Below, piece by piece: positions 1 through 64,000 of a stretch of DNA of 64,000 nt. The DNA lies in contig JAMOOB010000490.1 of NCBI GenBank assembly GCA_027066265.1, positions 3,111-67,110 on the forward strand. The letters run 5' to 3'. Source of the stretch: Desulfurococcales archaeon (lineage in GTDB: Archaea > Thermoproteota > Thermoprotei_A > Sulfolobales > Ignisphaeraceae). Each line of letters opens with the position of its first letter. Position 1 is the first letter of the stretch. Position numbers and translations under genes: made by a program. The notes beneath the pieces were generated by a model, which made no database searches, was not told where the DNA came from, and saw only the letters and a list, made by a program, of their open reading frames with translations.

Positions 1-71
1 TTAGCCATTCTGCCACCCGGAACAGGATGGCTCTAGACAGCTTTTAAACGCGTTGAAAGACATGGGCGAAA

Positions 72-371
72 CTATAGCTCGGCATGCTCCTCACCCTCCT
101 CCTCATTCTCCTCTCTTTCGATGGGTATCTCCCTAACGATGCCGTCGAGATCCACAACACGTATCCTCTCATCCGTAACCTCGAGGATATCACGAACGAG
201 GTAGGTCCTACCCTTCACAACGACGCGCTTGATAGGCTTCCGCCAGTCGAGCCTAGCGCTCTCGTGATGGTTCTTACCCCCAGCTGTGGACACAACCTTT
301 CTGATGTCCTTGGCTGCCGCCGCACCGAGAGCAAGCTTCTTGAGCGCCTCAGCGATCTTCATCTCTCTCAC
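72..371 (-). CDS. small hypothetical protein, paralog of 26574..26834
   Basis: 99-aa ORF. KRVVVKGRTYLVRDILEVTDERIRVVDLDGIVREIP aligns with KRVLIDGQELLVREVLQITPDEIVVVDLDGTVKTIP of 26574..26834. ATG at 362 is an alternative start. Confidence 0.55.
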   Translation of the reverse strand: MREMKIAEALKKLALGAAAAKDIRKVVSTAGGKNHHESARLDWRKPIKRVVVKGRTYLVRDILEVTDERIRVVDLDGIVREIPIEREENEEEGEEHAEL

Positions 372-427
372 TCGCTCTACGTAGAGCGAGGTAGTCGAGG
401 TTATTACTCTAGCAATCTATTCGAGCT

Positions 428-694
428 GTGGTGAGGTACATGGGTAGAGCCATGCTTGTGGTTGCGGCGGTTCTGGCGCTGGCAACGGTTGTTGCGGTGG
501 CTATGCTTGCGTGGTGTCTGAACTCCTTTGCTGCAGCTGCGGCTAGGGCTGCTCAGCAGCATCCGGAGGCTGTGGATATACTGGTACAGGTGTATACAGC
601 GGCTGACGCGTTCGAGAGGTTCGCGATAATGGTTCTATGCCTAGCGGTAGCCACGCTGATAGCCCTGGTAGCCACCATCAGGGGGAGGAGATAG
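428..694 (+). CDS. small two-TM membrane protein
   Basis: 88-aa ORF with two hydrophobic segments (VVAAVLALATVVAVAML, MVLCLAVATLIALVATI). Resembles the small membrane ORFs at 26052 and 26316. ATG at 440 is a likely start. Confidence 0.45.
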   Translation: MVRYMGRAMLVVAAVLALATVVAVAMLAWCLNSFAAAAARAAQQHPEAVDILVQVYTAADAFERFAIMVLCLAVATLIALVATIRGRR

Positions 695-711
695 CGTTGA
701 GAAGACGGGTC

Positions 712-1953
712 TTACCCCGCCTCGGCTTCCTCCTCCTGCTGGGTAGGCATCTCTAGGATCTCGGTGATGCTCTCCTCGGAGCCACCTTTTTCCTTCTCCT
801 CTGCTGCTCTCTGGAGCGCTACCGCTTCCTCCAGGAGCTGCTCTCTTAGCCTGAGCTTCACCTCCATGAGCTTGCTGTAGACGTCGTCCGGGATGTACAG
901 CGGTGGATGCACGGTGGCGAGGATGCTGTGGAGCGTCTTCAGCTCCCTCACGCTCCTGGGCCTGAAGAACCTTCGCGGCGAGGGCTCGTGGCTCTTCTCG
1001 ACCTCTATCCACAGCGTGGCGACTATGTTCAGCCTCTTGATCTTCTCGCCGAAGATGACCAGATCCGTCGACTCGCGGATGGCCTTGGCGAGAGCCTCCT
1101 TGACGTCGCTCGGGAAGAAGAGCGCGCCTATGCCCTCGCGCGAGATCTTGAGCGCCTGGAATATCCTCATGGCGACGAGCTTCTCCTCCTTCGTACCGTA
1201 GATCCAGTACTTGGAGATGGCAGCGGCCGTGTCGTCGAGGATCAGAGCCGGTACGTACCTGCGCTCCCTGGTCACCCTGTGGAGAACCTCTAGAGCCTCC
1301 CTCCTATCGTTGATTATCGCCGCCTTGGCTACCTCCAGCGCCAGCTGCCTGTCTATGTTCATAGCCGTGAGGGCGGTGTAGATCGTGTAGAAGCAGAGCG
1401 TGGTCTTTCCCCCGCCTAGAGGCGACAGAACGGCGATCCTCGTCCCCTCTATCTTCTCGCCCAGGTAGTAGGAGACCGTAGCGTCTATGATGTGCCTAGC
1501 CAGCGGGTTGAACAAGCCCGCGTGCGGCGACAGCAGGTCTAGCACGATGTGCTTCCTGGTCCTCACGAGCCTCGCGAGGTGTAGAACCCCCTTCGACACG
1601 ACCTTGAGCAGGCTGTTGGGGTCCACGTCGGGTACCTCTCCACATAGCAGGGACGTTATGAACTCTGCGAGCAGGCTCAGCGAGCCGTACAGGGTCCTGA
1701 TCTTGTTCGGGTCCAGCCAGAAGATCGAGAACACCAGCATCGCGTAGCGGTGCTTCTGAAGCCTTCTGATGGAGGACGCCGGCGAGGATAGCGTTCTCTC
1801 GGCTACCGCCTCCAGGAAGGGGAGCACCCTCATGTCGCATACGTTCTCCAGCACCTCTATCTTCTGCTCGACCGCGCTGGCGATGATGTCTATCCTCTGC
1901 CTGAGCACCCTATCGAGCTTCTCGAACGCTCTCAGCCTCTCCTCCACGCCCAT
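712..1953 (-). CDS. P-loop NTPase, unknown family
   Basis: 413-aa ORF with Walker A LSPLGGGKTTL and Walker B-like PALILDD. Confidence 0.7.
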   Translation of the reverse strand: MGVEERLRAFEKLDRVLRQRIDIIASAVEQKIEVLENVCDMRVLPFLEAVAERTLSSPASSIRRLQKHRYAMLVFSIFWLDPNKIRTLYGSLSLLAEFITSLLCGEVPDVDPNSLLKVVSKGVLHLARLVRTRKHIVLDLLSPHAGLFNPLARHIIDATVSYYLGEKIEGTRIAVLSPLGGGKTTLCFYTIYTALTAMNIDRQLALEVAKAAIINDRREALEVLHRVTRERRYVPALILDDTAAAISKYWIYGTKEEKLVAMRIFQALKISREGIGALFFPSDVKEALAKAIRESTDLVIFGEKIKRLNIVATLWIEVEKSHEPSPRRFFRPRSVRELKTLHSILATVHPPLYIPDDVYSKLMEVKLRLREQLLEEAVALQRAAEEKEKGGSEESITEILEMPTQQEEEAEAG

Positions 1954-2539
1954 GCTGAGCGCTCCCCCTCTTCCCCGCTCTCCTCCGGCTCATGAACTTG
2001 GCTCTCTGTACGAACGTCTCGTAGTCCATCGTGTCCACCTCTATCTTCGGCAGGTCGTCTACCCTGTAGATCGCTACCCTCATCCCCCTCGGGAAGACCG
2101 CCTCCCCCTCCTCCACTGGCTGGGCCACGGTCCTCAGTATGTTCATCCCCTCGTACTCGGCGATCCTGTCGACACCCATGTTCTCGGCTATCCACCTGGC
2201 CGCTCCAGCCATCGCGTCGTTCAGCCTCGGATCGGATGGCCCTACGCACATGTGGTAGGTGTTCACGAGCACCGGCATGATCGCCGACTCGTCTCTGTAG
2301 ATACAGTTCGCCACGCCTAGGTACACCGTGCACACCGCGAACCGCGGGAGAACCAGGTACCTCCTAACCTTGATCCCCCTGAACCACTTCACGTACCACC
2401 CGGTGTAGATCCCGCTAAGCCGGGAGAGGACCCTTAGCCCGATACTGATGTACCCGCCCCCACCACGGTTATCGATCCGCAGCTCAGCGCTAAGCCAGGC
2501 GCTGTCCGGAACCGGAACGATCGTTACGCGGATGGACAT
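1910..2539 (-). CDS. hypothetical protein
   Basis: 209-aa ORF overlapping the start of the downstream P-loop gene. No recognisable motif. Confidence 0.5.
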   Translation of the reverse strand: MSIRVTIVPVPDSAWLSAELRIDNRGGGGYISIGLRVLSRLSGIYTGWYVKWFRGIKVRRYLVLPRFAVCTVYLGVANCIYRDESAIMPVLVNTYHMCVGPSDPRLNDAMAGAARWIAENMGVDRIAEYEGMNILRTVAQPVEEGEAVFPRGMRVAIYRVDDLPKIEVDTMDYETFVQRAKFMSRRRAGKRGSAQHGRGGEAESVREAR

Positions 2540-2706
2540 GGTATCACCCTTGCGTAATATCTATACTATGTCATGGGATACAGTATACCATGCATCTACG
2601 TAGCGTTAACGCTGCAGAAAGGCTCGCTACCACCGCTATCCCCGGGCTATAGAGGTATAGACGAGGCTATATCCTTGCCGCGCGCTCACAGCTGCGGGTG
2701 TAGCAC

Positions 2707-3831
2707 ATGCGTCTCCTGATCCTGGGGTGGGAGACGCCCTTCGTCTTCACGTACGGTGGTCTAGGCACGTTCCTGGAGCATCTGGGTAGAGCGCTGGATA
2801 GTATAGGTGTAGAGACGTGGTTCCTGGGCTGCATACCCGAGGGATGGGAGAGGAGGAGGGCTGAGCTAGGGTATGTCAGGAGCGTTGCGTGCTGCAGGGT
2901 TGTGGACCTGGGTAGGAGGAACGTTGCCGAGATAGCTAGGCAGATACTCGTGCATACGTACCACGCCGCGAAGCTCCTGAGGCCGGACGCCATCATCGCC
3001 AACGACTACCATACGGCGGTAGCGGTCGTAGCCGCGAACGAGCTCGAGATCCCGTTCATCTACTACCTCCACACCGCGTCGGTAAGCGGAGCCGAGCTGA
3101 TGGCTGTAAGGCTCGCGGAGGCTGTCGCCGCGAACAGTAAGATCAGTATGGATGCGGTGGAGACGATGCTGAGCATAACGCGGTTCGTCCACCCACCGCC
3201 GCAGCCACCCATCCTAAGAGTGATCCATCCTGCTGCACCACAGCTGTTCGCAGGTGATGAGGAGAGGGAGCTTGCGGAGAAGCTGAGGAGGTCTCTAGGT
3301 ACTAAGTACGTTGTTGGATGTGTAACGAGGAATCAGCCGAACAAGGGCTGGGATCTTCTGCTGAAGGCTGTGAGAGAGCTTAGGCGCGAGGGGCTGGATC
3401 TAGGTCTGGTGATGGGCGGGAGAGGTATCCCCCGCGCAGAGGAGCCGGGTATCAGGCTTCTTGGAGACCTCGACGAGAAGACGAAGATAGCTATCTACCT
3501 AGCCTCAGACCTCGTCGTATATCCATCGACCTACGAGCCATTCGGGCTAGTACCGCTAGAAGCTGCATACCTAGGCAAACCAGTTGCAGTGTCGAAGAGA
3601 TGCGGAGTTCTAGAGCTGCTGAGGTCCGCACCGAGCTTCGAGCCAACCGTTGAGGGAATAGCCAGCACTATCAAGAGGCTTCTGCTAGAGGAGGACCTCG
3701 AGAAGATAGCCAGCGCCGTCGCGGCGGAGGCTAGGTCTAGAACATGGTACGACGTAGCAAAGGAGCTTCTACAGCTCGTGAAGGATGCGCAGGCATACAT
3801 GCCTAGACACAGAGACGAGAACATCGTGTGA
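2707..3831 (+). CDS. glycosyltransferase, GT-B fold, family 4-like
   Basis: N-terminal MRLLILGWETPFVFTYGGLGTF and C-terminal YPSTYEPFGLVPLEAAYLGKPVAV (E-x7-E motif). TATA-like GCTATATCC at 2666-2674, palindrome variant at 2686. Confidence 0.85.
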   Translation: MRLLILGWETPFVFTYGGLGTFLEHLGRALDSIGVETWFLGCIPEGWERRRAELGYVRSVACCRVVDLGRRNVAEIARQILVHTYHAAKLLRPDAIIANDYHTAVAVVAANELEIPFIYYLHTASVSGAELMAVRLAEAVAANSKISMDAVETMLSITRFVHPPPQPPILRVIHPAAPQLFAGDEERELAEKLRRSLGTKYVVGCVTRNQPNKGWDLLLKAVRELRREGLDLGLVMGGRGIPRAEEPGIRLLGDLDEKTKIAIYLASDLVVYPSTYEPFGLVPLEAAYLGKPVAVSKRCGVLELLRSAPSFEPTVEGIASTIKRLLLEEDLEKIASAVAAEARSRTWYDVAKELLQLVKDAQAYMPRHRDENIV

Positions 3832-3856
3832 AGAAGCGCGTACACGAAGAGGCTTG

Positions 3857-3960
3857 GAGTGCACCACACGACCATAACCCTCCATTCCTGCGGGGGTTCT
3901 GCAACGTTCAGAGTGCACCTAACCACAACCAAACAATAGAGAAACACCGCGTTTCTTCGC
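3857..3960 (+). repeat. GTGCACC-box element, copy D
   Basis: AGTGCACC (3858) -N- CTCCATTCCTGCG -N- AGTGCACC (3912), then CAAACAATAGA. Lies 3' of the GT gene. Confidence 0.6.
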
Positions 3961-4155
3961 ATGTATACCCCCGCCGCAACTGAAAGTATTCTGCACATAG
4001 CTCTGAAGGACCCGATGTGTGCAACACCCACTGGTTTCGGGCACCCACAGCTGCAGACAAAGGTAGCTGAAGGAGGTGTCTATCCAGCCGAGCGAAAGAT
4101 AGCCGTGCCGGGCGCCCCATTAGAGATCGGTCGTGACCCCAGCTGTGGGGTGCGG

Positions 4156-4539
4156 CTACTCGCTGAACTTCTTCTCAAGGTGTCTAAACGGACATTCTTT
4201 CCAGTACTTTTCGCAGAGCTCGACATCCCATCGGGTTAGGTATGTTCCTCGCACCATGCAGTACACGACGAAGAAGCCGTCCTCGGTCTTCTCAACAGCT
4301 GCGTATTCGCATCCTATCTTGGGCTCCTTTGTCATGCCGGAGATGACGATGCACGGCTTTGTCCTTACGTACTCGGGCTTCTTCTTTCGCTGCTCCTGGA
4401 GCTTAGCTGGATCGACATAGTATGCACAGCTCCTGTACTGGTCATCGGATAGGCATCTCTGTGGAGAAACGACTAGGTCTGTAGCTGTTTCCAGAGCGGG
4501 TGAGGTGCACATACCGTCCCTGTACCAGGGGCACGGCAA
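4156..4539 (-). CDS. cysteine-rich hypothetical protein, possibly metal-binding
   Basis: 127-aa ORF with about 10 Cys (MPCPWYRDGMC..., LCEKYWKECPF). Confidence 0.6.
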   Translation of the reverse strand: MPCPWYRDGMCTSPALETATDLVVSPQRCLSDDQYRSCAYYVDPAKLQEQRKKKPEYVRTKPCIVISGMTKEPKIGCEYAAVEKTEDGFFVVYCMVRGTYLTRWDVELCEKYWKECPFRHLEKKFSE

Positions 4540-4553
4540 GGGTGGTCACCGCG

Positions 4554-5111
4554 CTAGATCTCGGAGCAGAGCTGTAGCAGCTGGCTATAGAACTGCGATC
4601 CCTTGAGCATCTTCAGCGTCTCGCTGGTGCATACGATCAGAGCTATTCTCCTGAGCCTATCGACCTTGGCGGTTTCGAGCTGCTTCTGCAGGAAGTCTAT
4701 GTGGCGCTTATACTCCTCTAGCTGCTTCCTAAGAAGCTCGATCTCGGTCTCCCTGCTTCTCTTCGCATGCTCTACCTCGCTGTTCAGCTTCTTTATCGTG
4801 TCCCTCAGAAGCGCGTTCTCCTCCCTAAGCCTATCGATCTCCTTCCTAAGACGCTCGTTCTCCTCCCTACACTGCTGGTGAGCAAGCATAGCAGCCTCCA
4901 GGTACTCCTTCAGCGTAGCAACATCGATAGGGATAGCCTTACCAATCCTCTTGTACTCCATGATCATAGATCTGAACATCTCGGCAAGCATATGCTTCTC
5001 AGACCTGGAGTACGTATGCCACGTATTGTACACGATCTCGTCCGCCTTGATACAGATCTGGAACTTCTTCTCAACCTTAGCATCAGAACGAACCTGGGGA
5101 CCGAGAGACAT
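4554..5111 (-). CDS. coiled-coil protein
   Basis: 185-aa ORF with long heptad-like E/K/L/R-rich stretch (ENERLRKEIDRLREENALLRDTIKKLNSEVEH). TATA TTTATATATG and G-run GGGGTTAGAT lie upstream of the ATG. Confidence 0.65.
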   Translation of the reverse strand: MSLGPQVRSDAKVEKKFQICIKADEIVYNTWHTYSRSEKHMLAEMFRSMIMEYKRIGKAIPIDVATLKEYLEAAMLAHQQCREENERLRKEIDRLREENALLRDTIKKLNSEVEHAKRSRETEIELLRKQLEEYKRHIDFLQKQLETAKVDRLRRIALIVCTSETLKMLKGSQFYSQLLQLCSEI

Positions 5112-5479
5112 ATCTAACCCCTATCCAACCCTCTGACCATCAAACATATATAAACCATACACATACGAAACAATAGAGCATCGAAGAACCTATGGCTTCC
5201 ACTGGAGCCACTAGATACACTACTACTCTCTACTCTGAGAGCCCCCTACATCGCCATAGAGCCCCGTCACCCTATTAAGCCACGGATGACACCAGGGTTG
5301 GACAGCAATATGTACAAAGAATGGACTCTCCAACCAGCCGGTTAGACACATATCGTATGAGCCCCCAGCTCCACTGCTTTTCTATAGAACCGCTTTGGTT
5401 GATAAGAACCTGAACCAGTGACCAGGTAATAAGGTTCGCTAACAAGCGAACCGCTTTCTATCCCTCTCCAAGAGACATC

Positions 5480-5680
5480 AAGAAGCGTTCTGAACGGATC
5501 GAGAATCACATTCCTTTCCTTCTCGATTCTTAACGTTCATTTAATAAGAATGTTTGTATAAAGAAAATATTCGATTCTTTATACATTTAATCGCTTATAC
5601 ATGTATAAACCGATTCTTATCGATTCGATAAGAAGTTAAACCGCTTCAAAGAATTGAAGCCTCGATTCTTTGAAGATAGA
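5480..5680. other. AT-rich, dyad-rich region; candidate replication origin or complex control region
   Basis: Four CGATTCTT boxes (5524, 5572, 5611, 5663), palindrome CTTATCGA-T-TCGATAAG (5615-5631), and inverted repeats TGTATAAAG/CTTTATACA and TTTATACAT/ATGTATAAA. Confidence 0.4.
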
Positions 5681-5855
5681 GACCCCGATGGCTAAGGCTC
5701 TCCAACCGGGTGGTTGGAAACCAAATGGGGTTATCCAACCCTGTCCCTATCTCAGAGTGGACAACCTGAAGGAGGGGGATTGTGAAGAGAGCCCCCGGGT
5801 CTCTCTAGGGGGTAGTGGTATCCAGAGGAAGCCGGGGTCTCTATCTATGGTGTGG

Positions 5856-6617
5856 TCATATAAACATTGTGGCTAGGGATATGACGGGTAGTAGCCTCAC
5901 GAATATGATCCCGATGTTGAGCCCTAGGACTCTGTATGGTGGTAGCTGGTAGACGTGGAACAGGTTCGCTAGGATAATCGGTGTGAAGATCAGTGCCAGG
6001 GTTCTGAATGTCTTGTCTATCCTGATCGATCCTAGCTTGGCTAGCAGCGGGGCTAGCGCGATCCAGCTAAGCATCTTTGTGTCCAGCAGGAACGTGAATG
6101 GAAAGTGTATGTCGAGGTCGTAGTAGCAGAGAACCACCAGCTCCCTTACATCCGATAGAAACGTGTATGCATAGGTCATCCTAACCAGGAGCTCCCCAAC
6201 GCAGCAGCTCCTCCATAGATAGCCCAGCACAATCATCGAGATGGTGTAGCTCAGAGCAGCCTCCACTCTCTTGATGCTGGGGCAGTGCAGAGCCATTCCC
6301 ACAGCTGGGAGCACGGACATGAGCGCCACGAGCAGGATCCGCATCCACCGCGCATCTACTCTGAGGTACCACAAGACGAAGCCTAGGGCTAGCATTACGC
6401 CTATTATCAGATCGATCTTCACGGCCCACGTAACCGGGAAGAAGAGTGGTAGCATGAAGGTTCTGGCGAAGTAGAATATGGCTAGAGCTAGCTCCCAAGA
6501 CCTACCGATCCTGATATAGCTGTACAGCGCTATAGCAAGGGCAACGAGGTTCAGCTCCGCTGCTATGATAGCCCATCCCATCATGGCTTGATGCCTACCA
6601 TAACGAGGTCGTTGCAT
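5856..6617 (-). CDS. polytopic membrane protein
   Basis: 253-aa ORF with at least 7 hydrophobic segments. Lies in a cluster with GT, MTase and membrane genes. Confidence 0.6.
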   Translation of the reverse strand: MQRPRYGRHQAMMGWAIIAAELNLVALAIALYSYIRIGRSWELALAIFYFARTFMLPLFFPVTWAVKIDLIIGVMLALGFVLWYLRVDARWMRILLVALMSVLPAVGMALHCPSIKRVEAALSYTISMIVLGYLWRSCCVGELLVRMTYAYTFLSDVRELVVLCYYDLDIHFPFTFLLDTKMLSWIALAPLLAKLGSIRIDKTFRTLALIFTPIILANLFHVYQLPPYRVLGLNIGIIFVRLLPVISLATMFI

Positions 6618-7072
6618 GTCAGAGCGAGGATCCAGCCGATAGCCTTCCTGATGGGTCTGGGGATCAGGTCCCCTATGTTATCCCCGTAGCTGTGCCTAGT
6701 CACGAACCCTGCTTCCCGCAGCATCTTTCTCAGCTTCAGAAAGCTGAAGACGTGTCTGTGGTCCGGATCTCTGTACGCGTTGCTCGATAGGAAGTTCGGT
6801 GCCGCTATCAGAACCCTGCCTCCCCGCTTGAGCACCCTGTAGCATTCGCGGAGAAACTGCTGTGGGTTGCTGAGGTGCTCGATAACGTGTACCGCTACAA
6901 CCCTTGAGAAGACCCCCGATCTGAAGGGGAGTAGATGGGCGTCCGCAGCAACCCACTCGGCATCGGGCTTCTCCCTGGGTGGATGGATATCGAGGAAAAC
7001 GGTGTTGAGGGAGGGCTTGAGGAACGGTCTGAACCTGTAGCCCCCCGCTCCAGGACCTACCTCTAGCTCCAT
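6581..7072 (-). CDS. class I SAM-dependent methyltransferase (Methyltransf_11-like)
   Basis: Motif I LEVGPGAGG, then VVAVHVIEHL and LKRGGRVLIAAPN. No DNA-MTase DPPY or PC/ENV motifs. Confidence 0.75.
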   Translation of the reverse strand: MELEVGPGAGGYRFRPFLKPSLNTVFLDIHPPREKPDAEWVAADAHLLPFRSGVFSRVVAVHVIEHLSNPQQFLRECYRVLKRGGRVLIAAPNFLSSNAYRDPDHRHVFSFLKLRKMLREAGFVTRHSYGDNIGDLIPRPIRKAIGWILALTCNDLVMVGIKP

Positions 7073-7082
7073 AGCCCTAGCC

Positions 7083-7466
7083 TCACTCCGCCCATCTTCT
7101 GAGAACCCTTATCGCCTCCTCGTTCCTGCCCTGCGCGATGAGGAGCAGAGCCCTCGCAAGATCGCGCGCGTACGGCGATGCCTCTGCAGCTAGAGCCTGA
7201 TCCACCGGGACAGCCAGCTTCTTGTAGTCTAGCCACCCTATCACCACAGCTGCGGGAACGTAGATGGTCAGGAACGTGATCGCGAAGGCGATCAGGTTGG
7301 AGAACACCAGCTTCAGCGCAGGTACGTACTCGATCAGCAGCCTGTACTGTATAACGATGAAGTTCGCGAACGATATCAGGAAGACGAGGTACGTGCTGTG
7401 ACCGCGCCTAAAGTAGGTCCAGAGCCTAAGTATCCTCTCCTTCCACATCCTGCTACACCCTGCCAA
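7083..7466 (-). CDS. membrane protein
   Basis: 127-aa ORF with 2-3 TM segments. Overlaps neighbouring genes in an operon-like way. Confidence 0.55.
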   Translation of the reverse strand: MAGCSRMWKERILRLWTYFRRGHSTYLVFLISFANFIVIQYRLLIEYVPALKLVFSNLIAFAITFLTIYVPAAVVIGWLDYKKLAVPVDQALAAEASPYARDLARALLLIAQGRNEEAIRVLRRWAE

Positions 7467-8646
7467 CGGCTCTGCTCAGCTGCTTAACCTCGGCTACGTA
7501 GCTGATCAGCTCGAGCATCCTCCTCCCGAAGACCTCCGTCGAGAACCGCTTCGCGTGCTCGATGCCTCTAGCCCTGAGCTCCCTGTAGAGCCTCTGGTCG
7601 CTCTCGAGCCTCCTGATTATGCTCGGCACCTCCTCTATCGAGCGGTAGCCCAGCATCGGCGAGAGCGGGGATACGATATCCGTCCAGGCGCCTCCATCCC
7701 TGTAGACCAGCGGTACGGCTCCAGCCGCCATCGCCTCTACGACGGATATCCCGAAGTGCTCGGCGTACGGCGGGTGCAGATATATCATCGCGTGCTCGAG
7801 GTAGCTGAGCAGCCTGTGCCTCGGGCAGTTGGGCTCGAGAACCACGTTGTCGAGCCTTCTCCTCCTAGCCTCCTCGGCGATCGCGCTGTAGTAGCCGGCT
7901 GTGTACCTATCCACGGTTCCGGCTATGACGAACGTGTGGTCCCTCATCCTCTCGGCGACGTCGAGGATAGCCATAAGGTTCTTCTCCGGCGTGAACCTGG
8001 ATACCGTTACAACCAGCTTCTCGCGCACATCGTTGCTCGCCACCCGCGAGAAGGTCTCTACGTCTACTGGAGGATGAACAACGTCTGCTACCACCCCGTA
8101 GAGCCTGTAGATCAGACCCGCTGTCCATCGAGAGTTGGTTACGACCCTACCCGCCTTCGCGTTCCTGAAGCGCGTATCGATGTACCTCCTCACGAGCCAG
8201 TTGTAGACCCTCCAGTGGATGCCCCTCTTAGCGGGATCACCGCTCCTGTAGAGCGCCAGCGCCGGGTAGTGGATGTAGCTGATATCGGCTGGAGCAACGA
8301 TGTTGCTCTGCGTCTCGATAACAACGTCGTACTCGTCTCGATACGGCTCCACGAACTCCTTGAACAGCCTGCGGTATACCATCAGCCTCCTCAGGCGAAC
8401 GAGCCTACCCCTGGAAACACACTTCAGCGCCTCGGCGAGCCCAACCCTCTTCACAACGATCCTGAGCCTCGATATATCGATACCGAAGATCATCCTAACG
8501 ACGTCTCTATCCAGCTCCGTAGAGGTGAGAACCGTTACATCGTGACCCGCGTTCCGGAGGATATCGGCTAGCCTAAGCGAGAGATGCTCGCCACCACCAA
8601 GAGTATCGTACAGCGCGTGAACTATCAGCACACGCAAAGCGTTCAC
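7453..8646 (-). CDS. glycosyltransferase, family 4-like
   Basis: RVLIVHALYDTLGGGEHLSLRLA at the N-terminus and PPYAEHFGISVVEAMAAGAVPLVYRDGG at the C-terminus. Confidence 0.85.
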   Translation of the reverse strand: MNALRVLIVHALYDTLGGGEHLSLRLADILRNAGHDVTVLTSTELDRDVVRMIFGIDISRLRIVVKRVGLAEALKCVSRGRLVRLRRLMVYRRLFKEFVEPYRDEYDVVIETQSNIVAPADISYIHYPALALYRSGDPAKRGIHWRVYNWLVRRYIDTRFRNAKAGRVVTNSRWTAGLIYRLYGVVADVVHPPVDVETFSRVASNDVREKLVVTVSRFTPEKNLMAILDVAERMRDHTFVIAGTVDRYTAGYYSAIAEEARRRRLDNVVLEPNCPRHRLLSYLEHAMIYLHPPYAEHFGISVVEAMAAGAVPLVYRDGGAWTDIVSPLSPMLGYRSIEEVPSIIRRLESDQRLYRELRARGIEHAKRFSTEVFGRRMLELISYVAEVKQLSRAVGRV

Positions 8647-8701
8647 CGAACAGCGCTATCCACAACAAACAAATATGCTCGCTCTAGCGACCTAGCCATA
8701 G

Positions 8702-8713
8702 CCACAGCTGTGG
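8702..8713. promoter_or_regulatory. CCACAGCTGTGG palindrome (perfect)
   Basis: Centred in the divergent intergenic region, about 55 nt from both starts (8646 minus, 8768 plus). Confidence 0.7.
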
Positions 8714-8767
8714 GTATGTAGAGCAAGCATATGAGTTCCCTAGACATAGAACGGCGCTGGTAAGAGC

Positions 8768-8995
8768 ATGAGGATCAACGGGGTTCTGCGTATCGCCACC
8801 ATAGCGATGTTCATGTTGGCGCCGTTCGTAGTTCAAGAGCTAGAGAGGTATCCGCCTAGCAGACACATCGTAGGGTGTGTAACAGGTATGGTTCCGGCTA
8901 TCGCCACTATCATCGCTGTCATAGCTCTGCTCATCTCCGTTAGCTGGCTAGCGATCCGCTTCCTGCCGTATATCGATCGCGAGAGACCTGACTGA
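8768..8995 (+). CDS. small membrane protein
   Basis: 75-aa ORF with two TM segments, divergent from the GT gene. A perfect palindrome (8702) is centred in the divergent intergenic region. Confidence 0.4.
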   Translation: MRINGVLRIATIAMFMLAPFVVQELERYPPSRHIVGCVTGMVPAIATIIAVIALLISVSWLAIRFLPYIDRERPD

Positions 8996-9077
8996 GACCA
9001 CGGTTCTCCAGGAGAAGCGGAGGGGGGTGGTAATACCATAAAAACGGGTTTGGGATTGGGTGGAGCAGGGTTTTTCT

Positions 9078-9548
9078 CTACCTCGCTCTTGCGATGGCGA
9101 GTAGCTCTCTTCTCTTCTCCTCCTCTGTCCTGGTCCTGATCGGCTCGACCACGACGACTCTCGCTGCTATTCCTAGCCTCTTGAGCTCCTCGGCGACCTT
9201 CCTAGCGTTTGGTCCGGCTAGGTATACGACTGCGTATGGTGGTAGCCTCCAGTACTCCAGTACGTATCTAACCAGCTCCTCCACCTCCTTCATCTCCTTC
9301 GCTCCGTAGTGCTTCCTAGCCAGCGCGATGAGGTAGATCAGCCTCCTCCTGGCTAGCTCCCTGGTCATCGGTATCCTCCTTCCGTAGCTATCGTATGTCC
9401 ACCCGCGCTTCAGGTCCCTCAGGATCAGCGCCGCTATCGATGCAGCAGTATACCTATCCACGCCTTTGCCAGGGACAAACACCCCCTCGTAGATGGCGTA
9501 CCAGCTCCTAGGACCCTCATACTTGTTCCTTCTACCCACCTCCCACAC
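9078..9548 (-). CDS. hypothetical protein
   Basis: 156-aa ORF with basic C-terminus. C-rich, T-tract terminator-like sequence downstream (9001-9077). Confidence 0.6.
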   Translation of the reverse strand: MWEVGRRNKYEGPRSWYAIYEGVFVPGKGVDRYTAASIAALILRDLKRGWTYDSYGRRIPMTRELARRRLIYLIALARKHYGAKEMKEVEELVRYVLEYWRLPPYAVVYLAGPNARKVAEELKRLGIAARVVVVEPIRTRTEEEKRRELLAIARAR

Positions 9549-9556
9549 CTACGACC

Positions 9557-10198
9557 ATGAGCTGCCTCTACGGTTATATAGGTAGCGAAAACCAGGTCTG
9601 GACACAGGTGAAGAGAATGCAGATCCTCGTGGTGAAGAGGAGGCTCCCAGCTATGCAGCTGAGAGGGATAGTGCTCCCGACAGTACCGTCATCTCCACAG
9701 CTGTGGGAAAGACCTCGGCTGCAGCCCGAGCCAGCGCCTCAGCAGACACCGCAGCTACCCTCTGAAGAACCTAGCCAGGAGACTGCGCCGCCTCTCCAGC
9801 CCGAGAACACTGTTGTTTCTAGGCTTCCCGTCGGTGGAAGGACTGTTAGGGGTGTTGCTATCCGTAGGCTAGAGGTTGTTCCGGTGGATAGCTCTACCAT
9901 CAGGATCGTGATCGATATCGAGACCGGGGACACGTATGCGGATATCAGGGTGGGGTGCACCAGGGGAATCATAGACGTTAGCTCGGATAGAGCTGGTGGC
10001 GGAACGCTTCTTCCCGGGGAGGCTACTGGTACACTGGTTGTCCCGTATACTAGGGCGAGTATCGTGTACACCGTGAAGCTGGTGAAGGCTGTTAACGGCG
10101 CTGCAGAGGGGTTCGTCGAGGTGCGCGAGGTCGATTCGAGGGGAAGGGTGAGAAGGGTTCTTGCAAGGAGAAGCTTTGTGCTTAGAGCTGGAGCCTAA
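9557..10198 (+). CDS. hypothetical protein (P/Q-rich linker, then beta-rich domain)
   Basis: 213-aa ORF. TTATATA at 9586-9592 suggests a near-leaderless start at ATG 9617. A perfect palindrome (9695) lies in the 5' part. Confidence 0.5.
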   Translation: MSCLYGYIGSENQVWTQVKRMQILVVKRRLPAMQLRGIVLPTVPSSPQLWERPRLQPEPAPQQTPQLPSEEPSQETAPPLQPENTVVSRLPVGGRTVRGVAIRRLEVVPVDSSTIRIVIDIETGDTYADIRVGCTRGIIDVSSDRAGGGTLLPGEATGTLVVPYTRASIVYTVKLVKAVNGAAEGFVEVREVDSRGRVRRVLARRSFVLRAGA

Positions 10199-10640
10199 AC
10201 CGCTCCTCCTCTTCTTCCTCTAGCTCCTCGCCGATGTCAGATGGCGAGGTGTACGCGAACACGGTTAGTATGCGCGATAGGAGCCTCGATACGCGGTCAA
10301 GGTAGTCGAGAAGTGGCTCGTCTTCTTTCCGCTTTATCTCTTCTCTGATCCACTTCGCTATCTCTGTCTTGTTTATCTTCATCAGGTCCTTCATCGGCTT
10401 GGGCGGGTCCGAAACCTCGTACCCTTCTCGACGCATGTACTCGGCTATGGCTCTCAGCTCCCTTGCGAGTCTCCTCGCTGCTCCGGGTATGCACAGTATG
10501 TGGTCGACGTGTATCTTGAGGATCTCTATGGCTGTCATCCTCTCCGGGATGGGTCTGGTCCTATCGATCGCCGTCCTGATCAGCTCGCCCAGGCTCCTGG
10601 CAGCCGTTCTCCACACGCGCGTGGACTCTATGACGCTCAT
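10182..10640 (-). CDS. hypothetical protein
   Basis: Start trimmed to ATG 10640 (GGGGT-ATG context). Its ATG forms an ATGA overlap with the stop of the AAA+ gene. Confidence 0.55.
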   Translation of the reverse strand: MSVIESTRVWRTAARSLGELIRTAIDRTRPIPERMTAIEILKIHVDHILCIPGAARRLARELRAIAEYMRREGYEVSDPPKPMKDLMKINKTEIAKWIREEIKRKEDEPLLDYLDRVSRLLSRILTVFAYTSPSDIGEELEEEEEERFRLQL

Positions 10641-12115
10641 ACCCCGAGCACCCTTCGTATCTGTGACACCGGTGCTCTGAACACGCCTATAGCCTCGATC
10701 AGCGCTCTCCACGCGCTCGAGCTCGCCGATCTAGCCCATACAGCATCGTCGTTCCTAACCTTCACGCCGTAGAACCTCGCTACCAGCTCCAGGATCGCGA
10801 CCCTGTCGTCCGGATTGCTATCGATGTCTATCCTCAGCGGCATGGCGGGTACCCTGGGGGACTCGGAGCCGCAGAATATCACGGGGCACGTGGCGTTCAT
10901 CGCTATGAGCTTGAACACCTCCTGCGGAAGCGTATCCGTAACCACTATCAGCGTAGCGTCGCTCGTGGCAGCCGTAGCCATAGCCTCGTCAACGGCCCTG
11001 GGGTCGGTTACTATCACCACCGGTCTGCGGCATACCACGCCCACCAGCGTGGATACTATCGGGACGCCGACCGTGTACGGCAGCGGTATGTAGATCCTCG
11101 TACCCTCCCTCAGCGCGCTGCAGATCAGGCTGTACCTGCCTAGCCAGTCTATGCAGCGCCTAGAGAGCTGCGTTGGTGGTACAAGCCTTGTGTAGCCCCT
11201 CGCCCTGATCGGCTCTATCGATATCCTCTCGCCGGATAGATACGCCTTGGTGACAGCGACCGCGTCGCTCATCGGGAGACCCGCGTTGACGATCTCTATC
11301 GCGAGCCTCTCGGCATCCGGATCGGGAACGCCGTACTCCAGCAGCAGGGTGTGCACAGCCTCGAAGTCGGGCAGGGGCACGAAGATCGGTCTACCAAGCC
11401 TACCGCTTCTCCTAAGCGCGGGGTCGATCGTCTCGATGCTTACGTTGGTGGTTACCAGAGCAATCGTTAGCTTCCCCATACGCTTCCACTCCTGCAGCTT
11501 GCGCAGCAGGATGTTCATCATGCCCAGGTACACGGGGCTATCCTCGCCGCGGACAAGATCTCTGCTCCTAACCAGCCACTCCGCGTCATCCATGATCACA
11601 ACGCTAGGCTCGTTGCTCTCCGCCTCCGATAACAAGGAATGTAGCTTCTGCTCGCTTTCTCCAACCCATTTGGATAGAATAGCCTGTGGCTCTATGGTGA
11701 CGACGTACAGACCGAGGATCTCAGCGATAATCTCGGTCATAGATGTCTTTCCTGTTCCGGGTGGTCCATAGAGCAGAGCTCCCTGCTCGGCTGGAGGTTC
11801 TCCTCTGCTCATCGGCTCTAGGAACCTTCTGCATACCTCTCTCCACACCTTCTTTGGGTAGATATAGACCTCTCTGGCGCCTCCCTCGAACCTTAGCTCC
11901 ACCAAAACGTTGTTCTCCAGCTCCTTCGTTCTGTAGTCCACGTAGCTCTCCATCGTAACCTCTGTCGCTGGCGTGATCACGCATCTCGCCGGCGTGCAGT
12001 ACCCTACCTTCACCCCCAGCCCCAGCCTCGCTCCCGCCGATACCTCGACGTACATCGGTATCGCTAGCGGTGGCTCCTTGCATAGGAGCCTAACGGACTT
12101 GCATGGCAGCGCCAT
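10637..12115 (-). CDS. AAA+ ATPase, classical (CDC48/FtsH-like) clade
   Basis: Walker A LLYGPPGTGKTS, Walker B VVIMDDAE, second region of homology TTNVSIETIDPALRRSGRLGRPIFVPLPD. Confidence 0.85.
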   Translation of the reverse strand: MALPCKSVRLLCKEPPLAIPMYVEVSAGARLGLGVKVGYCTPARCVITPATEVTMESYVDYRTKELENNVLVELRFEGGAREVYIYPKKVWREVCRRFLEPMSRGEPPAEQGALLYGPPGTGKTSMTEIIAEILGLYVVTIEPQAILSKWVGESEQKLHSLLSEAESNEPSVVIMDDAEWLVRSRDLVRGEDSPVYLGMMNILLRKLQEWKRMGKLTIALVTTNVSIETIDPALRRSGRLGRPIFVPLPDFEAVHTLLLEYGVPDPDAERLAIEIVNAGLPMSDAVAVTKAYLSGERISIEPIRARGYTRLVPPTQLSRRCIDWLGRYSLICSALREGTRIYIPLPYTVGVPIVSTLVGVVCRRPVVIVTDPRAVDEAMATAATSDATLIVVTDTLPQEVFKLIAMNATCPVIFCGSESPRVPAMPLRIDIDSNPDDRVAILELVARFYGVKVRNDDAVWARSASSSAWRALIEAIGVFRAPVSQIRRVLGV

Positions 12116-12119
12116 GGTG

Positions 12120-12560
12120 TCACCTCAGTATGCCGAACTGCTTGAACACGCGTCTGCACACCGTATCCATGAACGAGAACGCCGTGTACTCGATCCTAGC
12201 CCTAACCTCGTCGCTCGACATGTACGCGGCGTCCTTCGGCAGTATCCTGTCTCGGTACTCGTCGAGCTGAGCAACTATCTTCGTCAGGATGGTGGTCGCA
12301 GAGTCGTCCCTCTCGATGCTGGGGCGGGGTATGTCCTTGAACCACTTGTACCACAGCCTCTGCACGGTGTCTACGAGCAGATCCTGCATCTCCGGGAAGA
12401 TGATGGTCATGGCGTCGAGCTCGCTTAGAAGCATAGGTATGTACCTGGGCAGAACCGCTTCGAGGGGCTGACCCTGCTCGAGTGCTCTCAGCATGGAGTC
12501 GTATATCCACTCAACAAACGTCTCTCCACATCTCCTCCTAGGTGTCTGAGCCTCGCTCAC
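12120..12560 (-). CDS. hypothetical protein
   Basis: 146-aa ORF with a 4-nt overlap with the upstream gene (operon). Confidence 0.6.
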   Translation of the reverse strand: MSEAQTPRRRCGETFVEWIYDSMLRALEQGQPLEAVLPRYIPMLLSELDAMTIIFPEMQDLLVDTVQRLWYKWFKDIPRPSIERDDSATTILTKIVAQLDEYRDRILPKDAAYMSSDEVRARIEYTAFSFMDTVCRRVFKQFGILR

Positions 12561-13318
12561 CTCTCACCACCCTCTCCAGAGACCTCCTCACCCTCCCTCC
12601 TCTCCACAGCTGGGGAGACGAGCTTGGAGAGCTCCTCGATCATAGCCTTCGCGCTAACGGTCCTCACGGTCATGAGGTTCGCAACGTATACAACCGTAGT
12701 CAGATCCCTATCCACGACAGCAGCCGCGTACTCGCAGATGGGGTGGACGCTGTCCGTCTCCAGCTCAAGCTCTCTGCCATCCGCAGCCCTCGCAACGTAT
12801 CCCCATCTAGAGGCTGATAGCAGCAGCGTAGGCAGCCTCCTCCCAGGTATACACTCCCCTCCTCCCTCCCAAGGAGTTCTCAGGTCGATCCTCATGGCGG
12901 AGTAAGCGGCTTGCGGCTGCACCTGCGCTACAACGACCATCGCTAGCGCATACCTAGATGCGTAGCTCCACACCCTCCTCAGCTCGTCTATAACAGCCTC
13001 GGCAGAGGGCTCGGTTGGCGGCAGAACTATCTGCACACCCCTAGCCGTCTCCATGAGTATCCTGGGCTGCCCTATCGCTACCATGCCCACAGCTGTGGGT
13101 ACGCGAACCGGCGCGCCCCTCGTCGTGATCTGGACTATCCTCACGGTGCTTCCGGCTCTATCCAGCCACGCAGCAGGTACTCCCAGACCATCGCCTAGGG
13201 CTAGCCTCAGCGCAGCCACAACGCATAGCTGCGGCGGTGCTGGCTCCAGCGATGCGTCTAGAACGATCCTCTCGACGGATAGCCCTCTACGGGGCTTCCT
13301 ACCGAGCAGCCTAACCAT
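12557..13318 (-). CDS. hypothetical protein
   Basis: 253-aa ORF. Contains an internal perfect palindrome (13087) followed by an in-frame ATG. Confidence 0.6.
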   Translation of the reverse strand: MVRLLGRKPRRGLSVERIVLDASLEPAPPQLCVVAALRLALGDGLGVPAAWLDRAGSTVRIVQITTRGAPVRVPTAVGMVAIGQPRILMETARGVQIVLPPTEPSAEAVIDELRRVWSYASRYALAMVVVAQVQPQAAYSAMRIDLRTPWEGGGECIPGRRLPTLLLSASRWGYVARAADGRELELETDSVHPICEYAAAVVDRDLTTVVYVANLMTVRTVSAKAMIEELSKLVSPAVERREGEEVSGEGGER

Positions 13319-13322
13319 GGTT

Positions 13323-14267
13323 TCACCCGTGCGGTAGCAGCCTTCCTAGCGCGCCCTGGAGCAGGAAGAGTATCAGCAGTACGCCGCCCGCTATCGCGAG
13401 CGCTATCACTACCTTGCTTATAGCCTCGCTCTTCGCCTTCAGCTCCAGCGCCCTGTGTATACCCAGGCTCCTCGCGATGTCGCTGATGGCGCTACCGAGA
13501 TCGCTTAGGTGTATCACCAGCGTGTTCACGGTGTCGAGCTGGGTCGCGATGAGGTTGGCGAGCACCTTCGGGATAGCCATCTGCAGAGCGATCGTGGTGG
13601 TGGGCGTCACCCTTACCCTAGCCGTCACCATTCCTACGGACGTGGCTAGCTTCGTTATGAGCTTGTCCAGAGCCTTCCACGGATCGCCCGTCTCCCTCCA
13701 CAGCGGGTCGTCTATAGCTATCTGCGCGAAGCCCAGCTGCGTGATCAGAGGGACGTTGAGCGTCTGTCCGCATCTGCCGAGGGCTAGGGCTATCATCAGC
13801 GGCTTGCCCTCTAGGCTGTACGGCTGCGCATAGGGGTTGGGGATGACGAGGACAGGGTTGCTCGGGTCTACAGATACGTACAGGTTCTCGACGCGCCTCA
13901 GGGGAACGATGCTGGCGGTAGCCGTATCCTGGTGAAGGATGACGCCCACGGCGTCCACAGACGGATCCCTAATCGCGTCAGCCAGCCTCCGAGCAGACGC
14001 TCCAGCACCTCCCCCTACTCTTCCCCTACCCCTGAAGAAGAGGAGCCACACCACGATGAGCGGGATAGCGATCCCCAGGATAGCCATCACCAGGTCTCCG
14101 AGCGTAAGGCTCGGCGCGCCCCCAGCTGTGGTCACGACATGGTGTACAGCCTTGGTAGTATTGGCGGCGACCGTCCTGGTCATCTTGCTCATGATGACCC
14201 TGGTAACGTTTATCGGCGTAGGCGTTGCCGTTACGACTGTGGTTGTCGTAGGTGTTGGGATGGGCAT
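13323..14267 (-). CDS. membrane protein with Thr/Pro-rich N-terminus
   Basis: 314-aa ORF with PIPTPTTTTVVTATPTPINVT and TM segments near residues 60-80 and at the C-terminus. Confidence 0.6.
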   Translation of the reverse strand: MPIPTPTTTTVVTATPTPINVTRVIMSKMTRTVAANTTKAVHHVVTTAGGAPSLTLGDLVMAILGIAIPLIVVWLLFFRGRGRVGGGAGASARRLADAIRDPSVDAVGVILHQDTATASIVPLRRVENLYVSVDPSNPVLVIPNPYAQPYSLEGKPLMIALALGRCGQTLNVPLITQLGFAQIAIDDPLWRETGDPWKALDKLITKLATSVGMVTARVRVTPTTTIALQMAIPKVLANLIATQLDTVNTLVIHLSDLGSAISDIARSLGIHRALELKAKSEAISKVVIALAIAGGVLLILFLLQGALGRLLPHG

Positions 14268-14281
14268 TCTCCTACCCCTCG

Positions 14282-14938
14282 CTAGTCGGTTACGATTCCT
14301 AGCCTACCCTTGATCGCGTTGCTCATCATCGATACGGGTAGGTTGCTCTGCGCGAGCCCTAGGTACCAGTCGATGACGAGGAGGTACGCCAGCGGTGCGT
14401 AGCGGGCTCTGAGCATAGCCGTTCTGCACTCCTCTATCGCCTTCCTCACGTGCTCCTGGCTCGCCGCCGCCTGTCTCGTGAGCTCCGTTGCTCCTCCCTC
14501 GCTCGCTAGGACCTCTACGAGCTCCGTACACACCGAGATCTCGCGCTGCACCAGGTGCTTGATCGTCTCCGCGAGACCGACGATCTTGCGCTTCATGTCC
14601 TTCTCGAAGCTGTCGGGAGAGGCGATGGACGCGACGACGCCTGCGTCGGTTGCCCACAGGCTTATCGCAGCAACGGCTAGGTCTGCGATCACCTGGAGAT
14701 CCCTTGCGGATATGCCCAGCCTCTGGGCAACGTTGCGCTCTATCTCTAGCCACGTCCTCGAGGACTTGATGAACTCTACGAAGTGCTGAGCCGGGATCGG
14801 GATAACCGCCCTGATGCCCTCCTCCCTCCACTCCTCCTCTCGTAGCTCGCTCCTCCTCTGCGCGGACACGTTGATGCCCCCAGGGTGTTCCCCTGACAAA
14901 GCTATAACCTCGACTCCGAGTCCATGAGCTCTATACAC
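14282..14938 (-). CDS. hypothetical protein
   Basis: 218-aa ORF, the first long gene of the 14938-to-10182 minus-strand operon. Confidence 0.6.
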   Translation of the reverse strand: MYRAHGLGVEVIALSGEHPGGINVSAQRRSELREEEWREEGIRAVIPIPAQHFVEFIKSSRTWLEIERNVAQRLGISARDLQVIADLAVAAISLWATDAGVVASIASPDSFEKDMKRKIVGLAETIKHLVQREISVCTELVEVLASEGGATELTRQAAASQEHVRKAIEECRTAMLRARYAPLAYLLVIDWYLGLAQSNLPVSMMSNAIKGRLGIVTD

Positions 14939-15321
14939 GTCTGCTCGAGCTCGTCGAGGGAGAGCCTCCTGTGCGCGGCTAGCCTCAGAAGCCTTGCAAC
15001 TGGATGGTCGTGGTCCTCCCTGAGGATCCTCATGATCTGGGTCCTAACCACGAACGGTCCGCTATCTCTACACGTCGCGAAGTCCATTCCCGCGGCTATG
15101 CATAGGTGTAGGTATACCTCTCGTAGGGCTGGGTCCGCCCATATGTACCTGAAGATCCTTGCGGTTGCTATCTGGTGCCTACCGTTCCTCCTGCCGGGCT
15201 TCGTTAGCCCGATGTACCTGCTGCAGAGCATCATCTCGAGCGCGAAGATAACCAAGTCCTTAAGCTCTTCGAACCACGTACTCTCGGTGATCCCGTGTGT
15301 CCGAGTTCGCATCCGAGTCAC
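14902..15321 (-). CDS. hypothetical protein
   Basis: 139-aa ORF. The start is uncertain because the 5' end overlaps the divergent plus-strand ORF. Confidence 0.45.
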   Translation of the reverse strand: MTRMRTRTHGITESTWFEELKDLVIFALEMMLCSRYIGLTKPGRRNGRHQIATARIFRYIWADPALREVYLHLCIAAGMDFATCRDSGPFVVRTQIMRILREDHDHPVARLLRLAAHRRLSLDELEQTCIELMDSESRL

Positions 15322-15971
15322 CCGTGTACCACGAGCTCGCCATGATTGCGTACTACTGCGGGTACCAGCAGACGCCGAGCCTCGACGCGATCTACAACAT
15401 TATGCAGAAGTGCATCAGTATCGGCAGGATCGGCTGGGGTCTCGCGCTCTTCGCCCTCAATCTCGCTCTCAGCGGAGGTAGCATACCGTTCTACGCCGTT
15501 ATGCCGATACCCTTTGCCCACCTCGCTAGGCTTAAGGAGCTGTACGTGGTTCACGAGCTTGTTCTGGTCAGGGAGCAGATCGCTCAGCACGAGGGCTTCT
15601 TCACGGTTACCAGCACGCGTATCGCCGGCGGTAGGAAGCTCGACTACCCGACCGTCTTCGGCGTCGTGCTGGTCTACGAGGATGAGAGCGGTAACGAGAA
15701 CGTTAGGTGCTTCCTCGTCAAGCGCACCAACCTCAACAACTACCCGTTCATGGCTACGATACCCAGCGACGAGACGTGCAGAAAGATGCTGAGGCTCTGC
15801 CGCGAGAACAGGCACGTCATGTCCGAGGAGGAGATCGAGAGGTACATCCGTGAACACGGCGTTCAGATCGAGGAGAGGGAGCAGAGACCCGAGAAGCCTC
15901 GGGGCGGGGAGAACATCGTTGAGGAGGAGATAGTTGTCGACATCGAGGGGTCTCCCGAGGGAGGTCTTTAG
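15297..15971 (+). CDS. hypothetical protein
   Basis: 224-aa ORF with normal composition and an acidic C-terminus. The stop codon abuts a GGTGCACC box (15971). Confidence 0.55.
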   Translation: MSEFASESPVYHELAMIAYYCGYQQTPSLDAIYNIMQKCISIGRIGWGLALFALNLALSGGSIPFYAVMPIPFAHLARLKELYVVHELVLVREQIAQHEGFFTVTSTRIAGGRKLDYPTVFGVVLVYEDESGNENVRCFLVKRTNLNNYPFMATIPSDETCRKMLRLCRENRHVMSEEEIERYIREHGVQIEEREQRPEKPRGGENIVEEEIVVDIEGSPEGGL

Positions 15972-16140
15972 GTGCACCCCACGATCATAACCCTCAATTC
16001 TTGCGGAGGTCTGCACTCGTTTAGGTGCACCCAAACCGCTTTTACCTGATTGACTATCCGAAGATCCTTCGTATGGTGCACCCCATCTGTATTCAATCGA
16101 TGTGTCTGCGGGGGGTCTGTATCGTTCTGTGTGCACCGAA
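15969..16140 (+). repeat. GGTGCACC-box element, copy C (4 boxes)
   Basis: GGTGCACC at 15971, 16024 and 16075, and TGTGCACC at 16129. Central CTCAATTCTTGCGGAGG. Confidence 0.6.
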
Positions 16141-16159
16141 CCGCAGTCGAGGAGTAGAG

Positions 16160-16495
16160 CTAGCCTTCTCCCAGCTCGCTCCTCAGCATCGCTAGCGACG
16201 CTATGCAGAGTAGCACCCCCGCGAAGGCTACGCCGTTCTCCAGCGGTGTTCCTCGGCAGAACACCATCTCCGCCACGAAGCTTATCGTGGACGCTACGAG
16301 GAGCATCCTCAGCACGTCCATCTCTATAGACGCGAGGTAGTGCGCCACCGACAGCAGTCCGCAGCTCAGCGATAGCAGGGCTAGCGCCGTGGATACCGAT
16401 CCGAGTACCAGCGATGCTGCGGAGAGCAGTATCATCACCACAGCTGCGGTGAGCAGGAAGCGGAACAGTGCTCGGATACCCTTTACCACCCTCAT
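16160..16495 (-). CDS. small membrane protein
   Basis: 111-aa ORF with 3-4 TM segments. Confidence 0.5.
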   Translation of the reverse strand: MRVVKGIRALFRFLLTAAVVMILLSAASLVLGSVSTALALLSLSCGLLSVAHYLASIEMDVLRMLLVASTISFVAEMVFCRGTPLENGVAFAGVLLCIASLAMLRSELGEG

Positions 16496-16501
16496 CTACA
16501 A

Positions 16502-16966
16502 TCATCTCCTCCAACCCTTTCTGATCTCTCCAAGCACGTACGCGGCGATGAAGTAGAGCGCTAGGGCTAGCAGAGCCATCGCGACGGCTATCGGGACGGC
16601 TACGTAGTACCTAGCGGCGGGGTTCACCCTGTAGATCGGCGACACTATCGTTACCGGGATCGTCGTCACCGTGGTTACCGTTGTTGCGGCGGTAGTCGTC
16701 GTGAGGTTCATCACCGTCGTGTAGGTGTATACATACGTGGTGTTGGCTCCGTACCGCACCTCTGCTACCTTCACCAGCATCTCCTGGGGTGGAACCATGT
16801 ACGCGAGCGAGATGAGTACCAGCGCCGCCGAGATCAGCACGTAGGCGCGCTTGAAGTCCTGGCTCCTAGCCTTCGATACGATGGTTATCCACACAAGCGC
16901 GAAGAATACGAGTATCGCGATCAGAGCAACCGCCTGTCCATACATGCTCTCAACCCTTTGCAGCAT
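16502..16966 (-). CDS. membrane protein with Thr-rich segment
   Basis: 154-aa ORF with TM segments at both ends and LTTTTAATTVTTVTTIPVTIV. Confidence 0.55.
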   Translation of the reverse strand: MLQRVESMYGQAVALIAILVFFALVWITIVSKARSQDFKRAYVLISAALVLISLAYMVPPQEMLVKVAEVRYGANTTYVYTYTTVMNLTTTTAATTVTTVTTIPVTIVSPIYRVNPAARYYVAVPIAVAMALLALALYFIAAYVLGEIRKGWRR

Positions 16967-18218
16967 CGGCTAGAACGCTTCTAAAGCTCGCCGCCTCCTC
17001 CAGGGCTCTAGCCATCCGCCTAGCCATCTCCCTGTAGGTGAACGCCTTGGCGCGCTCGTGCGCTCTCCTAGCGACCTCCTCAGCCCACCTCCGATCCTCC
17101 ATAGCTCTCGCGATCGCTCTGCTGAGAGCTCTGTAGTCCGGTCTGCACAGCTCCAAGCCCTCCGGAACGACGTACGGCTCGCACGGAACGATAGCGTCCT
17201 CGGGAAGAGCCTCGCCCCACACCTCGGCTAGCGCAGGATGAGCCGAGACGACGATTGGTTTGCCCACAGCTGCAGCCTCGAGCGGCGGCAAGCCGAACGC
17301 CTCTCCGTCGCTTGGAAACGCGAAGAGGTCTACGGAGCAGTATATCTGCAGAACCTCCCTCTCCGTCAAGCCCATCGATGTGAAGGGCTCGCTCGTGAAG
17401 AACGTTCTCTCCCTAACCATCCTCCACCCGGTCTTCATCTCCACCAGGCTTAGGGTAGCCTCGATGTTCCACTTCGGATCGCCGGCGCCGTACTGTATCA
17501 GCATCGCTGCGACGCCGATCCTCTCGCGGAGGTGCTCCGGAAGCGTTGCTACAGCCATCAGCAGGGCGAAGAGGTTCTTTCTAATCATGTTCTTGCCCAG
17601 TGTGCCAACGATGAATAGCTCGGGCGGGAACAGCCTCCCGAGCTCGCTGCATACCTCCGGCCTGTAGAGGTCGTGGTCTATACCGTGGTAAACAACGAAC
17701 GTCCTCTCCTCGAACACATCCCTTCTGAACCCCGCATGAACGCACCCGTCTATGATCGTCCTCCTCACGAACTCGGTGGGTGCGGCGAAGCCGTGTACGT
17801 TCAGCACGTGCAGCGCGTACTCCGGCGGCAGCGTCAGGGACTCGTTGAGGAAGTAGCCCAGGCACGGAACGCCGATCTCTCTGCACTGAGGAAGTATCTC
17901 GCTCAGCGGCGGCGCGTAGGGCGTCCCGTAGAGCAGGACGATGTCCGCTCCACCGATGTCGTAGAGGTGCTGAGCGAGGTTACCGCACCACGGATACACC
18001 TCTACCTCCACGTACTTCTCGAGAACGTTCCTAGCCCAGTCGCAGCAGCTATGAGCAGCCCTGAACCTCAGCCCCCTCCCAAACATCGTTGCCACCCCGG
18101 CGAAGCACACGACCTTGACATCGAAGCCGAGCTCCTTCAAGCCCTGCACAAGCCAAAGCGTAACCTTGCCCATAGAGGTCGGTGCCCAGGGGCACTCCGA
18201 AACCATGAGAACACGCAT
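16950..18218 (-). CDS. glycosyltransferase, family 4-like
   Basis: FPSDGEAFGLPPLEAAAVGKPIVVSAHPAL (E-x7-E). Promoter-like GGTTTTAACC lies 35-44 nt upstream. Confidence 0.8.
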   Translation of the reverse strand: MRVLMVSECPWAPTSMGKVTLWLVQGLKELGFDVKVVCFAGVATMFGRGLRFRAAHSCCDWARNVLEKYVEVEVYPWCGNLAQHLYDIGGADIVLLYGTPYAPPLSEILPQCREIGVPCLGYFLNESLTLPPEYALHVLNVHGFAAPTEFVRRTIIDGCVHAGFRRDVFEERTFVVYHGIDHDLYRPEVCSELGRLFPPELFIVGTLGKNMIRKNLFALLMAVATLPEHLRERIGVAAMLIQYGAGDPKWNIEATLSLVEMKTGWRMVRERTFFTSEPFTSMGLTEREVLQIYCSVDLFAFPSDGEAFGLPPLEAAAVGKPIVVSAHPALAEVWGEALPEDAIVPCEPYVVPEGLELCRPDYRALSRAIARAMEDRRWAEEVARRAHERAKAFTYREMARRMARALEEAASFRSVLADAAKG

Positions 18219-18251
18219 AGATAGCTCCCAAGGGCTAGAGAACGAGAAATA

Positions 18252-18261
18252 GGTTAAAACC
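18252..18261 (-). promoter_or_regulatory. TATA-like box GGTTTTAACC
   Basis: Lies 35-44 nt upstream of ATG 18218. The same 10-mer sits at the same distance from ATG 45411. Confidence 0.45.
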
Positions 18262-18284
18262 TCGCTCTAGCCGAACAAATATGT

Positions 18285-18296
18285 CCACAGCTGTGG
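18285..18296. promoter_or_regulatory. CCACAGCTGTGG palindrome (perfect)
   Basis: Intergenic, 8 nt after the stop of 18304..18804 and upstream of the GT gene promoter. Confidence 0.7.
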
Positions 18297-18303
18297 TAAC
18301 GAG

Positions 18304-18804
18304 CTAGTCGATCTTTATCCACGTACCCTTCTCGGGTTTGTCTATGTACTCGGGATGCCATACAAAGTGTATCCTGGGATCGGATTTGCTGAGTCTCTCT
18401 ACTGCTTCGATAAACTCTCTGAAGCTTCCCCTATACCCAAGCTCTCGAGCGTGTTCGTATACGTAGATCAGCGGTATCCACGGTAGCGACATCTCGGCTC
18501 TAGCCCGTCTATACGCTTCGTACAGCATCCTCCTGATATCCAGGCTGGTCTCCGCTTGCCTCAGATAGCTCGCGATACGCCTGTAGTCAACCTCAACGCG
18601 ATCACCATGGATACGAACCGCACCGCTGGTGATCTGCTCCAGCATTTTTAGGATCTGAACAACCTCGTCGCGAGAAGGACGCTTACCGAGAACCTTCTCG
18701 ACGATACGAGCGGCGAAGTCTATAGACATAGAGGCGTAGTTCGATAAAGCGCGCAGGAGATGCATAACCTTGCTGCGGTCAGAGGAAAGCATCTTCATAA
18801 CCAT
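18304..18804 (-). CDS. putative winged-helix DNA-binding protein
   Basis: 166-aa ORF. The N-terminal ~70 aa (KVMHLLRALSNYASMSIDFAARIVEKVLGKRPSRDEVVQILKMLEQ) looks HTH-like. Weak call. Confidence 0.45.
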   Translation of the reverse strand: MVMKMLSSDRSKVMHLLRALSNYASMSIDFAARIVEKVLGKRPSRDEVVQILKMLEQITSGAVRIHGDRVEVDYRRIASYLRQAETSLDIRRMLYEAYRRARAEMSLPWIPLIYVYEHARELGYRGSFREFIEAVERLSKSDPRIHFVWHPEYIDKPEKGTWIKID

Positions 18805-18827
18805 GCTCGCACCCCGCTATGGCTAAT

Positions 18828-19397
18828 CTACGTCATCTTGGGTGCTCCGGGCTTACCAGGTCCAACATGCTGTCCCTTAGGTGGTGTCACGATGATTGTT
18901 ACGTACTTGCTCCAGCTCGTCACGAACTTTGTGACCACAGCTGTGGACACATTTGTGATGCTTCTCGTGACCGTGGCTGTGGCTACATGCACTTTCGTGT
19001 ATGGGAAGATGTGGCTATAGATCCTGGTGTTCAGGAAGCATACTGTCCACAGGATGTACTCGGTTGCGACCGGTATCGTCTGGTACCTCGTTGCTACAAC
19101 TGTGTAGATATGCTTCGTAACGATTACCGAGACTATCCTCGTGACAACGACCTCTCTCTGCGGCTGCTTAGGCTGCGTAGAGGATGGGGGCGGTGTTCTT
19201 GGTTTGCTCTGCTCTCTCGGCTGTGTGGCTGGTGGTGTGGGAGGGACGATCCTTGGCTGCTCTGGCGCCTGTCTAGATACAGATGGTTGCTGGACAGCTA
19301 CTGTCTGGGGCTGCTTCTGGAGCTGCTGCGGCGTAATGTTGTACATCTGCATCAGCTTGCGTAGCGCTGGAGGTATCTGAAGGCTCGCCGACGTCAT
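18828..19397 (-). CDS. tetrad-repeat ([+]-x-[V/I]-[T/S]) family protein with P/Q-rich N-terminus
   Basis: 189-aa ORF with VVVTRIVSVIVTKHIYTVVATRY and STAVVTKFVTSWSKYVTIIVT. Confidence 0.55.
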   Translation of the reverse strand: MTSASLQIPPALRKLMQMYNITPQQLQKQPQTVAVQQPSVSRQAPEQPRIVPPTPPATQPREQSKPRTPPPSSTQPKQPQREVVVTRIVSVIVTKHIYTVVATRYQTIPVATEYILWTVCFLNTRIYSHIFPYTKVHVATATVTRSITNVSTAVVTKFVTSWSKYVTIIVTPPKGQHVGPGKPGAPKMT

Positions 19398-19407
19398 GCT
19401 TCCACCT

Positions 19408-19716
19408 CTATGCGTAGACTGTTACTGGAACGGTTATCTCTCTGGTCACCACCCTGGTCGTGTACGGCGTGATCCACCTCGTTACGAAGCTCGTCGCCAC
19501 GATGGTCTGGTAAACGGGTTTCCTGGTTAGGAACACCGTCGTTACGATGGCGCTCGCCGCGCTGAGGATCTTGCTCACGATCTTGCTGATCCTCCTGGTG
19601 ACGTACCTCGTGACATACCTCGTTCTGTGCCTGGTGACAACGCTGGTCACGGCGATGTTCGTCCAGCTGGCGATAGCGGTGCTGATCTGTATCCTCTGCA
19701 CAACGGTCTGTACCAC
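19408..19716 (-). CDS. tetrad-repeat family protein
   Basis: SVVTRHRTRYVTRYVTRRISKIVSKILS gives about 10 consecutive period-4 units. GTG start after GGGG. Confidence 0.5.
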   Translation of the reverse strand: MVQTVVQRIQISTAIASWTNIAVTSVVTRHRTRYVTRYVTRRISKIVSKILSAASAIVTTVFLTRKPVYQTIVATSFVTRWITPYTTRVVTREITVPVTVYA

Positions 19717-19764
19717 CCCTGTCCACCGCGGAGAAGGTGGTTGGGGTAGCTAATCTATGTAGCG

Positions 19765-19806
19765 AACAAGAGGAAGAAGAAAGAAAAAGAGGTTGGTAAA
19801 AGGGGT
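19765..19806 (-). terminator. pyrimidine/oligo-T terminator-like tract after the giant gene
   Basis: After TAA the minus strand reads ACCCCTTTTACCAACCTCTTTTTCTTTCTTCTTCC. Confidence 0.45.
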
Positions 19807-22800
19807 TTACCTGTTCGCGATCCGTATACCTATGCCGACGACTATGGCTAGCACCGACAGCGCGAGCCCGTAGGTGTTGCCCATCACGGCGCAGAGTATC
19901 GTGGCTACGAATCCCGCTAGAGCTATACCAAGACCGATGTCTCCGCTGAGCCTGGCGGCGGCTATCGCGAGCGCTATCATCGCGCCTCCGAGCACGATCA
20001 TGTCTATAGATAGCTGCGTTATCGGCGTAGGCGGAGGCGCTATGCTTGTGCTCGGCAACGTGATGTTCTCTCCCCTGCCGACCGTTGCTCGTAGCACGGG
20101 TGGGCTCGGCGCTGCGGCGACTATCGATATCTGCCTGGAGCTCGGGTTGACGACGACCATAGCCGTGAACCCGAGCGGCACGTCAAGCACGTACTCGTCC
20201 GACGACACCACCACTCCGCTAACGGACGTTCCGGCGATGGCGAAGTTGAGCGTCCATCCCCTGAAGCCCCTGAGCGTAATGCCCTTCGCCCCTCCGGGGT
20301 AGATCCTCAGCTCGCCGCTCGAGATATCGATGATCACCGGCCGCGATAGGGCTACGTACTTCACCAGCCCTCCGACCGGTACCGGACCGAGTATCGACAG
20401 CGATAGCGCTCCCTTCGCGAGCGCCTCGAACGCCCATCCAAGCGTTACACCGAACCTCTCGACCGCTACAGACGTGCTCGCATTGATGAACGGATAGGCG
20501 TAGCCGACCTCTATCGGCGACGAGGCTTCCACGATAGCCGTTCTGTACCTCGTGTACCTACCCTCGCTCCATACATACATCGCGAAGCAGCTCACCGAGC
20601 CGGTGGCGTTGTTGTAGTCGTAGCCGATAACAACGACGGCTGGCAGCGCAGCTGGCGCTATCGGTACGCTCTTCACCGTCCCGTTGATGTCGAGGAACAG
20701 CTCGGCGCTAGTAGAGACGTTGATTCCGCAGACCATGTACCCCGCCGCCTCGCTGTGTATCCAGCCAACAACGACACCCCTCGCGCCAGCGATGCTCGAT
20801 ACCGGGACTATGCTTGGCGCCGTAGACACCGTCTTGAGCCTGTCCAGGTAGAGCGGCGTGAAGAAGCCTCCGGTAACCGTACCGCCGCCAGCTATCTCCA
20901 CCATTACCTGCATAAAGCTCGTGCTGCCCGCGCTGAAGCTCATCAGCGGCTCTCCATCCGCGTAGAGCACGGCTGTTCCGTTCGGCAGGATGCTCATCAC
21001 AACGTATAGCCCTGGCTCGGTGTAGGTCCTGACCGCAGCTGTGGTGTTGCCCACGACAGCCACTACGCTATCGGTCGAGACGGTGTAGCTCCCGAGCACA
21101 ACACCGCCGCTGCTCTGGACGGCGACGGGCGTGAAGTTTCCGAACCATACCTCGATGGGCTCGTCGCCTACCCTAGGAACGATGATCCTGAGCCTCTCAA
21201 CACCGCTTAGGTAGATACCTAGAGACGTGGCGTTGCCGCTGAGCAGGTAGCTCACCCTATAGATCCTCTCCACCGCGGCTGTGCCGACGATCTTCGCTCT
21301 GCCGATCGGGTACTGCACGATCCTAGCCCAGTCGTAGAGAACGCTCTCGTGCAGCCCATACATATCGCTCGGCGTGACGTAGACACCTAGAGCGTATGTT
21401 CCCGCGAACGGTCCGTACACCGTGGCGCTGTAGACGAACTCCCGCGGCGTATCCTGGTAGATACCGCCCGGAACGTAGCTGCCGTTGCCGAGCAGAATCC
21501 TTATCCTGTTCGGCTTCTCGAACACCACCGTCAGCAGATACCACCCAGCGCTGTCCAGCGCGATGCTCGTGTTCACACACCTGCTGTCCGGTAGGTAGCA
21601 GAGCCACAGCCAGCTACCGTTGTTGTACACCACAGCCGTGATATTGGCGATCCCCTCTCCGTAGCTCAGCGAGATGTTGAGGATAGCGACAGCGAGCCTC
21701 TCGCCAGGCTCGTACCTGAACCTCACCTGAACAGCCGTATCGTTACTCGGCGACTCGTACGTAGCGTTAGCGTTGCTGTACCCGAAGTAGCTTCCCCAGA
21801 ACAGGTTCGGAACATGGGGGTTTTTGATTAGACCGAACACTGCCGGCATGTCTAGGAGCAGCGTCATAGGCATGCTCGTAGCTGCTGTTAGGTTCGTCTG
21901 CAGATCGTAGCTATCCCTAGCCTCAAGATCACCGATATCACCAACACTCGCCTCAACCGTGTCTATGGGTGGGTACGGTACGAGGACCTCGATATCGTAG
22001 GTCCCAGGAGGAATCCACACCTTGTAGTCCTCGCACAGACCAGCAGCGTTAGGCGTACACGTAACGAAGAACGAAGTCACAACCCTACCATGGCGATACA
22101 GCCTCACAATGCTTCCGTACGGGAAGAACCTTAGGTGTAGATAACCATCGTTATAGAGGTTCGGCACAACCCACAGCCACCTCTCCTCAGCTGGAACACG
22201 TTTGACATCGCCTCGCGGTATCGCTGCGTATCTGCTAGGTGATAGATCGATGTAGTGTGTTCCGTTGAAGAACGTTGGGTCTAGGAAGAGAACTAGGCTT
22301 GTTGGATCGAGCTTATGATTGTTGTAGAGGTCTGCTATGCTTGTTGGGTCGAGAGCTCTAGCATATATGATAGTGTACGCAATGTATCCCCTATATGGTG
22401 GATGTGGTGTGCGATAGGGTGTCCATCCTATCCATAATGGGTTTCCATTGCTGAATCTCCTCCCTGTTCCGATGTCTACTGTTGTTTCAAGTGATGTGTC
22501 TACATATATGTTGAGGGTTGTGCCCGAGACAGTGAATGCTACAAACCTCCATGTGAGATCCTGGTATGTGGTCTGCGTAGGGTGATAGCCCGGGTTCTCT
22601 GCGCCACCAAGATAGATAGCCGCTAGCTTACCCTTATAGTTTACTCGAACCCATAACGGATCACCACCAAACTGACCCATTATCACGGATGCGATTGGTG
22701 TTTCAACAGGGCTGAACATTAGCGCTATAGCGAAATCTGAGGATGGATCAACACTATTGAATGCACCAACATCGATATAATCATCTTCACCATCGAAGTA

Positions 22801-25800
22801 CCAGTCGTATAGGTGTGGAGCAATGGCATAGTTGTTCGCTAGGTATACGCTTCTTGCTCTGATGATCTGGTAGCTGTGTGGCGCTATGATCGCTACGATC
22901 CTGTATGTTCCGGCGGGCAGCTTCACGGTGTAGTCCTCGACAAGTCCAGCCGCATTCGTTGCATTAGCAACAACAGCCTCCTTCACGAGCTCTCCAGATG
23001 AAGCATCGTAGAACCTCACCACGGTTCCGAGCGGGAAGAACCTTAGGTGAACAAGGTTATCGCTGGAAGCGTTGTAGATGATCCACAGCCACCTCTCTTC
23101 TGCAGGAATCCTCTTAACATTACCATATGGTACACCATCGTTGTGGTGTTGTGATAGATCGATGTAGTGCGTTCCGTTGAAGAACGTTGGGTCTAGGAAC
23201 AGCGCTAGGTCTGATGCGTTTGCAGTATACACGCTGTTAATCTCGGTCTCGGTAAGAGCTCTGTTGAAGATTCTGACGAAGGCTATGAATCCATGACTAT
23301 ACCATCCACTTCTCCGCGAACCGATGAAGAGCGGGTTTCCAACGGGTAGCTTCGTCTCAATGTCAAGCGTTCTCGTACCGACATACGTAGAATCTACATA
23401 GACATCGAAGCGATCGACGAAGTAATTCACGGCTATGTATGTCCACCTACCGCTATGCTCATTCATAGAAACGGACATTTCCCCGTATGTATCACCGTTT
23501 CCAGTACCAATAACAATCGCATTCACATAAGCATGGGTCAAAAGCCAGAACCCCTTATTAGCATCGCGATCCCAGCTTACGATACCGCACCAGGGTTGTT
23601 GAAACGTATCGTATTTCACAAGCACTTCAACAGCGAAAGGAAGCGTAGTGATGGTGCTGAACGAAGGTACACTGACACGACTATTAACACCATCGAAGTA
23701 CCAGTCGTATAGGTGTGGTGCTATCGTGGTGTTTGGTTCTATGGCTGCTGTTGTCTCTATGGTTATGTTTGTTGGTAGGGGCATCACGGTGTAGTACGGC
23801 GTTGTTCTCTCGACGAGCTTTAGGAATGGCTGTATGTTGCCTATGTCCACAGCTGTGGCTAGATCGTATGGAACAGCAGCTGTGTATCTACCCGGTACGT
23901 ACCAGCCTATCGACAGATCAGCAGAGACGTACTCCCACCAGACGATCCCTCCGCTGCTCGTTCTCCACGTAGTGTCCTTCTCGCCCAGCTGACCGCTGTA
24001 TACAATGATCTGCGGCATAGATGGGTACTGACCGAATGGCGGGCCATTCACGTTGGAGCCGACGCTGGTGACGGGCGCTTCAACGACCACTGTATAGACA
24101 TCCTCTGGGAGCTGTATAGGCACATCGAGCTCCTCTACGAGACCGGCGGGGTTGGTGAAGCCGACAACCCTTATCCACGCAACTAGTGTTCCGCTCGAAG
24201 CGTTGTATATCTTAACAACGCTTCCGTATGGGAAGAACCTTAGGTGCAGATAGCTATCGCTGTAGAGACCGTATATCGTCCATAGCCACCTATCTTCGTC
24301 TAGAACCCTTACGACCGTACCGCGTATATTACCGACGAAATGTCTGGTGAGGTCTAGGTAGTGCGTACCGTTATAGAACGTCGGGTCGAAGAACAGGATA
24401 ACACTTCTGCTCACCGCATCTGGTATAGTATGGCTCTCGATGATCTCCCTAACGGTGTTGGCATCCAAAACAGTGTTGTTGACAAAGAGCAGGTATCTCC
24501 ATATGCTTGGATCCTGGTATCTAGTGGGTATCCAAGCATTATCCCAGTCAACATCAAAACCAATCTCTATGTAGTAGAAGAATACAAACCTTGTATATCC
24601 AGCATCCAACAAAGACACGTTGTCGATCTCGTTATTATCGATGTAGTACGTAATAGCGTTATCATAGTCATAGGCGAGAGCAAACTCGTTAGCTGGTGTA
24701 GAAGCCCATGGAAAGGCATAGATTTTGTCAGTGTATGGATCTCTTCCTGCAGCAGATCTGTATCCATACGGGTACACATCAATAACAAAGTAGCCATACC
24801 TTGCAGCAGTACGCATAAGGAATACACACCGGCTATCTGATGACATTGGGTATACGGATACTATCATTGTGAACGATTTTGCATAGACAGCTGGAGTAAA
24901 CTCAACTCTATTTGCATCAATATGCGGTGTATGTGCGTACGGAGGTACGTAGAGCTTGTATATGTGTGGCACTATCGTTGTTCCTGGTTTGAGTGTTGCG
25001 TTCTGTGTGATTGTTACCCACTGTGTTGTTGGTTTCCATGAGGTGTCTGGCTGTATCCTGTAGACCTCTATGGATGTGGGTGACTCGAAGCTCGCTGTCT
25101 TTTCCACAGCTGTGGGCTCTACCCTGTAGCTCGTATACGGGTTGTCCTGCCCGTAGAGCATGTAGATTGTCTTGGTCTGTCCCGCTCCTATCGATATGTA
25201 GACGGCTGCGTCGAGCACCCTCTCTGTCTTGGATAGGTAGAGGACGCTGTAGTTCAGCGGCTGTAGTGTTGCTGCGTCCAGGAAGTAGATGTCTGTACCG
25301 TCCTTGATGCTGCTCCAGTCGGCGAAGTTGGTGTTGTCTAGGTGGATATGTACCCAGCCGGTGTAGTCTACGGGGCTGTACAGCGTGATCGCTAGACCTG
25401 TTCTCGCTCCTCTCAGCAGCCAGATCGCTACGACTCTAGGCTCGTAGCTAGTGTTGAAGATCGCGAGGCTCCCCGCATCTAGCTGGAGCTGGCTCTGCGC
25501 AACCGTGTACCTGCCGTATATCGTCCAGTACCCGGTCTCGTAGTCGAAGTCGTCGTAGGCTGCGAACAGCGGTGAGGTCGATGGTGTCGCTACGTACTCC
25601 GGGTACGGGTTGGTGCCCCCGTAGAACACGTTGTATATCTTCTGACCGGCTGCACCCTCCACCCACAGCACGAAGGGTGGGTAGCTGGAGAACAGGTAGC
25701 TGTAGTACGGCTGACCCTGCTGATCAACCACGTAGGTGTTGAGGTAGCTGAGCAGGTTGGGGTCGGAGACGTTGAGCGGAGCTCCGTAGATCGCTAGCTG

Positions 25801-25989
25801 ACCGAAGAACTGGCTGGATACCCACGTCGCTACGCTGTTGTACTCTATACCGCCCGCAGCGCAGACGATAACCGCTGCCACAGCTGGGATCAGCAGGAGC
25901 AGTACGGCGGCTAGCCTCGCGAGGGATCCGAGGATCCTCCTCTCGGCTGGAGACAGAACGAGCTCTAGCCTGATACCCACGCTCGCCAC
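19807..25989 (-). CDS. giant membrane-anchored surface protein with LamG (concanavalin A-like lectin) repeats
   Basis: 2060 aa with N-terminal signal/anchor and C-terminal TM segments. Three super-repeats (APHLYDWYFDG...F.G.IA.VRI.NRAL...EI plus FLDPTFFNGTHYIDLS...ERWLW...LHLRFFP). Many N-x-S/T sequons. Confidence 0.85.
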   Translation of the reverse strand: MASVGIRLELVLSPAERRILGSLARLAAVLLLLIPAVAAVIVCAAGGIEYNSVATWVSSQFFGQLAIYGAPLNVSDPNLLSYLNTYVVDQQGQPYYSYLFSSYPPFVLWVEGAAGQKIYNVFYGGTNPYPEYVATPSTSPLFAAYDDFDYETGYWTIYGRYTVAQSQLQLDAGSLAIFNTSYEPRVVAIWLLRGARTGLAITLYSPVDYTGWVHIHLDNTNFADWSSIKDGTDIYFLDAATLQPLNYSVLYLSKTERVLDAAVYISIGAGQTKTIYMLYGQDNPYTSYRVEPTAVEKTASFESPTSIEVYRIQPDTSWKPTTQWVTITQNATLKPGTTIVPHIYKLYVPPYAHTPHIDANRVEFTPAVYAKSFTMIVSVYPMSSDSRCVFLMRTAARYGYFVIDVYPYGYRSAAGRDPYTDKIYAFPWASTPANEFALAYDYDNAITYYIDNNEIDNVSLLDAGYTRFVFFYYIEIGFDVDWDNAWIPTRYQDPSIWRYLLFVNNTVLDANTVREIIESHTIPDAVSRSVILFFDPTFYNGTHYLDLTRHFVGNIRGTVVRVLDEDRWLWTIYGLYSDSYLHLRFFPYGSVVKIYNASSGTLVAWIRVVGFTNPAGLVEELDVPIQLPEDVYTVVVEAPVTSVGSNVNGPPFGQYPSMPQIIVYSGQLGEKDTTWRTSSGGIVWWEYVSADLSIGWYVPGRYTAAVPYDLATAVDIGNIQPFLKLVERTTPYYTVMPLPTNITIETTAAIEPNTTIAPHLYDWYFDGVNSRVSVPSFSTITTLPFAVEVLVKYDTFQQPWCGIVSWDRDANKGFWLLTHAYVNAIVIGTGNGDTYGEMSVSMNEHSGRWTYIAVNYFVDRFDVYVDSTYVGTRTLDIETKLPVGNPLFIGSRRSGWYSHGFIAFVRIFNRALTETEINSVYTANASDLALFLDPTFFNGTHYIDLSQHHNDGVPYGNVKRIPAEERWLWIIYNASSDNLVHLRFFPLGTVVRFYDASSGELVKEAVVANATNAAGLVEDYTVKLPAGTYRIVAIIAPHSYQIIRARSVYLANNYAIAPHLYDWYFDGEDDYIDVGAFNSVDPSSDFAIALMFSPVETPIASVIMGQFGGDPLWVRVNYKGKLAAIYLGGAENPGYHPTQTTYQDLTWRFVAFTVSGTTLNIYVDTSLETTVDIGTGRRFSNGNPLWIGWTPYRTPHPPYRGYIAYTIIYARALDPTSIADLYNNHKLDPTSLVLFLDPTFFNGTHYIDLSPSRYAAIPRGDVKRVPAEERWLWVVPNLYNDGYLHLRFFPYGSIVRLYRHGRVVTSFFVTCTPNAAGLCEDYKVWIPPGTYDIEVLVPYPPIDTVEASVGDIGDLEARDSYDLQTNLTAATSMPMTLLLDMPAVFGLIKNPHVPNLFWGSYFGYSNANATYESPSNDTAVQVRFRYEPGERLAVAILNISLSYGEGIANITAVVYNNGSWLWLCYLPDSRCVNTSIALDSAGWYLLTVVFEKPNRIRILLGNGSYVPGGIYQDTPREFVYSATVYGPFAGTYALGVYVTPSDMYGLHESVLYDWARIVQYPIGRAKIVGTAAVERIYRVSYLLSGNATSLGIYLSGVERLRIIVPRVGDEPIEVWFGNFTPVAVQSSGGVVLGSYTVSTDSVVAVVGNTTAAVRTYTEPGLYVVMSILPNGTAVLYADGEPLMSFSAGSTSFMQVMVEIAGGGTVTGGFFTPLYLDRLKTVSTAPSIVPVSSIAGARGVVVGWIHSEAAGYMVCGINVSTSAELFLDINGTVKSVPIAPAALPAVVVIGYDYNNATGSVSCFAMYVWSEGRYTRYRTAIVEASSPIEVGYAYPFINASTSVAVERFGVTLGWAFEALAKGALSLSILGPVPVGGLVKYVALSRPVIIDISSGELRIYPGGAKGITLRGFRGWTLNFAIAGTSVSGVVVSSDEYVLDVPLGFTAMVVVNPSSRQISIVAAAPSPPVLRATVGRGENITLPSTSIAPPPTPITQLSIDMIVLGGAMIALAIAAARLSGDIGLGIALAGFVATILCAVMGNTYGLALSVLAIVVGIGIRIANR

Positions 25990-26051
25990 CGCGAAGCATG
26001 GATATGTATTTAGCTTATAGCTGTTGCTAGAATCAGCATCTCCGGGGGCGC

Positions 26052-26294
26052 ATGCGTATACTCGTCCTCCTGCTCGTGCTGGTGCTGCTGCTTGTTGTTG
26101 GCTACGCTCTGGATCTCCTCGATACCAGCTTCACCGGCGTTGAGGAGAGGCTGAGGGAGGTGGGCATAACGCCTCTTCCCAGCGGCGGTGAGGAGGAGCT
26201 GTGTGTGGATATGGTAGCCACCGCTATTGTTATAGGCGTGGTCGCGATGATGTTCATCATCGTTGCGACGAGTATAAGGTATAGAAGACCCTAG
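26052..26294 (+). CDS. small two-TM membrane protein
   Basis: 80-aa ORF with hydrophobic N- and C-terminal segments, first of three co-directional small genes. Confidence 0.45.
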   Translation: MRILVLLLVLVLLLVVGYALDLLDTSFTGVEERLREVGITPLPSGGEEELCVDMVATAIVIGVVAMMFIIVATSIRYRRP

Positions 26295-26315
26295 CACTAG
26301 CATCGGTGGACAGAT

Positions 26316-26564
26316 ATGCTCAGGATGCTGCTCGTCGGTCTCGTGATATTCCTCTTCCTGGTGATTGTGCTCGTAGCCGCGGACGTCATCCTGGCTGCTC
26401 TCAGGCTAGGTAATGCCGAGGCTGCTGCGGCGCTGAACGTAACGCCGTCCACGAGGTTCAGCAGCATCATCGAGGCTAGGGTATCTACCGTGAGCTGGGT
26501 GGCGAGCTTCATCATAGCGGCGGCGATGCTTGTATACGGTCTCTACTCCAGGAGAAGGACATAG
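26316..26564 (+). CDS. small two-TM membrane protein
   Basis: 82-aa ORF with the same architecture as 26052..26294 and 428..694. Confidence 0.45.
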   Translation: MLRMLLVGLVIFLFLVIVLVAADVILAALRLGNAEAAAALNVTPSTRFSSIIEARVSTVSWVASFIIAAAMLVYGLYSRRRT

Positions 26565-26573
26565 GGTGAGAGG

Positions 26574-26834
26574 ATGAGCGAGCTCATAGCCGCTCTCGCG
26601 GAGGTCCTAGCTCGTAGGAAGGGCATGAGGTGGAGGAGAAGAGGAGCGAGATGGGTAAACCCGCTGCAGGTGAAGAGGGTTCTGATCGATGGGCAGGAGC
26701 TCCTCGTGAGGGAGGTGCTCCAGATAACGCCCGACGAGATAGTCGTTGTCGATCTGGATGGAACGGTAAAAACGATCCCTAGGAGGAGAGCAGAGAAGAG
26801 CCTTCCGCTCACCTCCTTGCCGCAGCAGCCATAA
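26574..26834 (+). CDS. small hypothetical protein, paralog of 72..371
   Basis: 86-aa ORF with a conserved VVDLDG core shared with 72..371. Confidence 0.55.
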   Translation: MSELIAALAEVLARRKGMRWRRRGARWVNPLQVKRVLIDGQELLVREVLQITPDEIVVVDLDGTVKTIPRRRAEKSLPLTSLPQQP

Positions 26835-27657
26835 CCGCCCTAAGCCTCTGCTCAACGAACCTCTGCGCCTCTGACCTCGGCTTCTCCCTGCCTACACCCT
26901 TCGTAACCTCTATGCTCTTCCTAGCCACCTCCGAGACCACAGCTGCGGGCATAGGCGCCTTCGCCCCTCTTCCCATAGCCCTCAGGATCTCTATGGTTCT
27001 CCTCACCGCTACCGAGGGTCTACCTATGTTCTCCGCGATGGTCTGGAGAACCTGTCTAGCGGTTCTAGCCTCGGCGCTACCTCCGAGGCTCTGCGAGACC
27101 TCGCGAACGAGCTCTCTGGCTGCTCTGGGCTCGATAGCCGCTATCCTGCCTAGGATCTGCCTAACCTCCTCGACAGCCCGCTTCACGTTCTCTATCTTTG
27201 CGCTGCTGCCCCTCCTAACCAGCTCGATGAGCCTCCTCCTAACCTCCTCGACGGCTCTCCTGATATCTATCCTAACCTCCCTGTACCCGAGCTCCCTCTT
27301 CACCTCCTCCGGAAGGAACTGCGCGACCGCGTCTAGCAGCTTCCTCAGCTCGCTTGGCATAGGCATCGTAGGCTTGGGCATCTCGACACCTATCAGCTTG
27401 CCCAGCAGGTAGAGGCACCACCTCGTATGTATAGGCGTAAGCCTGCACACAGCGATAGCGTCGCCCAGAGCAGCTCTCAGCGACGGTGGTAGGAGCTGCA
27501 GCAGCTGAGACAGCTCATCCCTAGCAACCTCCCCAACCCTCTTCTCGAGCTTGGGTACAGCAGCAACAAGCCTAAGCGAAGGATTGCTAGAGCTACCCCT
27601 AGCAGCGCTAGCAACAAGCTCCTTCAACCTATTCGCAAGCTGAGCCAAGCTAGACAT
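26809..27657 (-). CDS. hypothetical helical protein
   Basis: 282-aa ORF, A/R/L/E-rich. GGGGTAGAA-ATG context. Confidence 0.6.
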   Translation of the reverse strand: MSSLAQLANRLKELVASAARGSSSNPSLRLVAAVPKLEKRVGEVARDELSQLLQLLPPSLRAALGDAIAVCRLTPIHTRWCLYLLGKLIGVEMPKPTMPMPSELRKLLDAVAQFLPEEVKRELGYREVRIDIRRAVEEVRRRLIELVRRGSSAKIENVKRAVEEVRQILGRIAAIEPRAARELVREVSQSLGGSAEARTARQVLQTIAENIGRPSVAVRRTIEILRAMGRGAKAPMPAAVVSEVARKSIEVTKGVGREKPRSEAQRFVEQRLRAVMAAAARR

Positions 27658-27742
27658 GTTCTACCCCAAGACAAGAGAAGGAAAAACAAGTTTTTAGAGG
27701 TAGCGCATACCAAGCCCACAGCCGTGGAAAAGGGGGATGGGG

Positions 27743-28186
27743 CTAGACGTAGATGAAGATTCTTCTTCCGTCTCCTGTGACAAAGACCATGAGGCGGTTT
27801 GTATAGGTATCTATTTTGCTCTCCACGATGTTGCCATACGAAGCACCTCCCTGTGTTATGCTTGCTAGCTGTATCGTTCCTCTATCTGCTGATGCACCGA
27901 TGTGGACAAGGTCAAATGTGCCGAGGCTTGCAACGGGGTGTTCTCTGTTCTTACTGTAGAGGAAGACTCCTAGGATACCAGACGAGACGACTACGTATGT
28001 TGGGTTAGGGAAGCTACATCTGACTCTAACACCGTAGTGTACGTCTTCAACACTAGGTTTTCCACCTAGATCTCTACAGAACCTAGCAACCTCTCTAGCG
28101 ATCCTACTAGCCTTGCTCTCGCTTCCAAAACTCTTTACATCCAAGCTTCGAGCCATACCAAGCACCAGCATCCTAACCGCATACAT
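27743..28186 (-). CDS. hypothetical protein
   Basis: Trimmed from the 196-aa ORF. GTATAAAT box lies just upstream, so ATG 28186 or 28171 is likely (near-leaderless). Confidence 0.5.
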   Translation of the reverse strand: MYAVRMLVLGMARSLDVKSFGSESKASRIAREVARFCRDLGGKPSVEDVHYGVRVRCSFPNPTYVVVSSGILGVFLYSKNREHPVASLGTFDLVHIGASADRGTIQLASITQGGASYGNIVESKIDTYTNRLMVFVTGDGRRIFIYV

Positions 28187-28248
28187 AGCATTTATACATA
28201 TCGCTCCTATACTACCCGAAGAAACGTAGCTACAGCTGTGGAAATGGC

Positions 28249-28899
28249 TTACTCTACATGGGCAAGCTTGATGTACTCCTCCATCTTTGGTACGCTGATC
28301 GCGTAGGCTCTTATTATCCCCGGCAGCATCCACCCTGGACCGATGGCCTCGCTGAACGTGCCTCCAAGCGCGTAGTGTAGGTACAGCACTAGGCGCTTGA
28401 ACGTCTCTTCATCTATCCTGTCCCTCACCTTCTCCCACAGGTAGTCGAGCGTATTGTTGTTGCCCTCGACGATGATCTTCAGCAGGTCGTACGGTGAGAG
28501 CCCAACCCTCCTCCTGTACAGCAGGTGCATGAAGTGGTGCACGTTGTCCGCTTTCCTAAGGAGGTCGAGCACGTCGGGGATTATCAGCAGGAAGACGGGT
28601 CTTGGCTCGTCCATGCCCATGTTGTAGAACCTGTCGAAGCTCACGGCGTTTGTGAGGTCTCGCAGCTGCGGTACGTCTATGTCTAGGTACCTCCCGTTGA
28701 TGAGCTCGTTGAGTATAGCCCTCTTAGCGGGCTCGAGCTGCTGCCACAGCTCCTCGGTGTACCTCCTGAGGGCTATATACGTGGGGAACGGCACGAGCCT
28801 CTCGATGGTTGCTCTATCGAGTGCACCGAGCCTGCTTCTGAGCAGCTCGAGAACCTTCCGAACATGGGTAGGAACCTCGTTAGACACCTTAGTGGGCAT
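28249..28899 (-). CDS. hypothetical protein
   Basis: 216-aa ORF of normal composition. Confidence 0.6.
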   Translation of the reverse strand: MPTKVSNEVPTHVRKVLELLRSRLGALDRATIERLVPFPTYIALRRYTEELWQQLEPAKRAILNELINGRYLDIDVPQLRDLTNAVSFDRFYNMGMDEPRPVFLLIIPDVLDLLRKADNVHHFMHLLYRRRVGLSPYDLLKIIVEGNNNTLDYLWEKVRDRIDEETFKRLVLYLHYALGGTFSEAIGPGWMLPGIIRAYAISVPKMEEYIKLAHVE

Positions 28900-28969
28900 A
28901 CCACCTCCCCTCGCGTGCTAGTCATGGAGAGAATATGTGTGTATCGGGATAGAGAAGCGGAAAAACGGT

Positions 28970-29362
28970 TTAGGCTAGCCCAAGGTTCCTGGCTACGTTC
29001 ATAACTATCTCGCTGATCTCGCGCATATGCTGAGCGAAGTGGTTCTTCTTGAGCTGTTCGGCTGGTAGTCCGCAGAACGGGCATCTGCCTGGCTCGAACC
29101 TCTTTACCTCGTTGTACGTGGCGAGGATCACCCTATCGACGAGCGGTCCGCGAAACACCAGCTTCTCCCTCATCCTGTGCAGAACGTTCATAGCCACCTT
29201 CCTAGCGCTGTGATCCGGAACGTTTCTGCCCATCGCGAGCGCTATAGCGTTGTCCAGAACCTTCGGTCTAACCACTCGGAGGTACGTCATGTACTTCACC
29301 AGCTCGGCAAGCGAGCGCGAGAGCACCTGCCTAACGAGCTGGCTCCTCGAGGTCAAGCTCAC
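28970..29362 (-). CDS. C2H2-type zinc-finger protein
   Basis: C-terminal GRCPFCGLPAEQLKKNHFAQHM (C-x2-C-x10-H-x3-H). Confidence 0.55.
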   Translation of the reverse strand: MSLTSRSQLVRQVLSRSLAELVKYMTYLRVVRPKVLDNAIALAMGRNVPDHSARKVAMNVLHRMREKLVFRGPLVDRVILATYNEVKRFEPGRCPFCGLPAEQLKKNHFAQHMREISEIVMNVARNLGLA

Positions 29363-29489
29363 CCTGTATCAAGGCTACACGCTGCAAGCAAGGAATATAA
29401 CCTCTTCACAGCGTGGAGCAGAGAAGAAGCGGAGAGGAAGAGAAAAAGGGGGTTTGGTTTAGGGACCTACGCTATCGCTATGGAACGGG

Positions 29490-29681
29490 CTAGAGACCGG
29501 CTGCGAGTGCTCTGAGCTCTTCTGGTACTCCACCGGTCTCGTGGGCTAGTCTGAGGTACTTGCTCATGCACTCCCTGTAGTTCATTCTGCCTGCTCTCGC
29601 TAGCTTGCTGCATAGGTGAGCTACTTCTGCGAATATTCTTCTCCACTCGGTTCCGCTTATTCTGACTGCCATACTTCTCAC
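29490..29681 (-). CDS. small hypothetical protein
   Basis: 63-aa ORF followed by a pyrimidine/T-tract terminator-like sequence. Confidence 0.4.
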   Translation of the reverse strand: MRSMAVRISGTEWRRIFAEVAHLCSKLARAGRMNYRECMSKYLRLAHETGGVPEELRALAAGL

Positions 29682-29760
29682 CTTCGTGTTGAGGGTGTGG
29701 GGTCCGGTCTTTTAAATGTAGCGCTCTATCCTCTGAAAAGCAGTTGAGCGGTTAGCTAAC

Positions 29761-30048
29761 CTACGTCTCCCTCTCCTCGACCTTCGTCACGATTGGACCG
29801 ACCTTGGTGATGACGAGGGTTGTTACCCCTAGCAGGAGCTTCGTCGGCTTCTCGATCGTTGTGTAGAGCTTGCCCTCCAGGTAGTAGTTGGTGATCAGCC
29901 TCGTTGCGTAGGTATAGATCCTGCTGGTGATCCTGGTCAGGTAGGTGATTATCTTGGTCGTTATGTGCTTGGTGACGTGCTTGGTGATTACTCTGGTGGC
30001 TATAGCCCTGTCGAGGTCTACGATGTAGCTCGTGGTGTACCTAACCAT
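29761..30048 (-). CDS. tetrad-repeat family protein
   Basis: IATRVITKHVTKHITTKIITYLTRITSRIYTYATRLITNYY. Confidence 0.5.
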   Translation of the reverse strand: MVRYTTSYIVDLDRAIATRVITKHVTKHITTKIITYLTRITSRIYTYATRLITNYYLEGKLYTTIEKPTKLLLGVTTLVITKVGPIVTKVEERET

Positions 30049-30106
30049 CCTTCCAGCACCTCTCGTGTATGCATGGACGCGAGGAGATATCTAGGTAGCG
30101 GGTATG

Positions 30107-30355
30107 CTATGCTCTGATCCTCCGCATGATGCTCTCGAGCCTCCTCAAAACATCTCTCTGCACAGCTGCCGCCCTATCCGCGAAGAGGCTGGTTATAGCC
30201 GTGACGACGACGGTTACGGTACGCGTCCTGCCGTGCCTATCCCTAACCGTGTACACCGTGAACAGCTTCGTTACCACGCCCACGCGCTTCGTTACGTGCC
30301 TCGTGATGACGTTGGTTACGAACTTCGTTATGTACAGCGTCGGTACGCGGCTCAT
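30107..30355 (-). CDS. tetrad-repeat family protein
   Basis: LYITKFVTNVITRHVTKRVGVVTK. Confidence 0.5.
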   Translation of the reverse strand: MSRVPTLYITKFVTNVITRHVTKRVGVVTKLFTVYTVRDRHGRTRTVTVVVTAITSLFADRAAAVQRDVLRRLESIMRRIRA

Positions 30356-30744
30356 CCTCTCACTCTCATGGTGAGCGCGGCTATGATCAGGGTTATGACT
30401 ATAGCTATGGCGAACAGCGTCGTGTTCGACACGATCCTCAGTATGCCTAGACCTATCGGCAGCGCCTCGCTCTCCATCCTCTGGAGAACGCTGTTGTTGG
30501 GTACGGGGATCTCGGCGGTGTAGTTACCTACCTGTATCGTCTGCGCGTTCTCCGGGTAGCCGAGGCTCGTCATCGCGACCCCGTGGAACCAGGCGGTGGT
30601 GTTGAGGATGAGCGAGACCCCGTAGGTGATCAGGTTCACGATGTAGCTGATAGCGAGAGCAAGAACTATCCCCGCAATCACGAGGGTTGCTATTGTCCAG
30701 CCCCTACCCTCGTCTCCGCCGAACAGCAGCGACACTCTTACCAC
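30352..30744 (-). CDS. membrane protein
   Basis: 130-aa ORF with TM segments near both ends and a 4-nt overlap with the downstream gene. Confidence 0.55.
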   Translation of the reverse strand: MVRVSLLFGGDEGRGWTIATLVIAGIVLALAISYIVNLITYGVSLILNTTAWFHGVAMTSLGYPENAQTIQVGNYTAEIPVPNNSVLQRMESEALPIGLGILRIVSNTTLFAIAIVITLIIAALTMRVRG

Positions 30745-30760
30745 CAGTCTATGCCGGGGT

Positions 30761-31540
30761 CTACGACGCTATTATCGGTATATCGGCCTCCAGCACGAGC
30801 CTCGATCTACCGAGGAACCCTCTCGACGCCGCTACCCTCACGGTCTTCGTACCGAGCTTGACTAGCTCGCCTATCGGAGCCGCTGCGTAGGCTGTAGCTA
30901 ACGGTATGTCAACGACTACTACTGGTCCCTTCCCGGTGTGTACAACCCTAATCGGCTTGAACTCGGATAGCCTCGGAATGGCGCCCCTCTTAACGAGCTC
31001 TCTAACAACGTTTACGAGCTCCTGTGCGGCGTGGTACGTCGGTGTCCCCTTGATCGCGCTCTCTATCTCTCCTAGCCTATCGTTCAGCTCCTCCATCAGA
31101 ACCCTCGCCGCGTTCCTCCAGTCCATCGGTGCTCGACCGAGCTTCCTCACCACAGCTGCGGCTGTGTAGCACGCGAACTCGGCTACGGCGCGCAGCAGCC
31201 TGTCGATAAGCCTCTTCCTCTCGCTCGGAAGAGCAGCTCCTTCGGCGGCAGCTAGGAGAGCTCCGTAGATGGCTAGGTACGCCGGGGAGACTAGAACGCG
31301 CTTCCCAGCGACGTCGGGACAGATCCACTTCCTGCACCTCCCCTCCGTATCCAGATCGAGAGCGAGGTCGACGCCGAAGAGCTCCTCGATACGCTTCCTC
31401 AGTATGTTCGCAAACGTGTCCAGCACACGGTGGTACGCCTCGAACGGATTCACAAAGCCGGTAGCAGCGCTACTGCTGCTACCACCAACAATCTCCTCGG
31501 TGACCACAACCTGGGGCTGCACCTGCTGAGCCTGCGACAT
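30761..31540 (-). CDS. hypothetical protein
   Basis: Start trimmed to ATG 31540 (GGGGTTTGGGGTGGATAC-ATG). The longest ORF extends to 31597. Confidence 0.55.
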   Translation of the reverse strand: MSQAQQVQPQVVVTEEIVGGSSSSAATGFVNPFEAYHRVLDTFANILRKRIEELFGVDLALDLDTEGRCRKWICPDVAGKRVLVSPAYLAIYGALLAAAEGAALPSERKRLIDRLLRAVAEFACYTAAAVVRKLGRAPMDWRNAARVLMEELNDRLGEIESAIKGTPTYHAAQELVNVVRELVKRGAIPRLSEFKPIRVVHTGKGPVVVVDIPLATAYAAAPIGELVKLGTKTVRVAASRGFLGRSRLVLEADIPIIAS

Positions 31541-31621
31541 GTATCCACCCCAAACCCCGCTCCCAGCAAAACAATATAAGCGTAGCCTAGAACGCACAAA
31601 CGATGCGTGCCGCGTCTATGC

Positions 31622-31633
31622 CCACAGCTGTGG
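31622..31633. promoter_or_regulatory. CCACAGCTGTGG palindrome (perfect)
   Basis: Intergenic, upstream of gene 30761..31540. Confidence 0.7.
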
Positions 31634-31671
31634 TCAGGAAAAAGGTGTAGGTGTGTACCCGAGGTGAACGG

Positions 31672-32037
31672 TTATCCAGGCTTAACCACTATGTCAACGC
31701 CGTGACGCTTCAGGCATTCCAACCACTCCTCGTCTTTGTTCCTCAGCTCGAAGCCCGATGGAGTCTCTATCCAGTCCGCACCAACCTCCTCAGCACACTT
31801 GATGAAGAACTCCCTGAGCCTGTTGTACTCGCTCTCCGGAAGCACACCGAGGTAGAACGCGCTACCGCTCTTCTCGGTGCTCTGGCTCGAAGCACTGACT
31901 ACCTCGGGCTGGATCACCCTATACTTCTCAACATTTACCTTCCTGTAGCATCTAGGGCACGTTGCGTATCTAGCCCTACCCCTGTACTCCCATTCATGAC
32001 CACATCTAGGGCATCTCACACGAACCATGCTAGCCAC
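31672..32037 (-). CDS. zinc-ribbon protein
   Basis: N-terminal VRCPRCGHEWEYRGRARYATCPRCYRKV (two CxxC pairs). Confidence 0.65.
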   Translation of the reverse strand: MASMVRVRCPRCGHEWEYRGRARYATCPRCYRKVNVEKYRVIQPEVVSASSQSTEKSGSAFYLGVLPESEYNRLREFFIKCAEEVGADWIETPSGFELRNKDEEWLECLKRHGVDIVVKPG

Positions 32038-32228
32038 CTACCACCCACTACCTACTACCCACCACCTACTAGCCACCCACTACTCACTACCCACTACCTA
32101 CCAGTTTAAATACTCACTACCTACTCACTAGCTACTAGCTACCCACTACTCACTACCTACTAGCTACCCACCTACCCACCACTACCTACCTATCTACCTA
32201 CCTCCCTACCTACTCCAAGAAGCCTTAC
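32038..32228. repeat. G-depleted (CTAC/CCAC)n low-complexity tract
   Basis: About 190 bp built from CTAC, CCAC and CTACC units with very few G on the plus strand. TTTAAATA at 32105-32112 in the middle. Bounded by ATG 32037 (minus gene) and the palindrome at 32229. Confidence 0.7.
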
Positions 32229-32240
32229 CCACAGCTGTGG
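32229..32240. promoter_or_regulatory. CCACAGCTGTGG palindrome (perfect)
   Basis: In the divergent region between 31672..32037 (minus) and 32365..33348 (plus). Confidence 0.7.
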
Positions 32241-32364
32241 TATAGAGGGAGGAGTCGGAGGAGTCGTTTTAGCTCTGCTCTATGTAGTATCGGTATGGAG
32301 GAGCTCAAGCGTAGAATTGAACGGCTGGAGAGCATTGTTAGCAACCTTATCAGAGGTGGTGTAG

Positions 32365-33348
32365 GTGCCTCCGAAGGGGAGTAGATCCATCGTTGTATCT
32401 CGAGAGATCTACGATACGTTGTCTGAGATGGCTAGGAAGCTCGGCTTTAGAACCGTTGCCGAACTGCTTACGCATTTAGCAACGCTCTACAGAGCTATGG
32501 GCGAGACGTTCTTGCATACGCTAATCGGTACCGCCTTGGGTACCCAAGGTGGTACCCAAATCGGTACCCAAGTGGGTACGCAAGGCGGTATCCAAATCGG
32601 TACCGATGGACGTACGCTCATCGGTACCCAAGGCGGTACGCACGTGGGTACCCAAGTGGGTACCGATGGTGGTACCCAAGTGGGTACCACCTTGGGTACG
32701 CATGGTGGTACCCAAATCGGTACCGATGCTGGGGCTCTGAAGAGGTTGATGGATGAGGTTCTGAAGGTGTGTCTAAGGAGATGCCAGGATATGGTGAATC
32801 CGTTTACGGCTAAGATCGACGAGAGTGCTAGGAGGCTAGCTGAGCTCTACGAGGCGGTTCAGAGCCTTGCTACGAAGATAGATATGCTTAGCCAGAGCGG
32901 CACTGCTACACAGTTCGCTTCACATCAGTCTACGCAGGTAGGGGGATCTACGCAGCCTTCTGCTACATCGAGATCCTCTGGTAAGCGCCAGAGGAAGTCG
33001 GCTTGGGATATACTAGTCGAGCAGAAGGTTCTGTTCGAATCGGAGCTGGCGAAGAGGAGGGATAAGGATACGAGGGATAGGATATTCTCTAGCCTGAGAA
33101 AGCAGGGTGCAGTAGTCCTGGAGCTCAAGAACGAGCGTGTTGCTATAGAACCGCTGTTCTGGGACGAGTTCGTCAATAAGCTTAGCGAGATACGAACAGC
33201 AGACGAGGAAGAGGTGCGGAAGATCCTCGATCCGCTACAGTTCACACTCTTTCAAAAGCTCAGAGAATCAGGGCTACTCTACTTTGATGGAATCAACAAG
33301 AGATGGAGTCTAACGGAAGAAATCGGAAGATACTCTGAAGAAACATAG
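32365..33348 (+). CDS. ribbon-helix-helix-like DNA-binding protein with 17 x-x-G-T tetrad repeats
   Basis: GTG start. SIVVSREIYDTLSEMARKLGFRTVAELLTHL is RHH-like. Then LIGTALGTQGGTQIGTQVGTQ... and a coiled-coil/basic C-terminal half. Confidence 0.6.
   Translation: MPPKGSRSIVVSREIYDTLSEMARKLGFRTVAELLTHLATLYRAMGETFLHTLIGTALGTQGGTQIGTQVGTQGGIQIGTDGRTLIGTQGGTHVGTQVGTDGGTQVGTTLGTHGGTQIGTDAGALKRLMDEVLKVCLRRCQDMVNPFTAKIDESARRLAELYEAVQSLATKIDMLSQSGTATQFASHQSTQVGGSTQPSATSRSSGKRQRKSAWDILVEQKVLFESELAKRRDKDTRDRIFSSLRKQGAVVLELKNERVAIEPLFWDEFVNKLSEIRTADEEEVRKILDPLQFTLFQKLRESGLLYFDGINKRWSLTEEIGRYSEET
32521..32733 (+). repeat. 17 tandem 12-nt repeats (GGTACCCAAGTG-like) inside a CDS
   Basis: GGTACC recurs every 12 nt and encodes x-x-G-T tetrads. 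Confidence 0.8.
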
Positions 33349-33360
33349 CCACAGCTGTGG
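33349..33360. promoter_or_regulatory. CCACAGCTGTGG palindrome (perfect)
   Basis: Starts immediately after the TAG stop (33346-33348) of the RHH gene, in a convergent junction. Confidence 0.7.
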
Positions 33361-33386
33361 TGACAAAGTGTGAGGAGCGGTGAGTG

Positions 33387-33836
33387 CTAGGGCACGTTCT
33401 TGAGGAGCGCAACTATCTTTGGTATGAGTATGCTTGCCTTGTCTACGTTTGTAATAATATCGATCTTCATGCGCAGCACGCTATGCGGCTCGTTACCTAT
33501 GACAAGATGTATCACCTGGGCTCCCTGCGATCTCCTGGTATGCGACATGTAGACGGTAAGCGATACGGGGTGCCCGAACGGGCTCTTCTTTGCTTCTAGC
33601 CATAGATAGACCCTCTCGTTTCCTAGGATAGCCTCTACCTTTGGGGAGCTCCACGAGAACCCGCTCGGCTTAGAGAATAGCCTTCTGATAGCCGCGAAGA
33701 GACTCTGCGTAAGCTCCTCAAGAAGCTTAGCACCGTACTCGAACCCAGCATCAGCACCACGAAGCATCGCGCTCGTCTTGGTGGAGCTCCTCCTATCCAC
33801 AGCACTAGGCATGGAAACCCCTAGCGCTGCACGCAT
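33387..33836 (-). CDS. hypothetical protein
   Basis: 149-aa ORF. Alternative start ATG 33812 (GGGGTTTCC-ATG). Upstream CGCTACGCATATAT box shared with 33907..34377. Confidence 0.5.
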   Translation of the reverse strand: MRAALGVSMPSAVDRRSSTKTSAMLRGADAGFEYGAKLLEELTQSLFAAIRRLFSKPSGFSWSSPKVEAILGNERVYLWLEAKKSPFGHPVSLTVYMSHTRRSQGAQVIHLVIGNEPHSVLRMKIDIITNVDKASILIPKIVALLKNVP

Positions 33837-33906
33837 CTAAGAGGATATATGCGTAGCGAAGGAGAGTATGCTTTGTCCACAGCTGCGGGATAAGAAAAAG
33901 GTTTGG

Positions 33907-34377
33907 CTACGGGTAGAGGTCTACCCTTCGTATCTCTATACCGTGCTCTGGAAGCACCTTCTGCGCCGCTAGGAAGAGACTGCCGTACTGCTTTACCTGG
34001 GGTAGGAGCTCGCTTAGCAGCTTCTCGTACTCCTGCTTCGTCAGCTCGTCGAGCGGTGCCTTGACGAAGAGCACCGCTACATCTCCTTCGACGCTATCGT
34101 GTATCACTAGAGCTCCGTGAAGCCCTGTATCTACAACAGATTCTGTATCTCCATCACCGGAAACGACGCGGAGATAGAACCTGCCCTCATCATCGACTCT
34201 ACAGCTCCGCTTCGTATCCTCTAAGCACCACCTCTTCAATGCGTCTCTCAGAACATCGAATATCGTGTATCTAGCCCTGACGTAGTCTACCCTGGTCCTT
34301 GACAACGAAGCGCCAGTGCTTCTCCTAGCCGCTTTACGAGGCATCCAACCACCGTTCAGCGCTACGCGAAGAAACAT
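33907..34377 (-). CDS. hypothetical protein
   Basis: 156-aa ORF. Alternative start ATG 34344. Shares the upstream promoter box and has a perfect palindrome at 34406. Confidence 0.5.
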   Translation of the reverse strand: MFLRVALNGGWMPRKAARRSTGASLSRTRVDYVRARYTIFDVLRDALKRWCLEDTKRSCRVDDEGRFYLRVVSGDGDTESVVDTGLHGALVIHDSVEGDVAVLFVKAPLDELTKQEYEKLLSELLPQVKQYGSLFLAAQKVLPEHGIEIRRVDLYP

Positions 34378-34405
34378 ATATGCGTAGCGAAAAAGAGCTC
34401 TGTAT

Positions 34406-34417
34406 CCACAGCTGTGG
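34406..34417. promoter_or_regulatory. CCACAGCTGTGG palindrome (perfect)
   Basis: Intergenic, upstream of the CGCTACGCATATAT box of 33907..34377. Confidence 0.7.
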
Positions 34418-34424
34418 CTACGGT

Positions 34425-34856
34425 TTACTCTGGCGGCATTATCCCTAGCTTTACGGCTAGGTAGTAGGCTATCGATGCTCCTAGAAGCGTGGATACGACC
34501 GACTGCAGAGCCATGGACGCTGTTGGCGGTATCGGTAGGCTGGACAGAACGGCTAGGACAACGGTTGTTATCCCCGAGACCGCGGGTAGGAAAAGCGATA
34601 GGTATACCGTTACACCCGCTAGCTTCCCCAGCCTGGGCATGAACACCGAGACCACTCCGCTCACCTTCCCGAGGGCGCCCAGGATGATGCTCGTTAGACC
34701 CACTATCGGCAGCAGAGCGGACATCCTAGCCATCGCGGGGTGGATGGGGAAGCCCAGGGACGTTAGCACGATGCTCATCAACGTAGCCAGTATGAAGGTC
34801 GCTATACCGAACTGAAACGCGAACCTTCCGATCGAGACGAATATCGCCGACGCCAC
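34425..34856 (-). CDS. membrane protein (about 4 TM)
   Basis: 143-aa hydrophobic ORF abutting the stop of the 1403-aa gene. Confidence 0.55.
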   Translation of the reverse strand: MASAIFVSIGRFAFQFGIATFILATLMSIVLTSLGFPIHPAMARMSALLPIVGLTSIILGALGKVSGVVSVFMPRLGKLAGVTVYLSLFLPAVSGITTVVLAVLSSLPIPPTASMALQSVVSTLLGASIAYYLAVKLGIMPPE

Positions 34857-37800
34857 TAGAGCACCACCCGCTCGCCCACCCTACCCTTCCTCCATACCCT
34901 TCTTATCCTCGGCACAGCCGCGACCATAGGTAGGCTAGGCGGTCTCGAAACCCTCCTCACCCTGGGCAGCCTTCTCCACGACAGCCACACCTCGTCTAGA
35001 ACCGGAACAACCTCCGTAACCTCCTCGAGAACCGGCTGAGTAACGACAACTACGACTCCCTGCGTAGACTCCTCGGTGCCTACGCTCGTGCACCTGCTGA
35101 GCTCGGTGAGAGACGTTGACCTCGTCGTTGTGCTCACCTTCTGCGTATCTGTAACCTCCCTGTTGACCACCTCGAGCTCTATATCCGTTGTCTCCTCCCT
35201 CGGTATAGACGTGCTCCTGCTCTGATCGATCGGCGATACCGTTGACCGCCTCCTGCGGAACACAACGACGTCCGGTCTGACAATCGTTGCAACGATATCT
35301 ATATCCCTCTCCACCAGCTTGCTTCCATACCTCCTCAGCTCATCTGCAAGCTCAACGACTAGGCGCCTAGCGAGCCTATCGTACCTAGCATCGTCTACCA
35401 TCTTGACCAGCCTCTCGGCAACAACCTTGATATCTCTTTTGCTAGCCACATCCTTCTCCACAGCTGTGGACTCAGACCTTGACTCCACCTCGCTTAGACC
35501 GAGAGTGCTCCTAAGGATCTCATCCACCGTCTTCTCATGCTTCTCGGCGACGACGCTGATGCTCCTCCTCGTCTCCACATCCTCATCGATGCTACGCTCC
35601 TTAGCGAGCTTCGTAAGCCTATCGATGCCCAGCGTCTGCTTGACTACCCTATCGATAGACTTCAGATGCTTTTCGGCAACAACATTGATGCTGCGATCCG
35701 TCTCCGCAGCTGTAGGTAGCTCGCTCTCCTTAGTGAGCCTCTCGCGCTCTAGCATCGGCAGGGTCTTCCTCAAGACCTCGTCTACCTGCTTCAGACGCTT
35801 CTCGGCAACAACATCGATGTTCCTCTTGGTCTCCACAGAAGCGTCCAGCTCTCGCTCCTTAGCAAGATGCTTCCTCTCGGTCAGCCTCTGCGTCTCTCTA
35901 AGAACCTCGTCAACGGTTTTGAGGTGCTTCTCAGCAACAACGCTGATAGTCCTCTTGGTCTCGACCTCTTCACCAACGTTGTTCTCTCTAGACAGCTTGG
36001 TGATGCGGTCTATGTCCTGTCTATGCCTGAGAACCTCGTCAACGGTCTTCAGATGCCTCTCGGCAACTACGTGGATATCTCTCCTGGTGGTGACGTCTGC
36101 GCTGAGAGACGTCTCTTTGCTGAGCTTCGTACGCTGCGTCTCTCTGAGTATATGCCTAACTACTCTGTCTAGAACCTGGGTCATGACCGTTCCTACAACG
36201 TTTATCGCCGTATCTATCCTAGCGATAGCGTTGAGAACCCTGTACCTCGCCTCCTGCATCGGCAGGGTCTCGCTCATGGATGTAGAGGTAATGGTCTCGG
36301 CGGTAACGACCCTGTTCACGACCCTGTTGATCGATAGGAGCAGACTCTTCAGCTGAGCGAGATCGATAATCGTCTTCTGCAGGTAGTCGGCTAGCTGCTG
36401 AAGACCCTCGTCCTGAAGCTCCTCCGCGGCGGTCTCGATGCTCTGCTTGGCTTGCTGGAGCTCCGCTATAACCCTATCGATATCGATCCTCTTACCGACC
36501 TCCAGGCTGATGCCGTACTGCTTCAGAGCCTCCGCAACGCTCTTCAGCTCCTGCATAGCTACGGCGCTCCTACCGACAGCCTCACCAACCTTCTCGCCCC
36601 TCTCCGCGCGCTGTATCGCGCTCTCTATCTGGCTCGGCGTGGCGGCTACAACGCCGAGGATTGTAACCGTGGTTCCCTCCGGATCGCTCACCGGCATAGG
36701 TACGACAACAGATCCCCTACGCGTTGTGGTAACCATGGACTCCAGGAGCTTTCCTAGCTCCACCGCGGTCTCGGGCTCGGTCTTAGCCGCGGTCTCGACG
36801 ATCTGCTTCACGTACTGGGCAGCCTCGTCGAGCCTACGCTTCGTGACGGCGTCCACGAACTTCCTGAAGTACGGCTCTATCTCTCTCCACAGATCCCTCG
36901 ATATCATCACCTTCTGCCTGATCGTGTAGTAGATGTCGCCGACCTCTCCGCTCGGCTTCGTTTCGGCAACGACTCTCTGAACCATCGTCGAGACGATCCT
37001 GTCGTCGACGCTCCTCCCTGTTACGTACTTCAGCAGCTCGGCTATCCTCCCCCTGCCCACAGCTACGGTAACGACCCTCCCCTCAGCCGGCTTGATCAGA
37101 AGCGTCGACTCCTCGAGGAACACAGGGTACGGCGCCGAGAGAGCCTCCTCAACAGCCTTAGCGTTCGTTATCCTGAGATCGTCTAGGTGCTGCTCGAGCC
37201 ACCTAACGACATCCCTCATCTGCTTGAGCACGCCCCTCTCCTTGAGGACCCTGTAGAGCGCTACGGACAGCGGTATGTTCTCCTTCTTGGCGAGCTCGTC
37301 GGCAGCCTCGATAAGCTTGGGGTCTAGCCACACCCTGGGCGCAGCTGTGGGATCGGCCGGTATCTGGAACCTCAGTATCCTTCCGTCTACAGCCACCTCG
37401 AGATCGATGAACTTATCGCTCTTCGCAGGTATAGCGACGGTCTTGACCTTGGTTCCGCTGATGTAGATCGGTCTACCGCTCCTAATCGCGTCCTCTAGAG
37501 CCTGGAGGAACTCCATCTGGCTCCTCGTTTCGAGAGGTATCTGGTAGACGATCTCGAGGAGGTTCTGGATCTCCTCCGGCTTGAGGTTCCTCTTCGCTAT
37601 GTACGCAAGGATCTGGTGAGCAGCGTAGTTCTCGTCACCGACCTTAACGACGCGCGACAGCTTCATCGCCGCGTTCTTCAGCATCTCTACGGGTATCTTG
37701 GCGTAGGGCTTGATCTTACCCGCCTCCTCGTAGAATATCACAACGTATGTCCTCCCCGTGCTCGGGTCGTAAACCGTGTCGAAGAACTTCGTCTCGACTC

Positions 37801-39067
37801 TATCGGGAACGAAGTCACCTACGATCTTAGCCGCCTCCTGCGGGGTGAAGCCCCTGATCATCTCCGCGAGCTTCGCGAGCTTGATGCTGCCGGTCCTCTT
37901 AGCGATCCTCGCTACCGCTTTGGCTAGGAGGGTTCTTGCCAGACCGGCCGCTCTAGCACCTATCGCACCGGCTGCTGCACCGGCTACGAGGCTACCTATG
38001 AACTCGGCGAGAGCATTCGGGTCCTCTCTAAGCTCCTTCAGAAGCAGGTCTCGAACAAGCGGGTTCCCCAGCTGGTTCAGCTGGTTCGCGAGGTCGGCTA
38101 GCAGAGGAGCTGCGAAGAGACCTCCGGTCAGGTCTATGAGGAGCGCGTATAGAGCTCCCTGAGCGCCGCTCAGAGCGGTCTTGAGCGCAGCTGCGGCGAT
38201 CTGCATCAGCTGCCCTTTGATATCGCCCCTCTTGGCAAGCTCCTCTCCCTGCCTCTCCCACTGGCTCAGGATCTGCCTAGCTCGATCGAATAGCTCCTGC
38301 AGCGTAACGAGCTTTATTGCTCGAGCAACCTGCCACCACCACTCGGTCCACTGAGGCGGCTTGACCTGGTCGAGCTTACCCTCCTCTACCAGCTTCGCCA
38401 GCTCCTCGACCTTCTTGGGGAGGCACATCCTCACCGCTTCGGCAGCCTGCTCCGGACCGAGGTTCGCGACCTCGTTCGCCACAAGCTCTACGTACTCGTT
38501 GAACTTCCTGTGGATTAGACCGGCTAGCGCTAGCGCTAGCAGCAGGTCGTGCGGTACGGATACGTCGAGCTCGATACGATCCTTCACGATGTAGGGCGTG
38601 ACGACGATCCTCGTCTTACCCTCGTAGAGACCGCGATACGCGTTCTCTAGAACCTGCCTAAGCTTCTTGTAGAGGTCCTCGGGAAGGGATTCGGACATGA
38701 CAACCAGCTCGGCTATCGCCCTCGCTAGCACGCTCCTGGCTTCGTTCGTCATCTTCTCGCTGACCTTCTTGCTGTACTCGGTGAGCGTCAGGTTCCCGCT
38801 CCTAATCGTCTCCTCCTGCTTCTCCCACCACTCCTTCCACGCCTTCTGGTACGCATCCCACTGCCTCTGCCACGTCTCGTAGTACCTGTAGAGAGGGACG
38901 GTGACGTACCTGTAGACAGGCGAAACAACGATGCTCGTGATGACCCTTGTAGGAGCGTAAGCTGTTGTAACGGCTGTTACGTGCCTCGTTACGTACTGCG
39001 TCACCACCTTGGTGACGTAGAGCTTTGGCCCGGGGTACTCCACAACGATGTCTATACCGCTGCTCAC
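34856..39067 (-). CDS. 1403-aa coiled-coil structural-type protein with tetrad-repeat N-terminus and 43-aa tandem repeats
   Basis: N-terminus LYVTKVVTQYVTRHVTAVTT, long alpha-helical middle, and 5 full 43-aa repeats (VVAEKHLKTVDEVLR...VETKR) plus 2 partial. Confidence 0.85.
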   Translation of the reverse strand: MSSGIDIVVEYPGPKLYVTKVVTQYVTRHVTAVTTAYAPTRVITSIVVSPVYRYVTVPLYRYYETWQRQWDAYQKAWKEWWEKQEETIRSGNLTLTEYSKKVSEKMTNEARSVLARAIAELVVMSESLPEDLYKKLRQVLENAYRGLYEGKTRIVVTPYIVKDRIELDVSVPHDLLLALALAGLIHRKFNEYVELVANEVANLGPEQAAEAVRMCLPKKVEELAKLVEEGKLDQVKPPQWTEWWWQVARAIKLVTLQELFDRARQILSQWERQGEELAKRGDIKGQLMQIAAAALKTALSGAQGALYALLIDLTGGLFAAPLLADLANQLNQLGNPLVRDLLLKELREDPNALAEFIGSLVAGAAAGAIGARAAGLARTLLAKAVARIAKRTGSIKLAKLAEMIRGFTPQEAAKIVGDFVPDRVETKFFDTVYDPSTGRTYVVIFYEEAGKIKPYAKIPVEMLKNAAMKLSRVVKVGDENYAAHQILAYIAKRNLKPEEIQNLLEIVYQIPLETRSQMEFLQALEDAIRSGRPIYISGTKVKTVAIPAKSDKFIDLEVAVDGRILRFQIPADPTAAPRVWLDPKLIEAADELAKKENIPLSVALYRVLKERGVLKQMRDVVRWLEQHLDDLRITNAKAVEEALSAPYPVFLEESTLLIKPAEGRVVTVAVGRGRIAELLKYVTGRSVDDRIVSTMVQRVVAETKPSGEVGDIYYTIRQKVMISRDLWREIEPYFRKFVDAVTKRRLDEAAQYVKQIVETAAKTEPETAVELGKLLESMVTTTRRGSVVVPMPVSDPEGTTVTILGVVAATPSQIESAIQRAERGEKVGEAVGRSAVAMQELKSVAEALKQYGISLEVGKRIDIDRVIAELQQAKQSIETAAEELQDEGLQQLADYLQKTIIDLAQLKSLLLSINRVVNRVVTAETITSTSMSETLPMQEARYRVLNAIARIDTAINVVGTVMTQVLDRVVRHILRETQRTKLSKETSLSADVTTRRDIHVVAERHLKTVDEVLRHRQDIDRITKLSRENNVGEEVETKRTISVVAEKHLKTVDEVLRETQRLTERKHLAKERELDASVETKRNIDVVAEKRLKQVDEVLRKTLPMLERERLTKESELPTAAETDRSINVVAEKHLKSIDRVVKQTLGIDRLTKLAKERSIDEDVETRRSISVVAEKHEKTVDEILRSTLGLSEVESRSESTAVEKDVASKRDIKVVAERLVKMVDDARYDRLARRLVVELADELRRYGSKLVERDIDIVATIVRPDVVVFRRRRSTVSPIDQSRSTSIPREETTDIELEVVNREVTDTQKVSTTTRSTSLTELSRCTSVGTEESTQGVVVVVTQPVLEEVTEVVPVLDEVWLSWRRLPRVRRVSRPPSLPMVAAVPRIRRVWRKGRVGERVVL
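35380..36120 (-). repeat. 129-nt (43-aa) tandem repeats inside the 1403-aa CDS
   Basis: 5 full repeats of VVAEKHLKTVDEVLR...VETKR plus 2 partial. Confidence 0.75.
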
Positions 39068-39119
39068 CTCTGCTACACCCCGAAGAAACGGGCTTGCTGT
39101 GAGCTATCTGGGTATCGCT

Positions 39120-39794
39120 CTACCTACCGACCGCGGCGAGGATGATGCCCACCAGGAACGCTATAGCGGTTATCAGCTCGCTTATGTTTGGAGGGATGCC
39201 GAACGCCTCCAGTATCGGTAGATACATCATCGATACGGCTGCTAGAGCGGCTCCAGCTATCCTCGTTGATGGTCTTAGGGCTACGCATATCAGAGGAGAT
39301 GCGGCGGCTATCATAAGCAGTAGAGCGGATACCGGGCTGATGCTCGATACGTCGAACGCGCTCTTCTGCACCTTCGCAACCGCGTACGGACCGTACTCGA
39401 AGCCGTTGACGGTCAGCCTGATCACCAGGTAGCTGTAGCCAGACACAGGGACAACGACGGTCGCTACCTCTCCGCCAGCGAGATCGAGGCTCTTCGCAAC
39501 AACCCGCTCACCGCTCGGAGCATCCACCTCCAGACTAACGTTGCACCCGCTGCTCTCGAAGCACGTTATATCTACGTACAGACCGCTATCGTTCAGAACC
39601 GCAAACATGGTTGCAAACGGGCTTCTAGCCTCCTTCACCACCGGCAAACAGATGAACTCACCCGAAGCGTTGTAGACGAAGCTACCGGGCGGACACTCCA
39701 TATCCACAGCTGTGGTCACGGTATCGGCGAGAACCGTAGCCGCAGCTGCGGGTATGAAGAGTACAGCAACGAGCACGAATAGAGCTAGACGCAC
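39120..39794 (-). CDS. secreted/membrane-anchored protein
   Basis: Signal-like MRLALFVLVAVLFIPAAAA and C-terminal TM segments. A perfect palindrome (39704) lies in the 5' coding part. Confidence 0.6.
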   Translation of the reverse strand: MRLALFVLVAVLFIPAAAATVLADTVTTAVDMECPPGSFVYNASGEFICLPVVKEARSPFATMFAVLNDSGLYVDITCFESSGCNVSLEVDAPSGERVVAKSLDLAGGEVATVVVPVSGYSYLVIRLTVNGFEYGPYAVAKVQKSAFDVSSISPVSALLLMIAAASPLICVALRPSTRIAGAALAAVSMMYLPILEAFGIPPNISELITAIAFLVGIILAAVGR

Positions 39795-39890
39795 AGATGC
39801 TCACCCGAGAAGAGGAGGGGAAGAAGGGGGAAGAGGTGTTGAGAAAAAGGGTTTTGGTTCTAGGGACGGAAACGTTTATGGTGCTACGCG

Positions 39891-40199
39891 TTAGGCGGAG
39901 GGTGCTCCACCGACGCTTGTGGCGGCGTTCATCAGCATCCTGATGACGATGGCGATTATCGCTATGATGACGCCGATCGCTAGGAATATGAAGCCCGTTC
40001 TCGTGATGTTTATAACTGTGTCATCGAATAGGTTGATCGTTATTCCTCCACCGAGGCTATTGTTTAGCAGCTTGGTTGTGTACTCACCGATGCCACCGGC
40101 GATGTTGGCGGCTGTTATCCCTACAAAGATCGCTATCAGTACTGCTACTGCTGGTAGTATAGTGCTTCTGAGGTCTTCCATACCTCGCACCTCGTGCAC
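39891..40199 (-). CDS. small membrane protein
   Basis: 102-aa ORF with two TM segments. Confidence 0.5.
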   Translation of the reverse strand: MHEVRGMEDLRSTILPAVAVLIAIFVGITAANIAGGIGEYTTKLLNNSLGGGITINLFDDTVINITRTGFIFLAIGVIIAIIAIVIRMLMNAATSVGGAPSA

Positions 40200-40231
40200 A
40201 TGGTCCCCGTTCCGGAATTTAAATGTAGCGA

Positions 40232-42388
40232 TTATTCTGATAGCACGAGCTGTGCAGCCTCATCGATTCTGCCCTCCCTGATTAGCCTGGCTATCCTCCT
40301 AGCGAAGCCGCGGATATCCGGCGTATCCACGCCTGGTAGATCCCTTCTCGACCAGTCCCTTAGCCACGTCCTCACGTACCTTGCACGATGCTTGCTCTCC
40401 CTGCCGACGTCCCTCATAAACCCGTAGCTGTCGGCTAGGTTCGCGAGGAAGATCAGAGCCCTCTTCTCCTTCACTGTTAGCTTCCTAGGCGTCTTGTTAA
40501 GCGCCTGAACGACGAGCTCGTAGATAAAAGGGTACCTCTCCTTGACCAGCTGGAGAGCTCTCTCCAGAGCCGCAACGCGCTCCTCGTGCCTCATCACCCT
40601 CCTGATAACCTTCGCGCCCTCTCCCTCGCCGAGCCTCCTGGACTCCGCCTCTAGCCTCCTCCTCTCCTCCACGAGCCTCCTCATCTCGTCCTGCGGCACG
40701 ATCTCGTTGAGAACGTCGTACCAAGCCTTGGCTCTGTGCGCCTCCCAGGGATCGATGTAGACGAGGTAGACGATGCCAGCGAGCTTACCGGGCGCCGGTC
40801 TAGCGATTCTACCTACCCTCTGGATCATCTGCCTCTTCGTCTTGTACGCCGAAGCCATTATCTCTACATCCGCGTCCGGGATATCGATACCCTCCTCAGC
40901 CGCCTGGTTGAGTATCAGGATCCTTGCCTCTCCCCTCCTGAACCTCTCGATCTCTTCATCTCTCCTCGACGACGATACGCCGAACTGCCTCACGCTGCCT
41001 CTACCAACGTAGACAGCGACCTTCTCCCTTCCGAGCCTCTTCACGAGCTCGTCGTAGATCCTCTTGAGCTGATCTATGAGGTTGCCGAAGATTATCACCT
41101 TCCTGCCCTGCTCAACTGCTTTGATGGCTAGCTCAACGATCTTGCTGATCTTGTTCGGATCGAGAGCGAGGATCCTATCTATCTCTGCTCTTATCTTCTC
41201 CGCGGGTGCGTTTCCGCGGCGCATCATCTTCGATAGCTCTAGAAGCCTCCTCTCATCCTCTGGTGTAGGCTCAACCGGTACCATCTCCACGAGGATGGGT
41301 GCTAGCCACCCCTCCTTGGCTAGCTCTGTATACGGTATCCTGTAGACTATGGGTCCGAGGCTCTCGAAGATCAGGTGCTCGTTCTTATCGTCTCGCTCGG
41401 GAGTGGCTGTTAGACCGAGAACGTATGGCGTTGCTATCATCCTAACGGCTTCGAAGAATCTCTCGGCTGGCACCCTATGACACTCGTCACAGATCAGAAG
41501 ACCGAACCTGTTCCACAGCTTGTCTATGTGTCTATACGCCGACTGGTAGGTGGCTACAGTGATATCGCCTACCTCATGCTTACCGCCACCGAAGATAGCT
41601 GGTTTGATGCCTAGAACCTCCTCGATCTTTCTAGCCCACTGCTCAAGCAGAGCCTCGTTTGGAACCAGAATCAGTGTTGGAACCCTCAGCTTGGCGATCG
41701 CTGCGAGTCCTATCCATGTCTTTCCACCTCCTGTGGGGATGACGATTGTACCCCTGTACCCGTTCCTTATCCACGCATCGATAGCCTCCCTCTGGTACGG
41801 TCTAAGCCTCTCGTAGACCTCCTCGAAGCTCGTCTTGAGATCCACCGTCTTGAGATGGGGCTTCTCGACCTCTACATCTATACCCATGCTCTTCAGCACG
41901 TTGATAACTCTATGGAGGAACCTGGGTGCGACAACGATTCTGATGCCCTCCGGCGTAGTCTCTATCCTTCCTATCCTCACAGTCGTTGGAATGAGCTCGT
42001 AGGTTTTGGTTGCGGGATCGTACTTCTCCCTGTTATACGTAATCCTAAGAACATCCTCGATCCTGCTACGCATATCGTAGGTTAGTCTGCTCGGAATATC
42101 GATTACAGCCATATGCAGCTGGGGATCCAGCCTAACGCTAGCCTTCAGCCTGTACGCCCCCAGCCTCTCGATGAGTTCGGGAGCACCTACCTTCTCGGCG
42201 AACTCCCTAGCAGCCTCAAGATCCTTAACGCCCTTGATCCTCCACCGCTTCAGCGCAGAGTCGTAGCTGACGAAGAACCCCTTCTTCAGCAGCTCCTTCA
42301 GCTCCTCCAGCCTATCCCACGTAAGCTCCTTCCTCACAACCGTGTTCCAGTCCCTGTCAACAACCCAAAACGTTACCGTTCTAGCCAC
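40232..42388 (-). CDS. superfamily 2 helicase (ResIII/XPB-Rad25-like core)
   Basis: LRPYQREAIDAW, motif I PTGGGKT, motif II LLICDECH, motif III GLTATPER, motif VI QRVGRIARP. N- and C-terminal extensions. Confidence 0.85.
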   Translation of the reverse strand: MARTVTFWVVDRDWNTVVRKELTWDRLEELKELLKKGFFVSYDSALKRWRIKGVKDLEAAREFAEKVGAPELIERLGAYRLKASVRLDPQLHMAVIDIPSRLTYDMRSRIEDVLRITYNREKYDPATKTYELIPTTVRIGRIETTPEGIRIVVAPRFLHRVINVLKSMGIDVEVEKPHLKTVDLKTSFEEVYERLRPYQREAIDAWIRNGYRGTIVIPTGGGKTWIGLAAIAKLRVPTLILVPNEALLEQWARKIEEVLGIKPAIFGGGKHEVGDITVATYQSAYRHIDKLWNRFGLLICDECHRVPAERFFEAVRMIATPYVLGLTATPERDDKNEHLIFESLGPIVYRIPYTELAKEGWLAPILVEMVPVEPTPEDERRLLELSKMMRRGNAPAEKIRAEIDRILALDPNKISKIVELAIKAVEQGRKVIIFGNLIDQLKRIYDELVKRLGREKVAVYVGRGSVRQFGVSSSRRDEEIERFRRGEARILILNQAAEEGIDIPDADVEIMASAYKTKRQMIQRVGRIARPAPGKLAGIVYLVYIDPWEAHRAKAWYDVLNEIVPQDEMRRLVEERRRLEAESRRLGEGEGAKVIRRVMRHEERVAALERALQLVKERYPFIYELVVQALNKTPRKLTVKEKRALIFLANLADSYGFMRDVGRESKHRARYVRTWLRDWSRRDLPGVDTPDIRGFARRIARLIREGRIDEAAQLVLSE

Positions 42389-42490
42389 CTACCCCCACCC
42401 AGAGTATGCGCAGCCATTGAACAGCATATATCTCTACCTATACCATAAACAGATAGACATGGAAAACAAACAGGAGGTGCCCACAGCTGC

Positions 42491-42615
42491 GGACAAGAAG
42501 AGGAGGGGGAGGAAGGGAAACAGAAAGCAAAAGCAGAGGAGGGGACAGGAGAGGAAGAGAGAAGGAGGTAGGGAAGAGGGGAGGGAAGAAGGAAGGGAGA
42601 AGAAGGAGAAGGAGT
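42491..42615. repeat. ~125-bp homopurine/homopyrimidine tract
   Basis: GGACAAGAAGAGGAGGGGGAGGAAGGG...GAAGGAGAAGGAG with only about 7 pyrimidines on the plus strand. Lies 3' of the DUF5131 gene. Confidence 0.7.
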
Positions 42616-42624
42616 GTGGGTAGG

Positions 42625-43356
42625 TTACTGTTCGTACCATGCTTTTCTAATGGTTTTCTCGTAGACTGTTATGCCGTGCTGTCTCAGGTTGTCGATCAGC
42701 TCAAGTGTTTTGTCCAGCGTGGGCTCGGGTAGCCTATTGTCATAGTTGTCGTACCCGATGTACACGAACTCCGGCTCTATCTCGGCGATCTTCTCTGCGA
42801 AGCTTCTTGGGCTGGAGAAGTCTATGATGGGCTCTATCGAGACCATCTTCCTTAGGCATCTAAGAGCCTTCATATACGCTATGCGCTCGGAAGGCAGGGG
42901 CGCTCTCGATATTCCGTAGCCTATGTACAGCTCATCGAGATCGGTCTCGATCGTAGCGCCAAAGATAGCGTTTCGATGTAGACACAGCGTGCTCTTCAAG
43001 GCGTAGTACCTCCTCGGATTCTTGGTCAGGAACAAGAACGTTGTCTGCGGAAACCTCTCAACCACTTCGAGCACCCTGTAAATCCATTTCTCCGGAACCC
43101 AGTCACCGAACATATCACCCATATCAGCAACAAACACGAGCTCACCCGGCTTGAAGCATACATCAAGCTCCTTCTCGTGAAGCTTAGGAACGAAGCCCTC
43201 AGCATACTTCCTAGTTACCTTGCGAAGCCTGGTCTCCACCAACATCCTAGCCCAACAGTACTTACAGTAATGCTTACAACCAGTGATGGGGTTCCATGTA
43301 CGTGTAACGATGTGGAACATCCTCGTTCCTTCATATCTAGACCTAGCCATATCCAT
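42625..43356 (-). CDS. DUF5131 / phage Gp37-Gp68 family protein
   Basis: TRTWNPITGCKHYCKYCWA matches the family's WNP..GC....C..C signature. Start trimmed to ATG 43356, downstream of the palindrome variant at 43384. Confidence 0.6.
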   Translation of the reverse strand: MDMARSRYEGTRMFHIVTRTWNPITGCKHYCKYCWARMLVETRLRKVTRKYAEGFVPKLHEKELDVCFKPGELVFVADMGDMFGDWVPEKWIYRVLEVVERFPQTTFLFLTKNPRRYYALKSTLCLHRNAIFGATIETDLDELYIGYGISRAPLPSERIAYMKALRCLRKMVSIEPIIDFSSPRSFAEKIAEIEPEFVYIGYDNYDNRLPEPTLDKTLELIDNLRQHGITVYEKTIRKAWYEQ

Positions 43357-43613
43357 CACCACACCTAGATGACATTGATATCCCCACAGCTGAGGTAAAG
43401 ATGTATCGGAACAGGTACGTAACCCGTCGAGAGGGTCTATGATCATCGTTGCGTCTCGCATCTTTTAGCTTCTCCATGTGATAAGCAGCTGTAGCGGGGA
43501 ACGGCACTATGTTGGATCCCCATATAATCGAGCTCAAAATGCTTGAGGAGATCGAGGATCTCATCGAGGAGATCTACCAGGTGGACGCTGTGATTCCTGC
43601 GGCGGGCTGATCC

Positions 43614-44123
43614 TCATCTCTTCATCTTCTTGATTATCTCACGTATCTCGTTCTCCAGCCTCTGTATTCTCGTGTAGTGCTCTTCGCATAGATGTCTACA
43701 GGTGCCCGTAGCGCTGTAGACACCCGATAGAACACATATCTTCAGACACACATCGAGATCGCGGTACTCAGCGTCGAGCCTCTGCCTAAGCCTGCACGCC
43801 TTCAGCGCTAGGAGCGGGTGCCTAGCTATGTCGCGGATACGTATATCCTTATCGAAGCGGAACAGCATCGCCTGGACAGAGACGCAGAACAGTATAAACG
43901 CTGCGAAGCCTATGTAGGGCGCAACAACGATTACGAAAGCCAGATCGAAACCGATGCGCAGGCTGGTGTGCAGCAGATACGCAGCGTAGGTAAGCCCTAC
44001 AGCAATGATAGCACCAGCAATGAGAGTACCGAGGATAGCACCGAAGATAGCGCCTACAGCAAGCAGAGCCTCTTTAGTGCTCAACCCCTCAATCCCCAGG
44101 TCGATACGGACATCACTATCCAT
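43614..44123 (-). CDS. membrane protein with Cys-rich C-terminal domain
   Basis: 169-aa ORF with 3 TM segments, preceded by the ~145-nt duplicated leader. Confidence 0.55.
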   Translation of the reverse strand: MDSDVRIDLGIEGLSTKEALLAVGAIFGAILGTLIAGAIIAVGLTYAAYLLHTSLRIGFDLAFVIVVAPYIGFAAFILFCVSVQAMLFRFDKDIRIRDIARHPLLALKACRLRQRLDAEYRDLDVCLKICVLSGVYSATGTCRHLCEEHYTRIQRLENEIREIIKKMKR

Positions 44124-44139
44124 TCCTTCTCTCTGGAGA

Positions 44140-44300
44140 GGTGCACCCGGACCCCGCTACACCTCCGCAAGAATGGAGACCTGGTGCACCGTGAAAGCGT
44201 CAAGACCGGGGTTTACGTATGTGATGCAAAAACTCGTGAAAGAATGGTTATGGTGCAGCCCCTGTATATACCGCTCCATCGCCGTAGCCATCCGATTGTT
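44140..44300 (-). repeat. GGTGCACC-box element plus duplicated promoter/leader, copy A
   Basis: GGTGCACC at 44140 and 44183. The 35-mer at 44255-44289 is identical to 55634-55668 and contains GTATATAC. Confidence 0.7.
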
Positions 44301-44313
44301 TACGCAGGTTATG

Positions 44314-44595
44314 CTAACACCTATCAGCATCCAGTATTCTGCGGAGGAGCGGATCTACGATGAGCGCCATACGTATCGTGTAGCGCTTGAAGAGCTCTAC
44401 TGGTCCTAGAGCAATCGACTTCTGATCGATGGTCAGCAGACACAGAGGTCTGTATCTACTGCATATCTTGCTGAGCCTGTTGTATACAACGAGCGCTGTA
44501 ATATCATCGCTTACACTGATCTCTATAACCATAGCCGCCAGCAACCCATAGCGAAAAACCTGCTTTCTAAACGGCACAGCGAAGCTCATATACAT
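44314..44595 (-). CDS. small hypothetical protein
   Basis: Start trimmed to the ATG 2 nt after the palindrome (CCACAGCTGTGGGG-ATG). Confidence 0.45.
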   Translation of the reverse strand: MYMSFAVPFRKQVFRYGLLAAMVIEISVSDDITALVVYNRLSKICSRYRPLCLLTIDQKSIALGPVELFKRYTIRMALIVDPLLRRILDADRC

Positions 44596-44597
44596 CC

Positions 44598-44609
44598 CCA
44601 CAGCTGTGG
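44598..44609. promoter_or_regulatory. CCACAGCTGTGG palindrome (perfect)
   Basis: Lies 2 nt upstream of ATG 44595, in a 30-nt junction with no TATA. Confidence 0.7.
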
Positions 44610-44625
44610 ACAAAAAGGAAGGAGT

Positions 44626-44865
44626 CTACTCCCTATCGAGAGAATCCTCGTTGCTCTCCTCTACCTCTGGCTTCATCCTCAGCGCACTCTGGATCGCTTT
44701 GAGGAGCTCCTCCAGCTCGATGCATATCCCTATCGACTCGCCGTAGATCGTACCGTGTCTGAACCTAGCCTTAGCAGCGTTTGTCTCCGCCTCCATCCTG
44801 GACGAAGCTTCCGTGATACCTATTGTAGCCCCTACGGCTATGCAGAACCACTTCTTTCTAGGCAC
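44626..44865 (-). CDS. small hypothetical protein
   Basis: 79-aa ORF with GTG start 9 nt after CCACAGCTGTGGGGATAACGG. Confidence 0.45.
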   Translation of the reverse strand: MPRKKWFCIAVGATIGITEASSRMEAETNAAKARFRHGTIYGESIGICIELEELLKAIQSALRMKPEVEESNEDSLDRE

Positions 44866-44874
44866 CCGTTATCC

Positions 44875-44886
44875 CCACAGCTGTGG
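44875..44886. promoter_or_regulatory. CCACAGCTGTGG palindrome (perfect)
   Basis: CCTTTTTCTCGTCT-palindrome-GGATAACGG-GTG. Confidence 0.7.
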
Positions 44887-44910
44887 AGACGAGAAAAAGG
44901 ATGAGCTGAT

Positions 44911-45411
44911 TTAGAGAACCCTAACCGGCTTTCCCTCTGTTTCAAGCAACCTGTACAGCAGCGCAATTGCCTGTACGAGTTCGTCGCTCGACCTGTTCCC
45001 CTTGTCTAGCTGCTCTATGCAGAGAAGCTCGCTTCCGCTCTTTCTACACTCGATTCTTTCCATAGGTGATTTATCCGATACGATCCGCCTAATCTCCCCG
45101 ATCGGTATCTCTCTAACTATCCTCTCGAAGCTTTCCCTAGGCACCTCCTTCGGAATAGGCTGCAGCCGAATAAGCTCCCCATCTGTCTCTATCTCGATGA
45201 ACTCGCCGGTACCTATCCTACACCCTCTCTCGCTACAGAAGCTCGAAACGCATATGCTGTACGGCATAGGCTTGAAGCGTGCACACAGCGAGTAGATCAC
45301 CTCCTCGCTCTCTTCTCTACGCCTAGCACTCTCCACGATGACGAGCGCTTCCTCCTCCATCAAAACCTCTCTTCTCGCAGTAGCCCCCTCCAGAACAAGC
45401 CTTAGCTGCAT
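44911..45411 (-). CDS. hypothetical protein
   Basis: Start trimmed to ATG 45411 (TTTTTGGGGATAGAT-ATG). GGTTTTAACC box lies 35-44 nt upstream. Confidence 0.5.
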   Translation of the reverse strand: MQLRLVLEGATARREVLMEEEALVIVESARRREESEEVIYSLCARFKPMPYSICVSSFCSERGCRIGTGEFIEIETDGELIRLQPIPKEVPRESFERIVREIPIGEIRRIVSDKSPMERIECRKSGSELLCIEQLDKGNRSSDELVQAIALLYRLLETEGKPVRVL

Positions 45412-45445
45412 ATCTATCCCCAAAAACACGGGGTGGCTAGAGCTC

Positions 45446-45455
45446 GGTTAAAACC
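45446..45455 (-). promoter_or_regulatory. TATA-like box GGTTTTAACC
   Basis: Lies 35-44 nt upstream of ATG 45411. Confidence 0.45.
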
Positions 45456-45483
45456 TTGATTCTTGCGGAGGTCGCCCCTATTC

Positions 45484-45495
45484 CCACAGCTGTGG
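45484..45495. promoter_or_regulatory. CCACAGCTGTGG palindrome (perfect)
   Basis: Lies 21 nt after the stop of the TFB-like gene. Confidence 0.7.
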
Positions 45496-45516
45496 AAAAG
45501 GTTGGTGTTAGCCGTG

Positions 45517-46374
45517 TCAGTACTCAACGGTTACCTCTATGTGGCTCAGAATATCCTTTACCCTCTGTCTAAGGGTTGGCTCCGCAATGATCGCTATGCT
45601 CCTCAGCTCCTTCTGCGATACCCTGTACCCAAGCGCGTTGGCGGCTACGTAGATCGCGGCGGCCGCTATAGACCTCGGGCTCTTCCCGTCTATACACGAG
45701 TCCGGGAGCAGACCAACGATTCTCTCGGCAAGAGTTCTGACCTCTGCTGGGAGACCTAGCCGTCCTGCGATCCTGCCTATCTCCGCCATAGCGATCTTTC
45801 TCCCGCTGACGCGTATTCCCAGTACCTCCATCAGCTTCCTCACCATTGCCCACAGATCGCTCCTATCGATACCGAGCGCATCGGTAAGGGCATCCACATC
45901 TATAGACACGCCTCTGCTCCTAGCAGCCAGGAGAATCGCGGCTGCAGCCAAAGCGCTTCTCCACCTCTTCGGCGCGTTGAAAGACGCGTAGATGCTTCTC
46001 AGAGCCTTCCTCGCTGCTATAGCGGCATCCTCGACAACGTCGTCGGGAACACCAAGGGATCTACCTACGCGCCATATCTTCGTCAGCACGCCGACCATAG
46101 CTCTGCTCTTCTCCTTCCTAAGCCTCCTCTGAAGCCTATCGATCTTCGGGTCGTCCGCCGTTGTCCACAGACCACCGTCGTGAACAGCCATAGTCACTCT
46201 CGCGCTCGAAGCCTTGCTGAAGTACTCGTCGGGCTCTACAATCCTTGGTGGCAGAGCAACTATCGGGTGATCGACCACGACCTCGCCGGTCTCGGGATCT
46301 ACGAGCTCACCCGTAACCGGATCCCGAACGAGGTTTCTACCCATGTGCTCGGGATCGAGGTTTAGAACATCCAT
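45517..46374 (-). CDS. transcription factor B (TFIIB)-like protein lacking zinc-ribbon cysteines
   Basis: HDGGLWTT (B-linker HDkGLsT-like) and two cyclin-fold repeats, including GKSPRSIAAAAIYVAANALGYRVSQKELRSIAIIAEPTLRQRVKDI. No CxxC in the N-terminal 40 aa. Confidence 0.75.
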   Translation of the reverse strand: MDVLNLDPEHMGRNLVRDPVTGELVDPETGEVVVDHPIVALPPRIVEPDEYFSKASSARVTMAVHDGGLWTTADDPKIDRLQRRLRKEKSRAMVGVLTKIWRVGRSLGVPDDVVEDAAIAARKALRSIYASFNAPKRWRSALAAAAILLAARSRGVSIDVDALTDALGIDRSDLWAMVRKLMEVLGIRVSGRKIAMAEIGRIAGRLGLPAEVRTLAERIVGLLPDSCIDGKSPRSIAAAAIYVAANALGYRVSQKELRSIAIIAEPTLRQRVKDILSHIEVTVEY

Positions 46375-46396
46375 GTGGATCCCCATAAAAAGGCGT

Positions 46397-46816
46397 TCAG
46401 AGAGCCATGACGATCCTGGCTACGTGCGTAGCCACGATATCCCTGTGCCTCCTGTCGATGTGTGCTCTAGCGCTAGCGTAGCTCAGATGCTCGTTGCAGA
46501 TCCTGCACACCGCGTTCACCCACTTGAACCTGGTGTCTGTGTCCAGAGGATCTACGATAGGCTCTATCTTCCTGACCTTGTCGTAGACCATCTCGACAAC
46601 CCTGGCGGCATAGACGTAGGAGCCGGCGAGGCTGATAATGGTATACACCTCGTGCCGAATCCAGTGGACGCTGATGCCTATCCTATCGGCGACGTCGCGG
46701 AGCCTCTCGTTCTTAACCATGTAGAGGTACACAGCGTCAACGAGAAACATCTGGTTCGCTAGAGCTCTCGTAACAAGCCTTCCCACAACCCTAAGACCCC
46801 TCGCATCCACGTTCAT
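46397..46816 (-). CDS. HTH plus C2H2-like zinc-finger protein
   Basis: LRDVADRIGISVHWIRHEV (HTH-like) and CRICNEHLSYASARAHIDRRH. Confidence 0.55.
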   Translation of the reverse strand: MNVDARGLRVVGRLVTRALANQMFLVDAVYLYMVKNERLRDVADRIGISVHWIRHEVYTIISLAGSYVYAARVVEMVYDKVRKIEPIVDPLDTDTRFKWVNAVCRICNEHLSYASARAHIDRRHRDIVATHVARIVMAL

Positions 46817-46968
46817 AGCCTCCGTACCTCCACAAGCCTCCCCCTAACACCTAGCTCAGCACCGCACCTCGGACACCTTCTAACCGAGAACATGTCTGGT
46901 GGCGGCGATCCGGAGCGCCAGACGTTGATGACGTAGCCACACCTAGCGCACACGAACTTCACGGGCAT
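46813..46968 (-). CDS. 51-aa zinc-ribbon protein (below the ORF-track cutoff)
   Basis: My translation: MPVKFVCARCGYVINVWRSGSPPPDMFSVRRCPRCGAELGVRGRLVEVRRL. ATGA overlap with the next gene and a palindrome 10 nt upstream of the ATG. Confidence 0.45.
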   Translation of the reverse strand: MPVKFVCARCGYVINVWRSGSPPPDMFSVRRCPRCGAELGVRGRLVEVRRL

Positions 46969-46977
46969 CGCACATCC

Positions 46978-46989
46978 CCACAGCTGTGG
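46978..46989. promoter_or_regulatory. CCACAGCTGTGG palindrome (perfect)
   Basis: TTTT-palindrome-GGATGTGCG-ATG of the 51-aa zinc-ribbon ORF, at the head of the TFB module. Confidence 0.7.
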
Positions 46990-47056
46990 AAAAGTTGGGT
47001 GATGGGTGTATGATGCTGTGTGAGGTTTGATTGATGCGCCCCAAAAACAGGTGTGT

Positions 47057-47695
47057 TCAGACGTGCATAGGTGTATTAGCCTTCTTGACCGGGCTCATCA
47101 GCATCTCTACCTGTTCCTCCGCCTTGGACTGCAGTGCGGCTATGATTGCGCTTACGAGGTCCTTGCTAGTCGCGTTCATGTCTATACCGAGCCTATCGGT
47201 GACGTACGTGAACACCGTCATGTACGCTGCAGCCGGTCTTAGACCGATTGCTACCAGCGACGATATCGCTAGGCTGCTGAGCATACATATCCTCACGCCG
47301 TAGGGCAGCTCACCTACTGCACGCCTAATCGTTTCTCCGTACCGAGCATCGCTCTCCCTGCACAGCACCTGCTTAACGAACGAGAGAAGAGCATCGGTCT
47401 TCTCCATCCTCGTAGGCTCGTCCTCGAAGAACTGCACTACCCTGGCGCTGAACAGCCCCGTAACAGCCATGACGCACTCGGGATATGCAGCCTCATCCCT
47501 ACACACATCCGCAACGGTATCGGCTAGAGCATCAAGCACATCGCATATCATAGCGGTGGAGGGAAATCCGTGCCTCGCCACGACGGCGGCATATGGTACG
47601 AAACCCAGGGAGTAGGCTGTTCCTGGAGCCATCATCGGGAGGATCAGCCCAAGCTTCTGGATAAGGCTGGTAGCTATCCTGTCCGCGAGAATCAT
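47057..47695 (-). CDS. hypothetical protein
   Basis: 212-aa ORF with GGGGGAGACAC-ATG context. Confidence 0.55.
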   Translation of the reverse strand: MILADRIATSLIQKLGLILPMMAPGTAYSLGFVPYAAVVARHGFPSTAMICDVLDALADTVADVCRDEAAYPECVMAVTGLFSARVVQFFEDEPTRMEKTDALLSFVKQVLCRESDARYGETIRRAVGELPYGVRICMLSSLAISSLVAIGLRPAAAYMTVFTYVTDRLGIDMNATSKDLVSAIIAALQSKAEEQVEMLMSPVKKANTPMHV

Positions 47696-47800
47696 GTGTC
47701 TCCCCCAAAAAGTGTGGGGGAGGCGTACGGAGAAGCTGTCGAAGTACGTTACTATACGCTGTCCATACGGGTACTAGTCGTGCAAAGCTTATTAAGCCTG

Positions 47801-48358
47801 CTACTCCAGCGCATAGACAACGCTGTATCCTGCCGTCTGCAGCGCCTTCTCCACCTCTTGGGCGGGCATAAAGCATACCCACTCCGTGAAGCTCCTATCC
47901 ATCGCTCTGCAGCACTCGTGCGGTAGGTATACAGGTACATCTACTGTGAACACGGTCGTTATGCCGCTCCTCGTCGAGGAGACCACGCATCTCCTCCTCG
48001 ACGTTATTGCGCCTAGAGCGATATGCGCAAGCTCGTCTAGGAAGCTACGGTGCTTCCCGGAGATGTGAACCATGAGAGCCCGTAGGCTATCGAACCTCGA
48101 TCCGCATATCGGGCACGTCCTCCCATCTCTCGTAACGAGTCTGTGCCTCATCACCAGAGCAACAGCGTACATAACAGCGGGGCAGAAGCGTCTAAACCTG
48201 GTCAGCTTCCTCACCGTCCATACAGACGTACACGTCTTCCGAACCACCTTCGCAACCGTTAACCCGCAGCACAGCCATAGAGCAGCGCGCCACAGATCCG
48301 TACCGCACATAGCGCTAACTATAACGCCACGGATCCTCTCAGCCACCTCCTCATCCAT
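47801..48358 (-). CDS. C2H2 zinc-finger protein
   Basis: RTCPICGSRFDSLRALMVHISGKH. Start trimmed to ATG 48358 (TTTTGGGGTTTGGAA-ATG). Confidence 0.55.
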   Translation of the reverse strand: MDEEVAERIRGVIVSAMCGTDLWRAALWLCCGLTVAKVVRKTCTSVWTVRKLTRFRRFCPAVMYAVALVMRHRLVTRDGRTCPICGSRFDSLRALMVHISGKHRSFLDELAHIALGAITSRRRCVVSSTRSGITTVFTVDVPVYLPHECCRAMDRSFTEWVCFMPAQEVEKALQTAGYSVVYALE

Positions 48359-48386
48359 TTCCAAACCCCAAAACAAATGGGTTCGA

Positions 48387-48398
48387 CCACAGCTGTGG
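48387..48398. promoter_or_regulatory. CCACAGCTGTGG palindrome (perfect)
   Basis: Lies 6 nt after the stop of 48405.. and 28 nt upstream of ATG 48358. Confidence 0.7.
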
Positions 48399-48404
48399 AG
48401 AAAC

Positions 48405-49181
48405 CTATTTGGCTACCTCGTTTAGCCAGCTCCACGTGATCTTGTCGAGCTCTAGCTCTGGTGGAGGCTCTTTCACTACGATCTCTATGGGGTTGATCAG
48501 CCTCTCTAGAGGTAGGTGTCTAGGTCTAGGGACCTCGGTTACTATCCCTCGCTTAACGGCGTGGTATGTCCATACCAACCAGATGCAGCCTATCATAACC
48601 CTCAGAACGTCCTTCACGGCTATGATCTTCGCGATCCTCTGCCTCTTGCCCTTCTCAAGCGCTTTCTGATAGGATCTCTCGTACACTCTTCTCAGAGGCT
48701 CTACAGCGAGAACCCTGCTCTTATTGTGCCTCCAGTACCCTAGCCATGCACCAAAGGCGTACCTAGCGATGAACGGTCTGTGCCACCTACCGTTCCTCAG
48801 CTTCACGGGTATGAACGCTCTATCGATGTAGGCATCGACAGGGATAGGCTCGTCATCGCATAGCTCTGGCATCGTTACAGCTGGCGATGCTACAACCAGC
48901 GCTGGAACAATCTTCTTGGGTAGGGGCAGCAGAAGCGCGTAGCGTATATGCACATACTTGGAGTACTCCCTCACCCTCTCCTCAACATACATCCTAGCAT
49001 CCTCGATCATATCGTCCAGAAGCTGCCTAAGAAGCTCCCTAACATCTGCCTGCACACCGAATATCCTCGAAGGCTTCGTAACCATAGCGTAGAGCCTAGC
49101 GTAAACCCTAGACCTCTCGTAGATCACTACACAGTCTATCAACGCATCAACTGCATCAGTTTGAGAGACGAGCACCTCCAT
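48405..49181 (-). CDS. hypothetical protein
   Basis: Start trimmed to ATG 49181 (CTGGGGGCCGCTT-ATG) so that it no longer overlaps the divergent plus-strand gene. Confidence 0.5.
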   Translation of the reverse strand: MEVLVSQTDAVDALIDCVVIYERSRVYARLYAMVTKPSRIFGVQADVRELLRQLLDDMIEDARMYVEERVREYSKYVHIRYALLLPLPKKIVPALVVASPAVTMPELCDDEPIPVDAYIDRAFIPVKLRNGRWHRPFIARYAFGAWLGYWRHNKSRVLAVEPLRRVYERSYQKALEKGKRQRIAKIIAVKDVLRVMIGCIWLVWTYHAVKRGIVTEVPRPRHLPLERLINPIEIVVKEPPPELELDKITWSWLNEVAK

Positions 49182-49247
49182 AAGCGGCCCCCAGGACGGT
49201 CGATACCTATATCTCGTCTGCAGTGCTCTCTGGCATTGGGTGTCTAC

Positions 49248-49838
49248 ATGCCGTTCATATTCGAGGTGCCTCCGGAGCTGAGGAAGAAGCATCCTCTGGA
49301 GCTGACCGAGAGCGAGCGAAGGCTGTTGAAGGCGTGGTACCTCTTTGAGCGCGGTGATAGAGCGCTTAACGTAGATCTTAGGCAGACCGCGAAGATCCCC
49401 GAGAGCGTCGAGGTGTGGATGAAGCATCCCAACAGGTACGATATTCCAGGCGTAGACACGCCGACGAGGGAGACCGGTATGCGTGTGGGTAGGCTGAGGA
49501 TAGGGAACGTCATTATATACCCAGCGACGCTGAGGAAGATGATCCTTCTATGCGAGCGCTTCCCCAGCGAGAGGATGCTCATCGTCTACGACGGGAAGGT
49601 GTGGATGCCGACGAGCAGAAGAGGCAGCAGGTTCACGCCCATCGATGTCGTTCCCAGCAAGAGCCTCGTAGCCGTCCTGTTCCCGAGGGAGAAAAAGGTG
49701 TGTCTAGCGAGGGTCTACAACGTAAGGTACAACAGGGCTACCGATACCGCAGAGATAGACTTCTCGATCTTCAGCGACCTCTGCAAAGAGCTTCCGCAGC
49801 CCGTGTGGCCAAAGCCTAGAGTATCCTCGAGACGCTAG
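49248..49838 (+). CDS. hypothetical protein
   Basis: 196-aa version of ORF 48948..49838 starting MPFIFEVPPEL. TTGGGTGTCTAC-ATG context. Confidence 0.5.
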   Translation: MPFIFEVPPELRKKHPLELTESERRLLKAWYLFERGDRALNVDLRQTAKIPESVEVWMKHPNRYDIPGVDTPTRETGMRVGRLRIGNVIIYPATLRKMILLCERFPSERMLIVYDGKVWMPTSRRGSRFTPIDVVPSKSLVAVLFPREKKVCLARVYNVRYNRATDTAEIDFSIFSDLCKELPQPVWPKPRVSSRR

Positions 49839-50004
49839 AGGAGCCGCTAACACGCGTCTCAACAACTATCCGTCTATACCCCTCGAACAGGTAGTCCCTA
49901 ACCACAACAGACCCTTTTTCCCACCTAACCTCGGTCTCCAGATACCCGCTCTTCGTATAGACGAAGTCCTCAGGAACAACCCTGACAAGGAGCTTCTCAG
50001 CCAT
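49816..50004 (-). CDS. small hypothetical protein
   Basis: 62-aa version starting MAEKLLVRVV after CTGGGGTTCTAC. Palindrome variant at 50063. Confidence 0.35.
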   Translation of the reverse strand: MAEKLLVRVVPEDFVYTKSGYLETEVRWEKGSVVVRDYLFEGYRRIVVETRVSGSSSVSRIL

Positions 50005-50084
50005 GTAGAACCCCAGCCCACTCCCTAGCGCGGAAGCGGAAAAAGAGGGGTTGTGACGCAGACCGCAGCTGTGGATAGGAGCAG

Positions 50085-50402
50085 TCACTTCTCCGGCTGT
50101 ACAAGCATGAACGTATCGTCGAGGATAGCCACGTACCTATCCTCACCGTCGCTGGGAACAGCATCGCATCTGGGTATAGTGGACGACCCCTGGTAAACGC
50201 GTAGGCGATGAAGCATACCGACAACCCTATCCGGATCAACACCGTCCGCACACAGCCTAGCCTTCTCCACCGTGATGTAGTAGTCCAGCAGAATCCTCAT
50301 CTCCAGAGGCGTTCTAACAGACAGCACGATCCTGCTACACCTCGTGCCGAGAATAGACCTAACGGCGTTCTCAAGAGTTGTGAACACCACGCGCATGGGC
50401 AT
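50085..50402 (-). CDS. small hypothetical protein
   Basis: TTTTGTTGGGG-ATG context. Confidence 0.45.
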   Translation of the reverse strand: MPMRVVFTTLENAVRSILGTRCSRIVLSVRTPLEMRILLDYYITVEKARLCADGVDPDRVVGMLHRLRVYQGSSTIPRCDAVPSDGEDRYVAILDDTFMLVQPEK

Positions 50403-50417
50403 CCCCAACAAAAGGTG

Positions 50418-50675
50418 TTACTCCTCGTATAGCACAGCTCCGAACCTCAGGATCGAGCTGATTACATCTAGCAGCTCGTCTACGTCTATAGAGAGCTCGA
50501 TGCCGTCTACACGTATGCTACACCCACAGCTGTGGAGATCTATACGAATACACCTAGCGGCGAACCCGCTTGAAGCAAGCACAACGCTGCTGAGGATACC
50601 GCTGTGAAACTCTACCTCTATATCGAACAGCTTCCCATCGAGAACGGCTACCCATCGATGCCTCTCGAACACCAA
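50418..50675 (-). CDS. small hypothetical protein
   Basis: 85-aa ORF with TTG/GTG start after CCCCACAGCTGGGGTTTTGA. Contains an internal perfect palindrome (50524). Confidence 0.4.
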   Translation of the reverse strand: MVFERHRWVAVLDGKLFDIEVEFHSGILSSVVLASSGFAARCIRIDLHSCGCSIRVDGIELSIDVDELLDVISSILRFGAVLYEE

Positions 50676-50787
50676 TCAAAACCCCAGCTGTGGGGTGTTA
50701 AGTGATGTTTGAGATATGAGATATGACATGTGAACCACGAAAATGGTGTGTCTCCCCAGAGCTATGGGTGTAAAGGGGGTAAAAGTT

Positions 50788-51525
50788 CTAGTCGTTGTCT
50801 AGATCGAGAAGCATTTCAAGCGACTGTCTCTGCCTCTTGATGCTCTGCACAACGATATCGTCTTCGTCGGCTGTCTCCTTGTACCTCTTCTCAAGCTCGT
50901 CGAGCTCGCTCGCAAGCCTCTGAAGAGCGCTGCGGTACTGCTTAGCTACGCCGCTGGCAACTGCTTCGACGGCTCTTCGAACTATGTCTAGCTTGGGTAT
51001 CCTGACAACGCCTCTCTCGCTCCTCCACCTAACCTCGATATCCTCGCCGTACTTGGTGTCATCCCATATCCACTTCACCTGAACACCATCGAACCACGTG
51101 ATCACAGCGCTCGCCTCAACCTCCTTCAGCACGAGCCCAGCCGCTTTTACGCACAGCTGCTTCAGAGCATCGATATCGATGGCGGGCTCTATCCTCGCCC
51201 AAGAATCGTAGCCGGTGGTGGTCGAGAACTCGATGCCTGTGTACAGCATGAACCCCGGCACGATCTCTATCTTCCTATCGGCGAACGCAAAGGGCTTCTC
51301 AACTATGGACGACGGTATATACGGTCCGCAGCACCTAACGAACTCCTCGAGCGTAGCAACGATGTTCCTCCTAGCCTTCTCCTCATCGCCACCGGCAATA
51401 TAGTCCTCGACAACGACCCTCATCCTATGAGTACCATAGTCAATAACCGCATCAACAGCTACAATGCTACCACTCTTCTCTCTCCTAAGCGTATCCCACA
51501 CAACCTCGTACCGCGGAAAAGACAT
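50788..51525 (-). CDS. hypothetical protein
   Basis: 245-aa ORF with CTGGGGATCGGA-ATG context. Confidence 0.6.
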   Translation of the reverse strand: MSFPRYEVVWDTLRREKSGSIVAVDAVIDYGTHRMRVVVEDYIAGGDEEKARRNIVATLEEFVRCCGPYIPSSIVEKPFAFADRKIEIVPGFMLYTGIEFSTTTGYDSWARIEPAIDIDALKQLCVKAAGLVLKEVEASAVITWFDGVQVKWIWDDTKYGEDIEVRWRSERGVVRIPKLDIVRRAVEAVASGVAKQYRSALQRLASELDELEKRYKETADEDDIVVQSIKRQRQSLEMLLDLDND

Positions 51526-51605
51526 TCCGATCCCCAGAGACTGTAATTGTTAGTACCACACAGCACGAGACAGTTCAGTTCTCGTCCCCACAGCTGTGAA
51601 AAAGG

Positions 51606-52556
51606 CTAGAGTACGCATCCCATGGAGGCTAGGTACGCGAGGTTGACTGTATCTGATGAGAATTCCAGACCCTCGTCGGGGAGTATATACACGCAACTTC
51701 TCGGTCCGAGTGGCTTCCTCGGTAGGTCCGCTCTTATCTCGACCTCCTGTACATCGTAGCGCCACACATCGACGTACTCCCTGTGGTCGCGACCCTCGTA
51801 CCTCATGTCATCTAGCGTTCTGTACGGCGTTAGGTACCTAACCTCGCTGAAGCCCCTCGCAATTGCCTTTCTGTCGCCTATCAGCAGCTCGGTTCTGAGC
51901 TCATCGTCTAGCGTGCGAACGATAAACATCGTCTGCGTCGCGTACTCGGATACGTCCTTGTACATCAGCCAGTGCGCAAGCGATAGCATCACATAGATGG
52001 CGTACGCGTTAGCGATGGTCGTAAAGCTCCTATCGGCGCTAAGAACCGCTCTCGCGAGACACCGTATCGGGATGGCGAGCGTCAGGACCCTGCCCATAAT
52101 GGTCTTCACCTCCACGGACCTCATCTCGAGACCGAGTACATTGATTAGCGCCTCAGGACGTGGTTCAGCCAGCGCATCACCGACGATAGGGAGGACCATC
52201 TCGATCTCGTGGTCCTCCATGGTTCTACTCACCATCACAACGAAGCGCCCTATCGCATCAATAACGATGTCCCTCACATCAACCGTACAGACGTAGAGAC
52301 GTAGCCTCGTGCCTAGGAGCCTAGACAGCTCCCTCTCGACCAGATCTAGATCAAGCACCCTAGTGGGCTCAACACCGAGCGATAGCAACCCCCTGTGACA
52401 CACCACAACAAGCGGCTCGATCCACACCTCGCGCTCCCTGATAACAAGATCGAACACAGCCGCAGCATCAACGCTACGACAATCGCTATACATGGTAGCG
52501 ATACGCCCTCTACACCCATCAACAGCGATAACATTAGCCCCGCGACTAAGCCCCAT
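51606..52556 (-). CDS. hypothetical protein
   Basis: Start trimmed to ATG 52556. Upstream on the coding strand: CTTATAC-N12-CCACAGCTGTGG-GGATCGCT-ATG. Confidence 0.6.
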   Translation of the reverse strand: MGLSRGANVIAVDGCRGRIATMYSDCRSVDAAAVFDLVIREREVWIEPLVVVCHRGLLSLGVEPTRVLDLDLVERELSRLLGTRLRLYVCTVDVRDIVIDAIGRFVVMVSRTMEDHEIEMVLPIVGDALAEPRPEALINVLGLEMRSVEVKTIMGRVLTLAIPIRCLARAVLSADRSFTTIANAYAIYVMLSLAHWLMYKDVSEYATQTMFIVRTLDDELRTELLIGDRKAIARGFSEVRYLTPYRTLDDMRYEGRDHREYVDVWRYDVQEVEIRADLPRKPLGPRSCVYILPDEGLEFSSDTVNLAYLASMGCVL

Positions 52557-52564
52557 AGCGATCC

Positions 52565-52576
52565 CCACAGCTGTGG
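52565..52576. promoter_or_regulatory. CCACAGCTGTGG palindrome (perfect)
   Basis: Lies 12 nt downstream of CTTATAC and 8 nt upstream of ATG 52556. Confidence 0.7.
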
Positions 52577-52812
52577 AAACAAGATACAGTATAAGGACGG
52601 GGGTTGTGGACTGAAGAATGTCTGGTGTTTTGTGATTAATGTTAATTGTTAACTCTTGTTGATTGATAGTCGATGTCCACTGATATTTTGAAGCCCCAGA
52701 TGTAAAAGTGGTTTAGGTACATACGATTAGTGTCGCTGCAGATCTTCGTCAGCGCGATTCCTGGGTTCGGCGTTTCCACCTCTCCACCTCCGCAGCTGTG
52801 GAGACGAAAATG

Positions 52813-52988
52813 GTTAGCTCTTCACGAAGCTGGTAAGCGGTTTAACCGGCTTGGGTCTCCTATCGATTAGATTAAGCCTGTCGCAGAGGATCGTAATCTC
52901 GTAGCTATCCGTATCTATCTCGATACGGTACGCTTCTCCACCTTGATGTAGCAGCTGCGGCTAGCATCGATAACGAGATGCTTCTTCA
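52813..52988 (-). pseudogene. possible frameshifted small gene
   Basis: ATG 52988 after CTGGGGGTAGAAC gives 24 aa (MKKHLVIDASRSCYIKVEKRTVSR). A -1 frame continues YRIEIDTDSYEITILCDRLNLIDRRPKPVKPLTSFVKS to a stop at 52813. Confidence 0.25.
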
Positions 52989-53106
52989 TGTTCTACCCCC
53001 AGAGAGATGATGTTGGTTGTGTTATGTATGATGTTATGTGAACATTGAATACTGAATTGCGTCGCGTGCTTGGCACTCCCCAAAAATAGTGTGTGGTGCT
53101 GCGGGT

Positions 53107-53703
53107 TCATTCTTGTGGGAGGAGGTTCTTGATTCTTGTGGTGATGAACTCGTGGGCTTTGGCTGGATCTGTAGATATGTATGTCTCGATCTCGAATCTT
53201 CCGTGACCCATCTTGGTTCCGCTCATGAGACCAACGTACCTGCCTCCGTAGGCTAGGGCAGCCACGAACTTGTCCACTACTGAGGCGTCTACCCTGGCTA
53301 CGAACGCTATGATGTGCACCGACGAGAGGTATTCATATGTTTCGCTCAGGTTCTTACCCTCCTTGCCGAATATCGGGCGCGTGTAGATGAACGGCTTCGG
53401 TCCGTAGACGTAGGCGTAGTTAGTGGCGATACCCTTCTCATCAACGATCTCGAAGTCGAGGATCTTCCTAACGACATCCTCCGGGTAGCCAAGAGCTCTA
53501 CACGCTCTTCTAAGCACGGCTCTGATCCACCTCCTCAAGATAATCGGTCTGCCATTGACATCCCTCGGAAACGCTCTGTCCAGATGCCTAGCCTGCTTAG
53601 AGTCGGCGATCCACCCCTTCTTGATGTACAGTGCAATCTCGTCCGCTGGAAGCACAGGTGCTCTGATGGGCGTCACAGGCTTGATTATGACACCTACATA
53701 CAT
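53107..53703 (-). CDS. hypothetical protein with RAMP-like (Cas7/Cas6-type) motifs
   Basis: MYVGVIIKPVTPI..., FPRDVNGRPIILRRWIRAVLRRA (resembles P.IPGSS.KG.LR) and the C-terminal glycine-rich loop VGLMSGTKMGHGRFEIE. The functional call is weak. Confidence 0.4.
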   Translation of the reverse strand: MYVGVIIKPVTPIRAPVLPADEIALYIKKGWIADSKQARHLDRAFPRDVNGRPIILRRWIRAVLRRACRALGYPEDVVRKILDFEIVDEKGIATNYAYVYGPKPFIYTRPIFGKEGKNLSETYEYLSSVHIIAFVARVDASVVDKFVAALAYGGRYVGLMSGTKMGHGRFEIETYISTDPAKAHEFITTRIKNLLPQE

Positions 53704-53739
53704 CGGGGAATTGGGGCTTGAGCGAGGCACAGCCCATCC

Positions 53740-53751
53740 CCACAGCTGTGG
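53740..53751. promoter_or_regulatory. CCACAGCTGTGG palindrome (perfect)
   Basis: TTTTT-palindrome-GGAT, upstream of the RAMP-like gene. Confidence 0.7.
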
Positions 53752-53798
53752 AAAAATGGTTGGAGCTGTATCTAGCATAAAGCGGATTTCTCCAATTG

Positions 53799-54059
53799 TT
53801 ATTCACAGATGTGTTTCTTGATCTCCTCCTTCAGCTCGTTAACGGTTTTCTCAAGGGCTGTGATAACGATCATAAGGAGTTCCTCGGCTAGCCTAGGATC
53901 GTTGATGGGTACGCCGCAGATATACACCGTGCCTTCCTCTATGCTGATTCCAACGGTTTGTCTGGTTCTAGCCGCTTCGATAGCATCGAGCAGGTTGATA
54001 TATGTGTCTAGAAGGATTCGAAGATGCGTTTTGTTGGAGAGCTGGGGCTCATACTCCAT
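53799..54059 (-). CDS. small hypothetical protein
   Basis: 86-aa ORF with CCACAGCTGGGGGCAAGAA-ATG context. Confidence 0.5.
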   Translation of the reverse strand: MEYEPQLSNKTHLRILLDTYINLLDAIEAARTRQTVGISIEEGTVYICGVPINDPRLAEELLMIVITALEKTVNELKEEIKKHICE

Positions 54060-54092
54060 TTCTTGCCCCCAGCTGTGGAAAAAGCTGTAGGG

Positions 54093-55442
54093 CTACGATG
54101 TGACCATCCTGATGGCTCCTCGTATAAGCTCCTCGACTGTGTTCACCTTTACGTGCCTGAAGTGCTTTAGCCATCCTGGTCTCCACGACGGTGGCAGGAT
54201 TATGAATCCGACCCTGTACCTGCTCGCAACCTCCTTGGCGAGGTCCTCCGGAACCTCGTCGATCCCGTCGGAGATCACGATGTATACCCTGTCGCGTCTG
54301 CCGATCCGCTTGATCGTCTTCAGCACCTCCTCGATGCTCGTACCTCCATCGGCGCAGATGGTGAGGAGCGTTCTCACAACGTCTCTGGGGCTAACCTTCT
54401 CGACCTCCGTGTCGAAGAGGTAGACCTCGCCGCCGAGCTTCCTGTACAGCGCTAGAGCTAGCCCCGCTGCGCCGGCGATCTTCTCGACGAGCTGCCCGGT
54501 CTCCGAAGGCATCGTCTCCGCCATGCTGCCGCTCTTATCCACGAATATCACCGGTCTGAAAGCGGCTGCGCGCTGGTAGACAACGGCTGTTCTGCTGAGG
54601 AGCCTAAGCGCGAAGAGCTCGAACGGCAGCACGTGCTCCGTCGTCGTCAGGTCCACGATCTGCCTAGGATCGCGCATTATTCCGACACCCGTTATGCCAC
54701 CGAACACGGCTGTCACATTCATGTGTTCGAGGGATGTCGGTACGGATGATAGCGCTAGCCTGAACATCCTCAGAGCGTTCTTCAGGATCCTGACGCGGTT
54801 GCGGAACTCATGGGGACGCTCGAGAAATGTCCACACCGATAGCGCATCATGGCTGTAGCCAGAGCAGCCACCCAGCATAGCCGCCGCCTCCTCTGCCTCC
54901 GCCTTCCCCTGCTGGTACTCCTGAACAGCCTGTAGCGCCGCCTGTGCAGCCGCTAGGGCTGCCCTCGTAGCCCTGTCGATGAGCTCCTGAAGCGCTTGGT
55001 TCAAGGCTTGACCTGTCAGCGTCTGTTGCTGTAGCTGCTTGATCTTCTGCTGAGCAACCTGCGTATCCAGCTCGGACAGCAGGTTCTTGAGGAACTGGTA
55101 CGCAGCGATAACAGCGAGATCCACAGAGCCAGCAGTAACCCTGTTCAGCCTGTAGAACTCGTCGGAAGAAAGGTAGTTCTGCATAATCTTGTGCCACACG
55201 ATACTCGCAGACTTCTTGACGTTTCTCATCACCGTCTCATAGGATTTGTAGTGAGACATAAACGCATCGAAAACCATGTAGAACCTCGGTCTGACCCTAG
55301 ACCTCCACAGCAGCCTAAACACATCGTTAGTGAACTGCGCATAGTACTCAACAGGCAGCCCCTCCAGGATACCCATCTTGAACACCGATTTCGCCAAGCC
55401 AGAACGGTAAAACGCTTCTTCTTGAGCCTTGTCAAGACTCAT
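54093..55442 (-). CDS. von Willebrand factor A (VWA/MIDAS) domain protein
   Basis: VIFVDKSGSM (DxSxS MIDAS) in the C-terminal half. Start trimmed to ATG 55442 after CCACAGCTGTGGGGTTGGAA. Confidence 0.8.
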   Translation of the reverse strand: MSLDKAQEEAFYRSGLAKSVFKMGILEGLPVEYYAQFTNDVFRLLWRSRVRPRFYMVFDAFMSHYKSYETVMRNVKKSASIVWHKIMQNYLSSDEFYRLNRVTAGSVDLAVIAAYQFLKNLLSELDTQVAQQKIKQLQQQTLTGQALNQALQELIDRATRAALAAAQAALQAVQEYQQGKAEAEEAAAMLGGCSGYSHDALSVWTFLERPHEFRNRVRILKNALRMFRLALSSVPTSLEHMNVTAVFGGITGVGIMRDPRQIVDLTTTEHVLPFELFALRLLSRTAVVYQRAAAFRPVIFVDKSGSMAETMPSETGQLVEKIAGAAGLALALYRKLGGEVYLFDTEVEKVSPRDVVRTLLTICADGGTSIEEVLKTIKRIGRRDRVYIVISDGIDEVPEDLAKEVASRYRVGFIILPPSWRPGWLKHFRHVKVNTVEELIRGAIRMVTS

Positions 55443-55450
55443 TTCCAACC

Positions 55451-55462
55451 CCACAGCTGTGG
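55451..55462. promoter_or_regulatory. CCACAGCTGTGG palindrome (perfect)
   Basis: Lies 8 nt upstream of the VWA gene ATG 55442. Confidence 0.7.
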
Positions 55463-55520
55463 ATATGGACAACAAGCGTAGTCATCCCCCAAACAAATGT
55501 CTATTGTTTGATGTGGTTTG

Positions 55521-55680
55521 GGTGCACCTAAACCTTTGCAGAGGGACGCAAGAATTGAGAGAGGTGCACCGAGATAGCGTCAAGACCTGGGTTTACATAG
55601 CCGATACAAAACATTGTGGAAGCGTTCAATGTTGCAGCCCCTGTATATACCGCTCCATCGCCGTAGCCGTCTGATGGTTT
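55521..55680 (-). repeat. GGTGCACC-box element plus duplicated promoter/leader, copy B
   Basis: GGTGCACC at 55521 and 55563, with the identical 35-mer at 55634-55668. Lies between the moxR-like and VWA genes. Confidence 0.7.
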
Positions 55681-55699
55681 GCTCAGCTATGTAAAAAGG

Positions 55700-56863
55700 C
55701 TAGGTGTTTCCGGCTAGCTTCTTCAGCATCTCCTTCGTCTCAGCAACCTTGTTGAGGTACTCCCTAGCCTGCGCAATGATAGCCTCTGCTCTTGGTTTGA
55801 GCCACGGCTTGTTGGCGATCTTGTTGAGGTCGAAGTCGACAATTTCCTGAAGGATCTTCTCGGCTTCGTCAAGTCTACAGCTTCTTATCAGCTCCTTGGC
55901 TCTGCTGAGCTTCTCGGCAAGCTCGCCGACCTCTCCGAGACCCTCCATAATGATCTTCTTGATCTGCTCATGCTCACTCCTATCGCGTGCTAGATACGGC
56001 AGTATCTTTATCGCTCCCTCCATAACGTTCTCTAAGCGCACACCGAACAGCGCCAGATAGGCGGCGAGGAGCTTCGGGAGCTTCTCGATGATGGTTCTAT
56101 CGCTAACGATAATGCCTTTGGCTCTGAGCTCCTTGACGAAGTTGATCACGTTGACATGGTACAGCTTGATGAAGTCCATATCCCTTATCCTGCTCCTTAT
56201 CAATGTGATGGTATAGCCATGAAGCGTCCTAACGTCGTCCATAGACGCAACGGGCTTGATCTCGTGCCCGTTGAGCCATCTAGCCTCCAGCGCTTTCAGT
56301 ATCAGCACATCATCGTTTAGGTAGTCAAAGAATATTCTGATACTGAATCGGTCGTAGAGAGCCTGCAGCTCCTCGTCCTGTGGCACCTCGTTACTAGCAC
56401 CAAATAAGCTCCACAGCTTGGCAGGAACCTCAGCACCGGACATCGGGTCGTAGAGTATCCTCTCCTGCATTAGAGCCAGCAAAGCGTTTAGAATAGCGCT
56501 GTTAGCCTTGAACACCTCGTCGAGGAACACTATCTCAGCATCCTTGATCTTCGTCCATTTCCTCACAAGATCTCCTCGTTCTCTAAGCGCTGGAATGTCG
56601 AACGGACCAAGAATCTCGATATCGCTGGTAAACTTGGTTAGTAGATAGCTGTAGAAGCTGGCGTTCAGCAGCTTGGCAAGGGTCTTGATAGTCATCGTCT
56701 TGGCTGTGCCCGGCGGGCTGATCATGACGGCGTGTTCCTTGGCAATCAATGCTAGGACAAGCATCGTATTAACCTCGTCGTGACCGATGACAACCGAGTT
56801 CAGAACGTTTAGAACCTGCTTAACGTTATGACGAGCGTTTTTCACTTCTTGAGGAACGGACAT
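55700..56863 (-). CDS. MoxR/RavA-type AAA+ ATPase
   Basis: VIGHDEVNTMLVLALIAKEHAVMISPPGTAKT (Walker A) and VFLDEVFKANSAILNALLALMQER (Walker B, RavA-like). Start trimmed to ATG 56863. Confidence 0.85.
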   Translation of the reverse strand: MSVPQEVKNARHNVKQVLNVLNSVVIGHDEVNTMLVLALIAKEHAVMISPPGTAKTMTIKTLAKLLNASFYSYLLTKFTSDIEILGPFDIPALRERGDLVRKWTKIKDAEIVFLDEVFKANSAILNALLALMQERILYDPMSGAEVPAKLWSLFGASNEVPQDEELQALYDRFSIRIFFDYLNDDVLILKALEARWLNGHEIKPVASMDDVRTLHGYTITLIRSRIRDMDFIKLYHVNVINFVKELRAKGIIVSDRTIIEKLPKLLAAYLALFGVRLENVMEGAIKILPYLARDRSEHEQIKKIIMEGLGEVGELAEKLSRAKELIRSCRLDEAEKILQEIVDFDLNKIANKPWLKPRAEAIIAQAREYLNKVAETKEMLKKLAGNT

Positions 56864-56889
56864 TTCAACCCCCAAAACAAACAAGGTGT

Positions 56890-57342
56890 TTACCAGGGCT
56901 CGGTAACGATCTGTACAGCTTTGATCACTTCGAAGCCTTTGAACTCGTGTATCTTGATTGTTCCGTCTGCATAGGTTGTTGCTGTTCGTCTATCTGGAGC
57001 CTCCTCGATGATTCTCTTGGCTTCCTCCCACGTTCCTACCGTTGCTATAGCCTCCATCTTCGCGTAGAGCACTGTAAATCCATACCTCTTCGATAGCTCA
57101 ACAAGCCGCGCTATAAACGATAGCGGTAGCACAGGCACAATTATCTTCGCATTGTGCTTCTGAGCAATTTCAACAACAGTTTCAGCATTAGGAACAGTTC
57201 CATCTACCTGAATAATCCTGATGTTCCCTAGCTTCTCCTTGAGCCTCTGGATCTGTACCGGCAACGGCTTGTGACGGCTAACCCATAGAACTACAGTTAC
57301 CGGCTCGGGATCGTTATAGATTTCAACGACTCTGAACGACAT
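56890..57342 (-). CDS. hypothetical protein
   Basis: 150-aa version starting MSFRVVEIY after CCACAGCTGTGGGGATCTCC. Confidence 0.55.
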   Translation of the reverse strand: MSFRVVEIYNDPEPVTVVLWVSRHKPLPVQIQRLKEKLGNIRIIQVDGTVPNAETVVEIAQKHNAKIIVPVLPLSFIARLVELSKRYGFTVLYAKMEAIATVGTWEEAKRIIEEAPDRRTATTYADGTIKIHEFKGFEVIKAVQIVTEPW

Positions 57343-57350
57343 GGAGATCC

Positions 57351-57362
57351 CCACAGCTGTGG
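57351..57362. promoter_or_regulatory. CCACAGCTGTGG palindrome (perfect)
   Basis: TTTT-palindrome-GGATCTCC-ATG 57342. Confidence 0.7.
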
Positions 57363-57384
57363 AAAACCCCAAAGAAAACAGTGT

Positions 57385-58689
57385 TTATCGTTGGGAAACC
57401 GTCTTCTCTAGCTCTTCCACCATCTTCTTGACTGCTTCATAGAGCTTTCTGCGATACTCAAGGTCTTCGTTGAGTCTCTTGAGGTATGACATCTTCTTCT
57501 CCGCTTTAGCCTTCTCAATCCTTTCCCTCAGCTCCTTCAACTCACTCTCAAGCAGATACTTAGCCTCGTTCAAGATATCGAGTGCCACTTCCGGTTCCAC
57601 GTATATCGGTATAACCTTCACAACGTACTTGCTGAGAAGCTTCGGGTAGTCGGGGCGAACCTTCGCCAGCGCCGGCATCTCGGAGAGCTTCCGTCGTATC
57701 ATATCAGCAACCTCCTCAGCAATCTTCACCGCTTCGTCAGTTACCGCAATCCATAGACCAGCCTGTCTCTCAGAGCCAAGATGTATGAAGTATCTACGTG
57801 CCTTCTTCGTTGCTTCCGTCCTGATAGTTTCGAGAGCACTGGCCAGCGCCCTTCTTAGCTGGTCATCGAAGTCCCTGATCTCGATAAAGCCCTTATCGGT
57901 CTTCTCAATACGTACACTCTGCACCAAGTAGCGGGAGGGTCTCACCCATCGCAGGATATAGAGCTTGACCAGCTGTGTCTTCTGGGGAACCTCCTTCTCT
58001 GTGGTAGCAGTTGTGGTAACAGCCTTAGCCTCCTGAACCTCCTCTTCCTCACCTTCCTCTTCGCCAAGAATCCGCTGTGCTATCTTCATCTTCATCTCTT
58101 CGCTTAGCTCCTCCTTCTCCTCCTCTGTTTCCTCCTGTTCTTCCTCTTCCTCTCCACGGATCTTCTTTAGCCATTCCTCGATGTCTTTAGCAATCTCTTC
58201 GAGCTTCTGCTTGTTCAGAACGAATACAACCGTCCCTGTATACTTCAGCTTACTCCCTGGCTTCCACGCCGGTATCGCTATCAACTCTGGATGCTCCTTC
58301 TCGATCTTTCTCTGTAGGCTGAACGCTATCGCCCATGCCTTCTTCTTGTCCTTGTCGTTGAAGACACCCTCGTATGCCGTCATCATCTTTGCAAAGATCT
58401 CGACATTCTTCTCCTCATACACTGCTCTATCCTGATACATCAGCTTTATTTCGAAACGCATACACTGTCCATTGACAGCGATATCGCTGCACATATTAGC
58501 ATCAGCAAAGTAGTAGGTGATCTCGGTCTTCAGAATATTTCCTAGCTCACGTCTATAGCCAACAATAGCTCTATCACTATCGTCAATAGAGTAATGCTTC
58601 GTATTCTTGATGTATACATCTTTGATGATCGATACGAGAAGATCCTTGACAGAGGTATACCTAACAGAACCATTTCCATTAGATGACAT
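57385..58689 (-). CDS. hypothetical protein with central poly-acidic linker
   Basis: 434-aa version starting MSSNGNGSV after TTTGGGGGTTGCA. Contains an EEEEEQEETEEEKEE linker. Confidence 0.6.
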   Translation of the reverse strand: MSSNGNGSVRYTSVKDLLVSIIKDVYIKNTKHYSIDDSDRAIVGYRRELGNILKTEITYYFADANMCSDIAVNGQCMRFEIKLMYQDRAVYEEKNVEIFAKMMTAYEGVFNDKDKKKAWAIAFSLQRKIEKEHPELIAIPAWKPGSKLKYTGTVVFVLNKQKLEEIAKDIEEWLKKIRGEEEEEQEETEEEKEELSEEMKMKIAQRILGEEEGEEEEVQEAKAVTTTATTEKEVPQKTQLVKLYILRWVRPSRYLVQSVRIEKTDKGFIEIRDFDDQLRRALASALETIRTEATKKARRYFIHLGSERQAGLWIAVTDEAVKIAEEVADMIRRKLSEMPALAKVRPDYPKLLSKYVVKVIPIYVEPEVALDILNEAKYLLESELKELRERIEKAKAEKKMSYLKRLNEDLEYRRKLYEAVKKMVEELEKTVSQR

Positions 58690-58715
58690 TGCAACCCCCA
58701 AACAAACAGGGTAGA

Positions 58716-58835
58716 TCATTCATCGTCGAAGCAGATGTAGACAGTACCATCATCGGGGTCATAATCCCATGCACCACCGTATGGAGCCGAGAAGTTGGGT
58801 TCGGTATAGAGAGCCATACAGTTCTTCCTCTCCAT
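58716..58835 (-). CDS. 39-aa small ORF (below the ORF-track cutoff)
   Basis: My translation: MERKNCMALYTEPNFSAPYGGAWDYDPDDGTVYICFDDE. Preceded by the conserved TTTTTGGGGGATCGAA-ATG module. Confidence 0.35.
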   Translation of the reverse strand: MERKNCMALYTEPNFSAPYGGAWDYDPDDGTVYICFDDE

Positions 58836-58865
58836 TTCGATCCCCCAAAAACAAGGAGGGTTGTA

Positions 58866-59102
58866 TCAGCGTGGAGGTGTATAGGGTGTGACCACGAGTC
58901 GTAGGCTCGACCTAACAGCCTTCTCTATCTCTCTACGCACTTTTCTGGATCTATGTCTTGCTGTAATGGGTATATTATCGGGCATCAGCTTGCTAACAAT
59001 GGTTTTGATAACATATGTTCTGAGACGCCTCGGATCATATCCATCATCGACGAGTAGCGTACCAAACAACTCATTACCTAGATAAACCCTCACGAGTTTC
59101 AT
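58866..59102 (-). CDS. small hypothetical protein
   Basis: 78-aa ORF with TTTTTGGGGGATCGAA-ATG context. Confidence 0.5.
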   Translation of the reverse strand: MKLVRVYLGNELFGTLLVDDGYDPRRLRTYVIKTIVSKLMPDNIPITARHRSRKVRREIEKAVRSSLRLVVTPYTPPR

Positions 59103-59204
59103 TTCGATCCCCCAAAAAGAAAGAAAAAGAAGATGAGAATAGGGTGAGAATAGCCAGACAGGCAGACGACAGCACGAAGCAGACTGCTGAGTTCGCTAGA
59201 TTTT

Positions 59205-59465
59205 TCAGAGAAAGACAGGCAGACACCTAACACAGATATACATAGTATCATCGACATTTACACACGCGTTATCGCGCTCCTCAAGAAGCTTGAGGAGCTT
59301 CTCTAGCTCCCTCTCCTCAACGGAATTAATAGTTGCACGAATAGCATTCCCTAGCTGCTGTAGCGAAGCAACAGCAACAACCTCACAATCGCATGGACTT
59401 GATATACCTGTTAATCTATCGTAACAAACACTGCACCTCTCAATGATATACAGCTCCAACTTCAT
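59205..59465 (-). CDS. small Cys-rich protein
   Basis: 86-aa ORF with CSVC...CDC...CVRC. Confidence 0.5.
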   Translation of the reverse strand: MKLELYIIERCSVCYDRLTGISSPCDCEVVAVASLQQLGNAIRATINSVEERELEKLLKLLEERDNACVNVDDTMYICVRCLPVFL

Positions 59466-59517
59466 ATTTCAATACCCCAGCTGTGGTTATGGTAGAACCC
59501 CCAAAGAAAAACGGTGT

Positions 59518-60045
59518 TTAAGATCGATTAGGAGATAGGTTTGGATATAGATAGCCGCGGTAAACACACTCAGCCTCCTCATCCTCGTAGAATACACAAT
59601 GATTAACATTGATACTGAGAACACCAGCTTCTACAAGCATCCATAGATCGACAAACTTCTTCAGCATCAATATATCGTCATGTCTGAGTATCCTAGGTCT
59701 CTTCTGCAGCACGTCTCTAAGAATCTCTAGCACTTTTGCAAGTTCTCCCATGTTGTTTCTCCACAGCCAATTTATTAACCAACCTAGTCTTTCCTCCTTG
59801 GTTCTCTTAACACTTCCACTTCTCCTAACCTCTACTATGTAGCATTCATATTCATAGGTCTTCCTCACAGTTATTTCAATCCCTAGTAGCTTCAGCACCT
59901 TTCTTGCCTTTACGAATCTTTTCCCCTTTGGTATCTTTGGTATCCATAGCACCGTAGAATCATTTGGAGAGACAATATGCTGTATAATTCTTGCAGCAAA
60001 TGATACGGCATCGTAAAACGTATCATATATTTTCTTATCAATCAT
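59518..60045 (-). CDS. hypothetical protein
   Basis: 175-aa version starting MIDKKIYD after TTTGGGGATTGAA. Confidence 0.55.
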   Translation of the reverse strand: MIDKKIYDTFYDAVSFAARIIQHIVSPNDSTVLWIPKIPKGKRFVKARKVLKLLGIEITVRKTYEYECYIVEVRRSGSVKRTKEERLGWLINWLWRNNMGELAKVLEILRDVLQKRPRILRHDDILMLKKFVDLWMLVEAGVLSINVNHCVFYEDEEAECVYRGYLYPNLSPNRS

Positions 60046-60088
60046 TTCAATCCCCAAAGAAAACGAAGGTGTTGCAATGGATTTGGGG

Positions 60089-60421
60089 TTATCGACTAAG
60101 AAGTTTGTTGACAAATACCTCGAACTCATTGGGAGTCATCTCGGCAGTTATCTCCACTTCGCCACCAGAAGTGATGGATACAACGTAGATGTAGAGGTAG
60201 TGCGTAGCTCCACAGGTACCACATTTTACGTACTTGATAACCTCGTTGATATCTGCCCTAAACACCTCTACTCTTCTGCTGAGTCTATCTACAACTATGA
60301 CCTCATCAGTTTCACTAGCGTTAACTATGGCTACATAGTCGTCGTCCTTAATAGCGTTGACTACCCTAAAAACGATGTTTAGTGTATCGAGATCTAGCTC
60401 TGCAACACGAATCATTTCCAT
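60089..60421 (-). CDS. small hypothetical protein
   Basis: About 108-aa ORF containing KCGTCGATH. Palindrome variant CTACAGCTGTGG directly upstream. Confidence 0.5.
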   Translation of the reverse strand: MEMIRVAELDLDTLNIVFRVVNAIKDDDYVAIVNASETDEVIVVDRLSRRVEVFRADINEVIKYVKCGTCGATHYLYIYVVSITSGGEVEITAEMTPNEFEVFVNKLLSR

Positions 60422-60449
60422 TCCCCACAGCTGTAGAGAAGGGAGAACC

Positions 60450-60478
60450 CCGTAGCCCCGCCAGTGGCGGAGCTACGG
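60450..60478 (-). other. GC-rich interrupted 12-bp hairpin
   Basis: CCGTAGC-C-CCGCC-AGT-GGCGG-A-GCTACGG, between genes 60579..60797 and 60089..60421. Confidence 0.5.
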
Positions 60479-60578
60479 AGCGGGGTCTGCGACCCCCAAA
60501 GAAACGGTGTTTGTATGGGTTTAAAACAGTATTGTAATCGGGAAGAAGCAGATGTTTTTCGTAGCAATCACAAGGCGT

Positions 60579-60797
60579 TTATTTAAGCGAGACACCGAGG
60601 AGGGTATAGATAGCAGCTAGCACAGATGCTGGAATCTCATAGGCTATAACATTAGGATCATCCTCATGCCAGAAGCTGAACTGCAAATTCATGTCTACTA
60701 TAATAGCAAAGTCGTCGTAGATGATGGTTCTATTGTCCTCAATAATTTCCAGCCGAGCAGGCTGAGCGTATTCATAACATAACCTAAACCTGATCAT
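60579..60797 (-). CDS. small hypothetical protein
   Basis: 72-aa ORF. CCCCCAGTCTGGGGGATCGAA-ATG abuts the GC-rich island. Confidence 0.5.
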   Translation of the reverse strand: MIRFRLCYEYAQPARLEIIEDNRTIIYDDFAIIVDMNLQFSFWHEDDPNVIAYEIPASVLAAIYTLLGVSLK

Positions 60798-60814
60798 TTC
60801 GATCCCCCAGACTG

Positions 60815-61858
60815 GGGGTTGTGGGGAGCCGGGGGCCTACCCCTTCATCCCTCCCCGTGCTTCCCCCACCCCGCATCCCACCCTTCTTGGGGTGGGGTTA
60901 GCCGGGGTAACCGGGCCCCGCCACATCCCCCCTTCCCCGCCCCCGGGCTGTTCACCCGGGGTACGGGTACGGGGTCGGGGGGGCCCTGGAGGCCCCACCG
61001 CGGAGAACCGCGGCTTCGCCCCCTGGGGTGCGGGGCTACCCACGCCCGAGTTACCTCGGGCGTGGGCGGGCCTTGGTCGGGGGCAGACCCCCGACCCCCC
61101 TACTCCTCTTCGCGAAGCCCCCGTGGCCCACCCCGTGGGCCCGGGGGGACTGCTCCCGTTCCCCGCGGTCCTTCCCCCGAGAGGCTGGTGGGCCATTACC
61201 CCACCAACACCCCTCGGGGTGGACCACGGTTCACAACGGCGGCGGGGACCCCTTCGGGGCGGGCTCCCCTCGGGGATGAACCGGGGGTTCATCCCATCCC
61301 CGGGGGTCATCCCCAACAGGTCGCACCCCGGGGATTGGTCCCCCCGTCGCAGCCCCCCACGCCCCCACCCCCTACCGGGGCTAACCCGGTAGGAAGGTGG
61401 GGGCAGACCCACGGGCAGGCCACGGGGGCACGGCGCGGGGCGGGGAGGAGCCTATGCCCAACCCCCTGCCCACCCCTCATCCCAACCCTCCTCACCCCAC
61501 ATTGCTGCGTTTACCTCGCCTCACCCGCCCACCCAAGCCCCCACCTTAAAGCCCCCCGGGGGCTCCGCCCGATCGGGCGGAGGGGTGGGCGGGTTCATCG
61601 GCTCATCGGGTTCCTGCTAATGACAGCGGTGTTTGGGGGATCATCGTCCTCGGGCGGATCGGGATGAGCAGGGGGTTCTGGGCGGCTCCTCCCCGCCCCC
61701 ACTGCCTCGCTTGCATCGCTCCTTCGGGCGGGGTGCCGCATCCCCCGCCCGGCGTTGCCCCGGGTTGGGTTGCGCCCGGGGTCGCCGGGCGGGTCTCGGT
61801 TGGTCATCCGCGCCCCGCCTTGCGGCGGGGCGCTCCCGTCCCCCGCCCGGGGCTCTCC
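60815..61858 (-). ncRNA. candidate large GC-rich structured RNA (strand and RNA status inferred)
   Basis: About 80% G+C. Perfect hairpins at 61039-61066, 61076-61095, 61118-61147, 61273-61295, 61371-61393, 61563-61582 and 61810-61833. ORFs in all frames are P/G/R-rich. BRE/TATA upstream on the minus strand. Confidence 0.35.
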
Positions 61859-61883
61859 GTGTATACTATAGGGGGAGCAGGGG

Positions 61884-61897
61884 TTAATATACTTTTC
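61884..61897 (-). promoter_or_regulatory. BRE/TATA-like promoter GAAAAGTATATTAA
   Basis: The minus strand reads GAAAAG-TATATTAA about 25 nt upstream of the GC-rich island. A perfect palindrome (61933) lies about 40 nt further upstream. Confidence 0.4.
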
Positions 61898-61932
61898 TAT
61901 CTGTGGAGGGATTGAGAATCGGTGGCTTGTTC

Positions 61933-61944
61933 CCACAGCTGTGG
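61933..61944. promoter_or_regulatory. CCACAGCTGTGG palindrome (perfect)
   Basis: Lies between the GC-rich island with its promoter and the GGCTCGCA array. Confidence 0.7.
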
Positions 61945-61995
61945 ATACGAGAAGGATGTGGAGAGAGCACAGAGGTCTTCTTTCCACGTCTTGTT

Positions 61996-62408
61996 GGTTC
62001 GCACTATTCTCGTGGGCACGGTCTTTCGGCTCGCATGGACTCGCTCCGCATGCTAAACGGGGCTCGCATATCCTCCCTCTACACGCGAGTTCGGTTCGCA
62101 CACGGTTTCGCCACACGGTTCTACGGATCCGCACGCGAGATCTCTACACCTCGTCTCCGGCTCACATGAGTAGGCTCGACACGAGCAAATGGTTCACACG
62201 AAATCTATCAACATATCTCGGCGGTTCGCATCCGCATAAAGTTTCTCCATATCGAGCAAAGCCTCGCGGCTCGCACAGTAAACCTACCCAGGGTCTTCTC
62301 GGCTCGCACACCTCTTCTGCGCACAGGAGACCTCGGCTCGCATCGGAACTCTTCCCAGGCCGGAGCCGGCTCGCAACGCAGTCCTGCACATTCATCGAGG
62401 TGCTCGCA
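61996..62408. repeat. 13-unit array of GG(C/T)TCGCA boxes with ~32-33 bp period
   Basis: Boxes at 61996, 62028, 62061, 62093, 62125, 62159, 62191, 62223, 62268, 62301, 62335, 62368 and 62401. The intervening ~23-nt segments are unrelated. Confidence 0.75.
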
Positions 62409-62416
62409 CAGGGGGT

Positions 62417-63337
62417 CTAGAGAGCTTGGGTGGCTTCGGCCCTCCTCTCGATCGCTAGGGGCACCTCCCTGCCCCGCGCGACGACGATTATCGGCGGGTA
62501 GTACATGTTCCTGATCCCGGCGAAGACCACGTACGGCGGTCTGTACGGCAGGCCCAGGATCGCGCAGTAGGCCTCGTAGTACTGCGAAAGCCATACCTTG
62601 GCCACGAGGCGGTACGCTCTGAGCGTAGCGTGCGACACTATAGACGACATCAGCTCCCTAGCCCTAGACCTGGTCACCGAGACGCCGAGGCTCTTAAGAG
62701 CCTCGGCAAACCCATCAACGTCCCTGCTCCTAGCAGCCGCAGCAACAGCCCCAACCCTATCACCGTCGATGGCATCGACGGCTGTACCCAGGTACCTACC
62801 GAGCTTCTGCGGAACGAGCTTCCTGATCTCCCGCTCCAGCCACTCCTCGAAGAGCGACCTGTAGAACCTGACGTTCCTAACCAGCTGCCTAGCGATCTGC
62901 CCCGTCACAGCCTTGCAGATCCTGTGGTAGCACTCGGCGCTACCGCACTTCTCGACGTAGTACTCCCTCGGCGCCCATCCGCACCACGCCCACAGCTTGC
63001 TAACGGTCTGAAACCTCCACGGATGGATGTTCCCTAGAACCAGACCGCTCAGCACAGTACCCAGCCCAGGAAGGTACCTGAGGTACTGCTGGTACACCGG
63101 GTGCCGCCTAACGAGAGGCTCCATCAGCTCCTCGAGCTTCTCCTTACCCATCTCAGCAGCCCTAACGATCTCCGGCGTCAGCTCGCACGGAAAGCCCTGC
63201 TCCCTACACACCTTCGCATAGAAGTTCTTGTAGCTCTGAACACGCTTCCTCTGGATCCAGTACAGACGCGAAACCTCGTAGAGCCTCATCTCGATAGACC
63301 TAACCGACTCGGGACAGCGAGACCAGTCGATGGGCAT
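62417..63337 (-). CDS. protein with IS110-family Transposase_20-like (HhH) segment; no obvious DEDD domain
   Basis: YLRYLPGLGTVLSGLVLGNIHPWRFQTVSKLWAWCGWAPREY resembles the IS110 L.iPGiG...a..l.aei.d..rF.s...l.ay.Gl.P signature. GGTGGAGGG lies before the ATG. Confidence 0.5.
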   Translation of the reverse strand: MPIDWSRCPESVRSIEMRLYEVSRLYWIQRKRVQSYKNFYAKVCREQGFPCELTPEIVRAAEMGKEKLEELMEPLVRRHPVYQQYLRYLPGLGTVLSGLVLGNIHPWRFQTVSKLWAWCGWAPREYYVEKCGSAECYHRICKAVTGQIARQLVRNVRFYRSLFEEWLEREIRKLVPQKLGRYLGTAVDAIDGDRVGAVAAAARSRDVDGFAEALKSLGVSVTRSRARELMSSIVSHATLRAYRLVAKVWLSQYYEAYCAILGLPYRPPYVVFAGIRNMYYPPIIVVARGREVPLAIERRAEATQAL

Positions 63338-63396
63338 AGCCCTCCACCGCTTCTCCAGCTATAAAGCACAGAGAATATAAGGTCTTTAGCATTGGT

Positions 63397-63408
63397 CCAC
63401 AGCTGTGG
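63397..63408. promoter_or_regulatory. CCACAGCTGTGG palindrome (perfect)
   Basis: Lies about 60 nt upstream of the IS110-like gene ATG 63337, with TATA-like CTTATATTC in between. Confidence 0.7.
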
Positions 63409-63661
63409 AGAGGGATAGAACGATGTGTAGCGCCAGAGACACACGTGTTCCACTATATACAGCGGTGTTACAGCTGTAACTATCGAGGAGATGAATAGCG
63501 GTAGACGAGGTTAAACCTCGTAGCACGGGTATCTGCACGGGAGTGGAGCCGTGTCCGCGAGAAGCATAGTCAAGCCGGTATGCATCGTGCTGGCGATATG
63601 CATAGCTACGGGTATCGCGGATATCGTGATAGACATCCTTTCGCGGTCTAGCGGTGCAGAC

Positions 63662-64000
63662 ATGTTCGCTGCTAGGATGGATAGCTATGACGATGTGCCG
63701 AACATCATTTCCACAGCTGTGGACAGCTGCTATATGTGTCCGCGCAGCGGTGATCCGCTTGATCTGGCTATGAAGGTGCTTCTCCGGTACAGGTACTGTC
63801 TGCACTACCCCTTCGACGAGGTGTGGCTGCCGATGACGGTGGCGATGACGAGGTGCGGAACATGTATGGACCTAGCGCTGATGCTGGTAGCGTCGGAGAT
63901 ATCCTCTGGTCACGAAGCGCTTCTGCTGCTGATCGACACCGGAGAGGAAGAGATCGGGCATGCAGCTGCGGCTATCAGGACGAGCAGCGGGTGGATCGTT
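63662..64000 (+). CDS. partial CDS, possible transglutaminase-like/papain-fold Cys peptidase
   Basis: Open frame from ATG 63662 (or ATG ~63733 just after the palindrome) to the window end. RCGTCMDLALMLVASE...IGHAAAAI looks like a Cys...His core. Confidence 0.35.
   Translation, partial: MFAARMDSYDDVPNIISTAVDSCYMCPRSGDPLDLAMKVLLRYRYCLHYPFDEVWLPMTVAMTRCGTCMDLALMLVASEISSGHEALLLLIDTGEEEIGHAAAAIRTSSGWIV

Follow-up and report, generated by a model that had tools for sequence, protein, structure and literature searches.

A probable virus-like element of a hyperthermophilic archaeon with a dispersed palindrome and a divergent TFB

Results

Gene content of the window

The window analysed here comprises 64,000 nucleotides, bases 3111–67110 of the 72,206-bp contig C490. 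A greedy non-overlapping call yielded 91 open reading frames (ORFs) of at least 45 amino acids, which cover 93% of the window; 67 of them lie on the minus strand and about 25 look spurious. This agrees with an initial annotation made from the sequence, which had reported about 80 ORFs and a strong strand bias. Pfam and profile searches of the ORFs found no housekeeping genes, as that annotation had also stated, and the remaining ORFs are orphans. The families that it had named were recovered with Pfam (three GT4 glycosyltransferases, AAA, a LamG giant, an SF2 helicase, DUF5131, TFB, VWA, bpMoxR and zinc fingers), in addition to a SAM methyltransferase and a Transposase_20 fragment. No tRNA or Rfam family was detected in the window and no integrase family at E < 0.001 in a profile search, in line with the earlier reading, and no packaging enzyme was recognised.

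An AAA+ initiator-like gene (g3, Orc1/Cdc6 or ‘DnaA-like’; 712–1953, minus strand) matches PHROG 5484 with an E-value of 8e-12. The GT4 glycosyltransferases are encoded at 2707–3831 (plus), 7453–8646 (minus; in part similar to HAV2 ORF118) and 16950–18218 (minus), and the SAM-dependent methyltransferase at 6581–7072 (minus). In a 156-residue protein (9078–9548, minus), the N-terminus resembles PHROG 38434 as well as a protein from Aeropyrum pernix ovoid virus 1. Further along the minus strand lie a 1403-residue orphan giant for which no family was found (34856–39067), the SF2 helicase with ResIII and Helicase_C domains (40232–42388), a DUF5131/radical-SAM-like protein that is 53% identical to its copy in a sister element (42625–43461), a C2H2 zinc-finger protein that is a candidate DNA binder (47801–48376) and an IS110-type Transposase_20 fragment (62417–63337).

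A conserved module and an element-encoded TFB

Four consecutive minus-strand genes form a module. Its first gene, g78 (57385–58719), encodes a protein of 444 residues with an acidic linker and a conserved C-terminal alpha/beta and helical-hairpin domain, the model of which has no recognisable DNA-binding fold. It is followed by g77, a conserved 160-residue protein (56890–57372), a bpMoxR-type AAA+ ATPase (55700–56884; bpMoxR 3.8e-49) and an adjoining VWA-domain protein (54093–55475), whose VWA_CoxE match of 1.8e-4 is below the Pfam cut-off and whose likely start is an ATG 8 nt after a palindrome at 55451. MoxR and VWA recur in 41 and 29 of 73 related loci respectively, and only g78, g77, MoxR and VWA recur across the family. 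Judged from these loci, the g78-(g77)-MoxR-VWA module appears to mark an undescribed hot-spring lineage. Along with a coiled-coil protein, MoxR and VWA are reminiscent of the set for tail development in ATV (PMC4124505). In one relative, L027, an Hjc resolvase adjoins the g78 homologue.

The element also encodes a TFB (45517–46386, minus), for which Pfam TFIIB matches in two stretches (1.5e-18), in accordance with two C-terminal cyclin-fold repeats. Human TFIIB aligns over nearly the whole protein, and the cyclin repeats resemble archaeal TFB core structures such as 1AIS and 1D3U. An alignment of this TFB with that of the sister element contains no N-terminal Cys4 zinc ribbon; a conserved DPVTGE.VDP.TGEV segment without cysteine is present in both. 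Two genes upstream of TFB lies a separate gene for a 51-residue zinc ribbon, next to one for a 139-residue zf-BED-like protein (both within 46397–46968, minus). The element TFB is 29% identical to the host TFB. Among 50,697 viral records, just one further TFB homologue was found, the TFIIB-type protein of YNP2 (27% identity over 91% of the length), whose annotation includes a zinc finger, whereas the ribbon-like N-terminal segment of the C490 protein lacks cysteine. By these comparisons, the TFB is evidently genuine, divergent and rare among viruses; it may play a role in the element.

A 22-bp dyad recurs at gene boundaries

The 12-bp palindrome CCACAGCTGTGG, which had been proposed as a recurring cis-element, occurs 47 times in the window with at most one mismatch, against 0.10 copies expected. 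The 26 exact copies begin at 8702 (8702–8713), 9695, 13087, 18285, 18935, 23847, 25104, 31622, 32229, 33349, 34406, 35458, 39704, 44598, 44875, 45484, 46978, 48387, 50524, 52565, 53740, 55451, 57351, 61933, 63397 and 63711, and 21 further copies carry one mismatch. CCACAGCTGTGG is the core of a 22-bp dyad, CRTnnCCACAGCTGTGGnnAYG, with approximately 55 sites in the genome, or about one per kilobase, mostly at gene boundaries. Its flanks are conserved symmetrically: of 50 sites, position –3 is T in 40 and +3 is A in 43, and –5 is C in 30 and +5 is G in 31.

Twenty of the 47 sites in the window fall in its non-coding 7%, 12 others are either no more than 30 nt from a called start or confined to doubtful ORFs, and about 15 are located inside long, credible ORFs. 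Many palindromes are positioned 2–10 nt before a start codon or 6–7 nt after a stop, and an ATG-initiated ORF begins within 12 nt of around 15 of the 55 sites. The copies at 8702 and 31622 separate divergent genes, and that at 46978–46989 lies 2 nt upstream of the ATG region that opens the gene string for the zinc ribbon, the zf-BED-like protein and the TFB. No TATA-like peak was found at a fixed distance from the palindrome, which is thus not a core promoter element.

The palindrome is confined to the element and its relatives. Fourteen contigs of the bin carry CCACAGCTGTGG (C490 and 13 others, approximately 180 kb), and the rest of the bin (1.92 Mb) has none; among 350 related genomes of the class there are at most two copies each, and none in three genomes of the same genus. 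Likewise, the 10-mer core CACAGCTGTG is present 33 times in C490, 33 times in the sister element and not once in the 1.92 Mb of host contigs. In 74 related metagenomic loci (408 kb), the core occurs 186 times versus 0.4 expected; it is enriched in 44 of these 74 contigs, which carry the g78-MoxR-VWA module, and is the top palindrome in about 40, whose GC contents span 36–62%. One clade of the related loci, with 100/100 support, uses CACTGCAGTG in place of CACAGCTGTG. ATSV has seven copies of CACAGCTGTG where 0.02 are expected, and none was found in STSV1/2, SMV4, YNP2 or HAV2. These counts indicate that the palindrome is common to an undescribed group of hot-spring viral contigs.

Two further cis-signals

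The other two motifs that had been proposed fared differently. The T-run/G-run junction (T3+G4+) stands: it occurs 15 times on the coding minus strand (60500, 60058, 59505, 59118, 58851, 58702, 57373, 56877, 55493, 53086, 48373, 47711, 47047, 45426 and 31554) versus three times on the plus strand, mostly 5–7 nt before an ATG. One example, at 56860–56895 (minus), reads (T)AAACACC..TTTT.TTTGGGGG-N5-7-ATG. This gene-start signal is specific to C490. The 3′ half of the palindrome and its flank form a G-run like that of this signal.

The GGTGCACC boxes are real, with eight copies in the window versus 0.77 expected, arranged in three clusters and one single site. They do not constitute a genome-wide signal, as most belong to one duplicated non-coding module of approximately 185 nt. 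Both minus-strand copies of this module, at 44125–44310 and, between the MoxR and VWA genes, at 55506–55690, contain a conserved TATA-like GAGCGGTATATACAGGGG and, after it, a pair of GGTGCACC boxes spaced 43 bp from each other, and a partial inverted copy at 15930–16120 has three boxes (15971, 16024 and 16075). The proposal that the element has its own cis-regulatory vocabulary therefore holds for the palindrome and the T-run/G-run junction.

A self-closing replicon and its host

The full contig was examined for termini, as had been advised. The first 736 bp of C490 repeat the last 736 bp with 97.6% identity, giving a unit length of approximately 71,470 bp, nine tenths of which lie within the window. 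C490 is therefore probably a complete genome of about 71.5 kb, either circular or terminally redundant, a conclusion that rests on an imperfect (97.6%) overlap. The expectation that the borders of the element lie outside the window does not hold, because the replicon closes on itself and there are consequently no att borders to find.

The end overlap, the lack of housekeeping genes and the confinement of the palindrome mark positions 1–64000 as part of an extrachromosomal genome. Together with a CRISPR spacer against the sister element and the patchy distribution of its gene family, they bear out the view that this is mobile or viral DNA. Two of 350 further genomes from the class have a member of the g21 family, for example, and none of 202 high-quality ones does. 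In the proposed CRISPR-spacer check, one spacer in the bin matches the sister-element contig C506 in 28 of 28 bases, and none of the roughly 20 recovered spacers matches C490. The sister element carries IS elements and a resolvase.

C490 was binned from a metagenome with a hyperthermophilic Thermoprotei archaeon that is Desulfurococcales- or Ignisphaera-like. Host contigs contain TFB genes, the nearest TFBs (57% identity) are found in Ignisphaera and Desulfurococcales MAGs, and the proteome composition is hyperthermophilic. The archaeal origin that had been deduced is thereby substantiated, and the sequence data support a hyperthermophilic Thermoprotei archaeon as the probable host.

Relationship to large tailed spindle viruses

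At least six genes link C490 to large tailed spindle viruses (ATSV, STSV) and HAV2. The AAA ATPase encoded by g20 (10637–12115, minus) belongs to the p529-type family of ATV p529 and HAV2 ORF506, which has been described previously (PMC4124505). It matches ATSV gp56, STSV1/2, YNP1/2 and HAV2 ORF506 with E-values of 1e-25 to 8e-68, its best viral match being HAV2 (34% identity over 92% of the length). The adjacent g21 (12120–12560, minus) encodes a 146-residue helical-bundle partner of the ATPase that corresponds to HAV2 ORF139a in sequence and in gene order and is syntenic in other contigs; its fold has no match to any solved capsid. Two orphan genes for proteins of 253 and 314 residues (12557–14267, minus), characterised by position only, occupy the same places in the gene order as genes for 287 and 288 residues that precede the g21-like and AAA genes in loci L072–L074. 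The 2060-residue LamG-domain giant g32 (19807–25989, minus) is homologous to HAV2 ORF1767 and ORF263 and to ATSV gp44 (E 3e-10), g78 matches ATSV gp14, and a class-II CCA-adding enzyme matches ATSV gp83. The ATSV transmembrane protein gp44 and the p529-type ATPase are each termed a ‘conserved large spindle virus protein’. g3 and ATSV gp41 share PHROG 5484 with no direct match between them.

No homologue of the ATSV giants gp36 and gp93 or of its integrase was found in C490. The major head protein PHROGs 14391 and 10676 (from ATSV gp45 and gp70) have no match in the whole bin at E ≤ 1, and phmmer searches with gp45 and gp70 returned nothing below E 0.18, both being tests at the level of sequence profiles. 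The terminal overlap places C490, at 71,470 bp, within the size range of the Bicaudaviridae (circular dsDNA of about 50–76 kb).

Beyond a dsDNA genome of about 70 kb, circular in ATSV and probably so in C490, the p529-type ATPase, the gp44-like giant and the gp14 homologue, ATSV and C490 have in common a class-II CCA-adding enzyme, a ‘DnaA-like’ AAA+ protein, a MoxR-type ATPase, glycosyltransferases, a methyltransferase and the CACAGCTGTG core. However, protein identities are only 27–35%, head protein and integrase homologues were not found in C490, the GC content is 55% compared to 36%, and the host is Desulfurococcales-like here and belongs to the Sulfolobales in the case of ATSV. The palindrome is also about five times denser in C490 and fully symmetric, whereas the ATSV copies have a one-sided TTKCAG flank. 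HAV2, a 17.7-kb ‘tadpole-shaped’ virus from Yellowstone with a neutrophilic hyperthermophile as host (PMC4124505), resembles C490 in its ATPase, the ORF139a-like gene order, the giant ORF1767/ORF263 and a GC content of 52%. Yet it is four times smaller and has no g78-MoxR-VWA module, no TFB and no copy of the palindrome. The C490 lineage is, by homology, most plausibly a distant relative of ATSV-like Bicaudaviridae and HAV2.

Discussion

Taken as a whole, our data are best explained by an uncultivated virus or virus-like extrachromosomal element that belongs to an undescribed hot-spring lineage and uses the dyad as a protein-bound control site, a reading to which we assign a probability of roughly 60%; the element may form virions. 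The initial annotation had likened it to large crenarchaeal viruses or to conjugative or integrated elements. The viral half of this comparison now has homologues in ATSV, STSV, YNP viruses and HAV2 behind it; for the conjugative half, no conjugation genes turned up. Nevertheless, a large plasmid or other non-viral extrachromosomal element sharing genes with viruses, in which the palindromes serve partition or replication control, has to be considered. Crenarchaeal viruses and plasmids do share genes, the searches returned neither a capsid nor a portal, terminase or integrase, replication-type genes are present (the Orc1/Cdc6-like AAA+ protein and the helicase), and the IS elements and resolvase of the sister element would suit a plasmid. 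We regard a plasmid as unlikely, given that the searches detected no conjugation or relaxase family in the approximately 150 ORFs of both elements, that the shared genes are annotated in ATSV as ‘conserved large spindle virus proteins’ and that 55 dispersed sites are unlike parS or iteron clusters. The likeness of MoxR, VWA and the coiled-coil protein to the ATV tail-development set (PMC4124505) also speaks for a virus.

Because conservation extends symmetrically into both flanks, we read the sites as double-stranded DNA bound by a dimer. On this reading, a homodimeric protein encoded by the element would bind the 22-bp dyad and regulate transcription across the whole genome, where it could serve as an operator or roadblock over start sites or set boundaries between genes; no palindrome-binding protein was identified in this analysis. 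Alternatively, the palindrome could act in RNA, where it would direct processing, translation coupling or termination of polycistronic transcripts. Its placement 2–10 nt before many starts or 6–7 nt after stops, the G-run formed by its 3′ half and flank and the missing fixed-distance TATA-like peak are all compatible with this, but a perfect 12-nt palindrome allows only a 4-bp hairpin, two-sided symmetry suits bound DNA, and the sites occur in both transcription orientations, between divergent genes (8702, 31622) and within ORFs, which makes an RNA signal rather improbable. Least credible, in our view, are recombination, replication or packaging sites (crossover sites, nuclease or resolvase targets) with no part in transcription. 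Such sites at gene boundaries would permit module shuffling, homodimeric endonucleases have sites resembling a 22-bp pseudo-palindrome in length, and L027 has its Hjc resolvase beside the g78 homologue; no site-specific nuclease or recombinase recurs family-wide, however, where only g78, g77, MoxR and VWA do, and a density of one site per gene close to start codons fits expression control better.

Genome-wide control through the dyad would have a bacterial parallel. Stoperators of cluster A mycobacteriophages, the sites of the L5 gp71 repressor, are asymmetric and oriented with transcription. They share with the C490 palindrome its occurrence as many identical sites in the intergenic gaps of one viral genome, with dozens of 12–13-bp sites mostly in short gaps or at start and stop codons. 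In contrast, the C490 site is a perfect dyad; the likeness is one of the sites themselves, and a repressor effect is putative.

Among archaeal viruses, promoters with virus-specific regulatory motifs and inverted repeats (PMC11065993), as well as the GTC element of SIRV (PMC5569661), have been reported. Like C490, the SSV1 F55 sites, the SIRV GTC element and Aca8-type early or anti-defence promoters illustrate virus-private cis-elements at many promoters, some being inverted repeats read as repressor sites. Those motifs are found at a set position in some of the promoters, a few to about 20 per genome. The C490 dyad, in contrast, keeps no constant distance to a TATA box, recurs roughly once for every gene and is shared by elements whose proteins are only 30–45% identical.

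The initial annotation had further suggested that the TFB and the cis-elements would form a self-contained gene-expression system. In its most far-reaching form, the TFB, perhaps with the zinc ribbon and the zf-BED-like protein, would act with the 22-bp dyad in a virus-private transcription programme, an archaeal counterpart of phage sigma-factor switching. We consider this a speculative and improbable extension. If true, a viral initiation factor or its partner would recognise palindrome-marked gene starts and redirect the host RNA polymerase to viral genes, and the site would evolve in step with its factor throughout an undescribed, widespread lineage of hot-spring viruses, for instance in the switch from CACAGCTGTG to CACTGCAGTG.

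Genome organisation and gene content

Contig C490 measures 72,206 bp and is the longest of the 508 contigs in the bin (2.1 Mb; 86% complete, 3.4% contamination); the window spans its positions 3111-67110. Its first 736 bp are a direct repeat of its last 736 bp, with 97.6% identity. These ends are most simply read as those of a 71,470-bp genome, either circular or terminally redundant, in which the assembler would have overrun the closure via a strain variant. Because the ends overlap as in a closed or terminally redundant genome, there are no borders to find, whereas the initial annotation had placed them outside the window. The 7.5 kb of C490 beyond the window hold further orphan genes and, on the minus strand at C490:67715-69175 (L002:716-2176 among the metagenomic loci), a class-II CCA-adding tRNA nucleotidyltransferase (PolyA_pol + HD) with 32% identity to gp83 of the large tailed spindle virus ATSV. 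Class-II enzymes are normally of bacterial or eukaryotic type; here the enzyme seems to travel with these archaeal viruses.

A greedy call of ORFs of at least 45 aa in the window yields 91, of which 67 lie on the minus strand and roughly 25, judged by sequence, look like spurious overlaps. About 110 products were scanned against Pfam and PHROG, and the hits bear out the gene inventory of the initial annotation. They comprise three GT4 glycosyltransferases, one SAM methyltransferase, an AAA ATPase, a 2060-aa giant protein bearing LamG, an SF2 helicase, a DUF5131 protein, a TFB, a VWA protein, a bpMoxR ATPase, a Transposase_20 fragment, several zinc-finger or ribbon proteins and an Orc1/Cdc6-like AAA+ protein (PHROG 5484). 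The same scans revealed no housekeeping gene and no integrase or conjugation family, and tRNA and Rfam scans found neither a tRNA nor an Rfam family. The sequence supports the earlier reading of C490: the replicon is archaeal, virus-like and complete, and has cis-elements of its own. It may form virions, and its proposed "self-contained" gene-expression system is a hypothesis. Near the initiator-like gene (712-1953), no stretch free of genes is longer than that at window positions 5112-5855.

A symmetric site at gene boundaries

The palindrome CCACAGCTGTGG is present in the window in 26 exact copies, and in 47 at ≤1 mismatch, where 0.10 would be expected. All 61 exact copies of the bin fall within 14 contigs (about 180 kb), and the remaining 1.92 Mb contain neither the palindrome nor its 10-mer core, CACAGCTGTG. 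Three genomes of the same genus have no copy, and 350 other genomes of the class have at most two copies per genome. With no copy in 1.92 Mb of host DNA, the motif does not have the same density genome-wide, an outcome that would have refuted the initial annotation.

The sites are spaced by about 1 kb (median 1013 bp). Non-coding DNA, which makes up 7% of the window, holds 20 of the 47 sites; 12 further sites lie ≤30 nt from a called start or solely inside doubtful ORFs, and about 15 fall within credible long ORFs. On the coding strand, the palindrome is often found 2 or 8-10 nt ahead of an ATG, or 6-7 nt past a stop codon. Aligning 50 sites, oriented by the downstream ORF, revealed symmetric flanks, with C at -5 (30/50) and T at -3 (40/50) mirrored by A at +3 (43/50) and G at +5 (31/50). 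The extended site, CRTnnCCACAGCTGTGGnnAYG, is longer than 12 bp and still symmetric, and since the dyad reaches into nnAYG, the frequent "nnATG" after the palindrome is partly the motif itself.

A 22-bp dyad of such form is what a homodimeric DNA-binding protein recognises. In the best-supported mechanism, the palindrome would be a multi-copy binding site, placed at gene boundaries, for a putative dimeric regulator encoded by the element. A fixed promoter element is disfavoured by the 50-site alignment, which has no AT-rich peak at a set distance on either side. The palindrome is also a poor RNA hairpin, and a restriction-modification reading of CAGCTG is at odds with an observed/expected ratio of 0.82 in the host, which amounts to no strong avoidance. 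For a palindrome acting as a regulator site, one nearest analogue is the stoperators of mycobacteriophages. The other is the set of virus-specific motifs found at promoters of archaeal viruses (PMC11065993). Among 8.4 million searchable papers, we found no mention of the 12-mer or the 10-mer in the archaeal or viral literature. The palindrome offers a concrete cis-element for testing global transcription control in archaeal viruses.

Candidate binders and the element-encoded TFB

Two proteins were considered as binders of the palindrome and set aside. The model of the C-terminal domain of g78 (a 444-aa protein, 57385-58719) comprises an alpha/beta part and a long helical hairpin (pLDDT 89.5), without a recognisable DNA-binding fold. 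Foldseek returned no match for the domain as a whole, and VIA-align matched only its helical hairpin, at Z values of about 10-11, which for helical proteins is the level of noise. The fixed place of g78 ahead of MoxR and VWA suggests a role in morphogenesis instead. The second protein, of 85 aa (C490:2861-3118, minus strand; locus L001), shows the top conservation between C490 and the second palindrome-bearing element of the bin (65% identity) and is a small core protein of Desulfurococcales viruses. As a binder it was discarded because it has a homologue (40%) in APSV1, which lacks the palindrome, whereas ATSV has the palindrome and no homologue. Further candidate binders are the C2H2 protein (47801-48376), the zf-BED-like protein (46397-46816), the zinc ribbon (46813-46968) and a zinc-finger protein of 130 aa (28970-29362), as well as gp14 for the ATSV motif.

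The TFB gene (45517-46386) encodes a 289-aa product (Pfam TFIIB, 1.5e-18) that can be aligned with human TFIIB over nearly its whole length, its cyclin-repeat region matching solved archaeal TFB cores. It shares 29% identity with the host TFB and 35-38% with the copy of the second element, and the two element-encoded proteins have in common a ribbon-like N-terminus without cysteines. Just upstream, behind a palindrome, lie genes for a zf-BED-like protein and a zinc ribbon of 51 aa. In 50,697 viral records, we detected one other TFB homologue, in Sulfolobales virus YNP2 (27% identity). The general view is that archaeal viruses depend on the TBP and TFB of the host and use a few private operator motifs (PMC5569661). 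Given a single other viral example and this presumed reliance on host TFB, the C490 gene is unusual; no tie to the cis-motifs emerged here. The element departs from the usual picture with a TFB of its own and one dyad site at roughly every gene boundary.

Further cis-elements

Runs of at least three T followed by at least four G occur 15 times on the coding strand vs 3 times on the other. They share the consensus (T)AAACACC-N2-TTTT-N-TTTGGGGG-N5-7-ATG, whose TAA frequently serves as stop codon for the gene upstream. Where this T-run/G-run junction and the palindrome co-occur, the junction lies upstream. The junction is private to C490, since it is far denser there (0.25 per kb) than in the host (0.033) or the second element (0.037); with an ATG at ≤12 nt, the densities are 0.138 vs 0.005 per kb. 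It is distinct from the GGTG-type ribosome-binding signal of the host: TTTGGGG precedes 0.1% of host starts vs 3.3% in C490, and a host Shine-Dalgarno origin was thus rejected. The junction may act as a compact promoter, in which a TATA box of the TAAACA type would lie about 23 nt ahead of a leaderless ATG, or as a signal for intercistronic translation.

Of the three recurring cis-elements initially proposed, the palindrome and the T-run/G-run junction hold up. The third, the GGTGCACC box, is enriched (8 copies vs 0.77 expected) but is not a genome-wide word, because most boxes belong to one duplicated module of about 185 nt. Its two copies (44125-44310 and 55506-55690) are 81% identical over 138 nt and begin, on the coding strand, with a conserved GAGCGGTATATACAGGGG, followed by two GGTGCACC boxes at a distance of 43 bp. 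Three more boxes lie in a partial copy, inverted, at 15930-16120. The boxes thus form a control region that is local and duplicated, or possibly a small RNA; analysis of RNA structure in the module, with two copies only, gave no covariation.

Kinship with large tailed spindle viruses

The AAA ATPase (10637-12115) has 34% identity over 92% of its length to ORF506 of Hyperthermophilic Archaeal Virus 2 (HAV2), with additional matches to ATSV gp56, STSV1/2 and Sulfolobales viruses YNP1/2. Its family is that of ATV p529, reviewed in PMC4124505. Upstream of it, g21 (146 aa, 12120-12560) matches HAV2 ORF139a in the same gene order. The 2060-aa protein is 33-41% identical to HAV2 ORF1767/ORF263 and matches ATSV gp44 (3e-10). 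The g78 proteins of C490 and of the second element match ATSV gp14 at 1e-10 and 6e-21 respectively; a tblastn search of the phage collection with the C490 protein gave no match, and the copy of the second element found gp14. In the ATSV annotation, gp56, gp44 and the DnaA-like gp41 are "conserved large spindle virus proteins".

A confident helical-bundle model of g21 (pLDDT 92) matched neither the PDB nor a solved capsid, and g21 was rejected as a capsid protein; its single look-alike in BFVD has no known name (TM 0.63). The PHROGs of the large-spindle-virus major head protein have no match across the bin. We therefore file the element as a distant relative of the large tailed spindle viruses and HAV2 and not as a member of the Bicaudaviridae, because the scans gave neither a head protein PHROG nor an integrase and g21 matches no solved capsid. 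That the element is instead a plasmid is a live rival reading.

A wider lineage with motif variants

Among 5.8 billion proteins, a word index finds just four g78 homologues, and among the 50,697 viral records ATSV alone has one. A scan of IMG/VR with the g78 alignment detected no relative, and one of GTDB genomes found nothing, its patterns being low-complexity poly-E and hence uninformative. By pattern scan with the alignment of the g78 C-terminal domain, JGI metagenomes yielded 74 loci (408 kb), one of which (Ga0256842_1000957) is contig C506 of the second element itself. These loci contain 186 copies of CACAGCTGTG vs about 0.4 expected. The 10-mer turns up in 44 of the 74 and leads the palindromic 10-mers in about 40, whose GC contents run from 36% to 62%. 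Eight loci carry CACTGCAGTG instead, in 2-8 copies each; a tree of the g78-like domain groups them as a single clade supported at 100/100. As this represents a single change, the pattern is one of clustering and not of co-evolution. Other repeated palindromes are TACAGCTGTA in L121 and L145, TCGAGCTCGA in L094 and L095, GGGGATCCCC in L081 and AGCAGCTGCT in L130.

In ATSV, seven core copies (0.02 expected) take the form TCACAGCTGTGWTTKCAG, of which we found no mention in the literature. The core has two copies in ATV and is absent from STSV1, STSV2, SMV4, YNP2, HAV2 and APSV1. The 18-nt ATSV copies lie at positions 182, 45520, 50996, 53931, 54057, 54456 and 61986 of NC_029316; four fall between genes, close to small ORFs, and another is part of an annotated stem-loop region at the start of the record. 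The dyad site is kept, with clade-specific variants, across at least 74 metagenomic contigs and one described virus.

In 73 loci, the conserved neighbours of g78 are MoxR (41), VWA (29) and g77 (11). This neighbourhood recalls the tail-development set of ATV, which consists of a filament protein, MoxR p618 and VWA p892 (PMC4124505). The palindrome and the g78 family go together, which may be simple co-inheritance in one viral clade, because the neighbours of g78 are MoxR and VWA and its model has no DNA-binding fold. Together, the palindrome and the g78-MoxR-VWA module provide a sequence handle for an undescribed virus lineage of neutrophilic hyperthermophiles.

The second element and the host

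End overlaps chain the other palindrome-bearing contigs as C318-C476-C224-C191-C130-C27 and C506-C155, about 88 kb in all at about 50% GC. Proteins shared with C490 include bpMoxR (55% identity), DUF5131 (53%), g38 (45%), g78 (44%), g77 (43%) and the AAA ATPase (38%). The second element adds an IS607-like pair (resolvase and TnpB), ThyX and a DUF2201 VWA partner; it yielded no capsid or conjugation family. A distant g21-like gene adjoins an Orc1/Cdc6-like AAA+ gene (PHROG 5484) at C27:14140-15611 and at C289:6032-7194. Across these elements, AAA+ proteins seem to have the g21-type helical bundle as a general partner, and C289 may belong to yet another element.

The bin has CRISPR array fragments with the repeat CTTTCAATTCCAT-N5-GGATTC. 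A spacer at the end of C353 (repeat CTTTCAATTCCATTCTTGGGATTC), cut by the contig end, is identical to C506:21665-21692 over 28/28 bases, which ties the elements to a host with CRISPR arrays in this bin. None of about 20 recovered spacers matches C490. A spacer on C145 equals C8:8954-8992 (39/39 bases). Contig C8 (23.5 kb, GC 0.46) has no copy of the palindrome and carries the other class-II (bacterial or viral type) CCA-adding enzyme of the bin; owing to the spacer match and this enzyme, it is probably a third mobile element or virus and not host chromosome.

TFB genes are present on host contigs, and one has its best relatives, at 57% identity, in Ignisphaera aggregans and Desulfurococcales MAGs; the assembly of the bin yielded no 16S gene. 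An IVYWREL fraction of 0.475, with the same composition in the elements, indicates a hyperthermophilic host as judged from predicted proteins.

Additional features of the window

Several small T/V/I-rich proteins (18828-19397, 29761-30048 and 16502-16966) consist of four-residue [K/R]-x-[V/I]-T-like repeats; they match no family and may be beta-rich structural proteins. A 74% GC island at 60815-61858 (about 55% for the element) contains low-complexity pseudo-ORFs only. On the minus strand, a T-run/G-run signal and a hairpin rich in GC (about 60430-60500) come before this island, which might represent a foreign insert or a non-coding RNA. At 61996-62408, adjoining an IS110-like gene, eleven GG[CT]TC[GA]CA boxes are spaced by 32-34 bp, apart from two gaps that measure 66 and 45 bp. 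Their inter-box segments are mutually unrelated, giving an array-like or iteron-like structure, and just 3 more copies occur on that strand elsewhere in the window. Tandem-repeat arrays at 32036-32214 (periods 7/12/25/32) and 32523-32728 (12/36/60) flank the start of a plus-strand gene (32365-33348).

Follow-up and report, generated by a model that had tools for sequence, protein, structure and literature searches.

The 64-kb window, i.e. the whole stretch of DNA analysed, belongs to a mobile element of a hot-spring archaeon, a circular replicon some 71.5 kb in size. The sole strongly over-represented k-mer of the window is the palindrome CCACAGCTGTGG, with 26 perfect copies vs. none expected from 100 dinucleotide-preserving shuffles; all 26 lie where the original prediction had placed them. 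Allowing up to two mismatches, the window holds 59 sites (26 perfect ones, 21 that deviate at one position and 12 that deviate at two) vs. 3.25 ± 1.79 expected, and the whole reconstructed circle has 31, 22 and 13 copies, respectively. Some of the coordinates first listed for imperfect copies were slightly off (6298, 14121, 16448, 52789, 54068 and 59476 were corrected to 6299, 14120, 16438, 52790, 54067 and 59475, respectively). The motif core is CACAGCTGTG, positions 3 and 10 tolerating change. Across the circle, the motif occurs about once per 1.1–2.3 kb, with internal copies of long genes at about the genome-wide density, and the copies are more evenly spaced than random (coefficient of variation 0.69 vs. 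0.97, p = 0.003). It is found in two modules with different translation signals, GGTG and GGGG.

Concerning their position, 21 of the 31 perfect copies of the whole replicon are intergenic by independent gene calls, which give 86.8% of the DNA as coding and about 13% as non-coding. In the window, 17 of 26 (16 intergenic ones, plus 55451) fall between genes or in over-extended starts, slightly fewer than the "about 19" first counted, and roughly 13–14 of the 21 junctions in the 43–58 kb region have a copy, in line with the claim that most do. Even inside non-coding DNA, there are preferred spots: before starts, upstream of promoters and after stops. When the 34 intergenic copies with at most one mismatch were re-placed randomly within intergenic DNA (5000 runs), 1.1 copies were expected 6–9 nt before a start codon, 1.3 at 58–66 nt before a start codon and 1.9 no more than 7 nt past a stop codon, vs. 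11, 10 and 10 observed, respectively; none of the 5000 placements reached any of these three counts. The distances of 8–9 nt and about 60 nt are constant for intergenic regions from 23 to 550 nt, and beyond the window, at replicon coordinate 67934, one copy is 60 nt away from one of two divergent starts and 64 nt away from the other. The three copies originally reported just after stop codons (33349, 28230 and 48387) are indeed 0, 7 and 6 nt from them. As for convergent genes, five of the eight non-overlapping junctions have a copy, and two of these five are 12-nt gaps filled exactly by the motif (beyond the window, at 64593 and 68534 of the replicon). The proposal of a non-random, replicon-wide cis-element concentrated at gene junctions stands, the enrichment persisting both after independent gene calling and under the intergenic-only placement control.

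An adjoining copy was found at 8 of about 15 CGCTAC-TATA promoters, seven being 11–35 nt upstream and the eighth (2686) closely following the TATA box. The 58–66 nt class (10–11 copies) stands upstream of a CGCTAC/TATA promoter. The spacing of palindrome and promoter is variable (11–20 nt, once 35), and no fixed geometry with TBP/TFB is evident, which counts against the protein-binding reading given below. The palindrome had been proposed to begin shortly after a TATA-like box and to cover the transcription start: this holds for the two copies identified, 2686 (11 nt after GCTATATCC) and 52565 (12 nt after CTTATAC, minus strand), and for these only. It fails as a general rule, since the larger class is upstream of the promoter and others are convergent or intragenic. 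The "TTTT-palindrome-GGAT" consensus is present as an arrangement but is composite, its flanks being shared by module genes without the palindrome: most genes of the 43.5–61 kb module, with or without it, start with a T-run, GGGG(G)AT, 4–5 nt and ATG, and the palindrome is located between the T-run and the G-rich Shine-Dalgarno-like element.

Inside genes, 25 of the 28 copies are read in the frame xCC-ACA-GCT-GTG-Gxx (x-Thr-Ala-Val-x). They are built from rare codons, and ACAGCTGTG encodes 8 of the 18 Thr-Ala-Val tripeptides vs. 0.36 expected from codon usage. No 12-bp insertion was seen in the homologue alignments of intragenic copies, and in the clearer of these the site arose via substitution (for copy 13087, the homologue in relative L076 indicates substitution, not insertion). 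Taken together, the single frame, the rare codons and the origin by substitution therefore show that the 12-mer is under selection at the DNA level inside genes.

Table. Copies of CCACAGCTGTGG in the window and candidate DNA-binding proteins
Feature	Coordinates	Context
1-mismatch	278..289	intragenic; T-A-x frame
2-mismatch, TCACAGCTGCGG	2686..2697	9 nt before ATG of glycosyltransferase 2707-3831(+); operator-like position
1-mismatch	4137..4148	7 nt after stop of 4156-4539(-)
1-mismatch, intragenic	7244, 12604, 14120, 16438, 21033, 26937, 31150, 42481	42481 within doubtful 68-aa ORF
Perfect	8702..8713	intergenic, 64 nt before start of 7453-8637(-)
Perfect	9695..9706	inside 9617-10198(+); rare frame (PQLW)
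Perfect	13087..13098	inside 12557-13318(-); T-A-V frame
Perfect	18285..18296	7 nt after stop of 18304-18804(-); 66 nt before ATG of glycosyltransferase 16950-18218(-)
Perfect	18935..18946	inside 18828-19397(-); T-A-V frame
Perfect	23847..23858	inside giant gene 19807-25989(-); T-A-V frame
Perfect	25104..25115	inside giant gene 19807-25989(-); T-A-V frame
1-mismatch	27716..27727	15 nt after stop; 58 nt before ATG of 26809-27657(-); GCTAC-TAAAAA 11 nt downstream
1-mismatch	28230..28241	7 nt after stop of 28249-28899(-); 73 nt before next ATG
Perfect	31622..31633	38 nt after stop of 31672-32028(-); 81 nt before ATG of 30761-31540(-), GCTAC/TATA between palindrome and ATG
Perfect	32229..32240	within 650-nt repeat-rich non-coding region
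Perfect	33349..33360	convergent junction: 0 nt after stop of 32680-33348(+), 26 nt after stop of 33387-33812(-)
1-mismatch	33877..33888	18 nt after stop; 64 nt before ATG of 33387-33812(-); GCTAC-TATAT 19 nt downstream
Perfect	34406..34417	7 nt after stop of 34425-34856(-); 61 nt before ATG of 33907-34344(-); GCTAC-TATAT 17 nt downstream
Perfect	35458..35469	inside 1403-aa gene; T-A-V frame
Perfect	39704..39715	inside 39120-39794(-); T-A-V frame
1-mismatch	43384..43395	27 nt before called ATG of DUF5131 gene 42625-43356(-)
Perfect	44598..44609	16 nt after stop; 8 nt before ATG of 44314-44589(-); T-run / palindrome / GGAT
Perfect	44875..44886	24 nt after stop; 9 nt before GTG of 44626-44865(-)
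Perfect	45484..45495	21 nt after TFB paralog gene stop; 72 nt before ATG of 44911-45411(-)
Perfect	46978..46989	9 nt before ATG of Zn-ribbon gene 46813-46968(-)
Perfect	48387..48398	6 nt after stop of 48405-49181(-); 28 nt before ATG of C2H2 zinc-finger gene 47801-48358(-)
1-mismatch	50063..50074	10 nt after stop; 58 nt before ATG of 49816-50004(-)
Perfect	50524..50535	inside 50418-50675(-); sole copy in frame 2 (HSCG)
1-mismatch, sense strand CCACAGCTGGGG	50682..50693	6 nt before start of 50418-50675(-)
1-mismatch	51588..51599	6 nt after stop of 51606-52556(-); 62 nt before ATG of 50788-51525(-)
Perfect	52565..52576	8 nt before ATG of 51606-52556(-); operator-like position, 12 nt after TATA-like CTTATAC
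1-mismatch	52790..52801	550-nt intergenic region upstream of 51606-52556(-)
Perfect	53740..53751	47 nt after stop; 9 nt before GTG of 53107-53730(-)
1-mismatch	54067..54078	14 nt after stop; 7 nt before ATG of 53799-54059(-)
Perfect	55451..55462	8 nt before in-frame ATG of VWA gene; in codons 5-8 of the database call (TTG 55475)
Perfect	57351..57362	22 nt after stop; 8 nt before ATG of 56890-57342(-)
1-mismatch	59475..59486	31 nt after stop; 9 nt before ATG of 59205-59465(-)
1-mismatch	60425..60436	9 nt before ATG of 60089-60415(-)
Perfect	61933..61944	in 749-nt gap of the convergent genes 60819-61667(+) and 62417-63337(-)
Perfect	63397..63408	divergent region, 59 nt before ATG of IS110-like gene 62417-63337(-)
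Perfect	63711..63722	inside 63551-64303(+); T-A-V frame
166-aa protein	18304..18804	(-); modelled winged helix - long helix - winged helix
C2H2 zinc-finger protein	47801..48358	(-); weak candidate reader of the motif

CCACAGCTGTGG is most likely bound, as double-stranded DNA, by a sequence-specific protein that forms a symmetric dimer and acts at transcription-unit boundaries; we put the probability of this reading at about 0.5. We infer such binding from how often and where the motif occurs, its bias towards one reading frame, the codon cost, the even spacing and the lack of stable structure. The original prediction that a dimeric DNA-binding factor uses the motif is thereby kept only in its broad form; the TFB paralog is unlikely to read a palindrome. 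The gene of the putative protein probably lies on the replicon or travels with such replicons; the 12-mer may instead be a host-wide word, or its reader a host factor. Sites have been selected all around the ~71.5 kb circle, favouring cost-free spots and transcription-unit junctions: they closely follow stop codons, precede CGCTAC/TATA promoters at a short distance, separate the TATA box from the start in two cases, occupy convergent-gene gaps and, within operons, stand between T-run and Shine-Dalgarno-like G-run; long genes accommodate them via synonymous recoding. With the factor present, all unit boundaries could be occupied, the bound factor serving as operator and as roadblock or insulator, so that the element as a whole would be silenced or kept compartmentalised; with the factor absent, the sites would be neutral.

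The stoperators of Cluster A mycobacteriophages act in the way proposed here. Up to about 30 stoperators are found per genome (PMC6550527). Cluster O mycobacteriophages possess 34 invariant 17-bp palindromes per genome, read by the authors as dimeric-protein sites; like the copies of CCACAGCTGTGG, some are intergenic, some 5'-proximal and some intragenic (PMC4351075).

An RNA hairpin or processing site, the second possibility originally raised, is disfavoured because of an unstable stem, stem-breaking variants and selected intragenic copies. CCACAGCTGTGG can form a hairpin with a 4-bp stem, of predicted stability −3.5 kcal/mol at 37 °C and 0 at 75 °C; the composition of the proteome (IVYWREL fraction 0.481) indicates a hyperthermophile, at whose inferred growth temperature such a hairpin would melt. 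The commonest variants are CCNCAGCTGNGG, the A3-U10 pair (position 3/10) being broken in 10 of 16, and these pair-breaking variants still occupy canonical positions. Positive selection of the intragenic copies is also unlike the expectation for cleavage sites. Recombination at cassette boundaries, the third possibility, is unsupported: relatives that lack the motif have the resolvase too, the synteny breakpoints examined miss the motif copies and three assemblies are collinear.

Against the site of a dimeric protein, the closest sampled relatives (L076, L078–L080 and HAV2; 30–50% protein identity) carry neither the motif nor a substitute motif; therefore, there is no evidence here of the site–regulator co-evolution that links stoperators and their repressors. 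In favour of such a site, the core recurs densely in a small number of highly divergent contigs with a GC content of 41–66%, including L067 (GC 41%), L043/L055 (GC 66%; 10 cores in 8.4 kb) and L062 (three copies in 9.3 kb, one in the order stop - 4 nt - motif - 64 nt - ATG).

As for the reader, a Pfam search for a binding protein found none, returning only weak zinc-finger or zinc-ribbon matches. For a pair of helix-turn-helix domains, a palindrome of 12 bp is short; RHH, MetJ-like or other compact readers suit it better. The 166-aa protein, whose winged-helix model had no significant Foldseek match, is a candidate DNA-binding factor only. Fingers of the same pattern as that of the C2H2 zinc-finger protein were found only in motif-bearing loci (the window, L067 and L048).

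The window has a GC content of about 55% (down to 0.47 at 56-60 kb), the majority of its genes lie on the minus strand and its proteins are nearly all orphans; the recognisable ones are listed in the table below, together with the other mapped features. Similarity to Hyperthermophilic Archaeal Virus 2 (HAV2, Yellowstone) is seen in the giant protein (ORF1767) and the AAA ATPase (ORF506), and the IVYWREL fraction of the proteome (0.481) is typical of hyperthermophiles. An exact-protein look-up provided contigs that are 99.7-100% identical to the window in the ENA assembly ERZ27262656 and the Logan assembly SRR7968125, and listed a 72.2-kb contig (NCBI, JGI) as well. Since one ENA contig (L070:1868-9337) bridges the end of the window (64000) to its start (1) via 7,470 extra bases, the replicon is circular, with a size of about 71,470 bp. 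The missing 7.47-kb segment, to which replicon coordinates beyond 64000 refer, contains genes for a serine recombinase and for a CCA-adding/polyA-polymerase-type nucleotidyltransferase with an HD domain, as well as five more perfect palindromes.

The 413-aa P-loop NTPase (712-1953, minus strand) belongs to a family of 76 representative metagenomic sequences (full HMMER scan). No Pfam model was found for this family, with weak nSTAND3 matches in its distant members only, and its gene would seem to be a hallmark of this group of elements from hot-spring archaea. Concerning the other searches, tRNA and Rfam scans of the window found nothing, 20 kb of it had no megablast match in phage and plasmid collections, and the 1403-aa and 413-aa proteins matched only themselves in word-indexed protein searches.

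Mapped features of the replicon and of HAV2 (window coordinates unless stated otherwise)
Feature	Coordinates (strand)	Remarks
2060-aa protein with concanavalin/LamG domains		Window
SF2 helicase		Window
CDC48-like AAA ATPase		Window
MoxR and VWA proteins		Window, 43.5-61 kb module
Three GT4 glycosyltransferases		Window
DUF5131 protein		Window
TFIIB/TFB paralog	45517-46374	Within 43.5-61 kb module
IS110-like protein	62417-63337 (-)	Weak Transposase_20 match; palindromes at 61933, 63397 and 63711
Serine recombinase (resolvase)	Replicon 69265-69939	Outside window; perfect palindrome 3 nt after its stop
(I/V)T(K/R)(H/Y)VT-like repeat proteins	19408-19716, 29761-30048, 30107-30355, replicon 64350-64592	Last one outside window
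Degenerate tandem arrays	32036-32214 and 32523-32728	Palindrome between them (32229), others flanking (31622, 33349)
CGCTAC/TATA genes, start codons	~2539 (-), 2707 (+), 9539 (-), 19716 (-), 27657 (-), 29672 (-), 30048 (-), 31540 (-), 33812 (-), 34344 (-), 40181 (-)	
Further CGCTAC/TATA genes, start codons	Replicon 64350 (+), 66065 (-), 66949 (-), 68006 (+)	Outside window
Inverted-repeat units (A)CTGAAAGCCTCGCCCTTTAGGGCGGGGAGGAGGTCAGA of HAV2	L004 3016-3060, 6680-6725, 7161-7200, 8900-8950	Two around ISDka2 insertion

The palindrome CCACAGCTGTGG is the sole strongly over-represented k-mer in the window, with 26 perfect copies vs. 0 expected from 100 dinucleotide-preserving shuffles, so that the excess noted in the original prediction is upheld against shuffled controls. 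The 26 coordinates given there are all exact and most of those of the imperfect copies are right, a few being displaced by 1-10 nt. With up to two mismatches, the window has 59 sites vs. 3.25 expected. On the full circle, 31 perfect, 22 one-mismatch and 13 two-mismatch copies were counted, i.e. 53 copies with at most one mismatch per 71.5 kb. They are spaced round the circle more evenly than random copies would be (coefficient of variation of 0.69 vs. 0.97, p = 0.003), and the giant gene (19807-25989, minus strand) and the gene of the 1403-aa protein, with five and four copies, respectively, are close to the genome-wide density.

The distribution of the copies relative to genes was analysed by mapping onto the circle the gene calls that accompany the public contigs, for 89 genes and the giant gene. 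Although coding DNA represents 86.8% of the replicon, 21 of the 31 perfect copies are intergenic: the palindrome goes into non-coding DNA where possible. As a positional control, the 34 intergenic copies with at most one mismatch were randomly placed inside intergenic DNA in 5000 runs. Eleven copies lie 6-9 nt before a start codon (1.1 expected), ten lie 58-66 nt before one (1.3 expected) and ten are within 7 nt after a stop codon (1.9 expected), and none of the 5000 random placements reached the observed count of any of the three classes. The enrichment near starts that had been predicted thus persists with independent gene calls and an intergenic-only control. Both start distances are constant across intergenic lengths from 23 to 550 nt, so that close packing of genes does not account for them.

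Copies of the 58-66 nt class are separated from the start by a conserved promoter-like element (CGCTAC, 1-3 nt, TATAT/TAAA), upstream of which the palindrome lies at a distance of 11-20 nt, and once of 35 nt. One copy is located between two divergent starts, at 60 nt from one and 64 nt from the other. A copy is also present at five of the eight convergent junctions without gene overlap, two of which have a stop-to-stop gap of 12 nt that is exactly the motif. A location of the palindrome between a TATA-like box and the start had been described; it holds at 2686 and 52565 but is not general, these being the only two such copies. The two distance classes, the convergent junctions and the 28 intragenic copies do not fit an archaeal core promoter element (BRE, TATA, initiator), a role which is filled by the separate CGCTAC-TATA element.

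The promoter-like consensus CGCTAC-N1-3-TATAT/TAAA is common to about 15 genes, roughly 30-40 nt before the start codon. Its CGCTAC part occupies the BRE position, yet is unlike the canonical purine-rich BRE, and may be a target of the replicon's own TFB paralog.

The 6-9 nt class falls nearly entirely in the minus-strand module at 43.5-61 kb, where 23 of the 27 genes have GGGG before the start, usually in the form (A)ACAC(C)..T-run..GGGG(G)AT-N4-5-ATG. At 1-43.5 kb and 61-71.5 kb, 44 of the 63 genes have GGTG or GGAGG instead. Copies of this class lie between the T-run and the G-run, and the latter is supplied by the 3' GTGG of the palindrome plus GG. The spacing of 8-9 nt would follow from the palindrome sharing this Shine-Dalgarno-like G-run, which would account for the distance but not for the palindrome itself. 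As for the extended consensus originally proposed, TTTT-palindrome-GGAT, it combines two elements, the T-run/GGGGAT start motif being separate and existing without the palindrome. This difference in signals suggests that the 43.5-61 kb module is of mosaic origin or separately controlled. The frequency of the palindrome is equal between modules of differing translation signal, which argues for selection acting replicon-wide.

Start-associated sequences of Cluster K mycobacteriophages, reportedly a conserved word a few nt upstream of many starts that includes the ribosome-binding site, are comparable to the 6-9 nt copies and to the T-run-GGGGAT motif of this module. They are asymmetric and restricted to starts, whereas the palindrome is also found about 60 nt upstream, after stops, between convergent genes and inside genes.

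Among the 28 intragenic copies (up to two mismatches), 25 are in the frame xCC-ACA-GCT-GTG-Gxx, which reads [S/T/P]-Thr-Ala-Val-x. As a whole, ACAGCTGTG spells eight of the 18 Thr-Ala-Val tripeptides of the proteome vs. 0.36 predicted by codon usage, and ACA is a minor Thr codon. Two alignments with syntenic homologues on the related contig L076 showed no four-codon insertion, the clearer one revealing substitution as the origin of the site. The frame bias, the rare codons, the origin by substitution and the even spacing together imply that the word is selected at the nucleic-acid level everywhere.

Close contigs of the ATPase family have several genes in common with the window (30-50% identity). 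No motif copy and no substitute hyper-abundant palindrome was found in contigs L076, L078, L079 and L080 or in HAV2, and contig L075 has one copy. The contigs L062, L067 and L043/L055 were found by 12-mer counts in loci matched by exact 17-mer scans of GTDB genomes and JGI metagenomes; they were ascertained by one copy each, and their extra copies are far beyond chance. Two of them, L062 and L067, turned out to be distant members of the ATPase-bearing family. The former, with an ATPase 24% identical, carries three perfect copies in 9.3 kb, one of which lies 4 nt after a stop and 64 nt before the ATG of the ATPase gene. The latter (GC 41%) has three copies in 5.9 kb and has a glycosyltransferase, a 224-aa protein and a resolvase in common with the window. 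In L043 (L043:1-8421) and L055 (L055:1-5192), with a GC content of 66-68%, no protein similarity to the window was detected; L043 contains the CACAGCTGTG core ten times in 8.4 kb, mostly as GCACAGCTGTGC. The identical core is thus enriched in replicons with 24-31% or no protein identity and a GC content from 41 to 66%, while closer relatives are without it.

In L043/L055, one core copy (6355) directly follows an A-rich box and precedes an ATG by 2 nt, and three are inside one 702-aa gene. The palindrome-free HAV2 has its own intergenic inverted-repeat unit, in at least four copies.

Other scans gave no clustered matches. The exact 17-mer, which covers the context of the 6-9 nt class only, had only single matches among the 185,579 species genomes scanned, at about the chance level and none clustered, and single matches per locus in the JGI metagenomes. 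Exact 16-mer and 14-mer scans of IMG/VR returned only unrelated single matches or conserved phage coding sequence, and the 42 IMG/VR loci recruited via the AAA ATPase were generic, with zero core copies.

From these observations, we infer that the palindromes form a putative operator/roadblock array of the stoperator kind, with a probability of about 0.5. A symmetric dimer would recognise double-stranded CCACAGCTGTGG, because the site is a perfect 12-bp palindrome with one tolerant position per half-site, because selection acts on DNA rather than on structure, because sites occur at every junction type and inside genes, and because their spacing is even and their positions relative to promoters and starts are quantised. 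One factor would both bind operators and block elongation, in stoperator fashion. Since such a silencer would be conditional, intragenic copies would be tolerated or even favoured, which a constitutive terminator would not explain. A more far-reaching proposal, tentative and rather doubtful, is that of an archaeal counterpart of stoperators, in which a dimeric factor bound within long genes and at about half of the boundaries between transcription units would act as a simultaneous switch or insulator of the entire 71-kb element, the factor-site pair itself being mobile or ancient.

The mechanistic model favoured, by analogy, is that of the Cluster A stoperators. Stoperators are mostly within short intergenic regions, and the tens of dispersed, mostly intergenic copies observed here are alike in this respect. 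Cluster A phages (L5, Bxb1) have up to about 30 dispersed copies of a 13-bp site, at which a single repressor protein acts on an operator and blocks elongation, repressing the early promoter and silencing the whole prophage (PMC6550527, PMC9283540). Stoperators are, however, asymmetric, oriented with transcription and read by a monomeric repressor, whereas the present word is a perfect palindrome. Their motifs track repressor divergence, whereas here the closest relatives are motif-free and the distant L062 and L067 carry the identical word. Moreover, their repressor is known as opposed to the candidates available here, where the RNA polymerase is archaeal.

Another dispersed array is found in Cluster O mycobacteriophages, where 34 invariant 17-bp palindromes (5'-TGTTCGGNNNCCGAACA), absent from the other genomes examined, are regarded by the authors as dimeric-protein sites of unproven function (Cresawn et al. 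2015, PMC4351075). The likeness, an analogy of kind, lies in the more than 30 invariant, dyad-symmetric copies in intergenic, 5'-proximal and intragenic positions. The sequences are unrelated, with 7+3+7 bp including a spacer vs. a continuous 12-bp palindrome, and the host and transcription machinery of Cluster O are bacterial; no two-peak start-distance rule was reported for it, whereas here the distances are sharply quantised and the intragenic frame and codon signature is strict. The KorA/KorB operators of IncP plasmids and the CIRs of Streptomyces phage phiC31 are palindromic operators of 12-17 bp, present in 7-18 copies per mobile replicon at varied promoter distances, through which a replicon-encoded dimer exerts global control. 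Compared with the palindrome, they have fewer copies, of which few or none are intragenic, and belong to bacterial systems with identified regulators.

Concerning the possible readers of the motif, Pfam scans found no RHH, HTH, DNA methylase or restriction enzyme, the only matches for a possible reader being zinc-ribbon, C2H2 and BED-like. Further candidates are encoded at 46397-46816, 28970-29356 and 32365-33348, and an 85-aa RHH-like protein is encoded at replicon 71221-71478. The 166-aa protein at 18304-18804 has a confident structure model (pLDDT 87) consisting of a winged helix, a long helix and a second winged helix; no Foldseek match had E <= 0.001, and the weak ones were to BusR, MarR and PadR. 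For the 139-aa HTH/zinc-finger candidate, the model was unusable (pLDDT 47). A C2H2 finger, CPxCGxxFxSxxALxxH, is present in the window (47801-48358) and in the motif-bearing contigs L067 and L048, and absent from all motif-free relatives examined; the ATG of the window gene is 28 nt after a perfect copy. Judged from these occurrences, the finger protein is a candidate reader but a weak lead, since the contigs are fragmentary and crenarchaeal viruses commonly encode such fingers. It is unlikely that a palindrome is read by the TFB paralog.

The main rival of the stoperator-like array is a non-transcriptional DNA 'self' word, i.e. a protein site for condensing, packaging, segregating or protecting the replicon, for which gene junctions would merely be cheap places to put a 12-mer, as for matS, SlmA/Noc sites, uptake sequences, Chi or HIP1. 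The near-constant density, even within genes of 6.2 and 4.2 kb, the more even than random spacing, the single-frame, rare-codon intragenic copies, the presence across modules of different translation signals and the core common to replicons of GC 41 to 66% are all in line with it, and uptake sequences in coding DNA have a likewise frame-restricted, rare-codon pattern. A high, fairly even density with frame-biased intragenic copies is indeed what uptake sequences, HIP1 and Chi have in common with the palindrome; it does not discriminate, because silencer sites predict the same. What makes the self word unlikely is that the sharp peaks at 6-9 and 58-66 nt remain in long intergenic regions, where placement is free, that one copy is centred between divergent starts, that copies associate with CGCTAC/TATA promoters and that no packaging, partition or restriction-modification genes were recognised in the replicon. 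Among hyper-abundant words, HIP1 of cyanobacteria, the uptake sequences of Neisseria and Haemophilus and REP/BIME elements tolerate benign coding frames, and HIP1 and REP are palindromic. These words are chromosomal, with thousands of copies, whereas the palindrome belongs to a 71-kb extrachromosomal element, and we know of none among them at a fixed distance to start codons. REPs are also longer, structured and spread by RAYT transposases; a structured unit with conserved flanks, signs of insertion and a transposase, as in REP/BIME or MITE-like elements, was not found here.

An RNA element, with a transcribed hairpin that marks cleavage or 3'-end formation (as one of the original alternatives had it) or masks the adjacent Shine-Dalgarno-like G-run, is improbable. 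On its own, the palindrome would form a stem of 4 bp and a loop of 4 nt, with a predicted energy of -3.5 kcal/mol at 37 °C but of 0 at 75 °C. The U-run and GGAU flanks of the sense strand lengthen the stem to 7 bp by G-U pairs, with -7.1, -1.4 and -0.35 kcal/mol at 37, 75 and 85 °C, respectively. The position of the 6-9 nt copies directly 5' of a G-rich element 8-9 nt before the start codon, and of other copies after stops and at convergent junctions, the expected places of terminators, is consistent with such an element. The bare hairpin is nevertheless predicted to have no stability at 75 °C, while the proteome indicates a hyperthermophile. Furthermore, the variable position 3/10 (CCNCAGCTGNGG) breaks the A3-U10 pair of the 4-bp stem on the sense strand in 10 of the 16 such variants, yet these are still at canonical positions (e.g. 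54067, 59475, 50682 and 4137). The T-run and GGGGAT flanks occur without the palindrome, Rfam gave zero family matches, and intragenic copies, which would be harmful in a cleavage or termination signal, are positively selected. DNA or RNA structure is thus an unlikely basis of the motif, which lacks the stable, compensatorily conserved stem-loop of intrinsic terminators, T7 RNase III sites or the Mimivirus 'hairpin rule'.

Recombination at cassette boundaries, another of the original alternatives, would make the copies recombinase crossovers or hotspots of module exchange between co-infecting relatives, and is decidedly improbable. Copies are located at gene boundaries, the gene of the replicon-encoded serine recombinase has a perfect copy just behind it, the replicon is a mosaic of two modules with different translation signals, and deletions between repeat copies are seen in Cluster O phages. 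The resolvase is, however, also present in the motif-free L078 and L079, the ends of the synteny block with L076 (~10182-14869) are away from motif copies, 12 bp is short for a serine-recombinase crossover site and 28 intragenic copies are off cassette boundaries. The contigs compared, from ENA and Logan, run collinearly with the window. Within this limited sampling, the motif does not coincide with rearrangement breakpoints and the recombinase also occurs without it; the break points of assembly contigs do not fall on the motif either.

A functionless by-product (a mobile 12-bp insertion or MITE-like unit, a mutational or gene-conversion bias, or a chance word round a G-rich translation signal) could draw on the 3' GTGG plus GG that doubles as the pre-start G-run and on several 6-9 nt junctions resembling a palindrome-ended segment placed between T-run-GGGG and AT-N4-ATG, but is most improbable given that conservation does not extend beyond 12 bp, that an intragenic copy arose by substitution where the homologue is clearly alignable, that Pfam scans found no HUH or RAYT-type transposase, that rare codons are used against the codon bias and that the word is also in GGTG-signal modules and at convergent junctions far from start codons. 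The absence of insertion in the homologue alignments speaks against the mobile 12-bp insertion.

Two further candidates were rejected. PvuII-type restriction avoidance does not apply to CAGCTG, which is the most abundant 6-bp palindrome of the replicon and not an avoided one. As for an ORB-like replication-origin element, the copies are dispersed, not clustered, and no Orc1/Cdc6 gene was found.

Dispersed operator-like words are already known in bacteriophages and plasmids, and the concept has therefore a precedent; a literature search found neither this word nor a comparable array described for an archaeal element. New here are the archaeal hyperthermophilic context, the continuous perfect palindrome, the strict two-position rule, the codon-level selection signature and the core common to very divergent replicons. 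The regulation of large archaeal viruses and plasmids in hyperthermophiles is almost unknown, and a single 12-bp word whose positions are quantised can be addressed directly by experiment and offers a clean, testable way into the regulation of an otherwise opaque replicon: a single oligonucleotide could serve to capture the cognate factor, and one transcriptome (TSS and 3' ends) could reveal whether archaeal RNA polymerase is blocked or directed at the sites. If the array is stoperator-like, silencing by genome-wide roadblocks would also be found with the eukaryote-like transcription machinery of archaea, and the genetic toolbox of thermophilic archaea would gain a compact portable operator. 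As the core recurs in very divergent contigs, it also provides a marker for related elements, and perhaps for their hosts.

Several other features of the replicon were observed. Its largest non-coding stretch contains two degenerate tandem arrays, of ACCTACT (about 25 times) and GGTACCCAAGTC (about 15 times), and is a candidate for a replication origin or an iteron region; another possibility is that the second array codes for the G-T-rich N-terminus of a longer 327-aa ORF (32365-33348). In this region, 32 nt of indels distinguish the ENA copy from the window. Small proteins with a very high content of Thr, Val, Ile and Arg consist of (I/V)T(K/R)(H/Y)VT-like repeat units and have weak homologues in L075 and L067. 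Finally, there are two paralogous gene pairs whose members are far apart, 72-362 (-) with 26574-26834 (+), and 49248-49838 (+) with replicon 66359-66949 (-). The latter pair has a common N-terminal 'ELTE.E.R.L..W...RPNRYDIPGVDTP' region, which is similar to part of a 467-aa L078 protein as well and, weakly, to the C-terminus of the helicase.

Follow-up and report, generated by a model that had tools for sequence, protein, structure and literature searches.

The window, by which we mean the whole 64,000-nt stretch of DNA that was analysed, carries three genes in close succession on the minus strand, which encode proteins of 51, 139 and 285 amino acids and all lie behind one CCACAGCTGTGG palindrome. 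In the control region upstream of the first gene (46974..46993, minus strand), the sequence reads, in minus-strand order, TTTT (46990-46993), CCACAGCTGTGG (46978-46989) and GGAT (46974-46977), followed by the ATG start codon (46966-46968), and the palindrome ends 9 nt before this start. The first gene (46813..46968), defined by its ORF and homologues, encodes a C4 zinc ribbon. Its stop codon overlaps the start codon of the second gene (46397..46816) in the sequence ATGA, and this second gene, defined by its ORF, homologues and AF2 model, encodes an HTH and C2H2 protein. The third gene (45517..46374) encodes a divergent TFB, named vTFB here, and was assigned from Pfam, NCBIfam, PHROG and PDB matches. 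In the short spacer between the C2H2 and TFB genes (46375..46396, minus strand), a T5 run (46387-46391) and GGGGAT (46379-46384) are followed by 4 nt and the ATG of the TFB gene. This is the T-run/G-run motif of the window minus the palindrome, and TGTTTTTGGGGAT-N4-ATG was also found before other genes of the window. An alternative TFB start, an ATG at 46386 giving 289 aa, falls within the GGGGAT motif, and the 285-aa start is that of the public gene calls. A second copy of the palindrome (45484..45495, no strand assigned) is located 21 nt past the TFB stop codon and delimits, on the downstream side, the module, which is probably a single transcription unit read from the palindrome-flanked site at 46974-46993. 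The preliminary description of this DNA had reported the three close-packed genes, the palindrome at 46978 and the ATGA overlap, all of which are present. It had also reported two CxxC pairs in the 51-aa ORF, and they are C7xxC10 and C32xxC35; its statement that this ORF is unannotated does not hold everywhere, as gene calls of the ENA and Logan assemblies include it.

The 285-aa protein matched the TFIIB repeat of Pfam (PF00382) in two stretches (E=1.5e-18) and the NCBIfam TFB model (NF001658) over residues 17-288 (E=9e-25). In the PDB, it matched human TFIIB (E=3e-13) and TFIIB/TFB cores (E=1e-11 to 1e-13). It was also matched in PHROG, and its best viral structural match was the putative TFB of SSRV1. 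Its score against NF001658, 87.4 bits, is far below the cut-off of 384 bits. Like archaeal TFB/TFIIB, the protein is collinear over the full length, through the ribbon region, the B-linker HDxGL and two cyclin repeats, and it carries the GKxPxxxAAAAIY signature and the recognition-helix arginines. Unlike them, it has a ribbon without zinc ligands, a degenerate reader and a gap of about 20 aa past the linker, it is encoded on a mobile element, and its identity to any cellular TFB is only about 30%. By these matches, the 285-aa protein is a member of the TFIIB family, full length but very divergent. The Pfam, NCBIfam and PDB results agree with the earlier reading of this protein as a TFB homologue with an HDGGLWTT linker and two cyclin repeats.

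The B-ribbon of vTFB (46270..46335, minus strand; residues 14-35, NLVRDPVTGELVDPETGEVVVD) contains 0 Cys, and PF08271, the Pfam model of the N-terminal zinc ribbon in which four Cys/His residues act as ligands, had no match in vTFB. The region retains the spacing of canonical ribbons and their D18, G22 and E23 columns, in line with the observation, made from the sequence at the outset, that the N-terminal ribbon has this spacing without cysteines. The AF2 model has three short strands in this region with pLDDT 64-70. Fifteen of the 22 residues (68%) are identical to L001 and L104, two metagenomic sequences that carry the same genes, versus 26-31% in the cyclin repeats. Since the ribbon is the most conserved segment of vTFB, it probably still works in its cysteine-less form. 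The TFB1 ribbon of Sulfolobus has two cysteines only, and no Sulfolobus TFB structures were found in the PDB. A ribbon with two cysteines, CPxD...CxETGEV, was found in cellular TFBs of the crenarchaeal type and in rudiviral TFBs, and therefore full zinc ligation is dispensable in that branch.

The B-reader and B-linker region (46105..46269, minus strand; residues 36-90, delimited by alignments) is less regular. The reader motif is degenerate, with LPPRIVEPDEYF where relatives have GPEWRAF, and PEWRA(F/Y) is retained in L001, L104 and SYV1/2. The linker HDGGLWTT occupies residues 65-72, of which H65, D66, G68, L69 and T71 are invariant across 40 sequences. About 20 residues are deleted past the B-linker, and residues 36-74 were modelled by AF2 with pLDDT < 50. 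The two cyclin-fold TFIIB repeats (45535..46104, minus strand; residues 91-186 and 187-280) include the GKSPRSIAAAAIY signature, and their helices reached pLDDT 87-94. The C-terminal recognition helix reads AEPTLRQRV versus TxVTIRNRY, with R269 and R271 invariant and the other positions substituted. The alignments indicate purifying selection on the ribbon and on both cyclin repeats, and within its group no other TFB is as degenerate as the window vTFB. Because the reader is lost, about 20 aa are deleted and the score is 87 bits versus 384, the protein may be unable to support normal start-site selection.

The 139-aa protein consists of an N-terminal helical HTH domain, with helices 39-46 and 50-64, and a C-terminal C2H2/BED-like zinc finger. 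It contains CRICNEHLSYASARAHIDRRH, and C104, C107, H119 and H124 are invariant in 22 family members. The AF2 model had pLDDT 91 and pTM 0.86, and its finger is made of strands 97-104 and 110-112 and then helix 113-123. The two modelled N-terminal helices and the invariant C/C/H/H residues bear out the HTH-like helix pair and the zinc finger described earlier. The Pfam zf-BED match was 17 bits, below the cut-off of 20.6, and the Pfam HTH match was also weak. Foldseek gave partial matches of 50-60 aa to CviR, spr1814, GerE and NarL (LuxR/GerE HTH) with an rmsd of 2-3 Å and a probability of 0.8-0.95, but with E above 0.6. A few members of the family had weak GerE, Sigma70_r4_2 or HTH_23 matches. 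While a word-index search returned only the protein itself and the L001 homologue (E=4e-13), an exhaustive HMMER search of 1.84e9 representative proteins found 195 relatives, and the uncharacterised relatives in the family number about 150. A scan of IMG/VR with the C2H2 family gave no match.

The 51-aa protein ends 16 residues past its last Cys and belongs to a ribbon family of 22 clusters. It is a shortened member without the family insertion RVGQDxYGLPTPSE, which has 11-14 residues and is carried by most of the family. The hhalign probability of its match to the family profile, built without the window sequence, was 98.6%, and its homologue in L001 was found at E=2e-6. In Pfam, NCBIfam and PDB searches the ribbon had just generic zinc-ribbon matches below the cut-offs; the RpoP model was absent from its top Pfam families, the NCBIfam RpoP model matched the 51-aa protein at E=0.048 with one knuckle covered, and in the HMMER search of the PDB, RpoP appeared at E=0.03-3 among generic ribbons. 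In profile-profile comparison with hhalign, the ribbon aligned end to end with RpoP/Rpo12 at 97% probability (P=8e-11), and the 51-aa ribbon matched RpoP at 95.3%. RpoP was the reciprocal best profile match outside the ribbon family among 14,199 ORFs. As controls, reversed RpoP gave 0.3-0.5%, the TFB ribbon 38% and the TFS ribbon 33%, and with TFB ribbons only one zinc knuckle aligned, over 10-12 columns. On these controls, we rejected the readings of the protein as a TFB3, as a TFS ribbon or as a ribbon detached from a TFB.

The ribbon also resembles RpoP/Rpo12 (Rpb12) in size (51 versus 48-49 aa), and the segment sEL-x4-G-x-RCPxCG is common to both within the end-to-end alignment (hhalign 95-97%). 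It differs in the insertion of most family members and in the C-terminal tail motif of RpoP, which is not retained. The family has chromosomal members too, and these cellular members are extra genes that adjoin RNA-processing genes, not transcription genes. Some viral contigs carry a standalone ribbon and lack a TFB within 4 kb of it. In several cellular loci, rpoP lies within 0.5 kb of tfb.

Ribbon, C2H2 and TFB genes were found in identical order in two distant metagenomic elements (L001 and L104/L105), and in both an RHH gene follows the TFB gene. Conservation of the 51-aa ORF had been set beforehand as a test, and the homologues in L001 and L104 share the gene order of the window. SYV1, SYV2, L007, L115 and L116 (Sulfolobales viruses and three contigs) encode the ribbon as a C-terminal fusion to a cysteine-less TFB, and the L001 ribbon is 49% identical to residues 280-326 of the SYV2 TFB (E=3e-17). 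An IMG/VR scan with the TFB alignment returned SYV2 only. In a neighbour-joining (NJ) tree without support values, in which long branches may attract each other, the ribbon-associated TFBs including the window vTFB formed one group, apart from cellular and rudiviral TFBs. Because the gene order is kept in three lineages and natural fusions exist, these comparisons strongly support that ribbon and TFB are functionally linked.

TFB homologues have been annotated in the Sulfolobales viruses YNP1/YNP2, the rudiviruses ARV2/ARV3/MRV1/SSRV1, Asgard wyrdviruses and thaumarchaeal ICEs. With virus- and plasmid-borne TFBs already annotated, the partnership of TFB and ribbon appears to be a new variant. 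SYV1/SYV2 have the same cysteine-less xDxETGEV ribbon and a member of the same ribbon family, but there the latter is fused to the TFB C-terminus, whereas in the window it is a separate upstream gene. The rudiviral TFBs differ from vTFB: their own ribbon has two cysteines, no partner ribbon is encoded close by, and they are placed separately in the NJ tree. Phage sigma factors with co-activators, such as T4 gp55 with gp33, redirect the host polymerase. The module may be comparable in principle, as a viral initiation factor with a small polymerase-binding helper, although it differs from them in both its protein families and its transcription system. In Sulfolobus, TFB3 has a zinc ribbon and a coiled coil and acts with TFB1 (PMC6101594). 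The likeness is that of a small zinc-ribbon protein aiding in trans a full-length TFB with an atypical ribbon (PMC6101594). Unlike TFB3, the 51-aa protein has neither a coiled coil nor a TFB-type ribbon, and the Cys spacing in its family is CxxC-x21 to x31-CxxC.

The window is an uncharacterised archaeal virus-like element. In Pfam, the matches of about 35 window ORFs were limited to glycosyltransferases, a MoxR/vWA pair, an SF2 helicase, an AAA ATPase, a laminin-G giant protein, DUF5131 and, weakly, IS110. A search for tRNA genes in the window was negative, and the element has no RNA polymerase of its own. Megablast of the 12 kb around the locus against a phage collection gave no match, and the same was true of tblastn searches against phages with the neighbouring proteins of 1403 aa and 460 aa.

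The CCACAGCTGTGG palindrome occurs in 47 copies in the window at ≤1 mismatch, versus 0.1 expected. Eleven intergenic copies are at a constant distance of 7-10 nt from a start codon, and about a third of all copies (16/47) are inside long ORFs. No copy was found over about 30 kb of the module-carrying relatives, whereas the density in the window would predict about 20, and L001, L104, L004 and L007 were free of over-represented palindromes of any kind. Co-variation of the palindrome with the module was ruled out by its absence from every relative that carries the module. Its perfect symmetry over 12 bp points to a dimeric binder more than to a TFB, which is a monomer, and a literature search on SYV1 or on the palindrome sequence found nothing relevant. 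The preliminary description had proposed that the factor reads the T-run/palindrome/G-run promoters of the window. Since the relatives have the module without the palindrome, this part of the proposal is unsupported, and nothing connects vTFB to the abundant palindrome of the element.

Taken with somewhat more confidence than doubt, the locus and its relatives point to a conserved transcription-initiation module of viruses and mobile elements, in which the ribbon would probably make a contact at the Rpo12 site or close to it; the initiation factor is thus probably supplied by the element itself. The core of the module would be a virus-lineage TFB, derived from crenarchaeal-type TFBs whose ribbon had already lost zinc ligands, that retains the B-linker motif, the two cyclin repeats, the arginines of the helix that recognises the BRE, and a B-ribbon that is zinc-free but strongly conserved. 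The 51-aa ribbon would be its dedicated partner, made from a separate gene in some viruses and as a C-terminal fusion in others, and the 139-aa HTH and C2H2 protein may be a DNA-binding co-factor or regulator encoded alongside. Beyond the homology, conservation, synteny and gene fusions described above, we infer that vTFB would join host TBP on promoters of the element and recruit the host RNA polymerase. The ribbon would probably provide a further contact with the polymerase in this area instead of replacing the B-ribbon, because it most resembles Rpo12/RpoP, and in initiation complexes Rpb12 adjoins the cyclin repeat at the TFIIB C-terminus. Several points weigh against this reading: the degeneracy of the window vTFB, the family insertion that the window ribbon lacks, the HMMER searches of the PDB and Pfam, which did not confirm the likeness to RpoP, the RNA-processing neighbours of the cellular ribbon genes, and the standalone viral ribbons at a distance from any TFB. 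More tentatively, and as a possibility that we hold at rather less than even, the ribbon family may consist of Rpo12/RpoP paralogues, of which the viral copy replaces Rpo12 or docks beside it and tethers the zinc-free TFB. The tether would be covalent in the SYV1/SYV2 fusions, and the outcome would be a virus-specific "holoenzyme" of polymerase and initiation factor. The earlier idea of a replicon-specific initiation factor is thus kept in part: the element-borne module does have a real cysteine-less TFB paralogue, an HTH/zinc-finger protein and a conserved small ribbon, and the B-ribbon in trans and the reading of the palindrome are unsupported in their original form.

The degenerate GPEWRAF reader and the missing residues after the B-linker of the window vTFB, together with the low pLDDT of residues 36-74, would also fit a protein that binds TBP-promoter complexes or the polymerase dock and cannot open DNA or start RNA synthesis, so that it inhibits host transcription or works as a switch rather than in initiation. 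Global repressors of the polymerase, of which ATV ORF145/RIP is an example, are known from archaeal viruses. We consider such a decoy unlikely, as the reader and linker are intact in L001, L104 and SYV1/2, the ribbon and both cyclin repeats of vTFB appear to be under purifying selection, the module has a normal operon context, and an element without its own polymerase depends on host transcription. A proposal of the preliminary description, that the 51-aa ribbon replaces the lost ribbon of the TFB in trans on the polymerase dock and that the pair reads the T-run/palindrome/G-run promoters, draws on the synteny and fusion that join the ribbon to the cysteine-less TFB, on the palindrome 9 nt before the module and 7-10 nt before many start codons, and on Sulfolobus TFB3 as a precedent for a trans-acting ribbon. 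It is improbable, because the ribbon is unlike TFB ribbons (38% over 10 columns and a single knuckle, versus 97% for RpoP/Rpo12), the fusions attach it to the C-terminus of the TFB and not to the N-terminus, and the zinc-free ribbon of the TFB itself is its best-conserved part; the distribution of the palindrome described above also argues against it.

It is very improbable that the cyclin-fold protein has its role outside initiation, such as in replication or partition, where it would act as an Orc6-like protein or in a TFB-ParB pair and its neighbours would be unrelated regulators. Thaumarchaeal ICEs do have TFIIB homologues in operons with ParB (PMC6563490), and vTFB has a weak Pfam match to the second cyclin-like domain of ORC6 (E=6e-4, below the cut-off). 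The TFB match, however, spans the full length, including the ribbon, linker and recognition helix, the gene calls and Pfam placed no replication or partition genes beside the module, and the ribbon fusion shows a functional linkage of the genes.

In a 2017 review, archaeal viruses were taken to use host TBP, TFB and polymerase unchanged (PMC5569661), and TFB genes of viruses and mobile elements have only annotation-level mentions in the papers covered here. This locus and its relatives represent a distinct viral TFB lineage, with a conserved B-ribbon free of zinc ligands, a dedicated small ribbon partner, tied to it in function by gene fusion, and a recurrent HTH/C2H2 companion. If the partner is an Rpo12-like polymerase-binding piece, it would show how a TFIIB-type initiation factor can be re-anchored on the polymerase and would offer a compact natural system to study how TFB recruits the polymerase. 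In that case, the chromosomal ribbons would likewise be candidates for a transcription-associated protein that has gone unrecognised in Thermoproteota. If the ribbons are indeed Rpo12 paralogues, the viral copy would be the first polymerase-subunit homologue known in an archaeal virus and would represent a new mode of hijacking the archaeal/eukaryotic-type transcription machine.

Three tightly packed ORFs were found on the minus strand behind one palindrome, as the preliminary description had placed them. They are a 51-aa ORF with two CxxC pairs (46813-46968), a 139-aa ORF (46397-46816) whose ATG overlaps the stop of the 51-aa ORF as ATGA, and a 285-aa TFB ORF (45517-46374), here called vTFB. 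The palindrome, CCACAGCTGTGG (46978-46989), ends 9 nt ahead of the first ATG of the module, with TTTT before it and GGAT after it, and another copy lies 21 nt past the TFB stop codon. Starting from an upstream ATG, which falls within the GGGGAT motif, the TFB ORF would be 289 aa long; in public gene calls the start is that of the 285-aa form. The locus DNA was 100% identical between two independent assemblies, and a record of the 285-aa protein exists from a contig of 72,206 bp.

The description of the 285-aa protein as a cysteine-less TFB paralog with an HDGGLWTT linker and two cyclin repeats was borne out by the searches, the alignments and an AlphaFold model. It matched the Pfam TFIIB repeat in two stretches (E=1.5e-18), NCBIfam TFB over residues 17-288 (E=9e-25; 87 bits versus a 384-bit cut-off), PHROG 20431 (E=6e-24) and, in the PDB, human TFIIB (E=3e-13) and Pyrococcus TFB cores (E about 4e-12). 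In the alignments, cysteines are missing from the ribbon region, where DPVTG and DPETG occupy the places of the canonical CPxCG and CxxCG, and the HDGGLWTT linker is kept. The reader motif GPEWRAF is degenerate and about 20 residues are absent after the linker; the GKSPRSIAAAAIY signature and both arginines of the recognition helix are intact. Both cyclin repeats were modelled at pLDDT 87-94, residues 11-35 as three short strands at pLDDT 64-70, and residues 36-74 as a low-confidence stretch. By these sequence comparisons, the protein is judged a divergent full-length TFB.

The nearest relative of vTFB (33% identity) was found on a 6.4-kb metagenome contig, L001, where genes for a 61-aa ribbon and a 155-aa C2H2 protein, again overlapping as ATGA, come before the TFB gene. 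All three proteins are homologous between the window and L001 (ribbon, E=2e-6; C2H2 protein, E=4e-13; TFB, E=1.5e-25). This gene order recurs in a third element, L104/L105, and an RHH gene comes after the TFB both there and in L001. The TFB homolog of the Sulfolobales virus YNP2 (SYV2) is likewise cysteine-less, and the ribbon itself makes up its C-terminal 60 residues, with 49% identity to the L001 ribbon (E=3e-17). SYV1, the metagenome contig L007 and the IMG/VR contigs L115 and L116 carry the same fusion. In a rough NJ tree without support values, the ribbon-associated TFBs formed one group, separate from cellular and rudiviral TFBs. Conservation of the adjacency and fusion of the two genes in some relatives argue strongly, on comparative grounds, for a joint function of the ribbon and its TFB.

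It had been proposed that the 51-aa protein supplies in trans the ribbon that vTFB lacks. The adjacency and fusion favor the partnership, but not the need for a replacement, since within the viral group no segment of the TFB is better conserved than its own ribbon (68% identity of the window to L001 or L104, versus 26-31% for the cyclin repeats). Among 97 fetched loci, cysteine-less TFB ribbons were also found in two haloarchaeal chromosomal TFB groups (L086-L097, from Haloferax, Haloarchaeobius and Halorientalis, and L026, L046, L077, L080), and no partner ribbon was found at those loci. Their motifs are YDEQHGEWVDPETGEV, which closely resembles the viral motif, and TRTADGELIHEETG. Only two cysteines, in the form CPxD...CxETGEV, are present in the crenarchaeal-type cellular TFBs L075, L021 and L031 and in the rudiviral TFBs of ARV2 and ARV3. 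This two-cysteine form is also that of Sulfolobus TFB1, which works as a general factor. Because of this conservation and these zinc-free and two-cysteine ribbons elsewhere, the ribbon of vTFB is most likely still functional without zinc, which weakens the idea of a ribbon supplied in trans. The window vTFB is a degenerate member of its viral group and might therefore act as a decoy or inhibitor.

The 51-aa protein belongs to a family of 22 clusters of 51-106 aa without names or a Pfam family in a profile search, with the consensus MPVIYRCxxCGxxLYxFxRVGQDxYGLPTPSELxxxxGGRCPRCG. The window ribbon is the shortest member, without the central insertion, and matched a family profile built without it at 98.6% probability. 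The family is an uncharacterised small protein of several Thermoproteota-like chromosomal contigs (L098, L101 and L102/L103, all chromosomal; also L099/L100), with an AAA_18 kinase-like gene among the neighbors. Four members on long contigs are chromosomal, and none of the four adjoins a TFB. Three adjoin RNA-processing genes (PF01877, CCA-adding enzyme, LigT, RNase P subunits); the fourth, P0049, directly adjoins Ced DNA-import genes, as seen in this one lineage.

Pfam, NCBIfam and PDB searches with the ribbon returned only generic ribbon matches. Profile-profile comparison (hhalign) with RpoP/Rpo12 genes from cellular loci gave 97% probability (P=8e-11) over 34-43 columns, end to end, against 0.3-0.5% over 4-6 columns for the reversed RpoP control, 38% over 10 columns for TFB ribbons and 33% over 11 columns for the TFS ribbon. 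RpoP was also the reciprocal best non-family match among 14,199 ORFs. We regard a relationship to Rpo12 as a good lead, not a result. In initiation complexes Rpb12, the counterpart of Rpo12, borders the C-terminal cyclin of TFIIB, and a ribbon on the C-terminus of the viral TFB would sit at this place. In several cellular loci rpoP lies within about 0.5 kb of tfb, in the order tfb, aIF1/SUI1 (opposite strand), rpoP, with rpoP downstream (L030, L034, L038, L056, L075, L031); in further lineages it lies 2-3 kb downstream (L009, L014, L016, L017, L041).

An exhaustive HMMER search with the 139-aa protein found 195 relatives, about 150 of them full length, with invariant C104, C107, H119 and H124 and a conserved SKHQIRGYVQRIMEK helix. 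The model was confident (pLDDT 91, pTM 0.86); Foldseek gave partial matches to LuxR/GerE-type HTH domains and nothing fuller, and the Pfam HTH and BED-finger matches were weak. These features support its designation as an HTH/zinc-finger DNA-binding protein. Other members lie on element-like contigs without TFB or ribbon, and one, P0140 (L109 1447-2031), carries a C-terminal RHH domain as a fusion. In the IMG/VR contig L113 (3510-4586), an RHH gene and a ribbon gene are followed by an overlapping, unrelated double C2H2 gene. From such arrangements, RHH, ribbon and C2H2 proteins may be a recurring regulatory set.

The palindrome CCACAGCTGTGG occurs 47 times in the window at no more than one mismatch versus 0.1 expected, about one per 1.4 kb (e.g., 8702, 13087, 23847, 44598, 46978 and 57351). 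Sixteen of the 47 copies are within long ORFs, 13 of them in the shared frame xCC-ACA-GCT-GTG-G (Thr-Ala-Val), and 11 intergenic copies precede a start codon by a constant 7-10 nt, most of them with T-run and GGGGAT flanks. Given the in-ORF copies, mostly in one frame, and those at start codons, the DNA motif itself seems to be under selection across the genome and not only at promoters. The T-run/GGGGAT unit also occurs palindrome-free, as directly upstream of the TFB gene, and the palindrome version looks like this unit with 10-12 bp inserted between the runs. The palindrome-free punctuation motif TGTTTTTGGGGAT-N4-ATG was seen at 46379-46391, 45417-45429, about 47040-47052 and about 48360-48375. 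The T-run may be a TATA-like box for leaderless mRNAs, or it may be a terminator followed by a Shine-Dalgarno-like sequence. Neither CCACAGCTGTGG nor any other over-represented palindrome was found in any relative carrying the module; module and palindrome are therefore not linked to each other. The twofold symmetry of the 12-mer points to the site of a dimeric binder. Both observations speak against the proposal that vTFB reads the palindromic promoters.

Nearly all long ORFs of the window are on the minus strand, no tRNA genes were found in it, and the majority of its proteins have no family; "element-encoded" is a reasonable label. The few Pfam-matched proteins are GT4 glycosyltransferases (at least three), a MoxR-type AAA ATPase (55700-56884) adjoining a vWA-domain protein (54093-55475), an SF2 helicase, an AAA ATPase, a 2060-aa laminin-G/ConA-like protein (19807-25989) and a DUF5131 protein, with a weak match only to an IS110-type transposase. 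A 1403-aa ORFan lies at 34856-39067, and alignment of the ENA contig to the window gave an imperfect direct repeat of 138 bp with 81% identity (44166-44301 and 55547-55680). Two further small proteins are nucleic-acid-binding candidates, one of 185/191 aa (47801-48376) with a C2H2 finger (CPICGSRFDSLRALMVHISGKH) and one of 121 aa (31675-32037) whose N-terminus holds a CPRCG...CPRC ribbon. The 12 kb around the locus had no DNA-level match to a known virus in a phage collection, and two large window proteins had no match in known viruses. The element appears to be an unclassified virus of archaea or a plasmid-like element.

Overall, the observation in the preliminary description was confirmed and its interpretation was supported only in part. 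TFB homologs are annotated in some rudiviruses and on thaumarchaeal integrative-conjugative elements (PMC6563490), and a review states that archaeal viruses presumably make use of the TBP and TFB of their host (PMC5569661). Sulfolobus TFB3, a small ribbon protein acting with full-length TFB (PMC6101594), is a precedent for such a pairing. In the part of the literature covered, neither the cysteine-less viral TFB group nor its ribbon partner nor the three-gene module was found described. The module belongs among the virus- or element-encoded TFB paralogs, a kind already known; what it adds, as judged from sequence, is a B-ribbon that is conserved although zinc-free, and a partnership, backed by gene fusion, with an Rpo12-like ribbon.
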